Below, in pieces: positions 1 to 64,000 of a stretch of 64,000 nucleotides of DNA (the stretch's first letter is position 1; each line of letters starts with the position of its first letter). The translations under genes and the position numbers were made by a program. The notes under the pieces were generated by a model. The model did not search any database. It saw only the letters and a list, made by a program, of their open reading frames with translations, and was not told where the DNA came from. The stretch comes from Raillietiella orientalis. Its lineage: Eukaryota. Location: NCBI GenBank assembly GCA_036172245.1, contig JAYWIR010000007.1, forward strand, positions 744,001 through 808,000. Direction: 5' to 3'.

Positions 1-25
1 CGCGCGGCGGGCGGCCGGGCCTTAC

Positions 26-3000
26 GTGATGCTGAGCTCGTTGTACAGGTCCACCAGCGCCCTCCCGTACGCCTTCATGAATCGCTCGTACGACGACTGC
101 AGGTCCCTGTGCTGCTGGGTGTCGTTGAGGAAGTTGATGTTCATCATGAAGTACAGCCACGGCAGAGTCATATAGGAGATCTCGCTCTTGTTGAATTTCA
201 TCCCTGCAACAAACGGACGCACCGGTACGCCGGGTCTTCCACACAGTTGCCTCGGGCCTTCATTTTTTCAAAGCAAAAAAAACGTCGTTCACCCCTTCTT
301 GCCCTGGTGCTGCCCTCCCCGTGGGAAGAAGCAAGAGACGGCGACCTTCCGGAAAAGTAGGAGGCGACGTGCACCATTGACAATAGGGAAAAGGATCTGC
401 AGGGGTGGACAACTCGGAAGCGACCCAGAGTGTCCCTCCAAAAGGAATGCTACGTTGGAGAGAGCTACCAGAAATTCCTCCGGAGGTGCGGTGTCCCCCG
501 GTGTGCCGGAGCAGTGCAACCCTCGCCCTAAAGTGGCAGGAGTCGTCTATTCTTCTGTTGCATTGGGGACTCCCGTGCAACGTCCACCAATATTACTAGA
601 CCCAGGGGAGTGTGAGCCCCAGCTGCGGCAGGTGCGGGGAAGGAGGGTCCCTCCCGCACCTGCTCGTGGATTGTGTTGCCCGCCGCCCTTTGTGGGAACG
701 CTCTGCCGCGTCCCTGCGAAACCCCGAGGGCAACCCCAGAGCACCTTTTCCTGCGCGATGCCCTCACGCCGGCCGCAACCCCAGCAGCACTTTGCTGCCT
801 ACGCGAGATCGTGGCTGCATGGAACAACGCAAGAAGAGGCTACGACAGCAGGGACGCATCTATTTTGCCGACCTCTTCATGAGGACAGCGTCAAGATGTT
901 CCCATCTGGGAGTCTTGAAACAGGAACTTGCCAGCATCCTGGCAAGGATGCAGAGAACGCCCTCTAGCACACGGTGATCCCTTCTCGAACCCTCCCAATT
1001 TGTTTCCGTGTATATTTTCTTGCTTTTCTTTTCCTTTTTGTTGTTTCCTCTTTCCCTCCGCCGCCGAGGCGAACCTCGCCGGACTGCGCGCCGGTTCCTG
1101 GCAGGTTCCTTTCCCTATATGCACCCACGGTCAGTGGCAGGACCAAGCGTCCGGCCACTCACCTGTACGTTTATTTCCTTACAAATAAACGCTTCGACAC
1201 AACCGAGTGTTGATCAAAAATAAAATAAAATAAAAAGGTGGGGCTACGCGTGTCGCCTAGATCCACAACACGGAGTGTCCAGGGGAAACGGGAAAAACAA
1301 AATAAAGGAATCGTTCGGTCCGTCGAGTGGTCAGGAAGCCGCGACCCGCCCCTTCAATCGATCCGCCTATTTACTTGTTCTTTTGTTAGCCCATCTCCCG
1401 CCTGGTTGCTCGCTTGCTTCACGGCGTGTCCTCCTCCTGCTTACCTATTTCCTTGTTTGCTTACTCGTTTCTCCTGGCAACGCGTCTACGCTGCTGCTCA
1501 CGTTTCCTTCGGTTTGACTCTCCTTCTTCGGCCGTTGGGCTGCTTGTCTGCCCACGGACGGCATCTCACCTATTCACTTGCTCCTCGATTAGGTGGATTG
1601 TTGATCCCTTTATCTTTTCTACGGGGGCATCCATCCCTGGCCTTCCACTGCACCCGGGGGAGGAGGAGTCTTGAGGACTGCGTCCGGAGAGCAGGCGAGA
1701 CGAGAGGGCAAAGCCCGTGGGCGCTGGGCGGCTCCAAAGACCGACGCTGCCTGGATTCTCTCCGACCCGCAGCAGCGCCCACCGGCAAGGGGCGGCGGGG
1801 AGCGCGCAACCGCACCAGGCCATTATCTTTGAAAGGTTCTTCCGTGGACCACCCAACTCGCGCGCGCCCGCGAGGCGAGAGGCCGGGGAGCGGGAAGAGG
1901 ACGACCCCTTCCCCCCCGGACGGGTGTCCGCGAGCAGCCTTCCTTCCCTCCGATCCCGGACCCCTGTGCGCCCTCCAAGACGGTTGGGTTCCGGCCGCAT
2001 GTTCGCTCCCGGGAGGTGGGAAACCTCCCGGTCGCGCGCATCACCTTGACAGCGAGGGGCTGATCCACGATCCGCTCCTTTCCACTCGAGCAGGCCAATC
2101 CGCCATCGCAGGCCTCATCAATTTTTGAGGCAAGCATTCACTTTCCATGCGTCCCCTCATCAGGCTTCCTCCTCCAGGAGATAATGCGCTCATTTGTCTC
2201 CATTCCCACCTGGTTGTTGTGCCCGTTCACTATTTTTCCCGGATGCGGGAAATTCGATGCTGATCGGTCGAGTCGAGCTGCTCTCTCGGCGTTTGTGGAA
2301 CGCGGGACGGAACGATAGAAATGCTCCGACCCAAGAATTTGCATGTCGCTCTCGAGAGCCTCGCCGCTTTTTTTCATCCTTTTTTTCCCCCTTTCTTAAA
2401 AGGAAAATGAGAGAAAACTTCCCGTTCCCTGCAGGTTTCGCATCGGAAGATGGGGAAGGTATGTCCCGACGCAGCAGCAGCATACCGCCCGCCAAGCCCG
2501 GCTGCGCGTTGCCTGGATACGTGCCGCGGCTTCCGGGTTTTCCCGATGCCAGTTATGTATGTTCGCCTGCGCATGCCCAGGTGCCTCTCCGGGCTCTGCG
2601 AATGCACTCGGCGCACTCTTTGCAATGCTTTTAAGCCAAAATAGTTAATCCACTTTTGACAACGAAAAAAATGCAAATTTCAATTTTTTTTTTTAAAAAA
2701 AAGGCTGCTCATTCCACGCTTTTAGGGGTGACTTCCACCGGGACTCGACTCCGGTTCGAATTTCTGAGGGGGACGGTGGAGAAAGAGATGCCCGAGAGGC
2801 ATTCTCCACCGTCTGAAAATCCTGAGGGAAGCTCCACTTCGATTCGTGGATCTGGACGGAAAGGGAATCCGGAAATTTAGCAGATGGTCACTCCCGTCAG
2901 AGAAAAGTGGAAGGGGAGACTCCCCAGGTTGCCACTTTGGACTCCCTTCTCCCCTTCCTTTTCCCGCGAGCTCGACGGAGGCCAGAGGCAACGTAAAACA

Positions 3001-3732
3001 AGAAGAAACATTGCAGGAAGTGTCGACGAGGAGATTTTGGCCCAAAGTTTTTTTGCTCTCTCTCCCAATCCTGTTTTGGCATGTGTCCAAAATCAGTACG
3101 GAAAGGAGGTCCTCCCCTCCAGGTATGCGAGACCCGCCCCGGAAGGAGGCAAAATGCCGCTGCTGCCAAAGCCGGCCGAAAGCTCTCAGGAGTGATGCGT
3201 TCCCCCCCCCCACTCTTTCCCCTTCTCATTCCTCCCTTAGTACCCCCTAGCGGAAGAAGTCGGAAATCTCTTTGCCTCCGGAAAGCTAGGACTTTTCCCT
3301 CCCACACTGACCTGTCTTCCTCTGCATCCCCAGGACCGCCTTCAGGCTCAGCGGCCCAGAAGAGCACAGAGTGACGTCCGGAAGCTCCATCTCGAGCTCC
3401 GTCTTCTCTTCGTAGTGGATCCTGGAAGAGCGGTCGAGGAAGAGGTGCTGGAGGAGGGTGGAGATCTGGTAGCAGAACAGGCAGATCATGAGGACCATGA
3501 TCAGCAGCCAGAGGACCCTCACGACGAAGGAGCTGGCCGTCTCGTAGTGCTTGATCCCGTGGAAGCTGGTGATCCTGACGAACTGCTCGAAGTTCTTGCT
3601 GAGCTTCTGCGGGATCGTGAGGTCGACCTCCCTGTTCTTCGTGTTGAAGAGGGCCTGGTCGTGCTTCCACTTCCCGCCAGCCGGTCTGACCCTTATCGGG
3701 TTCGGCCTCTTGGTCTTCCTCAAGGAGTACAT
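26..3732 (-). CDS. Degenerin/epithelial sodium channel (DEG/ENaC/ASIC/pickpocket family) gene, first two coding exons; gene continues beyond the left edge
   Basis: Exon 1 (3732-3312) encodes MYSLRK...TSFHG (the pre-TM1 HG motif), a hydrophobic TM1 (VLWLLIMVLMICLFCYQI) and ELPDVTLC (the family's post-TM1 FPxVTxC motif). It ends at donor AG|GTCAGT, phase 1. Exon 2 (203-26) follows acceptor TTGCAG, stays in frame (GMKFNKSEI...NELSI) and ends at AC|GTAAG. Intron 1 is 3311-204. Confidence 0.88.
290..1236 (+). mobile_element. 5'-truncated L1/Tx1-like LINE copy (ORF2 C-terminus, zf-RVT, 3' UTR, tail) in ENaC intron 1
   Basis: Frameshifted translation KGMLRWRELPEIP...KWQESSILLLHWGLPCN...CGRCGEGGSLPHLLVDC...ELASILARM is colinear with the 54563-56207 ORF. 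A pyrimidine-rich UTR, AATAAA at about 1184 and an (AAAAT)n tail to 1236 follow. Confidence 0.85.
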
Positions 3733-5842
3733 CAGGAGCGCCGAGATCGCTTCCCGGAAAGAGAATGGCGGCAGCAGGAGGGGAGGGGAGGAGGAGAGAC
3801 CGCCGTTCGGTGATCCTTCGGTCGCAGGCCCCGGATGAAGGTCAACACTCTCTTCTCTCGCCTGGGGGAACGCGGCGCGTCACTGGAGTTCGGCCACCGC
3901 GCCCTGTCCCGAGCCCTCGCGATCGGCCCGGAAAGCTCGACGAAGCCTCCGGAAAATTTCCTGTTCTTCCTCCTCAGGGAACCCGGAAAGGGACGGGGGG
4001 AGGTCCGGACGGCTCCCAGGGGAAGTGCGTGAGGCGAGCGTCGGCCTTCGATCCCGACTCCGCGCCTCCGAGGGTCGGGTGGGACTTCACTCCGCCGCGG
4101 ATCGAGGGGACTGATCCGGGAAGAGAGTCTCGGCCGTTCCTCGGACAAGGAGGAGTGGTCGCGATCCGCCTTCCGAAGAAAGCAGGAGGAGGAGGGATGA
4201 GGAAGGGGGGAGAAAGGAGGAGGATAACTCGCGTGTGTATCGATGGCAACAGTCTCTACTTGCTTTGGCTCCGATCCACTTCGACTGGAATTTCTGAGCT
4301 ACCGTCTGGATGGGATCGAGCCCTGCCGTCTCCTCTAGAAAACCTCCCTAACATCGACGGCCTCATCAATTAAACATTTCCCGAATTAGCGGGTAATTAC
4401 AAAGTTTATTGAGAAAAAAAAAAAGGTGGGGAGGAGGGAAATAAAGGAGGAAGCAAAAAATTCGCCTCCTCATCGTTCTCCCCTGCTGTTCTATTCAAAG
4501 AATGCAAACACGACAGGGTGGAGGAAGAGGGGAAGAGAGATGGGGGGAGGCATACGCAGTTGAGGGACCTCGCTCGACTTCGGCCTCCGGACCCTCGACG
4601 AAGATCAGGTGTTTCCCAGGAGACTCGGTGGAAGACGTCCCTCCTGGGTTCCCGACCGCAGGAGGCAATCAACTCTCCCAGGCTGAACTCCCGGTGTCCC
4701 TATCCTGCTTCGGAGCATCCATTCAGAGCCTCCTCCTCCTCCTCCCTTCCTCCTCCTCCTCGTTCGTTCAGCGTCTCTCGTCTCCTGGCGCCCGGGAGTT
4801 CCCCTGTGTAGGTTGCCTAAGAACGAGCAATGACTTTTCCTCGTCGCCACCATTCATCTCCATCCGCATCATTCGTGGCGTAGTCCCGGCGTACCTGGCG
4901 CTCCCTCACGCCGGCTCACCCTCCGTTTGAGATGAGCAGGAAGTGTTGGGACGAACGGGCGTGGGGAGATGAGAAGTGGGGATGGAAACGAACAAGTCGA
5001 CCCGCCGGATCGAAACGAAAAGGCGAACGAGGTGATCGAGTCACCCCCACTCTTTTCTCGGGAAAGCCTGAAGCGTTCCGGCCTCCCTTCAGGGATTGAT
5101 CGGCTGCTACGGGCGCGACATCCTGGGGTGAGCGATGCAAGCAGGGCTAGAGAGGCAGCAGAGGCTCTCTTCTCCCCACTCCAGCAGAACCCGTAAAAGC
5201 GCGGAAGAGGAGGTCGAAAGGAAAGGGAGCTTTCCCTCGGAAACCAGAGATCCCGTTTCCGGAAGGAGAAATTGCCGATCGCGAAGGAAGAGGGTCGGCG
5301 ATGAAGGCATTCGCTTTCGTGTCCCTACGAAGCGTTGCGGTGCTTCCCGTGGTCAGGCAGCACGTGCCGGTCAGGGCCATGGGCCCAGAAGAATCCTGTG
5401 ATGGTTCCCTACCCCCTTCTCCAGCAATAGGATTGACGGGAACGCCGGAAGCGTTCCGTGATCCGACCGAGATCTCCTCAGAGGGGAAGGGGAAGGGAAA
5501 GCAGCCTTCCCACCCTCCTAGGGGAGAAAACTGGAAACCTGGAGAGAGGGATAAACTGCAGAACGCGCCCTCTGGCTTCAGAGGGGGAGGGAAGGGATGC
5601 GACCCCATCGGACGGAAGGGAGAAAAAATCGGAATAACGCGCGCCTGAGGGAGGGTGTGAAACATTCCTGGGTCAGGTTGCGAGCTGAAGCCCCTCCGAA
5701 GAAGCAAGGGGGAGGGGGAACCCGGTTGAGGAGAAAGGGCGGGACTCTTGTGGTAGGAGCGACTGCATGTCTCTCCATGTGCTGCGTTTTCGTACCTCCT
5801 GGGGGGAGAGGAAGGGAGAAAGGAGGGCTCCGTGGGGACTTA

Positions 5843-5923
5843 CAGGGGAAAGGGAGTTTCACTCCTACATTCCTTCCTGCATTCCAGGAGAAAGGGGGTT
5901 TCGTTCCTGCACTCCTTCATGCA
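5843..5923. repeat. Two-copy tandem duplication, period 42 bp
   Basis: caggggaaagggagtttcactcctacattccttcctgca (5843-5881) vs caggagaaagggggtttcgttcctgcactccttcatgca (5885-5923). Confidence 0.7.
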
Positions 5924-6959
5924 GCGTGGGCTTCCTGAGGCCCCTGCCTTCGGCTCCTTGGAGGCAACAACGCGGCAGCAGAGAATGTAAGCGGTAAGGG
6001 AGGAGTCAGCGACTTTGCATCTGTCCTTGGATCTCCGGTCGTCAGAGAATTGGTCCACCCTATGACCCCGCGATTTCAAGTGGCCATCCTTCTCTTTCCA
6101 AACGGGAGGAAGGTGAGGAGGTCTTCCCGAAGAGGAGCAGAGGAGGATGAATCTGCTTTTGAGCAACGCAGAAGCACCAACCCCCCATGCAGCAGGTCGG
6201 TCCGACTCCTCCCCTCTTTAGCCTGAGGTTGCCAGCCGCTCTGGGGCCCTACCTTCCGTCCGCGTCCAATTGATTTCCCCAAGACTCTTTGCCCAGAGAT
6301 CTCTGATCGCCGAGTGCCTGAAACTCGAGGAAAGCTCTAATAAAGCTGAGACTGGGTGGGATGTAATGAAGGAAGAGAGGGGAGAGAAAGTGGACCGGAT
6401 AACCAGGTGGCAAAGTATCCTCTGCTTGCCAACCGGGTCACCCCTGCTGTATCCCTCTGCCATGGCTCCGCGTTGTCCCGTAGCAAAAGAGGAAGCAATC
6501 AGAGAGTTCTTGCTCCAAATCCCATGAACTCCAGGATTCTCATTCCCTTCGTTTCCATTGCTCCTGCGGAGATTTATCCACGTCAGCCCTTCTCCCTCTC
6601 CCCGGAAATGCTCCCACTCCCGTAGGGACTCTACCTTCCCCTCCCCCCTCCTCTCCACGCTCTGACCAAAGCGCCGAGCTGCAGGATAGATGGTCAGAGG
6701 ACCGGGTCCACTCCGGATCCCGCGGACGCAGAAGGAGGGAGAAGGGAAGCAGTCGGGAAGGCGACACGGAGCCACCGTTCGAGCGCTGGAAACGAAGCAG
6801 TTCTCGTGCGATCACGGCGCCATCTCTCGGACGGTCGGCGAAGCTTCGCGACCTCACCCTCGCCATGGAAAACGGAAGCGTTTTCGCGCGTTCCTCTTCC
6901 GGAGATAGGCGCGTCCCGAAAGTTGAGACCTGCCACCTCCCGGTGTGCCCTCAGCTCCC

Positions 6960-7270
6960 TAGAGGAGCGGCCATTCCAGCACTCGGATGGACCCGAAACC
7001 CACCAGTAGGTCTCTCAGGTTCTCCCGCATCGATCGGCAGTCGTCCAAAGATGCCGGACGAGTCTTGTACGAGATGATGGAAGTCTTCTGGGGTTCCTTT
7101 TCTGTCTTCACTATTTCCCTCCCAGCTTTTTTTTTCCGGTCAGCTGAGTGCTTGAGAGCCGTTGTTGGCCTGGAGCAGCTCGCGTAGCTCTTCAGCGCCG
7201 TTCCACCCGTCCGAGGATGCATGTAGCAACCCTTCAAGTTAGTGATGGTATTCCGGTAGAGGACCACCCC
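6960..7270 (-). mobile_element. Degenerate LINE RT fragment (RT subdomains 1-3)
   Basis: The minus ORF reads RPTTALKHSADRK...RSMRENLRDLL, resembling RPISLLNxDYK...GRSIxDNxxxL. It is homologous to about 51430-51700. Confidence 0.5.
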
Positions 7271-7768
7271 ATGAATTCAGGAAGGACTCCGGAGGGAGAA
7301 ATCTGTTCTTCTCACGCTTGGGAGGGAACCTGCGCGGGAACCTCCACTCCTCGTTTCCTCCTCTTTTGAAGAGAGCTTCGAAGGGACGCTTACCGATTTC
7401 CCCGAAGGGTCTACTCTCCGAAAGGAGCAGTGCGCTTCTTCACACTCTGGATATGCATCATCAGCTCATCTGCTCCTTGATACGAGATGGAGGGGTCCCC
7501 CACCTCTCTCCACCTCGAGTGGAAGGGGCAGCCCCATTTGCACAACCATAGGAAAACCCAGAAGGGAACTGGACTCTTGATTCCTGGAAGGACCCCCCCC
7601 TCCCCAATTTCACTACCACCCCGGGATCAGCTTCCAATCCCGAGCACTCTTCGGGAGTATCCGGTTTTTACCAGCTTCTTCCAATGCCTCACCCGAATAT
7701 GGACCAACCAGCGTTTTCTTGCGGGAGGAACCCACGACGCTCCCATTTCTCTGGCGTCGATCCTTCAT

Positions 7769-8866
7769 TTTCACCTGGTCACGCCGGGACGTTTATCGTA
7801 AAAAAAAAAAATGTTTAAAAAAGAAACAGTCACGTCAAATATTTTAAAAATGTCTTTCTTCGTAGTGATTGCACAGCAGCACCACTACGAAAGGAAATGT
7901 CTGGGAAGCACCGCTTCTCGTGAGCAGCTCCCCGATGAGGTCTGCACAGGAGGAGTGGGGGGAGGGATAAACAAAAACAAAGAAAAAACAAAACTTCATT
8001 TTAAGAATATGTTGAGGGGAGAGGGGGAAACGGAAGGAATCATGGATTTCTTCCTGGCAGTCTCCGCATTCCCTGGAGGATGTTGGCACTCCCCCCTCTT
8101 GCTGGCAGAGATGCAGCCATCTTGTTGCCTTCCTCATGAAGGAGCAGACGATTGAGCTGACCTCACCGTTCCATCGGCCTCCCCGTTCTGTGAGGCTTCT
8201 CACCGCCACGATTTCACGAAGGTAACACAGAGCTGAGGGAGAAGCTTCAGGAGACATCGCTTGCGCTCGAAGAGATGCCGCCAAGACCACTCCGCCGTTG
8301 TCCATCGGGTCCATCGGGAGTGGGAGGGCTGCAGTGAAGCGTTCCCAGACACTCAGGAAGGCAGCATAATGGAACAGCAGGTGCGGGAGGGTTTCCAGTT
8401 CCCCGCACCTGGCACAGGCCGGGGCTGCACTCCCCTTTGTCCAGTGATGGACTCGTGTGTCGCACGGGTACATCACTGGACAAGAGGCACCCCTGGGAGA
8501 TAGCTGGCACCAAAGCTGCCCGGTTTCCAGAACTGCATTCTTTCTGGATGGCGAGGAAAATCTGGCCCCATTCGCAGCGAGGAACTGAGACCCGGCGCCC
8601 CACGATTTCCATAGATACCCTCCTCTTCCAGCCTCCACTCCATCCTCTCCTCCTTATAGATGGCTTCACCTTTGCTGCAGTCCCCACGTCCAGTCGACCC
8701 TGAAAATCTTGACATTCTTCGATTGCCACCAACCTGGCTGTCCCTCTTGTCGATTCTGTTGAGTTCAGAAGGAGAAGAGGCGAGCAAGGGATGCAGGAGG
8801 AGCAACCTCTGCTTCTCTGCACTCCCGCTGCGGAGGATCCGAGCGCCTCCGCACCTCCATCCACAG
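7769..8866 (-). mobile_element. 5'-truncated LINE copy (H), antisense inside an older plus-strand copy
   Basis: ORF 7844-8638 contains HHWTKGSAAPACARCGELETLPHLLFH (zf-RVT). The family 3' motif (gataaacgtcccggcgtgaccaggtg on minus) lies at 7772-7797. The 5' boundary is approximate. Confidence 0.75.
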
Positions 8867-9377
8867 GATCGTCACATGAGAATGCTGCTCTCCGATTGCA
8901 GCCGTCTTTGGACCGAACTCTCCAGGATTCCATCCGGCGTTCTGGATTTCGCCCCCAACGGTCACGAACAGCTCATTCCTTCCACTAAGGTGACAGCATT
9001 CGGCACTGCTCCCATGGCCCCGAGGGTTCCCGTCCAATTTGTGCCGGCACCTCTGGACGAGGGAAAGTGCCGCGCCTAACTGTGCCAGTTGCGGGGAACT
9101 GGATCCTTCCCGCACCAGCTAGTGAACTGTGTTGTCCCCTGGACATCGAAAGGAAGCATCTCCACAGCCTTCTCCATCCTAGCGGGCAGTCCCTAGCAGT
9201 ATTTTTTAGCATATCTCTGTGCGGAGTGCCATGCTGCCTGCAGCCGCCATCGCAGCATTCTGCTAATCGCTCGTCGCTGTCATCGCCACGATGCACGACG
9301 TGCATCCCCTGGTCATTTCGGGGCGTTCCCAACGGAAAAACAGGCAGAAGTTCAAAGGGGTTGTCCGCTGACACGCA
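8867..9377 (+). mobile_element. Plus-strand LINE ORF2 C-terminal fragment (host copy, zf-RVT region)
   Basis: WTELSRIPSGVLDFAP followed by aactgtgccagttgcggggaactggatccttcccgcac (C-A-S-C-G-E...P-H), colinear with the family ORF2. Confidence 0.65.
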
Positions 9378-10570
9378 AATCGGTCACTCTAAAAGTCCGG
9401 GACGGGAAAGAGAGAATGAAAAATAAACAGTAAACAAAACAGGGTTGAAATCTCTGGCATCTTCCGATCCTTATTTTAAAATCGGGGAAGGTCCGGAGAG
9501 GGTGGAATGGGACGATGAATAAATGAAAAGAAAGGTAGCAAGGGACAGAGGACTTTGGGTTCGGTCATTCCTCCGTCCTAGAAGCGTCGCAAAATGGAGG
9601 CCATCTCCCTTTTTACTTCTTTTTCCCGATCAGACTACACAGCAGCCGTCCTCGTGGAGGCGGCTGCCATCACGGTGCCCTCCCTACGCTGCGCTGCCGT
9701 CTCCAAGACATGGCGGACCGTGACGACGGCGCGGACGCAACGCATCGTCGCGATCGCTGCGCCAGCCGAGCCCGCCGCGTGCAAAGGATCGCCGCAGCAA
9801 GTCTTCGGGCGGCTGCCCCTGGATCGCTGAAGACCGCCTCCGCAACAGTTCCTGGAGGGCGGCGCAGTCCAAAAGCAGGTCCGAGATCGACTCCACTTAT
9901 TCGCAACTGGCACAGTTCGTGGATGCGACCCTTTTCCTCCCCTCCGGAGACGAGGTACCAGCGCTAACTGCACCGGAAACCCCAGTGCAGGAACAGCAGC
10001 ACATCCTCAGTGGGAACACGGAAGCAGTTAAGCATCAGGGAGAGAGGAACTACCGGTTCATAGTCTCCGATTCGCATGAAAGACTTGGTGGCGCCACGTC
10101 AGAACGCTGACTTGGGCATCCTGACCATCGAGAACATCGGGCTGCAGGTGCAGTTCCGATTTCTCTCCCTCTGTGGAAGATTGTGGCCTTCCCATTGGTG
10201 AGCTCAGGCACGGCACATCCTCCGGCGATGCGCTGGAAGTGCAGGACTTCTTTCGCTGCGGCCGCGCAGCGAAAGAAGGCGACGTAGGGGCACCGGATTT
10301 GGCGACCTCCTGAGACAGCTGTCCTCACTACTGCTAGCCCACCCGTGGATCGTATGCCGCTTCATAAACTGGAATGCCTGGCAGAAGCAGAATCTGGGGT
10401 CCTGGGTCGTTTCTTTAAAAGAGCGTCCAGAGGAACTGCGATCGCTGCAGAATCTCGTACGCGAGTCGCTGCCAGATCTCCTGCAGGACTGGGCGACCGG
10501 AATAGCCGTCGCACCCTTCTCCGCAGCACTGCCTAACCTCAGGGCAAACAACGACAGCAGCCAATCGGCG
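9378..10570 (-). mobile_element. Degenerate LINE copy (G)
   Basis: Minus frames give CASCE*VESISDLLLDCAAL (zf-RVT). A T-rich 3' UTR on minus lies at about 9400-9560 and a gtgaccga end motif at about 9382-9389. Confidence 0.6.
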
Positions 10571-10706
10571 GGGTGGGGTGGCCTCTTGCAATAGCTGCAG
10601 GGGTCAAGAGACTCCTGGATGGTCGCGAGACGAACGAGTTGGCGGACGGCGGTGCCACTCCTCGTTCCCGGGAGAAGGGACTCCTTCGGTGGAGTGACCT
10701 GCTTGG

Positions 10707-12100
10707 TTTATTACTCGGTCACGCCGGGATACTTATTAGAAAAAATAAACATACATGTTTAGGGCCATCGACCCTATATTGTCTGAAAATGCTCGGAACC
10801 TGTCAAGTAATCGGTACGCAGGTCGGTGGGGTTCGCCTAGGCAGCGGAGGGGAAGGAGACAAACAAGAATAAATACTAAACAGAAAAAATACATACCAAA
10901 AAAAATTGGAAGGGTTAGAGGAGGGATCACCGGGCCCACCCTTTCCAGGATGCCGGCAAGTTCCTTCTGAGTATGACTCAGGTAGGAAGGACTATCTAGC
11001 TGCCGTCCGCAGGAAGCTCAGGGCGAAGCAGATGATGGTGCCGGCATCCTCCACCTGCGTCGCTCCAAGCCACCGCAATCTCGCGTAGGCAGCAAAAAGC
11101 TTCTGGGGATGCAGCAGACGAAAAATCATCGCACACGGAAAGGCGCCACAACCTTTTCCTGCCGTCAGGCATTGAAGTCCATCGAGCGGCAAGAGATCCA
11201 TCGGCGAGCTCTCAGTAGCGAGGCTAGCCGCCTCAGAAGGAAGCCAGATTCCTGCATCCGATATCGAAAACACGGCAACATCGAGATAAGTCTTTCGCTA
11301 CCGAAGGATGAGGAGTGCACGCGCGCACCATGGAGATTTCTAGAACTCTGCATAAATCCCCAGAATTCGAAACTGCACCTGAAGTCCTATTTTTTCCAGC
11401 GTCACGAACTGTCATCCTGACGCGGTGCCACGGAGGTGGATCCTGGACCACGTAAGTCCCAGAAATGAGATTTTCCGTATCTCAGTAGGTGTTGCTCCCG
11501 GAGCTTGGTCAAATAGGGAGACGAGAAAACGAAAAATAAGGGGTAGAGGAGGGGGGGCAGCAAAAGTGTTTCAAAAGGCAGTCTTCTACGGAACGCCCAT
11601 GTACTTGAAGTACCTGCCCGTGTGGATCTCCAGGAGGATCCAGTTGGACTGATCCTCCCATGACACACCACCGGTACAACCGTGCACTTCGTCCTGTTGA
11701 CGCTCATGCCCGCACCCTGGAGGATCAGCTCGAAAAAGCTGCCTTGTTACCGGGGTGGACATGGACAACAGGAGAAGCAGGTCGTCCGCGTAGGCGGTCA
11801 CGGCCGGCGTGTCCGGGCAGGAGCTTGGCAGCTTGGCAGCTTGGCCAGCGCCAGTCTGTACGCTCTCAGCACCAGCTCGAAGATGTTGAAGAGCAGGGAT
11901 CTCAAGCTGTCTCCCTGCCTGACCTCTCTGTGCACGGGAACACCCGCGCACTTGGCAGCCGCTGGAAAAAAAAAAAAACGCTGGTGACCGCGTGGCATCA
12001 GCGAGAGGCATGCCGGAAGACTGACTCGTTCCAAGAGCTCCAGAAGGAGTTCCTGGTTGAGGAAACCGTACACTTTGAGGCACGAGATCGAGAGAGAGCG
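10707..12100 (-). mobile_element. LINE copy (E) with RT core, internal deletion and 3' end
   Basis: REVRQGDSLRSLLFNIFE (QGxP motif), TPAVTAYADDLLLLL, YFKYMGVP, LRARRWISCR, then a jump to IICFALSFLRTAAR. The 3' motif aataagtatcccggcgtgaccgagtaataaa on minus ends at 10707. Confidence 0.85.
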
Positions 12101-12470
12101 CGACCGCCGGGGAGAATCATCCCCTTCGCAACCCAGTTGCCACGGACTGCATCGAGATTGACCTAAACTTGGGAGCGCATCAGGAAGGGCTTGCTGGCAT
12201 CCTGCACAGAATGCAGAGGACTCGACGGCGCGAAATACGATCTCTTCCCTTGGACCCTTTCCCTCCCTCAGCAAAAAAAAAAAAAAATAATACTTTTTCT
12301 CTCATTTTTGTTCCTTTGTTTTTCCTCCCTCTTCCCCCTCCGCCCCCGTTATGAACCTCTCCTTGACCTTCAACGAAGTGTTCGACTCGGTGGGAGATCA
12401 CGCTTCAGCCAGTCTGTGTGTGTGTTTATTTGTTGTAGGAAATAAACGCGTGGACGTGACCTGATGATGA
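12100..12470 (+). mobile_element. LINE 3' end fragment (ORF2 end and 3' UTR)
   Basis: RTASR...GLAGILHRM matches the ORF2 end RTAAR...ELAGILERM. The UTR ends aataaacgcgtggacgtgacctgatga (12441-12467). Confidence 0.7.
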
Positions 12471-12499
12471 CTCTGCTACTGAGCGCAGATCGGTGGCTC

Positions 12500-14750
12500 C
12501 ATAGGAGTGAAGTCGTTGCCAACTTTTCTCGCTGTAGTAAGACATTCTGGCACCAACGAGTGCACAGCGAAGGAATCTGAGGCGCACCATCTTTCTGAGA
12601 GTGATGAACAAGGAATGGTTCGTGAACCGGTGGCGCTGACTCCTCCATGGTCCTCCGTCTCTGTGGTTTTCCACGGAGATCGTCCGCAGAGAAACGCTAA
12701 GACCCATGCAAACGGATGATGGTGATTCGCTCCGATCAGCGAGTTCCGGGAAGGATTCCTCTGGTGCTTCTCCCGAGAGGCGACATCTCCGCTGCCCAAG
12801 GGAGGGAGCGAGGGTTCGCAACGAGATCTCTGGTCCCTCACGAAGGTTTCGGAGAGAAAAAGAAATCAAGAAATCAAGGGTTTTCAAAAACCCTTGATTC
12901 CTTTTTTCTTCCTGCTTAGTGGGTCTCCACTTTGAGCTGGATACCTTCGCCGTGAGATGAAGATGAAACCCGAAGTTTCCGCCACAATTTTCCACACCTG
13001 TTCGGGCATCTGGTTGTAAGAAAAACGGTGCATCCGTGGTTGCCGTAGGCACCATAAACTGCAAGTCTCCGGGGACTTGGCAGTTACTGAACCATACCCA
13101 GAAGCTGTTCGCATAAAACCTTCCAGGAGGACGCCAGACCTACAGGATTCCATTGGAGCCGTGATCCGAGATCTGCACCGACAGTGGCGGCTTTAGACAA
13201 ATCCACACTCCAAACCTTTCTCTGCATGCCGTCGCAGCCTCCTTCCTGCTCAACTGAACCGAAAGATCCTTCCTTCCGACGAAACGCCGGAAGGCAGGGG
13301 AGCGGCTCCATCCCAGTACTTTGATGCGGGTCCTCGGCTCGGCTCCGATTGACGACTCTAATGATTTGCCGCCATCCTGCCGTCCTTGGCGACCAATACC
13401 TTGCATACTGCCTGCTGCGTCGTATCGGGCGCCGTGGCTGACGTTTGTCACCGAGCCTCTTTCTCTTGCCAAAATTTGCCGTTAGACTCCCGTGGATTTG
13501 GACAGCCCGAGCTTCAGCATTGGAGCTAGCCGGACTTCCATCCATTAAAAGTTTGAGAATAGGTCGGAACTCGAATCGTCCTTTTTACCGGATGTGGCTC
13601 TTCTTCTCCCTTCCTGTTTGACAAGCGATAGCTATCCTGAGTGAAACTTCGGAGGGAACCCGATACCGGATGCTTCTATTATTCGAGGAAATCACAACAT
13701 GGGAACATCAGATGGAGGCATCATCTGAGCGGGGAGTTCCGTCGGTTGATTGGAGAAGTCCCGATGTTTCGGAAATCGATCGAAGCTGGAAGGACATTTT
13801 GACATTTTGTAGCTTCGAATAAAGGCTTTCTCTCTGTCCAGTTCCTGCTCCTGCAACCAGGACTTTCCCGATGGCTGAATAGTGCTTGAGAGACGGAATC
13901 CAGCGGGGAATGATGTCGATGGGTTGACCTCTTGTCCCGAGAGGCTGCAGAGTGTCCAGATCGCCAAACCAATAGTAAACACTTCAGCAATGGATAACAA
14001 GAATCAGCAGGCATCGATCGGCCGTTCAATCAACTGGCCACTCGAATCGAACCACTGAAGAGGCACGAATTAATGCCCCTGAAATTTATTTGGTCCTTCA
14101 ATTACAGAGATGGCAATTGCAAGAGATTTCGGTTCCATGGAAGTTTAGACTGTTTCGTTGCGTGCCTAATAGAATGCAAATGCAGCAGCAACCCGAACAG
14201 ATGTTGACGATCGAACGTTGCAGTTTTTTCAAGACAAGGAAAGAGGACAGGGTTCCTCTAAGGATTCAGCAAGGGAGTTACGAAGATTGGACAGCCAGGC
14301 TAACAGCTCTTTGTATCATTGGGAAAATGCACAGCGTTTCAAGCATCAACCCAAACTTCTAGACTAATTAAATCATCCCTTCAATACACATTCAAGTAAA
14401 ATATACAACTAGCGCCTTTATGAAGTCTTGAGAGCATATTTTGAACTCATTATTCTGCTCTCTGAGTCCAAACGCTACTTCAAGCTTGTCTTCTCCGATC
14501 CTCAGACACACTGTGCCCTGGAGAAGCAGCTACTGATAATTCCTGACTCGGATGACACTTGGATATGCCCTTGTACTATTTCCATAAATGGAGCATCCCC
14601 AGCTATATCTATAGCTGGGGATCTACTAAGTTCTACTAGGTAACTATCTAAACCTAGTTCTACTAGGTTTAGATAGTTACTAACGCTATGGACAGTAAAG
14701 TGTTTATCAGTCGTGCACTGTTGGTGAAACACCCAACTCACTAAGATCCT
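12500..14750 (-). mobile_element. Highly decayed LINE ORF2 remnant
   Basis: The minus strand near 14290-14313 (caaagagctgttagcctggctgtcca) resembles RGVRQGCP. Downstream SWLQEQELDREKAFIRS resembles the post-RT region. Boundaries are poorly defined. Confidence 0.35.
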
Positions 14751-17030
14751 ACTGTTAAATGTTCAGACTTTTAATGTATTAATTCAGTAACCATAAGCAC
14801 TATCATTCTATGGGAACTCTCGCATACCTACACCGGTTTAAAAAATTCGCGCAACGTTCCTAATCATCCCAAAATCTACTGGGAAAGATGAAATCACAGC
14901 AGCAGAATCAACACCGGATGTTATTAGGAATAAGTATTGGGCATAATCCATGCATAAGCATTATTTTCACTATGTATATATGTGAGCATAATTCACCAAC
15001 CCGCTATATGTATGCATATTTCATTATGCAATGTTTTTTTAATAGAATGTACAGTGTCATATGGACAGAGTCCTCAGGGTTTATTTGTTTCTTTTCTAGA
15101 TGTTGTGAGTCACAAAGTCAGATCTTAAAAAAAAAAAAAAAAAAAGAAAGAAAGAAAGAAAGAAAAACAAAAACAGGATCAAAAGCAAAAACAGCAAGAA
15201 ATTGCTGTTTTTGCTTTTGACAAGATCCTATAAAAAGTTTCTCTTTCTTTATGCGATCTAGTAGCTTGTTCTCCGTAGTGAATTATTTCAGTAGCCCATA
15301 TCCTCTGACTCCTACAAGAAAGAAAGCGGAAACAAGTTTTGAATAGTGATTCATATCTTTTAGTATGTATATACTCATTAGGTAGCTATTAATCGATAAT
15401 GTTCCATAAACATTGACACATTTATGATTTTCATTTTCTCAGAAACGCTGGAACCCACCGTTACTAGTTCCCCCTCTCTCAAACATATTTTTCATAATGT
15501 TTTGCAATCCCTTATAAAGAAGAAAAAAAATGAATGCATCGAAGTAACACTGAGTCCCAAGTAACACAGTATTAATAATTTGGGGTCATTACCACAGTCA
15601 GTATCGATTCACAAAAGCTCTTGCTTCTTTTTTGTATTTTTTTTTTAACTTTTATTTGTGTTTTTCAGTGTGTTTTAATCATGTACGCGTCAGAGTATTC
15701 ATAATCCAGCATTTTTTGTTGCTGCATTTTATATTCTCAGATTCCATTAAACGCTTGACTTTTCAAGATAACATCCTGGAATAGATGTTTTTTTAAAAAA
15801 AAATATATATTCATCCTAGTAATTTGAACCACTAAATTCGAAAAATATGATTAAATAAAAAAGTTGCTCTCGTTTTCACTTGGAAGTTTTATTTTAAAGT
15901 TTCTCGGAATCATGAAGTCAGCCTTCAGAATGGTTTTGAAATTATTCTTGAAGAAATAGCATTCCAATATATTCTCCGTTTTTTTTTCTTTCTCTATTAT
16001 TTATTTTTTGAAGAATCCATGTTTATCGGTGTTGTTATGCTTAGTATATAAAGCCAAGCCTAGCCTTCATTTGTATAAACATGGATCCTATTTATACAGA
16101 TGAATTTACGAATCCAGAGTTTAAGAATCCTAAAAAGCACATGGCAGCATGCAGGGATGAAATTGCTTTCTACTCGATATCCTTGAGGGAAAGGGTATGG
16201 GAAAAAATGAGAATATTGCGCTCAGAAATTGGAGACGACCAGAAAGCACAAAATAATAAGTGGATATTTGTGCCTTGCTCTATCGAGTTTCAAAAACACT
16301 ATCACTGTTATCAAAGACGCCTTGGGGCTTTTTTCTGGTGTATTCAGACGAAGCCCTTCGTGTCAACGCCGTCACCTCGTGTACAAAAGTTCGCTTTGCA
16401 TGGAACGACTCGATTCATCAATGAACACGACACCCGACACAAAGGAAGCAGCCGAGCAGGCATGATTTTAACATGCCAAATGTTGAAAAGTGATTTTGTA
16501 GTATTTTGTTTTATTTTATATTTGTTGCCTTGTTATTTCCAGAGTCGTAAAAACATGTATGTGGAACTAGATATTTCCATGACACGAAATTATTATATGG
16601 CTTTTACGAAAAAAAAACATATGTACATACAAAAGTGATATCCAAAATCAGCAGGTTTTGTGTAACAGGTGTACATTCATTAATACACTGATAAAACTTC
16701 CCTAAAACTGTTCAAATATCCAGAAACTCGTGGCTTGCCGCACCCCGTAGTTTACATCACATGAAGGGTAAAGCTTCGTGAAATCATGGCGACAAAGATT
16801 TTCGTCCCGTACACATTATCCGACATGTGTTAAAGCATTTGCTGTTTCATCAGATCCCAAGTGAATAAAGTTGATTTATTTAATCCTAACCCGGTATTTG
16901 GCCTACAAACCTATGCTGGTATTCATATGCTCTTGAGAGAGATCAACAAGGTCGTCCGTTTAACGGTGAAAGGCCTGCATTTGCCAATTCGGGTGTACAC
17001 ATGGAATGAATGGCAGGTGCTTTCTAAAAA

Positions 17031-20000
17031 ATGACCATAATTAAATGGCACAGAAATTTTTTAATCCGTATTACGTATCTCCGTAATAAATGCAGAAGAT
17101 TCTACGCTGCTACCCATAAGATTGAACAACCTGCAGAAACTTCCAATGCTGATAAGGACATTAAACCATTTTACAAAGTTGTAATTTGTGGTGGAGGATT
17201 AGTGGGATCATCAGTAGCATATCATCTAGCCCAGCATAACTGGTCCGAACACGTTCTTCTCATAGAAAAAGGAAGGTAATTCGACAATTTAAGCATGCAA
17301 AAACATTTAATTGTTTTTTCACCATGTATTCATTGAAATATTTTGTGCGTTCTTACCAAATTTCAGTTTAATCTTTAATTTCTTCAAGATATAGTTCAGA
17401 AATGATCTGCATGATACTGTTAAGTGGTTTTTGTAACATTCCAATATTGCTAGTGTTGGAAAGTTCCCACCCTGGCTGTCATCAAGAACTGTGTTGTCAT
17501 ATCATCGAAGTGATATCGAAACGGAATTGGCGAAGTATAGCATTAAGCTGTATACAGATCTGACCAATTCTGGATGGGATACCCGATGGAAACAAACTGG
17601 CACTCTGATGTTGGCAAGAACAGCAGATAGAATGCTTCACTTCAAGCGTCTAAAATCATCATCATTGCAAGTATTTTGAATCTTTCCTAAACTAATCAAG
17701 GCTTAAGAATTCTAGGCATAGATTGCCACCTGTTGAATCCTAAGGAAATAGGAGATAAATGCTCTATCTTGCAAACAGATGATTTGTTAGGTGGTTTGTG
17801 GGTTCCAAGTGGAGGAGTAGGTTCAGTTTCTCATTTAAATCTTTCATTGTTTCAAAAAGCAAAGACTGCAGGTTAGTCAGTGCATACAATACCAAAAGAA
17901 AAACAAATTCCAGGTGTCACATGCTTGGAGGGTTGTAAAGTTAATTCTGTGATACACCAGCCAGATGGATTATTTTGTGTGCACCTGGATAACCACACAG
18001 TACTCTGTCAGAATTTTGTAAATGCCTCAGGGTTATGGTGCAGAGAATTAGGTAGAGTTACTGAGCCCTTGGTTCGAATACCTCAATATGCCTGTGAACA
18101 GCATTATGTACATACCAAAGAAATTTCTGGTTTGGATAAAAATATGCCAGGTTCTCTTTCATTTTCACTGATTCTCCTTGCTTATTAACAATGCAGTCAT
18201 TATTGATCTTGATGGTCAGGTTTTCTTACATGAATATGATGGACAAATTATAGCTGGTGGCTGTGAACCACGAGTAAGGCCAGCCTATGACAAGCAGATG
18301 CTTCCAAGTACAAACTGAGTAAATCAAATAAGATGCTTATTTCTGTGAGTTGTAGATACCTTAGAACAAATGGCAACAGATCCAAACTGGGACAGTTTCT
18401 TTGTTCCCCTAAGAGAATTGTTGCATAGAGTTCCTTTTCTTGGAAATGTGCCTTTGAAGAAACTATACAATGTTCCTGAATTATATAGTCCTGATGGTTT
18501 GTGGATTGTAGGGGAAGTGCCAGAAGTATGTATGTCTGATTGAGGATGATGATTCTTGATTTCAGATTCCCAGGTACTTTGTGGCAGCTGGGATGTGTTC
18601 CCAAGGATTAGCAGCTGCAGGAGGTGTAGGCAAAATATTAGCTGAATGGATCATGCATGATGGGTACCCATGTGCTCTGCATCCAATAGATATTCGGCGT
18701 TTTCCAAGAATCTGTAACAATCGTGACTTTCTGCGAAGTCGAGTTCAAGAGATCCCCTCCTTTTTGTTTAGCATCCCATATCCTAATTTCAATATGTTTG
18801 AATTCCATACTGCACGCATGGCTCGAACTTCTCCTCTTTTTCTAAAACTCAAGGCTGCTGGAGCTCGTTTTTGTCAGGCCATGGGATATGAGCGCCCTGC
18901 TTGGTTTCAACCTGGTAAGGAAAAAAATATAACTAAATCAATACAGACTTTCAGAATGTGATAGTGATGACGCCTCTTGCCATTTAGCACAAACTGGTAC
19001 ATTTGGTAAGCCTGCATGGTTGCCATTTGTTCAGAAAGAATATCTGGCATGCAGGGAAGGAGTGGCTCTGAGTGACTTCTCCTATTTCACAAAGATTGAT
19101 TTATGGGTATGTGAGGGCACTTTTGTAATCATTTTGTTTGATGGACTGCATAGTCACATGGCTTGGAAGTGGTGAACTTTCTCCAGGGACTCTGTTCCAA
19201 TGATGTGGATATTCCTGTTCATCATATTGTGCATACAGGTATTCATAATAAACTAGGAGGCTACGAGAACGATTGTAGCTTAGTTAGACTAGCAGAAAAT
19301 CGGTAAGTGTTGCAGTGTCTTTATTAGTGTCTTTATTTAAGAATCAGATTTATGCTAATTGCACCATCTATTCAACACACTCGATGCCTTGCATGGTTGC
19401 ATCACCATTTACCAAACGACCACAGCGTGCATGTGTCAGATGTTACTTCCATGTACACAGCCATGTGTTTGCTTGGTCCTAAAGCCAAGCAAGTCCTGTC
19501 TCAAATCACAGATGAAGTGCTTGACACTCAAGAGTTTCCATTTTTCACCATGAAAGTAAAATCAGTGGAGCACAGTTACAGCTTAATTGAATTGTTTTCA
19601 GCTCTTAGATGTTGGCTTAGTTAGTAATATCCGCACCATGAATTTGACTCACACAGGAGAGTTAGGATGGGTCTTGTATGTCCCAAATGAGGTTGGAAAG
19701 AAATTAGCTCTCATCTAAGGTCTCCAGTTTGCATAGTTTGCCTTGCATATCTATTTGGAATTGATTCAAGCTGGGAAACCTTATGGATTGCAGCATGCTG
19801 GCTATTATGCTATACGCACATTGCGTATTGAGAGGTTTTTTGCTTACTGGGGCTTGGACTTGGATACTATGACAACTCCCCTGGAGTGTGGAAGGGCATT
19901 TCGTGTGAAGTTCGATGTAGGATACTCTACTCAGTGCTGCTTTATTCCATTTCATGATCACAGAAAGGACCTTTTCTTGGGAGTGAAGCATTACTTCATC

Positions 20001-20411
20001 AGAAAGAGCAGGGTGTGTACAAGCATTATGTGCAGATTGTGCTCGAAGAACATGACATGCATACTGATCCTTGGCCTTGTGGTGGAGAACCTATCTATCG
20101 CGATGGAATCTGCTGTGGTCGTATTACCACTTCTTGCTATGGTTTTACAATGGAAAAACAGGTATCAGAACTTTTGCAATTGTATCATGAAATATGAGAT
20201 CAAATATTCTTAGGTTTGCCTTGGTTTTGTACAAAACTACAAATCCGATGGAAGCCTAGATCTTGTTACTCCTGATTATTTAAACTCTGGAACGTATGAG
20301 GTGGAAATCTGTGGTCGTAGGTTTTTCGGACACACCAGCATAAGATCTCCGAAATTACCAAGCAAAGAGACTCAGAAGGAAGCAGGACGCTACGTACCAA
20401 CTCAGGGTTAA
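17031..20411 (+). CDS. PDPR: Pyruvate dehydrogenase phosphatase regulatory subunit-like protein (GcvT / sarcosine-dimethylglycine dehydrogenase family), 887 aa, 14 exons
   Basis: Exons: 17031-17275, 17454-17666, 17708-17871, 17914-18150, 18197-18307, 18356-18525, 18566-18914, 18955-19106, 19154-19302, 19348-19555, 19602-19691, 19737-19916, 19964-20161, 20214-20411. They total 2664 nt and all phases are consistent. Motifs: basic mitochondrial-like leader, VVICGGGLVGSSVAYHLA (FAD Rossmann), GYERPAWF, TFGKPAW, CSNDVD, GGYENDCS, THTGELGW, AGYYAIRTLRIERFFAYWG, PWPCGGEPIYRDG. It lacks the TTWHAAG covalent-flavin motif of SARDH/DMGDH. Confidence 0.9.
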
Positions 20412-20795
20412 TGTACATTTTCTTTGCATGTTAAACTAAATATGTGTGTGGAACCTGCTACATCAAGGCAAAAAGCTAAAGCAAAATACGAAAATACAGT
20501 TTTTTGTCAGCATTGCTGTTGGCCATATAGTGATTCGGATTTCAGATTCTGCCGATCTGTAAGACTCTCCATATTTCTTTCTGCCCGGAACTCTCTCATT
20601 ATCCTTTTCCAAAGAAAAGCTGAAATACATATGGTATGGAAATACATGAAAATCTTCGTTGATGAATCAAATCTTAATACATGTCTCAAATTCCGTTGCA
20701 CAGAACAAGCATCGCATGATGTGGACTTTTTTCAACTTGCGGAGTTTCCTGCAAATTTAATTTAAATTTGATTAATTTATGAAAAGTTGTTTTCA

Positions 20796-20801
20796 AATAA
20801 A
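20796..20801 (+). promoter_or_regulatory. Candidate polyadenylation signal of the PDPR-like gene
   Basis: AATAAA about 385 nt after the stop codon. Confidence 0.35.
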
Positions 20802-21159
20802 ACTGGAAGCTCATTAAATCTCAAAGCCTTTGAAACTTGTGGCTCGATGTACTTTGAGACTGACAGTCACTGAGCCTACTAATTAATTAAATTGGAATTT
20901 CGACGTCTTTTGGAGTTCGTGCTTGTCTGATGACGGAATCGCTGTGAATGTGTAATTAACGGTTAAATTTCCGATTTTTTAAAGCCCTTCTGAACGCAGC
21001 CTAGCAACCAACCATGTGCACACGCATTGCACATGAGCCCATTTTTTCATGAGATTGTACACCCCCCTTCTCTGTCCACCGGCTGTTTCTCGCAATGTCT
21101 TAATTTCGACTTCAGAAATTGTGGGCATATTCCCAAGGTTTGAAAGAAATATCTGAAAG

Positions 21160-21750
21160 TTGGCATTTCCTTATCCTCAAAAAAGGAATTCTGCTCTCAG
21201 ATGCTTCTTTACCAGCGGCTCTCCACTGCTGGGTGTGATCGTGGGCGATTCACAAAGTGAGCCTTTACCTTTGCCTTCAGTCCCGAATCGTAAATCGCTT
21301 CCCGATTCATCCAGAACCTTCAGGCGGTATTCTTTCAAGGTTGGCATCTATAGTAACGCTTAACAGAGTAACCACCGCAGAAAACCTATCTCCATCCAAC
21401 ACTGCCGATAACGCACCATCAAATCGTATTCCTCCTCTTCTACGGTGTGGTTATTCCCACTGTTGATTTCGATAACAAACAGCTCCCTCCTTGTGGTCGG
21501 AGCCTTGTGGCACAGTGGCTCCGACGACTTCCGAACTCTCCTGAGTTCTCATCGTTTCGCGATGGGGATCGAAGCGGGTAAACAACCTACCAGCATCCGT
21601 CCCCTCTCCAGACGCCGAAGTCTCCCTGTGGCAGTTTACGTCCTTACGTTCGGCCACGCTGGTCACCTCACTTCGAAGTGCACAACTTGGACCTCCACGT
21701 GCTTTCTGGCTTCGTTTCTACCGGGTACGGTGTTTCAAGAGGGTCGATGC
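21160..21750 (+). mobile_element. Possible decayed non-LTR retrotransposon (post-RT region, CR1/Jockey/I-like)
   Basis: Weak motifs only: LLGVIVGD (cf. YLGVxxD), GALWHSG and IRPLSRRR, in the expected order. Confidence 0.25.
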
Positions 21751-22499
21751 ATTTCCTGGAACTGAAGATGCGAGAAGAGAAACTTTATCCTTCGGAGCGA
21801 ATGCCAAATAGAATCGAGGAGCTGCATGCACTCTCTAACGTTGAGGCGTCCGCTTCAGAATTCCACGTTCAGCCATTTACTACAATTTGTTACATCAAGC
21901 ACGCTGATGTAACACAATCTAATACAATGAGAAGCGCTGCATTTGAGGTATTTGAACTTCATCCCTGCGTGGGCTCGTCGCAGCTCATCTCCGTAGTCGC
22001 GAGCAGTCGGCAGAATGACGATTTGACACATGTGTGTACATTTGTGGATCCCTGCATAATACCCGTACGTTATTACGTGCTCCAGGGTCGGTCTTTCAAT
22101 AAAGTCCCTAGGCACAGCCCGCATCAATTCGGGTGTCATGAAAAATTATTTTGTCGATGATCATTTCAAAAAACTACGAATCACCGCGTCAGCGAGAGGG
22201 TACGTCGAACGAGTAGCGTGAAAGTGACGCTGTGCTTCCTCCTCGTATTTGGCAACCTATGAAAAGAGGAGTACCTATTAAGCTGATTTATAAACGTGGA
22301 GGACTCGAAATACTTCCGAATGAAAGCCTTAATTGCTCGAAATAAAAGATCCCTGGAGTTTGGGGATTGCAGAGTTCAACTCGGTCGAGACAGGCCATGC
22401 AGTACCAGGAATGCGACTGGGCAGACTGCAGGAACGCGGCTGCTGCTTACGAAAAATTGGCTGAATCCGATATTCAGATCTTGAATGTCGCGGCAGAAA

Positions 22500-25400
22500 A
22501 AACGAAGACGTCTGGAAAGCCGCATAGGAATTGATTTTTTTTTTTCTTTTCCTTTTTTTACGGCCTCTCCGGAGACGGCCTGCCTGGCATCTCTGCAGAT
22601 CCGAAAAATTATTGACTGTGCTATAGGATTTCGAGACGACGGCTCACGGAGCTGGTGAAGCCCGTCCGTGGATAGAGGAGTTTATTTTGGTGGGCAAGCA
22701 CGAAATGCGTGACGGGAGCCATCTTCTGACTTTTCTCCTGAAAACGACCTCTCTGCGGGACTGAACAGCTTAATCCACTCTCCACAGGTTTGAGCCTTCC
22801 GCTCCATGCCGAAACCGATAGGAATTCTCTTCGAAGGTCTTGCGGCTCAAAGAACGGAAGAGGAGAAACCAGCTTTCCGGAATGGAGAGATGAACTCTCA
22901 GGATCTCCTCGTCCCGGAGCCTAGATGTAATCCTGCAACTTCCTGGCATTCATTTGAAGCTGGAGATCGCAGTGCGCTCCTATTATCTAAAAAATGGATT
23001 CGTCTTTTGAGTCCTGCCATCTAGATGATGGCTCAGGGAATCCCGGTGCTCGGGGGTTCGGAGGCACGATCGAAGAAAGAGCGCACACCAGACCTCGAAT
23101 ACAGAGATGAAAAGGATGGGAAGCCACTGGGAAGATGAAGGTGATCGCTGATCATGGCCAGAGACGCAGATGTAAAACTGCGATACCCAAGAGCTCCAGT
23201 CTGCGGGAAGGAAAACTCAGGTGAGGAAGAAGTTACGAAGAATGGGAATGGATATATCATGACGAGCTGCAGCTAGGAAATCAGCGATGATAATAACCTC
23301 ACTGTTACATCGGTAAGAGGCATCTGATTATTTAGATGACGGTAGCCAGTCCCTTCATAAAGGTGCAGATGTATGGAGGCGGAGGTTTCACTTGCTCGTT
23401 GTGCATCTGTCGACCATACCGAGGTATCACACGCTATTCCTAGGATATGGGATTTTCATTCAAGCGTTTGTCTGCTTCAAATGTGGTCTCTAGCTTCGGT
23501 CTACGATATAAAGGTTTTATCATAGGCCGAGGCATTCCTTGACGAAATTCATGTTTCTGGAGCGAAAGTTGTCTTCGGCGCCTCAATTTATGTAGCACCT
23601 CGTTTAATCATTCTGAAATTTCTTTGTTTCTTAGGGGTGGATGATGTCTTGAGGGACTCATCAAACCATGCAACTGCATATCCGGGAAGGAAGAGGGGGG
23701 GCAGAAACTCTACAAGAAGGAGCAGACTGGGTTGGGGGAAGTCTGGAAGAAACCATCTGAATGCTTCAACCAAAGACGTGAACATGCTGAGTTGCAGCCT
23801 CATTAAGTTCGAGAAGGTGCATGTGGAAACAGAAGGAACGTTAGCAACTCTAGTTCCTTCCCTCCTGCTGCAGGACCCGAATCAAAGAATTTTTAATGGC
23901 GATACGAAAAAGAAAGCAACCAGACTGCTTCGTGAGCTTTCAGGAAATTCCGTGCTCCCGGAAAGCGAGGAACACGCCGGTGATCAGAGCTCCAGGGTTT
24001 CCTACTGTGATTTTCGTAACCAGGTCAGCGGAAGATCCCTACCCTTGGGTTTGTAACTGGCAGTTTTCGTTAAATTTCGAAAAAGAGGTTCCAGTGTGCC
24101 TCCCTAGGGATGCACGATGAAAGAGCATGCAATACTTCATGTTCTCGTTGAGTATTTCGCACGACAGTTTGTTCTCTTCCTCTGCAGAAATCGAAGATGA
24201 CCACTTCCTCTCAGAGTTGGCGAGTATGCTGATATATGCTGACAAAATCGCTACCCTGCTGACCTTTAGAGGGTTGAGAGCCGGAGAATGTGCTTTTATT
24301 ACTGTCTGCTCTTGCAAACAGCAAGAAAAGTGACCAATATTGAGATTCCCCTCGAATGCACATAACCGAATGGTCCGGCTTGTTATGATGTTGAGAGTGG
24401 GGAGAAGGAGTGCAAACAAATGAAGGAGGAAATTCCCATCATCTTCGAAGCCTTGCTCCTTTCCCCAACTCATCCTAATGACGAAGCTGTAGTTCTTGCT
24501 AGTGTTTTCAACACGGGCGGGTGACCGAACCTTCCGGTATACATTCGGGGAAATTTCTCATTGACTTAATGAGGAATGCATGGCGTCGTCCAGAGGCGCT
24601 TTTACAAACTTCAGGGGAACAAACAGCTCTCTCTACAGTCCTGACAGTTTTCGGACTTTTCGTAAGAAGCTCCTCTGGGATCATCTTATAGTGTTGCAAG
24701 GCTGACGGTGACTCATCCGATATGCCCAGTGGGTTACGAGGGAGCTCCGACTGTTTCTGAAGACTTCTCTTTCTCAGGAGGACTGTGGAATTCTTTCTTC
24801 AGGGCTTTGTCGCCGCTGACTGAGTCTAATTCGCCGAGAGATCCATCATGAGGCAGGTGCCCCTCTGGAGGAAAAGTGCATAGTCAGATTTCAGTATTTG
24901 CTCTTTGTTTTCCTGCCGATCTCTGTTTTTTTTTGAAAGGGCAGTCCATTACGATGATTCGGCCCTGACTTTGTAGTACGAGGTCTGGCCGGAGGCTGCT
25001 ACCCTTTCCTGGAGTTGACCGATCCGTGGATAACAGATTCCATTGACCACTGTCATCCTCTTGGCCTTGCGCCTAACTCACCTAGATTCCGTGAGTCGCA
25101 GGTGCAGTGGTTGATGATGTGCAGGAGAGACTCCTTACGAGACGTAGGCCTTCTGACGACTCCGTCTGCACGGTCTACCATGGGCGTGTCCCCTACAGGA
25201 ACGAGCTGAGCTGCATGCACGAAACGGTAAGAAACTGCAAACCGCACGTATCCACGAAGAGGCGTAAAGAGCAGCACCAACCCCATGCAAGATGTGCTTT
25301 TTCCCCAGCCTGGGTGATTTTCCAACGCACCATGCTTTCTTCCTCTTGTGCACGACCCAGAGGCACAGGAAGTGTCTCATTAGATGTTAACTACTCAGGG

Positions 25401-27700
25401 ATATATCCCAGCGCACTACGCTGGCACTCTCCGATGGTCCCTTGGGGATCTTCAGCTCTCCCTCCCATTGCCGTGTCATTTTCTGGATTCCAAGATCTCA
25501 AGGATTCCGTGACAAAAGCTCTTACTGCCGCAGTGACCCCTCGTGTGAGCAAAGCAGAGAGTCTTTTTCGACACCCACCCTCCTTCCGCTACTTCCTTTC
25601 TCCAAAGAGAGAATTCTCGCGGAGGCAGGCGGCGTCCTTCTAGGAAGTTTTAGTTCGATTACTCCTTCCCCTCTGTGGAGTGCCAAATCTGGTCAAAGTT
25701 TGAAGCCCATTTCCGGAATAGTCTGATTGGAACGATCTGCTCCCAGTGTTTCCCGCTTTCACTCTTGATCTTTTCCATGTCCTCCAGTCATCGTGGTTTT
25801 ATTGTCGATGAAGTGACTGAGGATGTGTCCTATCCAGGCACCACGCATCTCCCGCATGTGAGATCGGCGCCTTCCCGGGTGGGCTATGCTCTCAGAGTAT
25901 ATCCTTTTCGGCACTGGAGCGGCACGGGACGCAACAGGTTGGGATGGCGGCGACCTTCTTGAGGTACTTCTTCTCAGGCGATCGAGAGGATCCTAATTTG
26001 AAAGGTGCGGAGAGAGGAACTGGCTCTTATCCTTTAGAAAATGCAGAGAGCACTCAGGAGCCATCTATGATCTTCTTCCTAGTTCCTCCCATCTCCACCT
26101 TCTACACACATTCATTTCCTTTCATTTTCACCCACCTCCCTCCAGCTTTCCCCAAGCGGATCTCTCTGGCCATCAGGACAACTGCTCGACACCTGCCCTC
26201 TGGCACATCGTACACGTAGGACGTAGAATCTTACTAATATTGTATGTTTCTTGTTTTGTTTGTTGGAAATGAAGGCCCCGAATTCGCCGGATGCCAACAC
26301 GCAAGGCAGTGCATTGATCCGCTTCCTACAGATCCATCTACACTCTGCAAAGCTATCACTATAGCTAAACTGTTCACTAAACAGCAAAGGTCCCTGGCAT
26401 GAGGTGTTATCCCACGCAGTACATGTCCTTCCTTCTCTTTGATCCGGGTGTTTTGTGATGAGAACCGCACTTGTCTTGCGCAGGGTGAGGGTGATTTTCT
26501 TTCTCACGTGTTTTCCGAGAGTGGGGTCGTTGCAGTAGCGAACGTCCACTTCACCTTTGTTCAGCCGGAGGTACTTGCCTGTACCCATCTCCGCTTTTGA
26601 TGTCGCCATAAAGTTTTTCCTGCTTTCCTTCGATCAGCCATCAATCATCCCCAGATCGATCCTCGATCAGGTGAGGTGCTCATTCGGATCACCTAAGGTG
26701 CTGTTTCGATTTCTTTCGCTGCCGATGAGTGACACTAGAGTTGCTTTTCGTGCATCTCTGTGGAACTTGCGGTTTGGTCGCTTCTGCTCGAACGGAGCCA
26801 TCGACTGTGCACTGACAGGTGCGCTGCCAAGTCCTGCTCTAGCAGCATTTCTGGAGCAGTACCGCGTTGGAATTGCAGTTTCCGTGTTTTTTTCTGGTCA
26901 ACTTGAAGGTGATGCTTTTTTTTCTTCTTTTCTTTCCCCTTCTAAAATGCATTTGTCATCGTGGTGACCATGCTCTTGGAATTGGACTGTTTTCTTCCAC
27001 TACAGCATAGAATCTTGTCGTCCGGTACAACGGCAATTACGCAGGCACGGAGGCTCCCTGGCTCTTGGCCACCAACTACTGTTGGATGTACAAATGCAAT
27101 ACTCCATCTGTTCATATCCGTCATATCCTCGATTAGCCTCTCTAAGTCTGAAAACCTGTCTGGAACATCTGAAAGGTGGCTCCGAGGCATACAAGATCAT
27201 ATGAACTGCAGGATGTCCGTATGAGAGCTGTATGAGAGCGCGGTGTACGGTGGACGAAGAAAAGTCCTCAACCGTCATCGGAGATCTCATATTTGATCGC
27301 AACACGCGTCAGGCTGTCGCGCTCACGGCGCATTTGAGTGATGAGCGGCATTCCGTCACTGAAATCCCTTGAAGGACATGCTGTGGTTTCACCGTGCACC
27401 TTCGAGGCACTTTTCACGCACGCAGAAAGCGAAATGCGGCTCTTTGGTTAAAGATCTAACCGTCCTTCTTCTTGCCTCAGTGTACCGTTTATGAAAGAAA
27501 GCAGCATCCCCAAGCGAAGGGTAGGGCCTCCTGCACAGGAAATGCACGGTGTGGGGCGAGGCACATAATAAACCATTGTGTTCAGCTGTCAGGGGGCACA
27601 GGCAAGATGCACAGCGACCTTTCAGACCAAATGAGAAAAGTGAATCGGGCTGTTTACAAGGCAGAGCAGGAACGGTAAGGTAGCAGCGTGAAGCTTTGCA
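22500..27700 (-). mobile_element. Old, possibly near-full-length L1/Tx1-like LINE fossil
   Basis: On minus, in order: ORF1-like segment with decayed zinc knuckle EHGHHDDKC (about 26950-26980), endonuclease-like segments (about 26000-26450), linker ISAEEENKLSCEI (about 24150-24200), SLVEAFRWF (cf. DxEKAFD, about 23760), FRQGMP (about 23540), and ADWSS-GIAV (about 23190, matching PDWSSLGIP of the young copy). It has many stops and frameshifts. Confidence 0.45.
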
Positions 27701-30700
27701 ATGGTGGAGGTAGCCAAACACACGAGAGCTCAAAGAAGAGCTCGTCACTCAAAATCATAACTTCCAGTTGTACAATGTGGAATACACGGTATACAGAGTA
27801 TCGAGCAGAGAAGTAAAACTTTTTCTCTTTAGGGGGAGCGGCAGCGGAATGTTTGCCGTTTTTGCTCCTGGTTATCGAAGACATCGGTATTTTTTGAATG
27901 GGCCTTGGATGCGGCAGCAGGTGCAGAAGTCCAGAACTGACAGTTGACATTTCCTTTCAAGAACTCCTAAATGAAAGGACTGTCCGTTCCTCTAAAAACC
28001 AAGCAAAAGGATGTAGATGAATCATAACGAACTGCAGTTAAGAAAACATGATCGGCAGCATCGAAAACATGGCAAAATGGAAAGGCAAAACAGATTCCAT
28101 TGATTTTGGACCACATAAGCTCCTGTTTGCATATGTCTTCTGCCTTTACGGATGGAAAATCCCTTCATAGGTTCCTTCCAAATCGCAGTAGTCCTATCCA
28201 GCAGCCCAAGCATCCATCTAATCTTATTTCATCATTCATGTGCTTGCTGAAGAGGTCTGTCCCCAGAGCTCGCAAATCCCGAATTCTCCTCGGGTTTCTC
28301 AACTTCACGTCATCAGAATTTCCAAGTCTCTGCTCGCTGACACATTGCTGCAGAAAGACGTGGAAACTCGAGATGTTCATACTCGTGATGATAGAGATGT
28401 GACGATTGTCGGATTGACTCCAACTCTCGACTCGAGATCTTGAGTGGTCGTGTTCTTGCACGTTCCTGCCTTGCTGAGATTCCGTTGATACGGTTGGGCA
28501 AGGGAAAATTCTGCGGTGAGGTTTCAGCACACCAAAAGGACCCTACGTTCTTAGGGTTCCTTTGTCCCTTTGAAGTGCTCTCGTAGGACGCCGCTGTTAA
28601 CAAGAAAGTTCTCTTCGTTTCCTCTAATGATGTATGATGCATCCTGATAGCCATGTAAGTTTTTTTTTTCCTCGCCGTACACTTTAATGATAGCAGCTCA
28701 TGTCCGACTGTATTCATTTGATGCTCTGAAGTGTCCTGTGACAGCTAGCAGTGTGACGCACCATCTTAATCTAGAGATAATGCGCTGGCCATGAAGTTTA
28801 TTCTCTTGTACACTTGGAGCAAGGTCTTATCTTAGCATCGATAGAAGCGGCGCGGGATGTAGGAGTGTAGAGATTTCGGTTACCTTTGCCTAAAAATCAT
28901 CTGTTTAGGAATAGAGAGTTCCTCACCGAACTCGATCTGGAATTACTTTTTTTTTCCTGTGCGTGTGTGTGTGTGCCCCTGTAGGTACAGAGGCAGAAGC
29001 GAATTTCCTAGAATCATACATTTTTATGATTCAACCTAATGCCAGTCATCATGATTATCAGTGGGCCGAAGAGTCCGATTCCTGAGTCATCTTCGGAATT
29101 TCAATAATCCTGACAAACTGCAAAACCGAAGCTCAAGACATATGAATCTAAGAAACACATGTACATAGATGCACATTAGCGTTCGATAATTACACGACAC
29201 TAGAGCAGTATTCCTTTTTTTTTCTTTTTTTTTCAAGGAATTTGCATGGTTCTCGTATTCAGGAGAAAAAGAAAAACGAGCGCAGTGTTTTCAAATGATA
29301 GCTTTGAACAAAAATCTTTGCATAATCGAAAAATCAGCGAATGGTCACACACATGTTGGCACAAATATTCATGCATGTATTAAGCAGGCAGGATGTTTGG
29401 TTCGCACATTTCTCTAAGGAAGTTTGAAAAGAACAGCTTTAAAGAAAAAAAAGGCAATGAATCTCGGAGAGGTAATTATGAAATGCTAAGTATCGTAAAC
29501 GAGCAAAGGAAAATTCATCCCCCAAATTGCAGCTTTCAGCAACCCATAACTCCGTCCTATTATCTAATGTAATCACTGATTATTGCAATGGTATCAGCAG
29601 CAATGTATTTGCTCCTGCCAACTTGCAGGAACTGTTCCTTTTGCTCTTTTGTATGCCAATAACGGTACACAGTACCAATAGCAACACTGCTCTGGTGTGA
29701 CACGGATCTTTCTGAGCTATACGAATATCCAATTTTAACCAGACATGAATGAAGGAAACCTAATGTTAACACAGTTGTGATGAGAAAGAGAATACCACAG
29801 GTATCATAATATCTTGCTTCTTTGGATTCGAAGCGAATGGAGGTGCATCGAGGTGAATCTGCATGCCAATCAACTGTGAGGAACCTTTGCCTTTCTCTAA
29901 GCATTCAACTGGAAGTTGAAAAGTACGGATTAAGTATCACAGACTCCAGACAATGATGAAGTCTTACGATTCTGCAAACCGCAAAGATGCCACTTTGCCT
30001 ACCAGGAGGAAAGATCGGAAGTAGATCACAGGAGAAGATTCGTAACTGATTCTTCCCTCAAAGCACAAATGATTCTCTGTTCTGCGCACAGATACACCGT
30101 GCTGCCTTTTTTTTTTTTTTTACTCAGAAATGCACGTCAGATGCCTTTCAATTAGTGTGAGCAATCTGGAGAATGTTCATAGGTAGTTAATGCACGATAA
30201 GTACCACCTCTTGCCCTTCCCTCATCAAGGGCTCTCAGAAGACAGAAAGCGTTGGGCAAGAAGTGAGCCCTGAAAGTGCGGAAAGTACATGTGTAGCTTC
30301 GAATTCTTTTTGGAAGGCTTAACAAATTGGGAAATCGAATGGAAAAAAAAATCATTTGTGGGCACGGAGGAAAACTGAAGCGACGACTCGTGTTATTTAA
30401 ATACATTTAATGCATGCAGAGTTAAGTATATTTTTTGGACGTCTTGTAAAAAAAAAAAAAAAAAAACTCTCCTTCCTGCAGTAATCCTATTATCTACATG
30501 AACAACATAAACTGACTGTGTCGAGGTTCATCATTTTCATAAAACGAGTAGATACGGCAACCCTGTAAGCATGGTTTCCTAGGAACGCTAGCTAATTATT
30601 TTTATGCTATCTCTTTTCGAACGGACCCTCACGTACTCTTAGGTGCACATTAAATTCATTAGATCTCACAAGTTGACCATTCCTTCCAATTTGAAGTAAT

Positions 30701-31299
30701 CATGTGGGGAGTAGTAACTTGACATCATTCACGTAATTCTGTACATATTTTGATTTGATGCGATTTTGTGATTCTGTACATCCCTCAAAATACGTGTGAA
30801 CCGATGAAACTTTAGTTTAAAAGGAAAGTTTTGAAGGGAAAGTCCTCCGTGCTTGGATTCCATTTTGCTTCATTTTTTCGCAAGGAAAGAGGACGGGGTT
30901 TTTACGAACAAACTTGCAAATAGAGGCAGCATCTCAATTCTTATAGAAAATAGAGAGACTGTTTAACAAGCGGCAACGCGTCATTGACCGAGATTTAATA
31001 AGCTGTTGATTAGGGTTTATGTCAGAATTCAATCAAAATCAGAGGTGGGATAATCAAAGATAGCTGACTTTTATGATTTGGACTTGAGAACCAAATTATG
31101 TTTCTGTTCTTCCCCCACGAGTACTCATTAGAATTACATAACGGGGAAGTAAAGCAGTTAAACAGTTACTGGAGTTTTATTATATTTGGCTACTTATAAT
31201 GTGGGATGAAACTCAAACCACACTTGGACAATTTTTTATCTGAGCTCGAAATTTACAAGCATCATTATGATTTCGTGAGCTCAGTAGGGAGTGGCCTTT

Positions 31300-32460
31300 A
31301 TCGTATGAAGATGTCAGCCTCCCGGCTCCAATACGCAAAGATTTTTGAATTCATACTTTTCTTAATACGTAGACTGTATCTCTGTTTTTCACATTTCGTT
31401 GCTTTCTTAGAACCATATGTGTTTTAACTGAGGTGCTCTCAAGCTTTCTCATCTCGATGATCATCGCAAACTCCCAGTTCCTTAAATGAATCTGGAATTG
31501 ATTTTCATCCCTCAGATTCATGCTCACGTCCTGATCTTTGAGAGTAAAGACTTCCGTGATTCCGTGAAAACCAAAGGTGGCCACCAAGCAGTTCTTAGAT
31601 CGAATTCGAATTTTCGAATAAACTATATAACAAGAAATGGACTATACGAGTTTACTTCATCAAGTAAATAAGGCACACCTATTTCTTTTCTGCTGCTCGG
31701 TGTCCTGGTCTCCAAAGATATACGGTTTCCCAGGATTGGTTATTAGACTTTCCATTGATTGAAACGAACAGGAAGACTCTTTAACAGGCCGCGTGCAGAT
31801 CCCATGTTTTGAATTTGCTTCCGGAAACATACAAAAATCCAACTTGGTGTTCAATGATGAAAAGTCACATCGACGGGAAAGTCTCCTAATCGGTGCATAG
31901 TAAAGTCTCTCGTGCAAGAGACAGGGATCTGGAATTCTGTTGCCAAAATTCCGGATTCATGATAGATACAGTAGGTCGGAAGTTTGTTCAGGTTCAGTCA
32001 GTTCAGTAATTACGATGCCATAAGATAGATATTAATCCAAACTTCCATTTAATTGATTGTGCTGAATTAACTGACAACTCCTCTGAGAGTACTTTGATGA
32101 ACTAAGGAAAGAATCAGCCAAATTATTAGACTGATGCTTTGAAGTAATCATTCTATTGAAAATCTTATTAGAATTGGTCAACATAATCATAAAAATTGTC
32201 AGCCATAACAGAGTAATTAAATCAGGTAAAATAAATTGACATGCTAAAGGTATAATGTCCTTGAACTTTAGGCATTACAAAGATACTTCTGATTATAGGT
32301 TCGAGTGCTTTAGGAAAATAGAGTTCATACTTGAAGACGATGCATTTATTTGTCTTTATATAACCTAATATTCTGCCATCGATGCATCTTAAAAAGGAAA
32401 ACTTTCGATTTTTCCTATTTTCATGTTTCCATCTTTTCTTTAAATCAAACAGCAACTGTA
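31300..32460 (-). mobile_element. AT-rich decayed L1-like RT remnant
   Basis: KALEPIIRSI...KVQG, a frameshifted L-YADN, SEELSVNSAQS (cf. SGLxINxxKS) and a YL-GI-like segment, in correct order. Confidence 0.4.
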
Positions 32461-35400
32461 CCATATGGTTATGACGATGAGTACACTAAAACACACATTT
32501 ACATACTTAGGACGTACGTTATGCATGCTATGCTTGCATCAAGACATACTTAAAATGTGTGTATTTAACGTATTGTGTTCATGGAGCTGTTGGAGGTATT
32601 TCTATTTATCTTCTATGCCTTTGGAGATGAGGACCAGGTATGTTTGGTTCTACTGAGCTGGTGAAGTGAAGCATTCAAATACGTGCACATATATTATGTG
32701 TGTTGTGTTCATTCCGTTCTCGATGGTATTAATATATCAATAGAGAGGGGAGATGTAGTTACTATACTTGGTCCTGTTAATGCTTTGCTGTAGTAGATTT
32801 ACCACTCTTCCTATTCGGTCTTCTGAATTCAGCTAACTTGTTAGCATCAGTCTCACCTTCTATGATCGCTTTATAGTGGAGAGTATCAGATCTATGAGTA
32901 CCGATGCTCACACGCTATGCATTAATTATGTTGTCCGTTATATCCACTAACTACAAGTAAACGTTTGCAAGTACATTCACAGGACTGCATATTTACTTGC
33001 TTTAAAGACTTATCAGTATTCATTTGAGCGTTCTCATCAGTGATAATAATTATATATGCATAATGTAAATGTATCTGTACAATGATTGTTTTAATATGTA
33101 TCCGTATCTGGGGATACATAGCTATACAAAACAAATATCTGCTGTCAATGACGACGTTAAAACAAATTTATAGAAGCATACAAACTAACTTATTTTCAAA
33201 GGAATTATAAATGATAGAAGGAAGTTTCAGAAAATCATAGTGAAATTTAAGTAACAAAAGTGAGAAGTGGAACACAAGTGAAGCCTGTGAAAACGGGAGA
33301 AAAACATTGTTCAGAGAAAAGTCCAAAAATGTAGAATGACTAATTGAAAAAAAAAAAAAAAAAAAAAAAACAGAAACAACGAATTCAACTCCAAAACGAA
33401 TTTTTTCTTTATCATTATGGAATATGAAAATGCAGCTAAATTCAAATAATTACATCTTGTCCCTTTCGAACAGAAGTGACACATACTCTATTATAGTTGC
33501 AATTTAAAGTTGCAATGGCGAAAACTCATTGAAAGCCAAACTTGGAGTAACAAAGTAATCGAAACTTTCTAATTATAATTTCAAGCATAATTCAATTCCA
33601 GGGATTTTTTTTTTTTTTTTGATAAAATCGCTGATACTTCAGAACTTGGTATGCTCAAAATATTTCTCCAGCTCACTGCTTTCTACGTGAAAACTTTCCT
33701 GTTTTCGGAAACAGTCTTTCTCCCACGTTTCTAGCAGATTTAGTCTTGGATCCGGCCTCGTTTCCCATTTACTGTACAGTTGAAGTGACCTATGTGCCCT
33801 AGCCATTCAGCTTTTCTGCTCAACGCAAACGCCTTTTTTCACCTATACTTCTGTACATGCGGCTACTCCCGTTGCCAGAAGTCCAAAGCCATTTTCTTGG
33901 GTATATGCGGTTCGCTCGTCTCGGCCTGCCTTCAGTTTCAAATCACTCTTGCAGCAAAAGTGTCCCGCGGTTGACCACTTTCCTCTTCCATTCCTTCCCG
34001 GATCATAAAGTCGATTCTGCTTGTCAGCAGGGATCGAAGTGGCCTTCCTTCGATAAATCCAGGCTTTGAGCGGGATTTGCTCGTTTCGTCTGTCCACGGT
34101 TTTGCCACTTCCTAGGAACGACTTCCGGCAAGGCTTCCGGTTCGACCGCCTCCCTTTCTTCTGTGGTGGTCGCGTTCTGGAACTGCATCTCCAGCCTCCG
34201 AGCTTTTGTGTACACCACTGCTGGGAGGCCGGTGGAATTGCACGTTCAACAGATTGCTTAACGTACGAAGCCGACCGTGAACCCATTCCGAAGGGAGTTC
34301 GTTGTGGCGTGCGGATGGAACGAGGAAAACGGTCCAGAGTGAGCCACTCGGGGTGGCAGATCTGCCCAAGACGTGATGTGTTTCGTTTCCCTCGAGGGAA
34401 TGGGGGGGGGGTCCGGTGGGTCGTTCGAGCAACGTGTTGAACCGTTTAAATGGTGGTCGTGTCGCTGTAGAGGTGCCCCACATTCTGGAATGGGTTGTTC
34501 GAGTTTGCACCGTATTTTTTTTTTTTTTTTCGAGCATTTGCATTTGGGGGACGAATCTTTTAGTGGGAAGCCAAAACGAACGAGCAGAAACCGTTTTCCT
34601 TGCTTGCAATTCGTGATTTTGTGGCAGTCTCCATGCAGGACAGAATGAAGCAATGCAAACGATGAAGTGAAGGATGAAGGACAGCGTTGGAATGGAGATT
34701 GCCTGCTACATTTCAAAGAGAAAAGATTGCATTTGTGGACTGTGTACCTCCAGTGTTTCCGAACACGTTACCAATTTCCCAATCAGCCAAGTTATCGAAA
34801 TTGCAAAAGTGTTTTGTAACCTGTGTGTACTATGTATGGCATTATTATTGTATTCACGATTCACGTGTGCTTTTCCGTGTAGCCTAAGAAAAATTTCGAG
34901 TCAAAGTTTGTATGGAAGGGAAAAAAAAGTACGGGTTTTATGGCCGCTGTTTACATTGCAGTTTATTTGTTTCAACCCGGGGTGTTTTTTTCTTTGGTTC
35001 AGAATTTAATATCAAGTCACCGTAAAGTGGACTAAGGTTATTATTAGTAAATACTAAAACAGTGAATACCAAATTCATCTATTTAGAAATACATGTACGA
35101 TAATTCGTCATCATGCATGGTTAAGTATTCATGGATGTTTACCGAGAACAAGTGTTTCCTTGATTGTAACTTTCAACTTTGGTTTGTAAAGTTTTGTTAA
35201 CATGTTAATTCCAGCGTGAAAGCTTTGCCTAGTTTCATTAGTAATTGCAACCAGAAGAACCATAAGTTTTCTTATTTAAATATTTCATTACTTATCAAAT
35301 TTTAATAGACTAGTATCAACTTTCAACTTGAAAGAAAGAATGAATGCCGTATATTATTTAGGACTTGTTGATCCATTTTTCATGGATTGTAATTTTCAAG

Positions 35401-36372
35401 TTATAAATGCTAAGCATGTAGCTGCAAGAATACTTATGAGATTCTTGTTATTGTTAGTAAGTTTTCAAGCAGATGTTATTTGTAAATATCGGTATTTTGA
35501 TCAAACAGTTATTGGGACTAAGTTTTTCATTAAACTTTTATTAACTTTGACTGTGCCAACTTTGTAATTGATCATCGGGAATGCATTTTTTTTTTTACTC
35601 ATAAAACTGAATTCTATACTCGTCAACCACGATCGGATTCATTATATTCTAGCATTTCAAATGTGGAAGTTAAAAAAAAAAAAATGCAGCATTAAGCATA
35701 CAATTTTACAGACAAAATACTGCTTTTATGGAGACTGTAGCAAACCCTTGTTTTTTTCCATGTAGATGGTTCATGGAAACGTTAGAATCATTTGAAATTT
35801 AAATAACTTTTTTTTCTGTGTTTTCTGAATTGTTTTCAAGATTTTCAGTCTCGAAATTGTTTGCCTTTTGGATACATTCATGTTTTTTTTTTTTTGGTAT
35901 GAGTGGAGAGTCATCTGTCAGTCAAATGGACCAGAAAGAAGAGAAAGATTGTGATTATTTCAATCCTTAATAAAAGTCCTGTATTAATCATGTATTTGTG
36001 TGGGTAATGTGTAATAATGGCTGCAACTTATTTTTGTTTGTATTGTGCATATTGTTGTTGATATGTGTTTTCTGTTTCTCATGCTTAAAACTTCTGTCAT
36101 TAATAATTGAGTAAAGCATTCAGTGTGAGATAGGATAAGGTACATTTTATTTTCAAATTAACTATTTAAAGAATGAGAATGAGAATCAAATTTTTTTCTT
36201 TTTTGTGCTTTAATGCATCTTAAAGTTAACATTGGCCTTTTGGATGGTTTGCAATCCAAAAGGTCTTATAGAAAGGTACTCATAAGTAAATTGTAGATTT
36301 ATTTGCAAAACTAAATTAGTTTATCACACTGATCGTATTTTTTTGTCTTTCTGTACTATCTTCACAATTTAA

Positions 36373-40620
<4,248 letters not shown>

Positions 40621-41599
40621 TCTTTGATCATATTTAGAATTATTAGCCTTTGAACACTTGTTTTACACTTTTTACTCTCAGTCAAAAAAAAAAAAAATTA
40701 ATTTTTAAATGCTTTGAATACGAAGCAATTAAAATACTTTTAACCATATTAGCTGTTGAATTCATTCTTTTGTACGGTATATCTGAAATTGTTTCTTGGA
40801 CGTCTTGCTTCGAAAGTTTTGATTTGCAGGCTTCTCGCTTGGAAACGAATCGTTTCTCTTGTTGAGCGCCCCGTTTGATGGAACCACAAGCAAGGAGGAA
40901 AATGCTCCAGATCTGTTTTTCGCCGTGTGTTGCTTAGAGACTTCCACTTCGAAAGTGCACCCAGCTTGCTGTTTTAGCATCTGTGCCTTTTTGTTGCATC
41001 TTATTCTAGTGCTCATTTTATTGCTCATTCTTTGCAATATTAAGTTCAGCGTTCCCTTGAAGCTTCATATGTTGAAAATTATGATGAAAAGAGCGTTAGC
41101 TGCGCCCTAGTGTTTGTGACATAAAGAAATGCTTCCTCATTTTTTTTTTTTTTTTTTTTTTTTATTGTATCTCTAAATTTAGCCTGATCTTTTCGTTTGT
41201 TGCACTTTTTCCCCTGTAATTTGGATGTTTGTCTTTAGATAGATCTTCATCCTTTTGTGATCCGAAATGCTATTACTGCCCCTTCTGTTGATGATGAACT
41301 GTGACATCCATCTTGGTTTTCCTTCGATTGTAAATAAATGGTTTGCGTTGAATGACACGCTGCCCCCGTTTTGATCAACATGTTGTCAAAAATGATGTTG
41401 AATAAAGTTTTTTTTTTAATCTTATGGTCCAAGAGTTTACAAACTGATTGGGCGCGAGAGATGCCACACTCCTTTCTTTTTACGAGTTGGGAAACGAAAG
41501 TAGCACCGGAAGTGTCGAGCCGTATGCATCTGCAGAAGGGGCAGCCCTCGAGTTCTCGGATGTGGAGGAAACAGTACGTGAAATGCCTCGAGTCCTATC

Positions 41600-44000
41600 C
41601 CTGTGCTGACTTTTGAGGGGCAGCTGGATGGTAACCTCTTGTTTAAGTCATAAAACGAACGGAGCACACTGCTGATCCCCGGCAGGTTGCTGCTGTTGCC
41701 AAATCAACGGAAAATTCTCCCGAAATCTCATGTTCCTTCTTCATTGCTCCTCGTTGCACTCGTGTGAGTTCATCCTGTCCAGCAAAGGATGCCATGCCGG
41801 GCGGTTTGCGAAATGCTGCGGATCCCGAGTGAAAGCTGATTTCAAAGGGTTCCTGTTGCGACTCCCCACTGGTCGGAGACGCTGCATGAAGGGATGGAAA
41901 CGGAGTTTCACGAAGGGGAGAAAACGTGGCCACGCACCGAAATCGAGTTTTCCTGTCCATCTTCAACGGCGACTGCGATGGACTTCTGTGTAACGTGCTG
42001 GCGAGCGGCAGCATGCCGTCGGCAAAACTCACAAGGCATCGTGAACGCGTGAATGAACACCGACGAATGGCGAGAAAGAAGAAAAAGAAGCAATTGTGAT
42101 GAGTAAATGTGGGGATAGCAATGCCATCGGGAGCCCAGAAGCTATTTTTTTCAAAGGCCTTCCATGCCTTCCACAAAGGACAGTGAAGTCGTATGACGCT
42201 GCAAAATACCAATGCTGATGGGATACTAACGAATGCTGCCGCAGGGAACATAGAACTCTTGCATATGAGTTTCGGGGCTGCAGCAGGTCTCGGAAATTCG
42301 ATTTCTGCCAAGTAACAGTACTTTAGTGCCACTGATCGATTCGCAGATTCGAACAGCCACTTCGCTGGAATAGAATCTTCCTTGCAAAGCGAAGAATTTG
42401 CAGTTCACCTTGGTGAATGCATCGAGGCTGGGAACCTATGCAGCGTGCTGTCTATCGGGGACTGCCACGAAGGTGGAGGAAGAAGTTCTCGTCAAAGCAC
42501 TCCACGAATGCCTTATTGGAAAATGACGTCATTTAGATCAAGGAAATCTTCCAGTCGTTATCCGTGTCAGGAAAAAGGGCCTGTGCGTAGTGCGTAGGCC
42601 TGCGGAATCTCTAGGTGTACACGTGTGTGTACAGGTTCAAAGGTGATTTGCAAGGAGGTGCCAAGCATCATCCTTCGGTGGAGTTCCTGAAGCCACTCCG
42701 AACTTAGCTCCAATCGGAGCGGGAATAAACACCGACAAAACTCAGTTTGCTGTACATTATTTTGCATTCCTTGCCATCGCTTTTGATTCGTCCTGAGATT
42801 GAAATTCTGCGACGCAGTTTCGGTGTGATTATCTTAACCGATGTTGTCGAAAACGTCAGTGACCACCGTTCATCTTCACGAGGAAAAATAGCAGGATGAG
42901 ATGCCTGCTCATCGGGCAGGTACTCCACAACTCCATCTGATCCTCTCGTTCAGAGGGAGCAATTTTGAAGAAGCAGTTTGTTGACGTTTCATTGCCTTGG
43001 CCAGATTCGTTCCAGTTTATTCAAATCAGATGGATGCTGCTCTATCCGCATTTGAAAATCCACTCCTCAGCCTCCAAAAGCTTCAGGATACGCGAAGCAC
43101 GAAACCCGGAGCATGTTCGGAATCATTTTGACGTGGATGTGTTTGAGTGCACGTCCGACTGTCAATCGACGGCTGAAGAAAACGTCGATAGAGTCATCAG
43201 ACGATCTCATTCTCCTCTTTGCGCGGCACTCGGAAGACAGACAGCCTTCCAGACCTGTGGGGATCCCGTTTTCCAGGAGAACCGCACCAAACGGCCTTCT
43301 GCTGCAGCGGATCCTTCTTCGAGTCACAACCCCTTCCAGTTTCCAACGGCAGAAACCAAACGGTGCTCGTCGCCTCACGAGGTCTCCAGGACGTGTGTGT
43401 TCGAAAGGACGTCTGTCTGTCTTCGCTGCTGCTGCGAAATGGGACTCACGGGTCTCACGGCGACTCCAAGCAGAGAATCTCCAAGTTTTATAAATTCGAC
43501 AGTCATCCGCCGTTTCCGCCGCAATCAGTGACCATGAAATCATCGCCCCGGCAGGCACATATGCGTGCACACTTCACCTGTGCATCGGAAGATCAGCATC
43601 GTCGCGTTGCAAAATTCCGTCTTGTGTTGGAGTGCCTGCCCGATGAGCTTGCGACCAATTTTTCGTTGAGCCATTACTCTGGCAAATCAGGTAGTAAACA
43701 GATGATTTTATCGGAAGGGAGCTTTGTCGGCATGGCCATTCCCGAGCTGGCAGGCTTTCTGCGTGCCTCTCCTTGGCAGTGACTCATCGCTGATAGCAAG
43801 TGCCACGTGATGTTGAGCGTGGTCGAAATGTGCGTTGTTTGCCTCTGGGAAACGCTCAGATGTCTCCGGAAATGCAACGTCAACACAGAGACGAATCCGA
43901 AGGACTGAAACCGGAACCCTCATCTCAAACAGATCTGAGATGACTACCACTGCGTGGGCCCTTCCCATGTCGGGAGAAAGCGTCGCTGGGAGCAGCGGTT
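41600..44000 (-). mobile_element. Decayed LINE ORF2 remnant
   Basis: Weak ordered motifs on minus: AHFDHAQH, RRGTQKACQL, and gcaacgcgacgatgctgatc (YADD-like). Boundaries are approximate. Confidence 0.3.
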
Positions 44001-44899
44001 CTCGTAGATTCGATTCTGTATCGTGTTCTCAAAGGTCGTTTACGATACCCCAGATAATACGTTCATTTATTTATCTATCTGTTATAAGATGACGGAATAC
44101 GTATTCTTGTGTAAAAGAAGCACGGGTTTTCATGGCAGAGCATGACTCACGAAGGCGTGCTTGCATTCATTTTCAAAATCAACAGCAGTTCCTCGAGGAA
44201 AACAAAAAAAAGGAAGGATCCCATTCCACTCGCCTTCCAGTCGCAAAGAACGTTCCCGGATAATCCGGGAAACTCTGCGAAACCCACTATTTCCATTAAA
44301 CAACGTGAGAGCACAACAAATTCAGGAAGCTGAGCACCGTGTCGCGTTTCGAACGCGCGTCTCAAGCGTGTGTTTGCTCCCCGTTTCCACCCTCTCGGCT
44401 TTGTGATCCCAGAAACCAAAAAGCATGATTCCTCCACACGGGTCTGAGCACACGTGGACCGCTTCTTCTACCGCTCTGTCGAGACATCCTCTCTTTGCTT
44501 CTATTCGCACCCCGTCCCCTCCTCTGCAAGAAAGAACGACAGCCTGCCTCGAAACTTTGCCTCCTACCGTCAGTGTCGACCTCCGATCTTTCCTTCCTTA
44601 TGCTTCTGCACCTTTTGGGCTTCCCTCTTGCAGCCACTTTATTGCCGAGCACCGATCAGGCGAGTTTTTTTGGCACATTCTACAGCAGCGGAAACCACCT
44701 CCCGTTCCATCCGGTTTTGCATAGGTTTGAAGCTCCAAGATTCGGAAGCTGATTGCAAGTTACGGACTTGGAGCTGTGAAACGTTGGGTCTTCCGCCCCG
44801 TGGGATCTTTCAGATCACGGACGCGTTTCCGTGATCTCCGGACGGTACCACGGATTCCCAAACGAACACGTCGGGGATGCAGCCTTAGAGCTATGCGGT

Positions 44900-47800
44900 C
44901 CACACCGCCACGTCCGTCACGTCGCTCGGCCATCCGCTCTCGGCACTTCCCGAAAAGCAGCTTGGACCGACTTGTCTCGGACGTGCCTCGGTGCTTGCTT
45001 ATGGCACACACGTATCAGTGGAAGCCGAATGAGTTCGGTTCGGTTCCGACATCCTTCTACCTTCCCTTCTGGATGCAAGATTTGGACGTTAGTGGGATCG
45101 TGGGAGTTGCGCTCCAAGTGCCGGACCCTCAGCTCGAAGATATTGCATGGGAATGGGCAATGCTCCATCCAAACTTCATCGTGTCGGTCATTGGAAGCCG
45201 TGCACCTACCTCAAAACCCAGGCAGAACCGAGAGAGAGTAAGGTTCACAAACAGGGGCCAACCCCTGAAGATCATGAACCACAGTCCAGTGGTGGAACTC
45301 ATGAAGATTACCCTCTTACTGCCAACAGTGTCTGGAGGACAAGGACAACTTCTACAAGTAGGACTTTCGGTGGTCGGAAAAGGATTATGAAGAGCCTATC
45401 TGCCATGACTATGACGTGGTGATGAAGAGATGTCGACAATGGAAGGAGTGTTCTGTATCTTACAACACATTGTTTTTCTCTTCGGTTGGCGTCCTTCTGG
45501 TCATCAGGACTTCCTAAGGACTCCCACTTCTAGCAAGCGATGCCGAAGCAGTGCCCTAATGGTTATTATAATGGAGACAGGACCCCCATTACAACCCATT
45601 TGAACCCATTCTCTATGAGCCCAAGAAGAATGGCCTTTCCAATTAACCCACCCAAGATGCAAGTTTGTTTTGGGTTCCAGGTGCTTTCGGATCTGCAACA
45701 GATCCCACGTCTCGCTCGCCAGACTCATTTAGTACTGGCATTTCACCAAGGTGGACGGACATGCCACTCTGAGCAGAAAGTTTGCGCGCAGCTTCCAGTA
45801 AGAGGCACGGAAAGGTAGAATCTTGGAATTCTTGTGCTGCATACTGTGGACGTCCTGAAAAAACAACGGGAATGTGCCCCGCACGGCAGATACGTGCCAG
45901 ATAGAGGTGGTTCAAGAGCAGCTTCCATCTCCCGCTCCTCACTTTGATTTGAAGCTGTCGCTGTACGGTTTCTGAGGATGATTTCTCTAATGAACGTTCC
46001 AGAAGTTTCGTGCATCTCCAAGCAAGGTAGATCATTGCCTGAGGTGCATTTGTGTATCTTCAGCTATTCCAGGTTGATGCTAGCTCCAAGCGCGCAGAAC
46101 GGTGGAGACGGCTTCGGTTCTCTCCCGTTCGGAAGTGCGGAAAATCCTGGACGAGACGCATGGCGACTGATTGAGTTCCTCGAAGGAGTGCGCGGAAATC
46201 TTGAAGAGAGTGATGCAGTGCAGCGCATCCGTTCCCTCAGGGTTGTTCAGCTTTCTCTGGGGCGCTCCCGTGCCTCCTTACTCCCATCAGTCGTGCGCGA
46301 ATGCGACAGCCAGCGACTCGCATCGAGTGCCCCGACACTGAAGCGGGCGAGGTGCATCGGAAAGCGAAGAGGACACGCAACCCCCGAGTGCGAAGTGTCC
46401 CTCGTGATTGATCGATGAGGTCGTTCCAGATGCAAGAGGAGCTACAGACAGTCTTTGGTGGATCGAAGAGACTGGCTCATTTCCTTGAAAGCGGTCGGGC
46501 GAGTGACTGAGGAATGCACACGGCGGAACGTGTTGTTGGTTCCCTTGTGCAACGTGTTTAAGAATGATGGACCTTTTGGTGGAAAAATCGTCCTTTCGGA
46601 ATAAAGCAGGCCGATCTCTTTTCAGGCTTCACCATTTTCTCGTCCTGCCCCGGGCATGGTGTTACTTCCCAAATCCTCCATGCACACCCACATCGGCTGG
46701 TACCAGTTCTTCTTGGACGTCCATGTTTTCGACGTTTTCTTCACCGGACCGGGAGGATACCCTGATCCATGAGTCCAGTAGGCATCGTGGTCACACTGGA
46801 CGTCAGAGGCGACCATTAGGCGCCTCATTCCCTCGAAGTATCCCTGAGGAATGTCCGATTCTCGCAGCGCCTCTTCATTTCGGGGATGAGACCACCGTTA
46901 GGGTCCTGGCGCTTGCCTGCACCGTGCCTCCGTCGACAGCGAGGTCTTCTCATTCGATCTCCTCGCTTTCTCGAGCACGTCGGGAAGAGTCGAGAGTGCT
47001 CTCGAAGGGGCAGGCAGTGTGCGGGATGGCCGTTCTTTTCCCCTTGCGGATCCGGAAGGAGTCCAGGGGTTAGCTCATTGCCGGAACCCACTTCCCAGCT
47101 TCGCCATCTCCGATCGGTGGAGCGGTATGCCCCACCTCGCCCCGTGCCACAGGCAGCGCGATTGGCGGGGCCTCATCCCTGGTTGCGAGAATTCGGGTGC
47201 TTTGGACCGGGTTGCCACTTCAAGAGAGGCGTCAAATAAAACCTCCCTAGACATCATGGGTCGGACGCGCAGATGATGAGCGACGTGGGCAGAGCCATGG
47301 CACTCACACATCTCCAACCTCCCCCGAACTCGTTAGCGAAAACCTGACGGCCCTGTAAGATGTCAGCGCGAATCCGGAAGGTCACGCAAAAGCAATGCGA
47401 ACTAAGAGCCCAACGATCTGCACCAGAGATGGACTCTTCGCTTCGACAAGACTTGGTATCACAAGCAAGAAGGAGTCTTCATTCTCTATGTCTCTTGCAC
47501 TCTTGGAAGCTCTTTGGCATCTTTAGAGAAAGCAGATGATGAAAAGAAACGAGATACCGAGGGCAGGCTCTCCGTTTCTCGTCCAGGGGAGTTTCAGCGT
47601 AGGGACACTCACTTTAGGACTCTCGAAATCCCGGGAGTGATCCAGGGAACAGTATGGTGTTGAGAGAGCTAAGGATCCCATGGAACGTATCAAAAAGGAG
47701 ACGCTGCGTTCCAACATCCAGCTATCCCGCGATATCAATCGGCAGAAAAACCTCTTGTGCTGTGGGATCGCGGATAGGATGGACGGAACGGCTCCCGGAG

Positions 47801-47900
47801 CCTTGGAACTCCAGTACTGTGCAGTGCCGAACCGTCGGGGCCTCGAAGAAGACTGGCCCTTCCCCGTGGGGAAGAGGGCAAACTCCTAGGTGGCAGGATC
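44900..47900 (+). mobile_element. Decayed LINE (ORF1 knuckle remnant to RT start)
   Basis: RVGHWKPC (about 45180) and INRQKNLLCCGIADRMDGTAPGALELQYCAVPNR (47735-47835; cf. KILAxxLAxRLxxxLPxLIxxDQxCxVPGR). Confidence 0.45.
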
Positions 47901-48049
47901 AGCCTCTCCACGCGCAGTGTACCCATCTGGTCGTAGGGAGTATCGACGGTCTGCGGAGCCTCCGAGGGTTTCGGCCTTCCGCAGGAGGCGCACGAAATCT
48001 TCGAGCAGGCTACACGCGAGGTCGAACACTTTTCGGGAAAACCGCTGAG

Positions 48050-48640
48050 GGACCGCCTTTCCCAAGGGGAAACGCGGCCCTCCGCGCACTCGAAGGGTCT
48101 CATTCCTCCTTCAGCCGCGCATGAGGCATGACGGCCTAGCGAACCAGCTGGTGGCCTGACCTGATCGAACTGGCCACGATAAACGCCTGCACACCTGCCA
48201 CTCCCAACTCTGCTGGGAGAGGGTGGGGTTTCTGGAGTGCTTGGAGGTGGACCGTCTGCAGTCGGGGACCTCTCGTCTCTGGCAGGGTCCTTCCATGACG
48301 CACGGGTCCTGCGTCTGCTCTCGACGGACCGTGCGCAGCGATGCGCACCTTGAAGCTGCCGGAGGACAAACCCTGGATGACCGACTCTCCGGTGACCTCG
48401 CGTTCCTCGACGGCCGCCTGCATCCGCGAGTGGTCGGACTCAGGGTCGAAGTTGAGATCGTTCCTCCCGAGAAGGACCGCGAAATGAATGTCTGGAGGAC
48501 GTCTGAGAGACACCGGAAAGCATGGGATGAACTCCGGAACGTTCTGGAAGGCTGCCCCGTCCACGCAGAGAGAGAGATTGCATGGCTCTGAAGATCCCGA
48601 GCGCCTCTCCCTCGAGTAGGATCCCTTATTCATCTTCTGC
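48050..48640 (-). mobile_element. LINE ORF1 (gag-like) fragment
   Basis: LQKPHPLPAELGVAGVQAFIV...RSGH resembles the L1/Tx1 ORF1 segment preceding the CCHC knuckle. Confidence 0.4.
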
Positions 48641-49129
48641 TGGGCAGGATTCGCCGAAAGGAAGCACCGTGGAGAAGTTCTTTTTCCGGGTCCTTCCTTT
48701 TCGCTTGCCTCGAAGACTGTTGGGAGCGCCTCCAGGTTGCCAGTCTAATCTGGCAAACCCTGTGAGTGATCCCTAATCAATTCGAGGGCCTAAAATTGTG
48801 TTCCACTGAACGGGAGCAGACGCAAGCATCGTTCTGGATGTTGGCCCCTCGTATTGAGACTGTGGAACATCCCCCGGTGCTTCCCTTCAAACTCGTATTC
48901 TGGTGAGGGACGCGAGTAACTTCGAAGGACCTATTCCCATCCGCCACCTCAGGCAAGGGGCGAGGTGGGCGCTACCCCCTCCTCCTGGTTGCGTTGTTGA
49001 TGGAAGAACACGAGTGGACTCAACCTCCCTCCCACCGAACGGGAATGCTTGTCTGCAAAAGCACTGGCCGCCTGGAGATGACCGGAAAACCCAACCCTCC
49101 CCAACAGCAGCGCCATCAAACGCCTAGTG

Positions 49130-49985
49130 AAACGCCACCACGGCCAGAGACTCGACAATGACATCTTGGATGTCCTCGCGTTGCATTACCAAGCCCATCG
49201 GACAGTGTATCGACCGGCGAACGAGGCCATGTCCAAGAGCTGGCTAACGACCTGTAATGGCAGGCAGGCGTCCCTCGGCATTCCCTGTGAAAACTTCGAA
49301 AGTCTTCGTCTCCAGCAAACTGCCATCTTGCTGGTACACTGGACTCTCCCCCGGAACGAGGAGAGTCGCCACACTTCAGGGGATGGAGCGACTAAAGAGT
49401 GCACCCACTGGAGCACTTCTTCACATGCTCCATGAATGCGGAAGGTTGGGTCCAGGGCGGAAACGCATCGCTAAAGCACTTACTTTCCTCGGGACTGGTG
49501 CAAAGCCGTGGTCTCTTCTCCAGGCTTATCGGTTGCATCCCCTCTGGCGATTCCCTTCCACGTGTGAACGGCGGTGGCCGTCGCAACGGAGGCAGGGTGC
49601 GTCCATGGAGCCGTTGGCGGTCGCCGTCGCCTACATGCGGAGCGGACAGAATGGCGCAATCTAGGATGAGATTCACAAGGGTACCCTCGAACGGATGTGG
49701 GTGGGCTAACCTGACGCTGGTAAACGCATGGGATGGATAAGGGGTGTGTTCACCCCCTCCCTACCATCCATTCCCTATGCAACGCAGATCCCCGGAAACC
49801 TCGTTCGTTACTGTGAGACCGATTCATCCCATTCCCCATTTGATTAGATGATTATTCGTCCTAACCCCTCTCCCTCAACTCCTCCCTAGTTTTGTCCTTA
49901 CGTTTCGAGTCAACACACGTCTATCCTTCCCTCAAACTGAAAAAAATTTGTTTATTTACTTTAAATAAGTGACACGTCAGTGTCG
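49130..49985 (+). mobile_element. Diverged LINE 3' fragment
   Basis: LGIPCE...QQTAILLVHWTLPRNE matches QESALLLLHWGLPCN, followed by a pyrimidine-rich UTR. Confidence 0.55.
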
Positions 49986-49989
49986 ATGA

Positions 49990-50450
49990 GAAGGTCACGC
50001 CTTGATCAATAAAATTCCAAAGAATAAAAACAAAAGCAGTGCAGAGCCGGGCGCTAGCAAAGTCCCAAGAATTCTGGAATAGCAGGTGAGGAGCGATCCA
50101 GCTGGCTAGCGAGGCTCAGCTTCGGGAAAGAAGGAGGAGGCGGGAAAGAACAGATAAAGAGATTTTGAAAAAATATATAGGTACCTCCTATCCGGGAGTG
50201 GGAGGCAAGGAAGGCAAGGTCATTGGTGTTTCATTGGGGTCCTCTACATCCTTTGCAGGATGCTGGCAAGTTCCTCCTTCAGTGCCACCTTTGTAGAGCC
50301 ATCCTCCCACTGCCTCAAGAAGTTCATCATGAGGATGGTGCACGCGTCATCTTTGGGCTGCACTCCTCGCCGCGACCCTGTCACAGAGGATGCAGGGAAT
50401 TTCCGCGGCAGGCGGCATCGTGCTGCGCGCGAAGGGACTCTTCAACACTG
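49990..50450 (-). mobile_element. Short LINE 3' end copy, tail-to-tail with the previous copy
   Basis: The minus strand encodes ...ELASILQRM* (50244-50275), then a T-rich UTR and ggcgtgacc end motif (49993-50001). Confidence 0.7.
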
Positions 50451-51039
50451 ACACGTGCTATAAACCTACGTTCATAGCACGTGTCAGTCAAGCAACATCT
50501 GGAAGACGATGTCTCCAGAGCGGCCAGCAGGAACTAAGAGGGTCAGAGAGCGTCGGAGGACAATACAATCCACTAGCACGCGCGGGAAGGATTCCAGTTC
50601 CTTAGCACTTTGCACGTTCCGGGGTCCTCTCGTCCCGGGATGCACCCCCGTTCAGGAGACCCCTGTCGAGGTCCGAGCTCGGTGCCTCGAGCCCGGTGCG
50701 GAGTTTCCTGACCTCGATCTGAAACTCCCCCTTGCTGGACGCTATCCTTAAAGTTCCAGAGCCAAGACCCGCCCGCATGCCGGGGGAAGTGGAGTGGCGC
50801 GACTTGGGATGCGAGAGTCCCTTCAAAGGGGAACAAATCAGGTCGGCCCATTCCCATCCCCTTGTTCTCCCGACGCGGGTCCGAAGTCGTGGTGCTCAGT
50901 AGCGAGAAACCGGTCGAGTCCGTTCCCTGTTTACTTACTTCCCCTCCTCCCTCGTCCTTCGCTCCTCCCTAGTTACGCCTGCAGCGAGGGGCAGACCCTT
51001 TGGTTTCGGGCCCGGCACGCGTCCCTGACTGCCTGAATT

Positions 51040-51700
51040 TTATTTATTTATTTTAAAAATAAATGGCCCGGTGATCCAGGAAAAGAAGGCGGGACCGGGA
51101 AGCTCGTTCGTCACGGAATAAACGCACATGCAGGGAACCGAGTTCCCAGTGGGATTCCGAAGAGATGGGATGTTGTCCTCCAGGCACGTGATTCCTGGAG
51201 AGGGGGGAGACTTGAGTGGCAAGTAGAAGGGAAGGGATAAATAAATAAAAGTGAAAAACGGAAGGGAGGAGAGAGAGGAGTCCCCGGGCTCCAGACTTTC
51301 AGCCTTCACTCCTGGCACGATACGGGCGGCGCCTCCGTTTCCTCCGCCGCTGTTCGATACGGCTGCGGCCTCGTCCGCGCCCGCTCCCCGGAGCGCGGAG
51401 GCGGCTGCTGCCGTGGAGGGGATGGGGGCTTCCTCTCTCGCCTCCGATGGCAGGCTTCCGCGAAATGCTCTGAGCTCCATCTCTGGCAGCGGGTACTCGC
51501 TCCTCCAAGGTCGCGTGACTACCCGCTGCTGGCGAAGGTCCATCCGCCCGATGGAGCTCGCTTGCACCTGTCCCGACGAGGGCACTGCTGTCCCGTGGGA
51601 GACTCGAGACGGATTCCTCCCTCCCCGCAACACGGTTCCACGCCACCCGAGGGCGCGTGTAGTAACTCTTCTAGATAGGAAGTGGTGCTCCGGGAGGGAA
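51040..51700 (-). mobile_element. Internally deleted LINE-derived element (RT fragment, UTR, (TAAA)n tail)
   Basis: Plus-strand tttatttatttatttt at about 51040-51055 is a (TAAA)n tail on minus. LPEMELRAFRGS is an RT subdomain 2-3-like segment, homologous to 6960-7270. Confidence 0.45.
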
Positions 51701-51759
51701 CCGCCCTATGAATCCAGGAAGGGCTCAGAGTCCGTTCCTCTCACGCCCGGGGAGGGATC

Positions 51760-52140
51760 CCCGAAGAGAAATCTCCTCCATTATTCTCTCCGAAGGGACC
51801 CCCGGAGGGGTCCGCTTCATTTTTCTTCTCCGAAGGGAACACGGAAAGGATCCGCTAATAGGAATTTCTTCTTCGGAAGGGCCCCTCGGAAAAGGAACCA
51901 CTCCTTCCCTCTCCTAAAGAGAACCTGAAGGGACGCCTCCGAAATTTCCCCGAAGGGAGCGGCGCGCTTTTCTTCACTCTCTGAAGAGGTGGTGGCGACA
52001 CACCTACTCCATGGTGCGACAAGGAGGGTCCTACCCCCGAAAAGGGTGGGGTCCACTCCTTTGAACAACCGGAAAGTAACTACCCACTCTTTGATTCTGT
52101 TTTCTAAAAGGACCCCGAAGGGTTGACTCCCGATTCCTGC
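51760..52140. repeat. Degenerate tandem array of about 40-bp monomers
   Basis: Repeated ctccgaaggga(c/a)c..cgga(g/a)(g/a)gg.tccgct units at about 51787, 51828, 51870, 51911 and 52103. A related stretch lies at about 7280-7590. Confidence 0.6.
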
Positions 52141-52292
52141 CACTCATCGGGGACATCTGATTTCAATCGCTAACAGTGCCGCATCCCAATAGAGGCCGAC
52201 CAGCGTCATCTTGTAGGAGGAACTCGAACTCACGGCGCACCCCCGCATTTCTCGCCGTTGATTCTTTCCAGGTATTCGAATCCGCGACTGCT

Positions 52293-53540
52293 GATTTATC
52301 ATCCGGTCACACCGGGACGTTCATTATAAAAAACAAGCATATATATATAGGACCATAGGCCCCACAACGTCCGAAAACGCTCGAAACCTGTAGAGTAACC
52401 GGCAAGCAGGCCGGCGAGGTTCGCCTCGGCAGCGGAGGGGGAAGGGGCAAACAAAAAGAAAAAGAAAATCAAAAAATAACACTATATGCAAATAAAATAA
52501 GAGGGTTAGGAAGGTGTCATCCTTTCCAGGATGCCGGCAAGTTCCATCCGAGTATACCCCAGTGGGCCATTTTGCTGCGGGAGCGCGGGAAGCTCAGGAA
52601 GAAGCAGATGGCGTCCCTATCGTGCCGTCCTCCTCTCGCGTGGCTCCAGCCCGCCACAATCCTTCGTAGGCAGCAGCAGAGAGCTGCTGAGGATGCAGCA
52701 GACGAAAGGGCATCGCGCACGAAGAGGCGCTCCATCTCGTCCCTGGTTTTGTCCGTCGGTGCGCCAAGGGTCGTCGCGGGACGCAACCACAGGGGCCGGA
52801 GGGCAACATAGTCTACGAGCAGGTGCGGAAAGGATTCCCGTTCCCCGCACCTGCAACAGTTGGGGTCCACAGCCTCCCGGGCCCAGTGAGAGTGGAGAAC
52901 GTTGCACGGGATACCCCAGTGCAAAAGCAGAAGTGCCGACTCCTGCCATTTCAAGGGGAGGGCCCGGTTGTTCTTCAGCGCTGGGGCCCACTTGAGGTGT
53001 TCCTGTAGAATTCCCAGCAGCTCATCCCAGCGCAATAGTCCTTTCGGTAGGGCACTTGGAGTCGCAGCATTCGTGAGCTGGTCCGTGGTCCAACCACTTA
53101 ATTCCATCGCCCTTCCTCCGATCTCACATCGGACCTTCCATTTGGCTGGCTGGTTACTGCCCAAGTGCTCCCCGAGGGAGGACAGTGCTGCAGCTAGGGA
53201 GGTTTATGGGCCCACGCATACGTGGTGGGCTGCACGATGACGTTCTGCAGTGAGCGGTTGTTGTGGAAAGAGTGCAGCAGTCGCTGAGGCATCTCCATGC
53301 TCGCTTCTTTGTTCTTGACTCATGTGCGAGTGGTTTCCTGCAACCAGGCACTACCGTTCGCGGATCGACAGAAGATCCAGTTGTTGGTCCTGGTCAGCTG
53401 GACCACCCTTCGTAGCTCCAGCCCGCAGTTGCATCGCTCCGTGCCAGGAATGAAGACAGTCCCGCGTAGTTGGTGGCTCGCTTGACCAGGTATCGTGAGG
53501 TCTCTCACCAGTTCATGCTCCAAGGCTCCGCCACTAGTCT
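52293..53540 (-). mobile_element. 5'-truncated LINE copy (D), antisense inside A
   Basis: ORF 52517-53164 (KGLLRWDELLGI...CCRCGERESFPHLLVD) is closely similar to C. 3' motif aatgaacgtcccggtgtgaccggatgataaat. Flanked by CTGCT at 52288-52292 and 53541-53545. Confidence 0.9.
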
Positions 53541-53852
53541 CTGCTCGGTATCCCCCTCGAAGAACCCGTGGCCCCTTCCCTGTGTGCGGACACCTCCGCA
53601 TTCCCGCTTCGTTGATAACGGGATTCCGGTTCGAGACACCTGGTTCCCGGGGAGTCGCTTCCCCGAACTGTTCCGGGTGTGGGGCGGTGGAATCCTTCCC
53701 GCACCTCCTTCCTGCTGGACCGTGCTGCGTCGGAGGATATGTGGCGGGGACTCCCTTCGGCGCTTCGCCACCCGGAAGATTCCCCCCCCCCCCCGACTTC
53801 GGACTTGCGGACGCTTCTTAATGCAAAGCGGGCTGGTCGCGGGCGCTGTGAT

Positions 53853-56800
53853 TTCACACCCGGGTGCGCCGAGGCGTTTATTCCTCTTGCAGGAATCGAT
53901 GCAGCCAAAAGACTCATCGATTCCAATTATTACATTAGGGAAAAAGAGGGAGAGCCGGCGAGTTCCATCACGTACACGAAGGGGAAGAAGGATGAAACAA
54001 ATTCCAACAAAAGGAAAACAAACTATAACAAACAATGAAGATTAACAAAACAACAGCAACAACAAAAAAAAAACAAAAAAAAAAGATTAGATGGGGGGAA
54101 GGGAAGAGACCACATTTCGTGGTGGGTGAGGCCTCTGCATGCGTTGAAGGATGTCGGCGAGCTCCTCCTTCTCCCTTTCCAGGTGGAGCCATCGTAAAGC
54201 TATCTGCAGGAAGCGAATGGCATGCAGGACAGCCCCCCCCCCCGTCTCTCTGGTCTCCCTCGGCGTCGCACTTCGCCACGACGGCACCGCGAACGCAGCA
54301 CAGCGCTGCGATTGCGGCTGCGGGCGTCATGGCGTCCCGCACGGAGAGGGGTGTCAGAGACTCTCTGAGATCGTCCAAGGGGCGCGGAAGGGACTCAAAG
54401 AAACGTTCCCACATGTCCGTCGGAGGGCAACACACTCACTATGGGGTGGGGGAAGGTCTCCTGTCCACACCTGGCGCAGTTCGGCGATGCGCGCTTCCCC
54501 TCGTCCAGTGGTGCCGGCGCTCATTGCACGGGAGACCCCAGTGCAGCACCAGCAGTGCCAATGAGGGCATACAGGGAGACTCTTGGTCGCCTGCCGCGCG
54601 TGTGCCCAGGTACACCGGCCGTGGCGTCTTATGCGGACGATCTTTTGCTGCTGCTCCCCATGTCCACCCCGGTGTCGGCGGTCGAAAACTTTTTCGAGCT
54701 GCTGCGTCGCGGGACAGGGCTGGAGGTGAACAGAGCGAAGTCGTCCGTGGTTGCAGCTGGTTCATCGCGGGCAGGGCAGCCGGACTGGTCTAGCTTGGGA
54801 ATCCCCACGGTACCGTACTTTAAGTACCTTGGTGTGCCGTTGGGAAACTATTCCCCTGCGGAAGCGTGGTCCAGCTGCCTCCAAAAGGCCGAGAGAGCGA
54901 TCGGCCCGTTCCTGGATGGCAAGTTTTTCTTGCCGGAACGGGCCGTGGTGTGGAACACGTTCGTGGCCCCCCTTTTTCGCCCCTTGCTTTTTGTTTGCTT
55001 TCCACCCTGCGGTGTCAGAAAACGGACGAAGGACCTCCTCAGAATTGCCCTTTGGGGCAGAGGTAGGCCCCGAGTCCGTTTGAAGGACTTATGTGCTCCT
55101 GGTCGCGATGGAGGCCTCGGCCTCCTCACGCTGGAGCGGCTGGAACTGCAGCTGCAGTTCAGGACTCTAGCTCTAGTAGCGAAGCTATGGAGCACCAGCT
55201 GGTGCGAGCCTGCACGACGCCTTGTTCAGCGAGCTAGCGGCTGCGCGGGACTGTCTGCCTTCCTAGCGCGCCGCGAACGCCGGTACCTGTTCCACTGCGG
55301 ACTGGCACTTCGGCGAGTGGCGAAGCTGACCAGAACGAACACCTGGATCTCCTGTCAACCCGCGAACGGTACTTCCTGGTTGCAGCAGAGCCTTCGTACG
55401 TGGGCCCAGATCGAGGAAGCGAGCCCGGAGTTGCGGCAGCGAATGCTGCTCTCCTATCACAAGATCCGCTCGCTGCAGCACATCATTGTGCAGCCCACCT
55501 TGAGCGCATGGGCTGAGAGGACCTCCCTCGCCACGGCTCTGTTCCACCTCAGGGAGCACCTGGGCAGTAGCCAGCCGGCGAAATGGGAAGTCCGGTGTAG
55601 TATCTCTGGAAGAGAGAGAGAGCAAGGTGGTTGGACCACGGGCCAGTTGACAGACGCTGCGACCCCAAGTGCCCCACCAAAGGGACTATTGCGCTGGGGC
55701 GAGCTGCTGAGCATCCCCATGGATGTACTCGAGTGGACCCCGGTGCTGAAGACTACCCGGGCCCTCCCCCAGAAGTGGCAGGAGTCGGCGTTCCTGGTGT
55801 TGCACTGGAGACTCCTCAGCAACGCCTGCCGTTCGCACTGGACTAGGGGGGCTGTGGACCCAAATTGTGTCAGGTGCGGGGAACGGGAAACCCTCCCGCA
55901 CCTGCTTCTTGACTGTGTTGCCCTCCGGCCTCTGTGGTTGCGTTTCGCAACGGCCCTAGGAGCACCCACGATCAACCCTAGAGACGTTCTGACGCGCCTC
56001 TTTGTGCGTGACGCCCTTCGGCCTGCCGCAGCCCTTGCAGCCCTCTGCTGCCTACGAGGGATTGTGGCGGCCTGGAGCACCGCCACTGGTGGACTGAACG
56101 ACAGGGACATCATCTGCTCCGCCCTGCGTTTCCTGAGGACGGCAGCCAGATGGTCCCATTTGGGACGTATGCGGACCGAACTTGCCGGCATCCTGGAAAG
56201 GATGTAGAGGACGACTCCAGCGGAACGTGATCCCTTCCCCAACTCCTCCCTGCTTTTGTAAATAGTGTTTTCTTTTTGTTTTTATTTGTCCTTTTCCCTC
56301 CCGCTGCCTAGTCGAACTCGCCAGCCTGCGTGCTTGCTACTCGGCAAGTTCAGACTTTTTATTAGAACATTTTTAGGACACTGTAGGGGCAATAGCCCTA
56401 CACTTGCTTGTTTGTTTTTACTAAAAAATAAACGCTCCTGCGCACCCGGGTGTAAAAGCAGTGCCAATCTCTGCCGCTAGGCACTTGAGGCGAAGCAGCT
56501 TACAGTCCATAAACAAAGGGGATACTTCCAATTCTTCGGGCTGAATGGAGAAGAGTTCGCCCCAACGTTCCAGTCCTTTGGAGACGGTCCTTGCTGTTGC
56601 CGCGTCAACCAACTGCCGCGGAGTCCAGCCACCGATAGGTTTCCTGTGGGCCGAGATCTCGTAGGAAATCTCCCGCTCCGCCGGTAGGCAGGTGCTATGT
56701 ACCTCGATAGCGGAGGACACTGCTGCGGCGAAGGTGGTGGCTGATGGGTAGGCCAACATAGTCAGTTCACTACCCACCGCCTCCAGTGTTCTTCCGCTGT

Positions 56801-57431
56801 TCTTCTGAAACTCTCGGCAGCGGGAAAATTCCGACGGGGCCCGGGAGAGCTGAGCCCACGTTCTCAATTTCCTATGCCTCCAGGCAGGAGTGTTCGCAGG
56901 GCGGCAGCAAATCCACGTGTTCGCTCTCACCAGAGCAGCGATACACCGGAGAGGGAAGCCACAAGATGGGAGCCGGGGGTGGTGACACGCAAACGGGGTT
57001 GCGAGTCCTTCACCATCAACCCCCAGCTGGGAGAGCTGGGAGCCTTGCATTCAGGGGAGCATCAATAGTGACCCAGTTCTGTGCCACGAAGGCCAGTCTT
57101 CGGAAGTTCAACTGAACTTGCATGCGCTCCAACGTCAAGAGTCGAAGTCCTCCGTCGCGACAAGGAGCACACAAGTCTTTTAATCGGACTCGGGACCTCC
57201 CATTGCCCCAGAGGTCTTTTCGAAGGAGGTTCTTCCTCCGTTTTACCACATCGGGGGAGCAGGGCACACGAAAAGCAGAGATCGAAAGACGAGGGCCACA
57301 AAAGTATTCCAAATGACGGCCCGCTCCGGCAACCGGAAGTTGCCTTCTTGGAACGGACCGAGCACCGACTCTGCCTTCTGGGGCAGTCGGACCACACTTC
57401 CGTAGGGAAATGTCATGCTGTGGTCCTAGGT
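53853..57431 (-). mobile_element. 5'-truncated LINE copy (B), antisense inside A and interrupted by C
   Basis: 57431-56469 encodes LWGNGRSRVRLKDLCAPCRDGGLRLL...KGLERWGELFSI. It resumes at 54562-53853 as LALLVLHWGLPCN..., UTR, aataaacgcctcggcgcacccgggtgtgaa. TSD GCTGTGAT at 53845-53852 and 57432-57439. Confidence 0.88.
54563..56456 (+). mobile_element. Youngest LINE copy (C): 5'-truncated L1/Tx1-like element with uninterrupted RT C-half and zf-RVT ORF, antisense inside B
   Basis: Open frame to the stop at 56207: SYADDLLLLL, GLEVNRAKS, FKYLGVPL, LCAPGRDGGLGL, CVRCGERETLPHLLLDC. 3' UTR with AATAAA at 56428 and end gtgtaaa. Perfect 12-bp TSD AGCAGTGCCAAT at 54551-54562 and 56457-56468. Confidence 0.95.
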
Positions 57432-60400
57432 GCTGTGATCGCAACGAGATGCTGCATCCTCAGCCAGGGTAACAGCCTGCCACGTGTTAGAGTCTCGTTC
57501 TCGTCGTAGGGGGCCACCAGCATGGCAGCTGCCTTCATGAGGACGGCTGCAAGGTGTCCTCGTCTGCCAGAAGAGGTCATTCGTGAGATGGCCATCATAC
57601 GCATCCCCTTCTTGAGAGGAAGCAACGTCTTCAACCAAAGACCTCTGTCCCCACCCTCCCGTCTCTTTTATTTATTTAATTATTGTCTCCTTTCTCCGTT
57701 TCCTACTTTTTCAGAAGCCGACCTGCGTGCGGGTGGTCATCCCCAATGAACTTTTTTTTTTTACCTTTGGCACCTCTTGTATCGAGTGCACGCTGTTCTT
57801 CCCCTCTGACTGTGGTTTCTTTTTTAAATGGAGTCCCCGGTGTTACCGGGTAGATACTTCATTGGTTTCAAGCTCAAGTGTCATCTCGGGGCCTCCGAAT
57901 TTTAGATGACTTGCTCTCCTCCTTCTAGGTCAGGAGACAGGATCCTTGCGATGTCCATCCCGGGTTTGGATGCCTCGGGCGCTTTCCAATGGCCTCATTC
58001 ATGGGTTCCTTGTAAAGGAGGTGATCTATGTCCGCCACCTCCGCCCTAACGACTTGTGCCACAGCCCATCCCTCGTGCCGCTTTTGAACTCTTGAAGCGT
58101 CAGCTGACTCAGGTGCTCTGCTCACGGAATAGGTCGGAAGTCCCGCTTAGGGAGTGTCCGGCTCGCCAGACTTTCTCCACCTGCGGAACACGCAACCGCC
58201 GCGAAGATAACAGCGTTCACATAGTTACGAAACGCAGAAACCACCTTGTCTCCCTGGATTTCTTCGGAGAACCAGGCCCGTTGCTAGGATCTTCAGGAAG
58301 CACTTCTTCCGTATTTCCTTCCTGCCGCGTTTCCGGAACACCGCTGCCCGACGCGTTGCGCACTGCGAGTTCACAGGGTACAGCGCGAACGCAATGCGCT
58401 CCTCTCGCGTGAACAGCCTCGCGACCTGTTCAACTCCGTGCACGTGACCGGTTCATCCCGTCATGCCAGGTCATTCATCGACAAGCAGTAAAAACGGTGG
58501 GAGAGGAGAGGGAGTTCACCGGACCGAGGCGCAAGGGCCCGCCAGCCTGACTGGGGCCTCGACAAGGGTGTAGGGGCGGTCGAGACGCCAGCAGGGCGGG
58601 TGGAACGGAACGACCCCCACGGTGGCGGTCACGACGCCTGAGGGCCTGCGTCGGGGGGATGGGATGGGGGAGGCGGAAGAGGCGAGGAGCCAGGGATGCT
58701 GCTACTCATTGGTGGCGACTCTGTCTGCCCTCGATTGCCCCGCGGTTCCCCTCCGAACACAGCGCTTCCCAGTTCAGGTCGCATCTTCGCAGTGGCGACC
58801 TTGGACCCTCGGATGAAGGAGACCGCGGGCACTCGACCTCGATCCGTTGCTACTGCAAGCGGCGGTGGAGGAGGAGGACGACGAGGAGGAGAGGGAGGAA
58901 GGGAGATCCTGTTCTATTCCAGCCGGCTGCTGCCGCTTTCCCCCGGCGGCAGAGGAGATCCTGCAGCGAGGAGGCAACCGGTAAGGCCGAAGTCCGAAGT
59001 CTGAACCCCCTCTCGGATCTGGGAGGTTCCGCTGGAGTGCCCCCGGCCATCGTCGGACAGTCGGGTGGCGCGTCCCTTCTGCGACCCGTCTCATTCCAAA
59101 GGCGTGTGCGGGGACCCCTTCTCTCCCTCCCACGATTCCCCAGTGCGTCGGGGATGCTCTCGGTAGATCTCGGTGACACCTTCATGTGGCGGCGTCCCGG
59201 GACAGTCCTCTGAGCGCCGGAGACAGGGTGGCGATGCGCTGGCTCGCGCCGGAGGGAGGAAGAGCTGGAAGGAATTCCCGGACGCCCGAATCTCCTCGGG
59301 AAATTCCGGAGAACTCGATCGACCGTCTCGGGCCTTGAGCAGACTTGCTGGGTGCCGGAGGCTTCTTGGACCATTCGCGTCCCCCGTGATGGAAGGGAGG
59401 GAAGACTACCACCCTCAGGGGAAGTGACCTCCTTGAGCAGGAGGGGTTGCAAGGCGTCCGAAATGAGATTGTGGTGAGCTCTGGAAGCGGACGGGTTGCC
59501 CAAGCAGAAGACCCATCCATAGGCAGCATGTGGTCGACGATGGTTCCCCCCTTCCAGGTCGCGATTGGATCAATAGAGGGCTGAGAGCTGAGGAAGCTGA
59601 GAGCGACGGGAAGCCATGAGATTCATTTGCCTCCGGATCTCGAGCGCCGTTGACTGTTGAGCTGGTCACGGAGAGATTCTTTTTTTTTTTTTTTTCGGCC
59701 ATGGGGTCCTCCTTTTGCAGATGCCGAAAGACCATATTGTTCTCTCCTCCGGAAACCACCTCGCGGTTCAGCACTCCCCTTCAGCTGGACGGGATACCAA
59801 GCGGGAAGGTCGCCACTCTTTGCTTCCTTGACTCATGGACACTCCACTATATGGCCACGCACCAAGAGGTGACGGTTTGTGGCACCAAATAGCCTGCGGA
59901 AATTTCCAAAAGATGCAGTCTCGGATGACAGTCATGGAACCGATCGCTGTGGTTGCCATCAGCTGAGATGCCGGTTGCTCTCAAGCGAATCCAGCGGCAG
60001 AATGGACGCGGGTGCGTCCCGACAGACATTCCGGGAGCGTTCCGAACTCCTCCGGAAGAAAATTTTACTGCTACTTATCCCGAATCAGCTTTCATTTTTC
60101 CCCTTTTCCCCGCGCGTTCATATCCACGAGCCTTCGGACCCGGCTGCGGGACGTTTCGACCTGTTCTCGGTGGCAGAGGGGGAAGTCTCGATGCCAGTTC
60201 GGAGCACCACGGCACACCCTCGCACGCAATCCTCCTAGGTAACGGGAAGCTAGTCGTTCCCAGCATGCCGGTCCCCCGTTGCAAAGGAGTGTCCAACATC
60301 CTTGACGAGCCTGCAGGTGCGGTGAAGGCTGAGGGAGCGCCAAGGTCAAGCGGGCAGCACGCTTCCCTCCGTTCCTCAAAAAGGAAGGAAGGAATGCTGA

Positions 60401-62245
60401 AGGATGGTCTCCTCCTGCTCTCGCCACAGAATGACAACTCTTCGACAACTCTTGGACCTCTTGCGGTCAGCTGTCCCGGTTTTTTACAGCTGCTCGCTGT
60501 GCCAGACTTGTGTCTGCTCCTCCAGGCCCTACAACCTCCCGCTCAGCAGCCGATCGCCTCCCTCCTACTCGTCTCCTCGTTCCAAGGGGATCCCTGAGGA
60601 TGCCCGTGAACTGGACCCAGCCGCTGTCTGACCAAGGACCGGATGCACACCAGAGGGTTCCTCCCAGTGGACTTTTAAGCCCGCGCAGAAATCTCCCTGG
60701 TGGGTTCAACGACCTGGCTGGATGTGAGCGGCCAGGAAGTGCCGTTCATCTCGAGATCACCGAGAGGAAGGGGGAGGTCGAGTCTCCCTCGTCGGAGGAT
60801 TCCTGTAGCCGAATGAAGTCGTGCTGGGTGTAAGGGTGCCGAAGACTGCTCTTGGAAACACCGGGACCACTCGAAAGGGCGTGGGTGCCTTCTGACTGCC
60901 TCTTCCGACTCTGACTGCTGATCCCTTAAGCGCTTATAGGGTTTGACTGGGCATGTTGAATTCTTGTTGGTACAGAGACTTTTGAGAACTTGTACGCCTG
61001 CCAGTTCGAATCTGCTCTTTGCCGAGCCCGCAGCGTTAAGGAAATCAGGAGCGGGGGCTCAGCCGCCGCAGCTTCTGCTACTGCTCCTCCCGCTTTCCCT
61101 CCCAGCTCTTTCCGTCCGAACCAAACGCGCAGCAGCGTTCGCCCCGGAATGCCGACGGCACTTTCCCTTCGAGTTTCGGACGCCTTCCACCAGGGTTGCC
61201 GCTGTCGCGCGCCGAAGAACGCGCTCGAGCGTGGACGCGGATCGAAACGCATAGCAATGGGGTATTCATGCAAAAGTGGCGCTCCAAGTAACCCCAGGCT
61301 CTCCATTCATCCGCGACTGACGCCCGGAATATTTTCCCTCCCGGTCCTCACACTCCCTTCCGAAATTCGCGGGCGCCCGCGCTACCTCTGCCTCTCTCCC
61401 TTCTGCTCCGCACGGCGGCGGAACAGTCGGATCGCCTCGCGGAGCCGCCAGCGTAACGGAATCGACGATGCTTCCCTCTTCCGAAACATCCTGCAGGAAC
61501 TTCTTGCTTCTCTTTTTGTCGTCCCTACCTGAACAAACGAAGCGCCCGAGGAGTGCTCCTTTTCCTTCCTTGCGCCATTCATCTTCCTTCCGCCTTGCTG
61601 CCTTCGTGTGCCTATTTCTTGGAGACGGCCGAGAACCAGGCGCTCGGTGCTTTTCTGGCGCAGCGGATCGTTTAAAGGAGGCATGCTCCGGCGATCTCAC
61701 GGCAGCCCAACATCTTTCGAGGAAAACGAACCTCTCTCCCCCCTTCCCTAAGGGGAAGCATCTTTTTCCGCTCTCATATGTGAAGACGCACTTGAAATTC
61801 CACCTCAGCATCTGTGCTCGCGCGCGCCCTACCCGAGATACGAGCTTTCCATCAATTGGGTCTCTGCGGATGATGGTCTGATGGCGCTTTGTTGTTGTCT
61901 TGGAGGGGATCTCACAAGCCCCTGAGGATCTTGCTCTGAGATACTCCTCTGAGGAGGATCGCAAGATGCTCTTCCTCTGAGCCTCTGATCCCGCGCGGGG
62001 GGATGGTGCCACCCACCCCACCCCCTTCTCCCCCGATCCCCTCCAATCGAGCGCCAGGATTCGCCCGCAACGGAGCCGCCTCACTCACGAGAGGGCAGCG
62101 CTGGCAATCCCACGGGCGTTAGGAACCGAAGCTGCCTCGATCGATAGTACCGGATACGCGCATCCGAAACGAGATGAAAATGCGAAAGGAAAGGGAGGAG
62201 GGGAGGAGAGAGAGCATAAGTCAAAATGAGTTTTCCTGAAACACG

Positions 62246-62275
62246 CACACACTGACACACACACACACACACACA
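62246..62275. repeat. (CA)n microsatellite
   Basis: cacacac tga cacacacacacacacacaca. Confidence 0.8.
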
Positions 62276-62499
62276 AAAGAAAATTTCCAACTCTTTGATC
62301 ACGCGACTACACTTTCGCCCCGAGCTGCAGCTTCCCTCCAGCCGAATTAATGGTTTCGCATGTCGCAGGGCGCCTTCGGAGGCTCAGGGGGCGAAGTTGT
62401 CTGCCCCGAGAGTCCTCCCAGCTAGGCTCACGAGGTCGTTCGCGAAAATCGTCCTGTATTGATCTCGAGGGGGAAATCGGCAAGCCATCCGACTTCCGG

Positions 62500-63200
62500 C
62501 GTTTTCGGAACATCTCGAAGCACGGACGCGTCGCATAGAAACGCTCATAGTCTGCGTACCGATTTTTCTCGTCGTGCTCGTTCTCTCGGGGAATGGGAGA
62601 AGGAGGATACTCATGGCACTTCCGAAACGGCAGGTGGCATAACAACCAGCTGATCGTCGCGGTCATCAGCGTGACAGGCGACGGTAGTGGCTGGGACTGC
62701 CCGGTCGATGCTTCCCGAATGCAACGAATTGATGGGGCGTCTGCAGTGTGTCTCCAGAAGCCGATCCGTTCGAAAGTCTGCCCTCGAGGCTATCCAGGGA
62801 ATCATGGCGAGACGAACCGTGCGAAAGCGTTCCTGGTCCACTTGATTGGATGAGCGCATAAGATCACGAAAGTCTTTGCGAGGCACGCGCTTTTCTGACA
62901 TTGCGCGATGGCGCCATCCCGGAGGACGGGGTGGGTCCATCCCAGAGGTACTGCAGCACTGGATCAACCTGCGACAGGAGGGGGACAAGATCTAAGCATC
63001 CCCATCTGGTGGACAGCACATGGAAAAAGTTGTTTCCATATAAGAGCGCATAAGATATCAAATTCGTGGTGGTAGATTTATCTTCAGGATGGGTTTGGAG
63101 TGCGAGGTGCACTGAAGAGAGGAGAAAATTCGCCACCCTGCACTGAGCCGGATCGAGGAAAACGCCGGAGCTGCGCAGGCGGGTCGCGTCGCTCTCCCTC
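62500..63200 (-). mobile_element. Decayed APE-type endonuclease region of a LINE
   Basis: VHLALQTH (cf. LQETH) and a frameshifted YA-SNQVDQERF (cf. YAPN...FF), in order on minus. Confidence 0.35.
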
Positions 63201-64000
63201 GGTAGCCTCTGAGCGGGAAGAGAGGTTTCCCAGGATGTGGTGGAGGGAGGTGGGCGTGAGGAGCCCAACTTCCAGCCTCGCGTTGGCACGCGCGCTCCGT
63301 GGGCCTCCTGATGTTCTCGGAGGACCTCGGGCTCTTCGTGGGTCGCTAGGTAGGCGGGTTTGCCTCGGCGGCAGCCTCTGCGCGGCGCTGCGCCGTTGCC
63401 CGCCAAAGTCTCGCAGTATTTGCATTTCGTTCCTCTTCTCTTCTCAACATTTCTTCAAGCCTGCAGGTGTCGGCGCCCCCTCCTTCCACTTCCAGGATCG
63501 TCCTAATGCGTGCAATGAGGATAGGAAGGGATGGCAGCAGCGAAGTCCATTTTTTGGTCTTCTTTTTAAAATCATTTCCCTTCCTCTTCCTCCTCATCAT
63601 CATATGGCCATGATTTGCAGTGTGGCAGAAGGAGCGGGGGATCTCCTTCAGAACTAGCTCACAACGAACCAGCTTTAATTGCCATCAGGTGGCGTGGCTC
63701 CAAGGCACGGGGCAGCTCCCGAGCATTTCCGTTCCCATCCTGTGGAATGAAACTCCAGCTGGAAACGGAGCACCTTCACTGTTTCTCTGATCCGACGGGG
63801 TCCAGCACGACAAGCAGCAGCTTTGTTGACCTTCGCGACCGCTCCTTGCACCCCCACCGCACCAAGCAAGCGGGTTGCATTCCACCTCTTTCCAGCTGCT
63901 CACGCGCGTCAGCAGCCGCTCTTTCGCAGTTCTGCGCTCTCGAGGTATCGATCAGAATATTCGCGCTTCTACTGTCCCTCTGGGATGGGAGAGTTAGGAG

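Follow-up and report, generated by a model that had tools for sequence, protein, structure and literature searches.

We identified five nested insertions of one GC-rich LINE retrotransposon family within copies of the same family in a window of 64,000 nucleotides (the whole stretch of DNA analyzed), each of them antisense to its host. The nested copies (H, D, E, c10/B, and c9) lie in two clusters and represent five of approximately 13 copies. Our leading explanation, which we hold tentatively, is repeated self-insertion by target-primed reverse transcription, with the nesting pattern as a by-product of a modest nick preference for CTGCT. Such a modest preference is plausible, and a dedicated self-targeting system is unproven. 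The preliminary description of this DNA had proposed a self-targeting LINE; its original observation is largely real and its interpretation is partly supported.

Copies were mapped by nhmmer and tblastn. Together with their flank units they make up roughly a fifth of the window (sum of the mapped parts) and form two repeat-rich, GC-rich blocks (Table 1). All of the approximately 13 fragments are 5'-truncated, with varying start points along ORF2 and a common 3' terminus, in which, in the minus-strand copies H, D, and E, a stem-loop precedes an A-rich tail. Judging from its protein motifs, the family is L1/Tx1-like, i.e., a predicted APE-type non-LTR retrotransposon. The YADD motif of reverse transcriptase is present in P0001, its relative P0002 (70% identity) has an RVT_1 match with E = 4.7e-24, and at least 120 of 226 long relatives carry PF00078. 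Scans of metagenomes yielded only distantly related LINEs. None of the 297 window ORFs matched RVT_1 at E ≤ 0.01, and none of the 297 scanned matched Exo_endo_phos, all family copies there being 5'-truncated; likewise, tblastn searches of the window with the EN regions of P0004, P0006, P0010, and P0011 gave no match. The N-terminal endonuclease domain was seen solely in distant relatives (24-31% identical), which have an APE, RT, and C-terminal zinc-knuckle architecture. A CxxC...HxxxxC pattern is visible in P0001 and in host copy X, and the C-terminal zf-RVT match (PF13966) is weak (E = 0.0013; 19.8 bits, under the 27.5-bit cut-off). Copies c9, D, the E 3' piece, and A constitute a young subfamily (65-75% identity), and the hosts are older. 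The window also contains an ASC/ENaC channel exon and looks animal.

Table 1. Mapped copies of the LINE family and their flank units, in window coordinates
Feature	Position	Strand	Description
A	337..1236	+	Young subfamily, 5'-truncated, long (ATAAA)n-like tail; not nested; flank GGTGGGG without motif
Unit copy 1	7196..7766	+	Precedes H; homolog of unit copy 2 (51631-52293); presumed upstream part of host-1
H	7767..8497	-	Old subfamily; 3' terminus at about 7767 adjoins unit copy 1; 5' truncation at ORF2 nucleotide ~1466
p8900	8875..9379	+	Host-1 resumes from ORF2 nucleotide ~1318; uninterrupted W-x-E-L site
m10038	9473..10060	-	Old copy, ORF2 nucleotides ~1356 to ~1930
E-host	10061..10706	+	Old ORF2 fragment, P0001 residues 236-445; ends ...GACCTGCTTGG at ORF2 nucleotide ~1341
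E 3' piece	10707..11150	-	Young subfamily; 5' truncation at ORF2 nucleotide ~1622; antisense insertion at shared site
E 5' piece	11157..12100	-	Old subfamily; RT and thumb region; same-strand join to young piece
3' end fragment	12076..12471	+	ORF2 nucleotide ~1700 to terminus
m26	25899..26297	+	Solitary 3' fragment, outside clusters
x50	49987..50869	-	Old copy; 3' end ill-defined
Unit copy 2	51631..52293	+	D's left flank; ends GCGACTGCTG; taken as upstream part of host X
D	52294..53538	-	Young subfamily; ORF2 nucleotide 804 to terminus; terminus starts after ...GCGACTGCTG
Host X part 1	53539..53852	+	ORF2 nucleotides ~1333-1645 including zinc-finger motif; ends in duplication GCTGTGAT (53845-53852)
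B (3' part of c10/B)	53853..54562	-	ORF2 nucleotide ~1415 to terminus
c9 (C of the preliminary description)	54563..56457	+	Youngest copy; 5'-truncated in RT domain; 548 open codons (P0001 residues 65-612), 3' UTR, terminal stem-loop
c10 (5' part of c10/B)	56458..57431	-	ORF2 nucleotides ~480-1426
Host X part 2	57432..57857	+	Second GCTGTGAT, then ORF2 C-terminus, 3' UTR, terminus

The right-hand cluster contains a three-level nest, c9 in c10/B in X. Target-site duplications prove both insertions: c9 is bracketed by an exact 12-nt duplication, AGCAGTGCCAAT (left copy at 54551-54562, within B; right copy at 56457-56468), and c10/B by the 8-nt duplication listed in Table 1, and host coordinates run on unbroken across both inserts. 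Contrary to the earlier reading, B (53853-54550) and segment 56469-57431 are one minus-strand copy, lying in X and split by c9 at ORF2 nucleotides ~1415-1426. The nest order agrees with age, the innermost copy being c9 with its open reading frame, c10/B being 59% identical to c9, and X about 40-55%; the ORF2 C-terminus reads FMRTAARCPRL in X and FLRTAARWSHL in c9. In the same cluster, D is bracketed by the 5-nt direct repeat CTGCT (52288-52292 and 53541-53545), with 1-2 unassigned bases at either junction. A target-site duplication was sought and not found for A, E, H, m26, X, and x50. Nearby, segment 49782-50277 resembles 50873-51336 as a tandem duplication.

In the left-hand cluster, H is about 55% identical to all other copies, and the 5' ends of m10038 and E-host adjoin. 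The 3' terminus of E begins directly past ...GTGACCTGCTTGG of E-host. E had been treated as one element; on sequence identity, it is a same-strand chimera, the young 3' piece being 74% identical to D and the old 5' piece nearest to inverted E-host (63%) and just 53% identical to c9. The 5' end of the young insertion is joined to another old copy. The 3' end fragment beyond it probably represents the rest of E-host; if so, about 360 nt of host would have been lost.

The junction coordinates previously given for E, D, and H are correct to within 1-2 nt; however, the insertions do not fall at one ORF2 site, as had been claimed, since they range over ORF2 nucleotides ~1314-1645 (~1314, 1338, 1341, 1426, and 1645). 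The ends of D and E fall at the same ORF2 codons, with 2-3 nt between them, in different hosts, E-host and the left flank of X being unrelated in sequence. The end of H lies 24 nt upstream of this shared site in the flank alignment, in agreement with the ~25 nt reported before, and c9 lies downstream of it, at ~85 rather than ~75 nt. The left flank of D ends GCGA-CTGCTG and the sequence past its 5' end (53539 onward) reads CTCTGCTCGGTATCCCC; combined, these pieces match the reference GCGAGCTGCTGAGCATCCCC at 16 of 20 positions (count of shown letters). The proposed homology of the D and E sites has local support only: no similarity to ORF2 was detected in the remaining ~570-660 nt of D's left flank, or in unit copy 1, and that part is homologous to the left flank of H (63% identity; shuffles ~42%). 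A 25-nt local match between D's left flank and X, which H's flank does not share, was equalled in one of 200 shuffles.

All five nested insertions are antisense in the copy mapping, as described before, and so would be two further possible nestings, one of the old E 5' piece within E-host and one involving E-host and m10038. The 1-in-32 odds attached to this pattern are inflated by ascertainment, because same-orientation joins go unnoticed, as happened when the E chimera was taken as a single element. Insertion positions in the window were compared with a null of 200,000 simulations that placed sites uniformly along hosts ~1,350-1,600 nt long. The closest pair falls within 3 nt with P = 0.046 for five events (P = 0.028 with H left out), four of the five sites fall inside 112 nt with P = 0.008, and the joint position statistic gives P = 0.002. 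All tests are post hoc and the window was picked because it looked odd; the clustering statistics, like those for the motif, are marginal.

On the sense strand of the host, CTGCT precedes all three young nested insertions (c9, D, and E), with offsets of 0, 1, and 3 nt, and their 3' flanks read AGCAGT, CAGCAGT, and CCAAGCAGG, exactly as first described; the duplications of c9 and D (AGCAG, 5 nt) start with the proposed motif, and in the flank of E it lies 3 nt further in. The suggested AGCAG target preference is nevertheless represented by only two independent sites, because D and E share one, and the motif is absent from 7 of 10 callable 3' flanks (B, H, A, the 3' end of E-host, m26, X, and x50). 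At least 3 of 10 flanks with a common 5-mer in the first four offsets correspond to P = 0.015; D and E are not independent for this test, and with E dropped, at least 2 of 9 such flanks are expected by chance (P = 0.47). For a 6-mer common to at least 2 of 9 flanks at offset 0-1, P = 0.047; c9 and D share AGCAGT. In c9, D, B, and H, the copy-to-copy nhmmer alignment runs 2-5 nt past the A-rich tail, and AGCAG could come from the 3' end of the element itself, through read-through or microhomology, instead of from an endonuclease preference. At the shared site CTGCT is kept in X and E-host, the two hosts that were hit there, and not in c10, p8900, or A. The sense strands of eight family copies contain 33 CTGCT and 8 AGCAG, against a background of 67:87 over 36 kb of GC-rich DNA. 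A target on the family's sense strand had been proposed to force antisense self-insertion; the asymmetry is present, and a nick after CTGCT would favor antisense self-insertion. The nick preference and its causal role are our inference.

We propose that this LINE family may have inserted repeatedly in its own older 5'-truncated copies through ordinary target-primed reverse transcription. A modest nick preference, ...(A)CTGCT↓ on the primed strand, would probably be a property of the young subfamily (c9, D, and the E 3' piece). Through CTG-CTN Leu-Leu codons, the motif is about four times commoner on the sense than on the antisense strand of the family, so that hits in older copies would be mostly antisense, and the conserved GAG-CTG-CTG codon site may have been used twice. 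The pattern would then arise incidentally, from a preference for a short motif that is locally abundant as a target, and not from dedicated site-specific self-targeting.

The strongest rival, which we consider unlikely though a serious contender, is chance combined with ascertainment: a LINE without meaningful sequence preference in one chosen window of a repeat graveyard, where many insertions fall in older copies and same-orientation nestings would be missed as single or internally deleted copies or lost by direct-repeat recombination. On this view, five antisense events, one near-coincident pair, and a common pentamer are an occasional outcome of looking for patterns in such a window. Self-hits are expected when the family and its flank units make up so much of the window, the individual P values are 0.008-0.05 in tests picked afterwards, the motif test no longer holds when D and E are treated as a single site, most flanks, including that of young A, are without the motif, and E proves that a same-strand join of young and old pieces was taken for one element. 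However, chance accounts poorly for D and E ending so close together in unrelated hosts, for the 6-mer AGCAGT that c9 and D have in common no more than 1 nt from the nick (any such pair in nine flanks, P = 0.047), for the joint position statistic, and for five antisense nestings of five with the two further possible cases antisense too.

Dedicated self-targeting, in which the endonuclease, alone or with target-RNA pairing, would recognize an extended ORF2 sequence around GAG-CTG-CTG and so direct new copies to old ones as a safe haven, is improbable. It would suit the concentration of four sites within 112 nt, the two different hosts struck 2-3 nt apart, and the share of copies nested in their own family, and it has precedents, as far as the available text of the sources goes, in Zepp-like L1 elements of green algae and in target-specific Tx1/R1 lineages (PMC4640811). 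Against it, five different ORF2 positions were used, A and m26 are not inserted in a family copy, three copies have no CTGCT at the shared site, and the hosts have diverged so far (40-60% identity) that they conserve no extended recognition sequence; Zepp arrays, moreover, are described in the available text as tandem, whereas orientation here alternates. That a single ancestral junction gave rise to all the shared ones, through segmental duplication or a composite element amplified as a unit, is very improbable and already disfavored by sequence comparison: the H and D left flanks are homologous over ~570 nt, both loci show flank, inverted copy, and resumed plus-strand ORF2 in the same order, and a tandem duplication lies nearby, but H (55-58% identical to everything; 58% to D) and D (74% to c9 and E) belong to different subfamilies and are not sister copies, their 5' truncation points differ (ORF2 nucleotides ~1466 and 804), their junctions are 24 nt apart, and the host flank of E, unlike that of D, is recognizable ORF2, with no alignment between the two flanks. 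Twin priming does not fit, as each inverted copy has a complete 3' end of its own and the subfamilies differ.

The favored reading, repeated self-insertion with a modest nick preference, can be compared with three known systems. Human L1 has a weak TT/AAAA nick preference, 5' truncation, target deletions, chimeric L1s, and 5' inversions. The present family resembles it in its short degenerate nick motif, variable duplications (5, 8, and 12 nt), 5' truncation, and, in E, the junction of a new copy with an old one close by, the DNA between them being lost, and differs in its G/C-rich candidate motif and in a tail of a stem-loop and short A-rich run instead of a long poly(A). Among the target-specific Tx1/R1-clade LINEs, Keno targets U2 snRNA genes and Tx1L targets Tx1D; Kibi, Koshi, Mutsu, and Dewa likewise belong to this group. 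The available text on APE-type target-specific lineages of these clades gives a multicopy target as a low-harm niche as their rationale (PMC4640811). Distant relatives of our family share their APE, RT, and zinc-knuckle architecture; however, those LINEs have a precise 3' junction at one nucleotide of a defined target, whereas here, within the window, junctions spread over ~330 nt, most copies do not share the same nucleotide, and most flanks are without the motif. Zepp and Zepp-like (ZeppL) L1-clade LINEs of the green algae Coccomyxa and Chlamydomonas, as portrayed in the available parts of the sources, are GC-rich (61% GC vs 53% in the genome) and form clusters of nested, mostly 3'-end copies with local GC peaks, existing copies being said to be the insertion target (PMC3446292; PMC8226300; 10.1101/2022.06.16.496473). 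On the same partial account, Zepp arrays are tandem and form one cluster per chromosome at putative centromeres of green algae, whereas every nesting here is antisense and the window looks animal; like Zepp, our family forms clusters of nested, mostly 3'-end copies (five nestings in two clusters), with GC-rich 5'-truncated copies nested up to three deep.

The 64-kb window is divided into two GC-rich blocks (1-14000 and 42000-64000; 52-60% GC) and an AT-rich middle part (33-50% GC). The copies of the studied LINE family were mapped by nhmmer using the c9 copy as a probe and then a profile of all 3' parts, which yielded about 13 family fragments that share one common 3' terminus and differ in their 5'-truncation points. 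The AT-rich middle part (14000-42000) contains a single solitary LINE 3' fragment at 25899-26297. The common terminus, kept in eight copies, has a stem-loop of 5 bp and, after it, a short A-rich run. These copies belong to different subfamilies, a compensated change occurs in two of the five stem pairs, and the stem-loop may serve as a recognition element for the reverse transcriptase. The young subfamily comprises c9, D, A, and the last 444 nt of E (65-75% pairwise identity). The older copies include B/c10 (59% identity to c9), H (about 55% identity to every other copy), and x50, X, p8900, and m10038 (40-55% identity).

The 612-codon frame P0001 at 54369-56204(+) encodes a YADD motif and a Cys/His knuckle. 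Its first 64 codons (54369-54562) are not LINE-coded and represent the antisense of copy B together with a target-site duplication; the true coding part of c9 corresponds to residues 65-612. A search of 1.84 billion representative proteins identified one close relative, P0002 (70% identity over 315 residues), which carries the RVT_1 domain (E = 4.7e-24), and a second close match, the 87-aa fragment P0003, while the remaining matches are 22-35% identical; thus, the family appears to be rare in public data. Both P0002 and P0003 (JGI/IMG) are singletons, with one 2,870-nt contig recorded for each. Neither the comparison of P0001 with longer proteins nor the metagenome scan with P0001 gave a match; the metagenome scan with P0002 gave seven distant loci (short pieces, 22-61% identity), which were left out of the analysis, and among public reads one DNA run contained 15% of the sampled c9 words. 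The longer relatives of P0002, as seen in the 120 listed of 226 matches, originate from ticks, lizards, frogs, plants, and fungi, have 23-31% identity in the best local alignment, and share the APE, RVT_1, and zf-RVT architecture, which assigns the family to the L1/Tx1-type LINEs. None of the copies in the window retains an endonuclease sequence.

The Pfam scan covered the 297 of 398 stop-to-stop ORFs (at least 75 aa) that are located within the two GC-rich blocks, and only four of them have matches at E ≤ 0.01. The 197-aa ORF with a sodium channel domain, which has an additional weak Sdh_cyt match, probably represents an exon of a DEG/ENaC channel gene and suggests that the DNA is of animal origin. 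A weak zf-RVT match falls in the P0001 frame, and one further weak match appears to be stray.

Mapped LINE copies and other features of the window
Feature	Position	Strand	Description
197-aa ORF	3289-3879	-	amiloride-sensitive sodium channel N-terminus, PF00858, E = 2.9e-12 (Pfam)
H	7767-8497	-	host is unit 1 + p8900
E-host	10061-10706	+	clear ORF2 match to the family profile (hmmsearch 6.9e-69)
E, young 3' piece	10707-11150	-	adjoins ...GTGACCTGCTTGG of E-host
D	52294-53538	-	host is unit 2 + X
c10/B	53853-57431 minus c9	-	8-nt repeat GCTGTGAT at 53845 and 57432
c9	54563-56457	+	youngest insertion; AGCAGTGCCAAT (12 nt) repeated exactly at 54551-54562 and 56457-56468
Stem-loop	56412-56457 and 3' ends of seven other copies		CCCGG...CCGGG-like, before the A-rich tail

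The copies c9, c10/B, and X constitute a three-level nest in which every level is antisense. The minus-strand pieces B (53853-54550) and c10 (56469-57431) have continuous ORF2 coordinates, meeting at about 1426/1427 (ORF2 nucleotides are numbered within 54369-56462), and thus represent a single copy split by c9. This copy resides in the older plus-strand copy X, whose halves are continuous in the profile and whose second half encodes FMRTAARCPRL, matching FLRTAARWSHL of c9. The same host received D, which is adjoined by GCGACTGCTG at its 3' side and by the start of X, CTCTGCTCGGTATCCCC, at its 5' side; the two flanks together reproduce the reference GCGAGCTGCTGAGCATCCCC, with a 5-nt CTGCT repeat. 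The termini of D and E are thus 2-3 nt apart at the W-G-E-L-L codons, in agreement with the preliminary description, which had placed these 3' ends within a few nucleotides of each other.

On its sequence, E is a chimera of young and old pieces in the same strand. The young 3' piece is 74% identical to D, whereas the old piece at 11157-12100(-) has 53% identity to c9, 44% to D, and 63% to the inverted plus-strand E-host. The 5' end of the young copy was therefore joined to another old minus-strand copy with a loss of host sequence, which explains the earlier caveat that the other flank of E starts again at a different site. The segments 10061-10390(+) and 11157-11575(-) are mutual closest relatives (63%), and the young 444-nt insertion lies between them as between the arms of an inverted repeat. 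An insertion of E-host into the element of m10038 was rejected, since nothing beyond the far end of E-host supports it.

The flank of H aligns with the flank of D and stops 24 nt earlier, close to the offset of about 25 nt reported previously. After H, the plus-strand host resumes at 8875 (ORF2 nucleotide ~1318), and no family match was found in the intervening ~380 nt (8498-8875). The left flanks of H and D, termed unit 1 (7196-7766) and unit 2 (51631-52293), are 63% identical, compared with about 42% for shuffles. When sought as ORF2, the unit gave no match better than E = 1.2 with the DNA profile, scored no better than four control regions with the protein profile on six frames, and had no blastx match to 151 LINE proteins; a protein-atlas feature search gave no usable match. 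The negative ORF2 searches weigh little, because X is itself nearly invisible to c9-type probes, being missed by the c9 DNA probe and barely detected by tblastn (E = 0.003). At both the H and D loci, the inverted copy is directly followed by the resumed plus-strand ORF2, at the position that the junction predicts. Most simply, the unit would be the upstream part of an old host lineage, and it might represent a diverged linker region or the 5' portion of a non-autonomous derivative. An origin of the unit by 3' transduction or 3' extension was rejected, as the tail is absent at the far end and copies of different subfamilies share the unit. Twin priming or 5' inversion was rejected, as the inverted copies have complete 3' ends and come from other subfamilies. 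The search for an extra minus-strand copy to the left of unit 2 gave no more than a weak signal of tandem duplication. A diverged tandem duplication (49782-50277 and 50873-51336; nhmmer E = 1.2e-09) covers the 3' end and flank of the older copy x50.

In the host sense strand, which serves as the primed strand, the nick follows GGCACTGCT for c9, GCGACTGCT(G) for D, and GACCTGCT(TGG) for E. The AGCAG motif proposed as a target in the preliminary description (CTGCT in the host sense strand) is present at these three nicks and absent from the other seven of 10 flanks (B, H, A, the 3' end of E-host, m26, X, and x50). The sense strands of eight copies contain CTGCT and AGCAG in a ratio of 33:8, and in c9 alone CTGCT occurs nine times in the sense orientation, once at 1336. 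The background of CTGCT in family DNA amounts to about 0.4% per position. At the shared site, CTGCT is kept in X and E-host and is missing in c10, p8900 (the resumed host of H), and A.

The insertions are ordinary target-primed events. We tentatively favor a scenario in which the young subfamily would have a modest nick preference for CTGCT, and Leu-Leu codons would make this motif strand-asymmetric within the family; this scenario needs the fewest assumptions to account for the orientation and for the repeated use of one site. The statistics are all post hoc: the closest pair of sites within 3 nt has P = 0.046, or 0.028 if H is left out; a clustering of four of the five sites within 112 nt has P = 0.008, and both jointly have P = 0.002. 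A 5-mer shared by at least three of 10 flanks has P = 0.015, which becomes P = 0.47 for at least two of nine flanks when E is dropped; the sharing of a 6-mer at offset 0-1 has P = 0.047.

Chance plus ascertainment, ranked close behind the CTGCT preference, is a somewhat unlikely source of the whole pattern. The antisense orientation of all five insertions was confirmed, with a one-sided, likewise post hoc, probability of 1/32 that does not yet allow for ascertainment bias; the earlier use of this figure is weakened, because pieces joined in the same strand pass for a single element, as shown by E, and go uncounted. In addition, nicks in the antisense strand of the host could, we infer, lead to internal priming on homologous LINE RNA, leaving no visible nest and creating an apparent antisense bias. 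Even if chance is responsible, the case is a useful warning: counting the orientations of nested LINEs gives biased results, since nestings in the same strand pass for single copies or chimeras.

Dedicated self-targeting of Zepp or Tx1 type is a possible yet improbable alternative, and the site precision gives it no support. A more far-reaching reading is similarly improbable: in an animal genome, the young subfamily would have an endonuclease with a nick motif, ACTGCT↓, that coincides with a conserved Leu-Leu codon pair of its own ORF2, and new copies would therefore go preferentially antisense into older ones, constituting a sequence-encoded self-targeting safe haven with inverted-repeat nests able to yield double-stranded RNA against the family. 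Finally, duplication of one junction would account for the shared junctions but is disfavored as very improbable, since H and D are not sister copies and their junctions are thus independent events.

Strictly alternating nests also give rise to extended inverted repeats of family sequence, a natural source of hairpin RNA for silencing. If the modest CTGCT preference is real, codon usage that makes the nick motif strand-asymmetric inside the element would suffice for orientation-biased self-nesting; an evolved targeting module would be unnecessary, and the family would illustrate a cheap route towards Zepp-like self-targeting.
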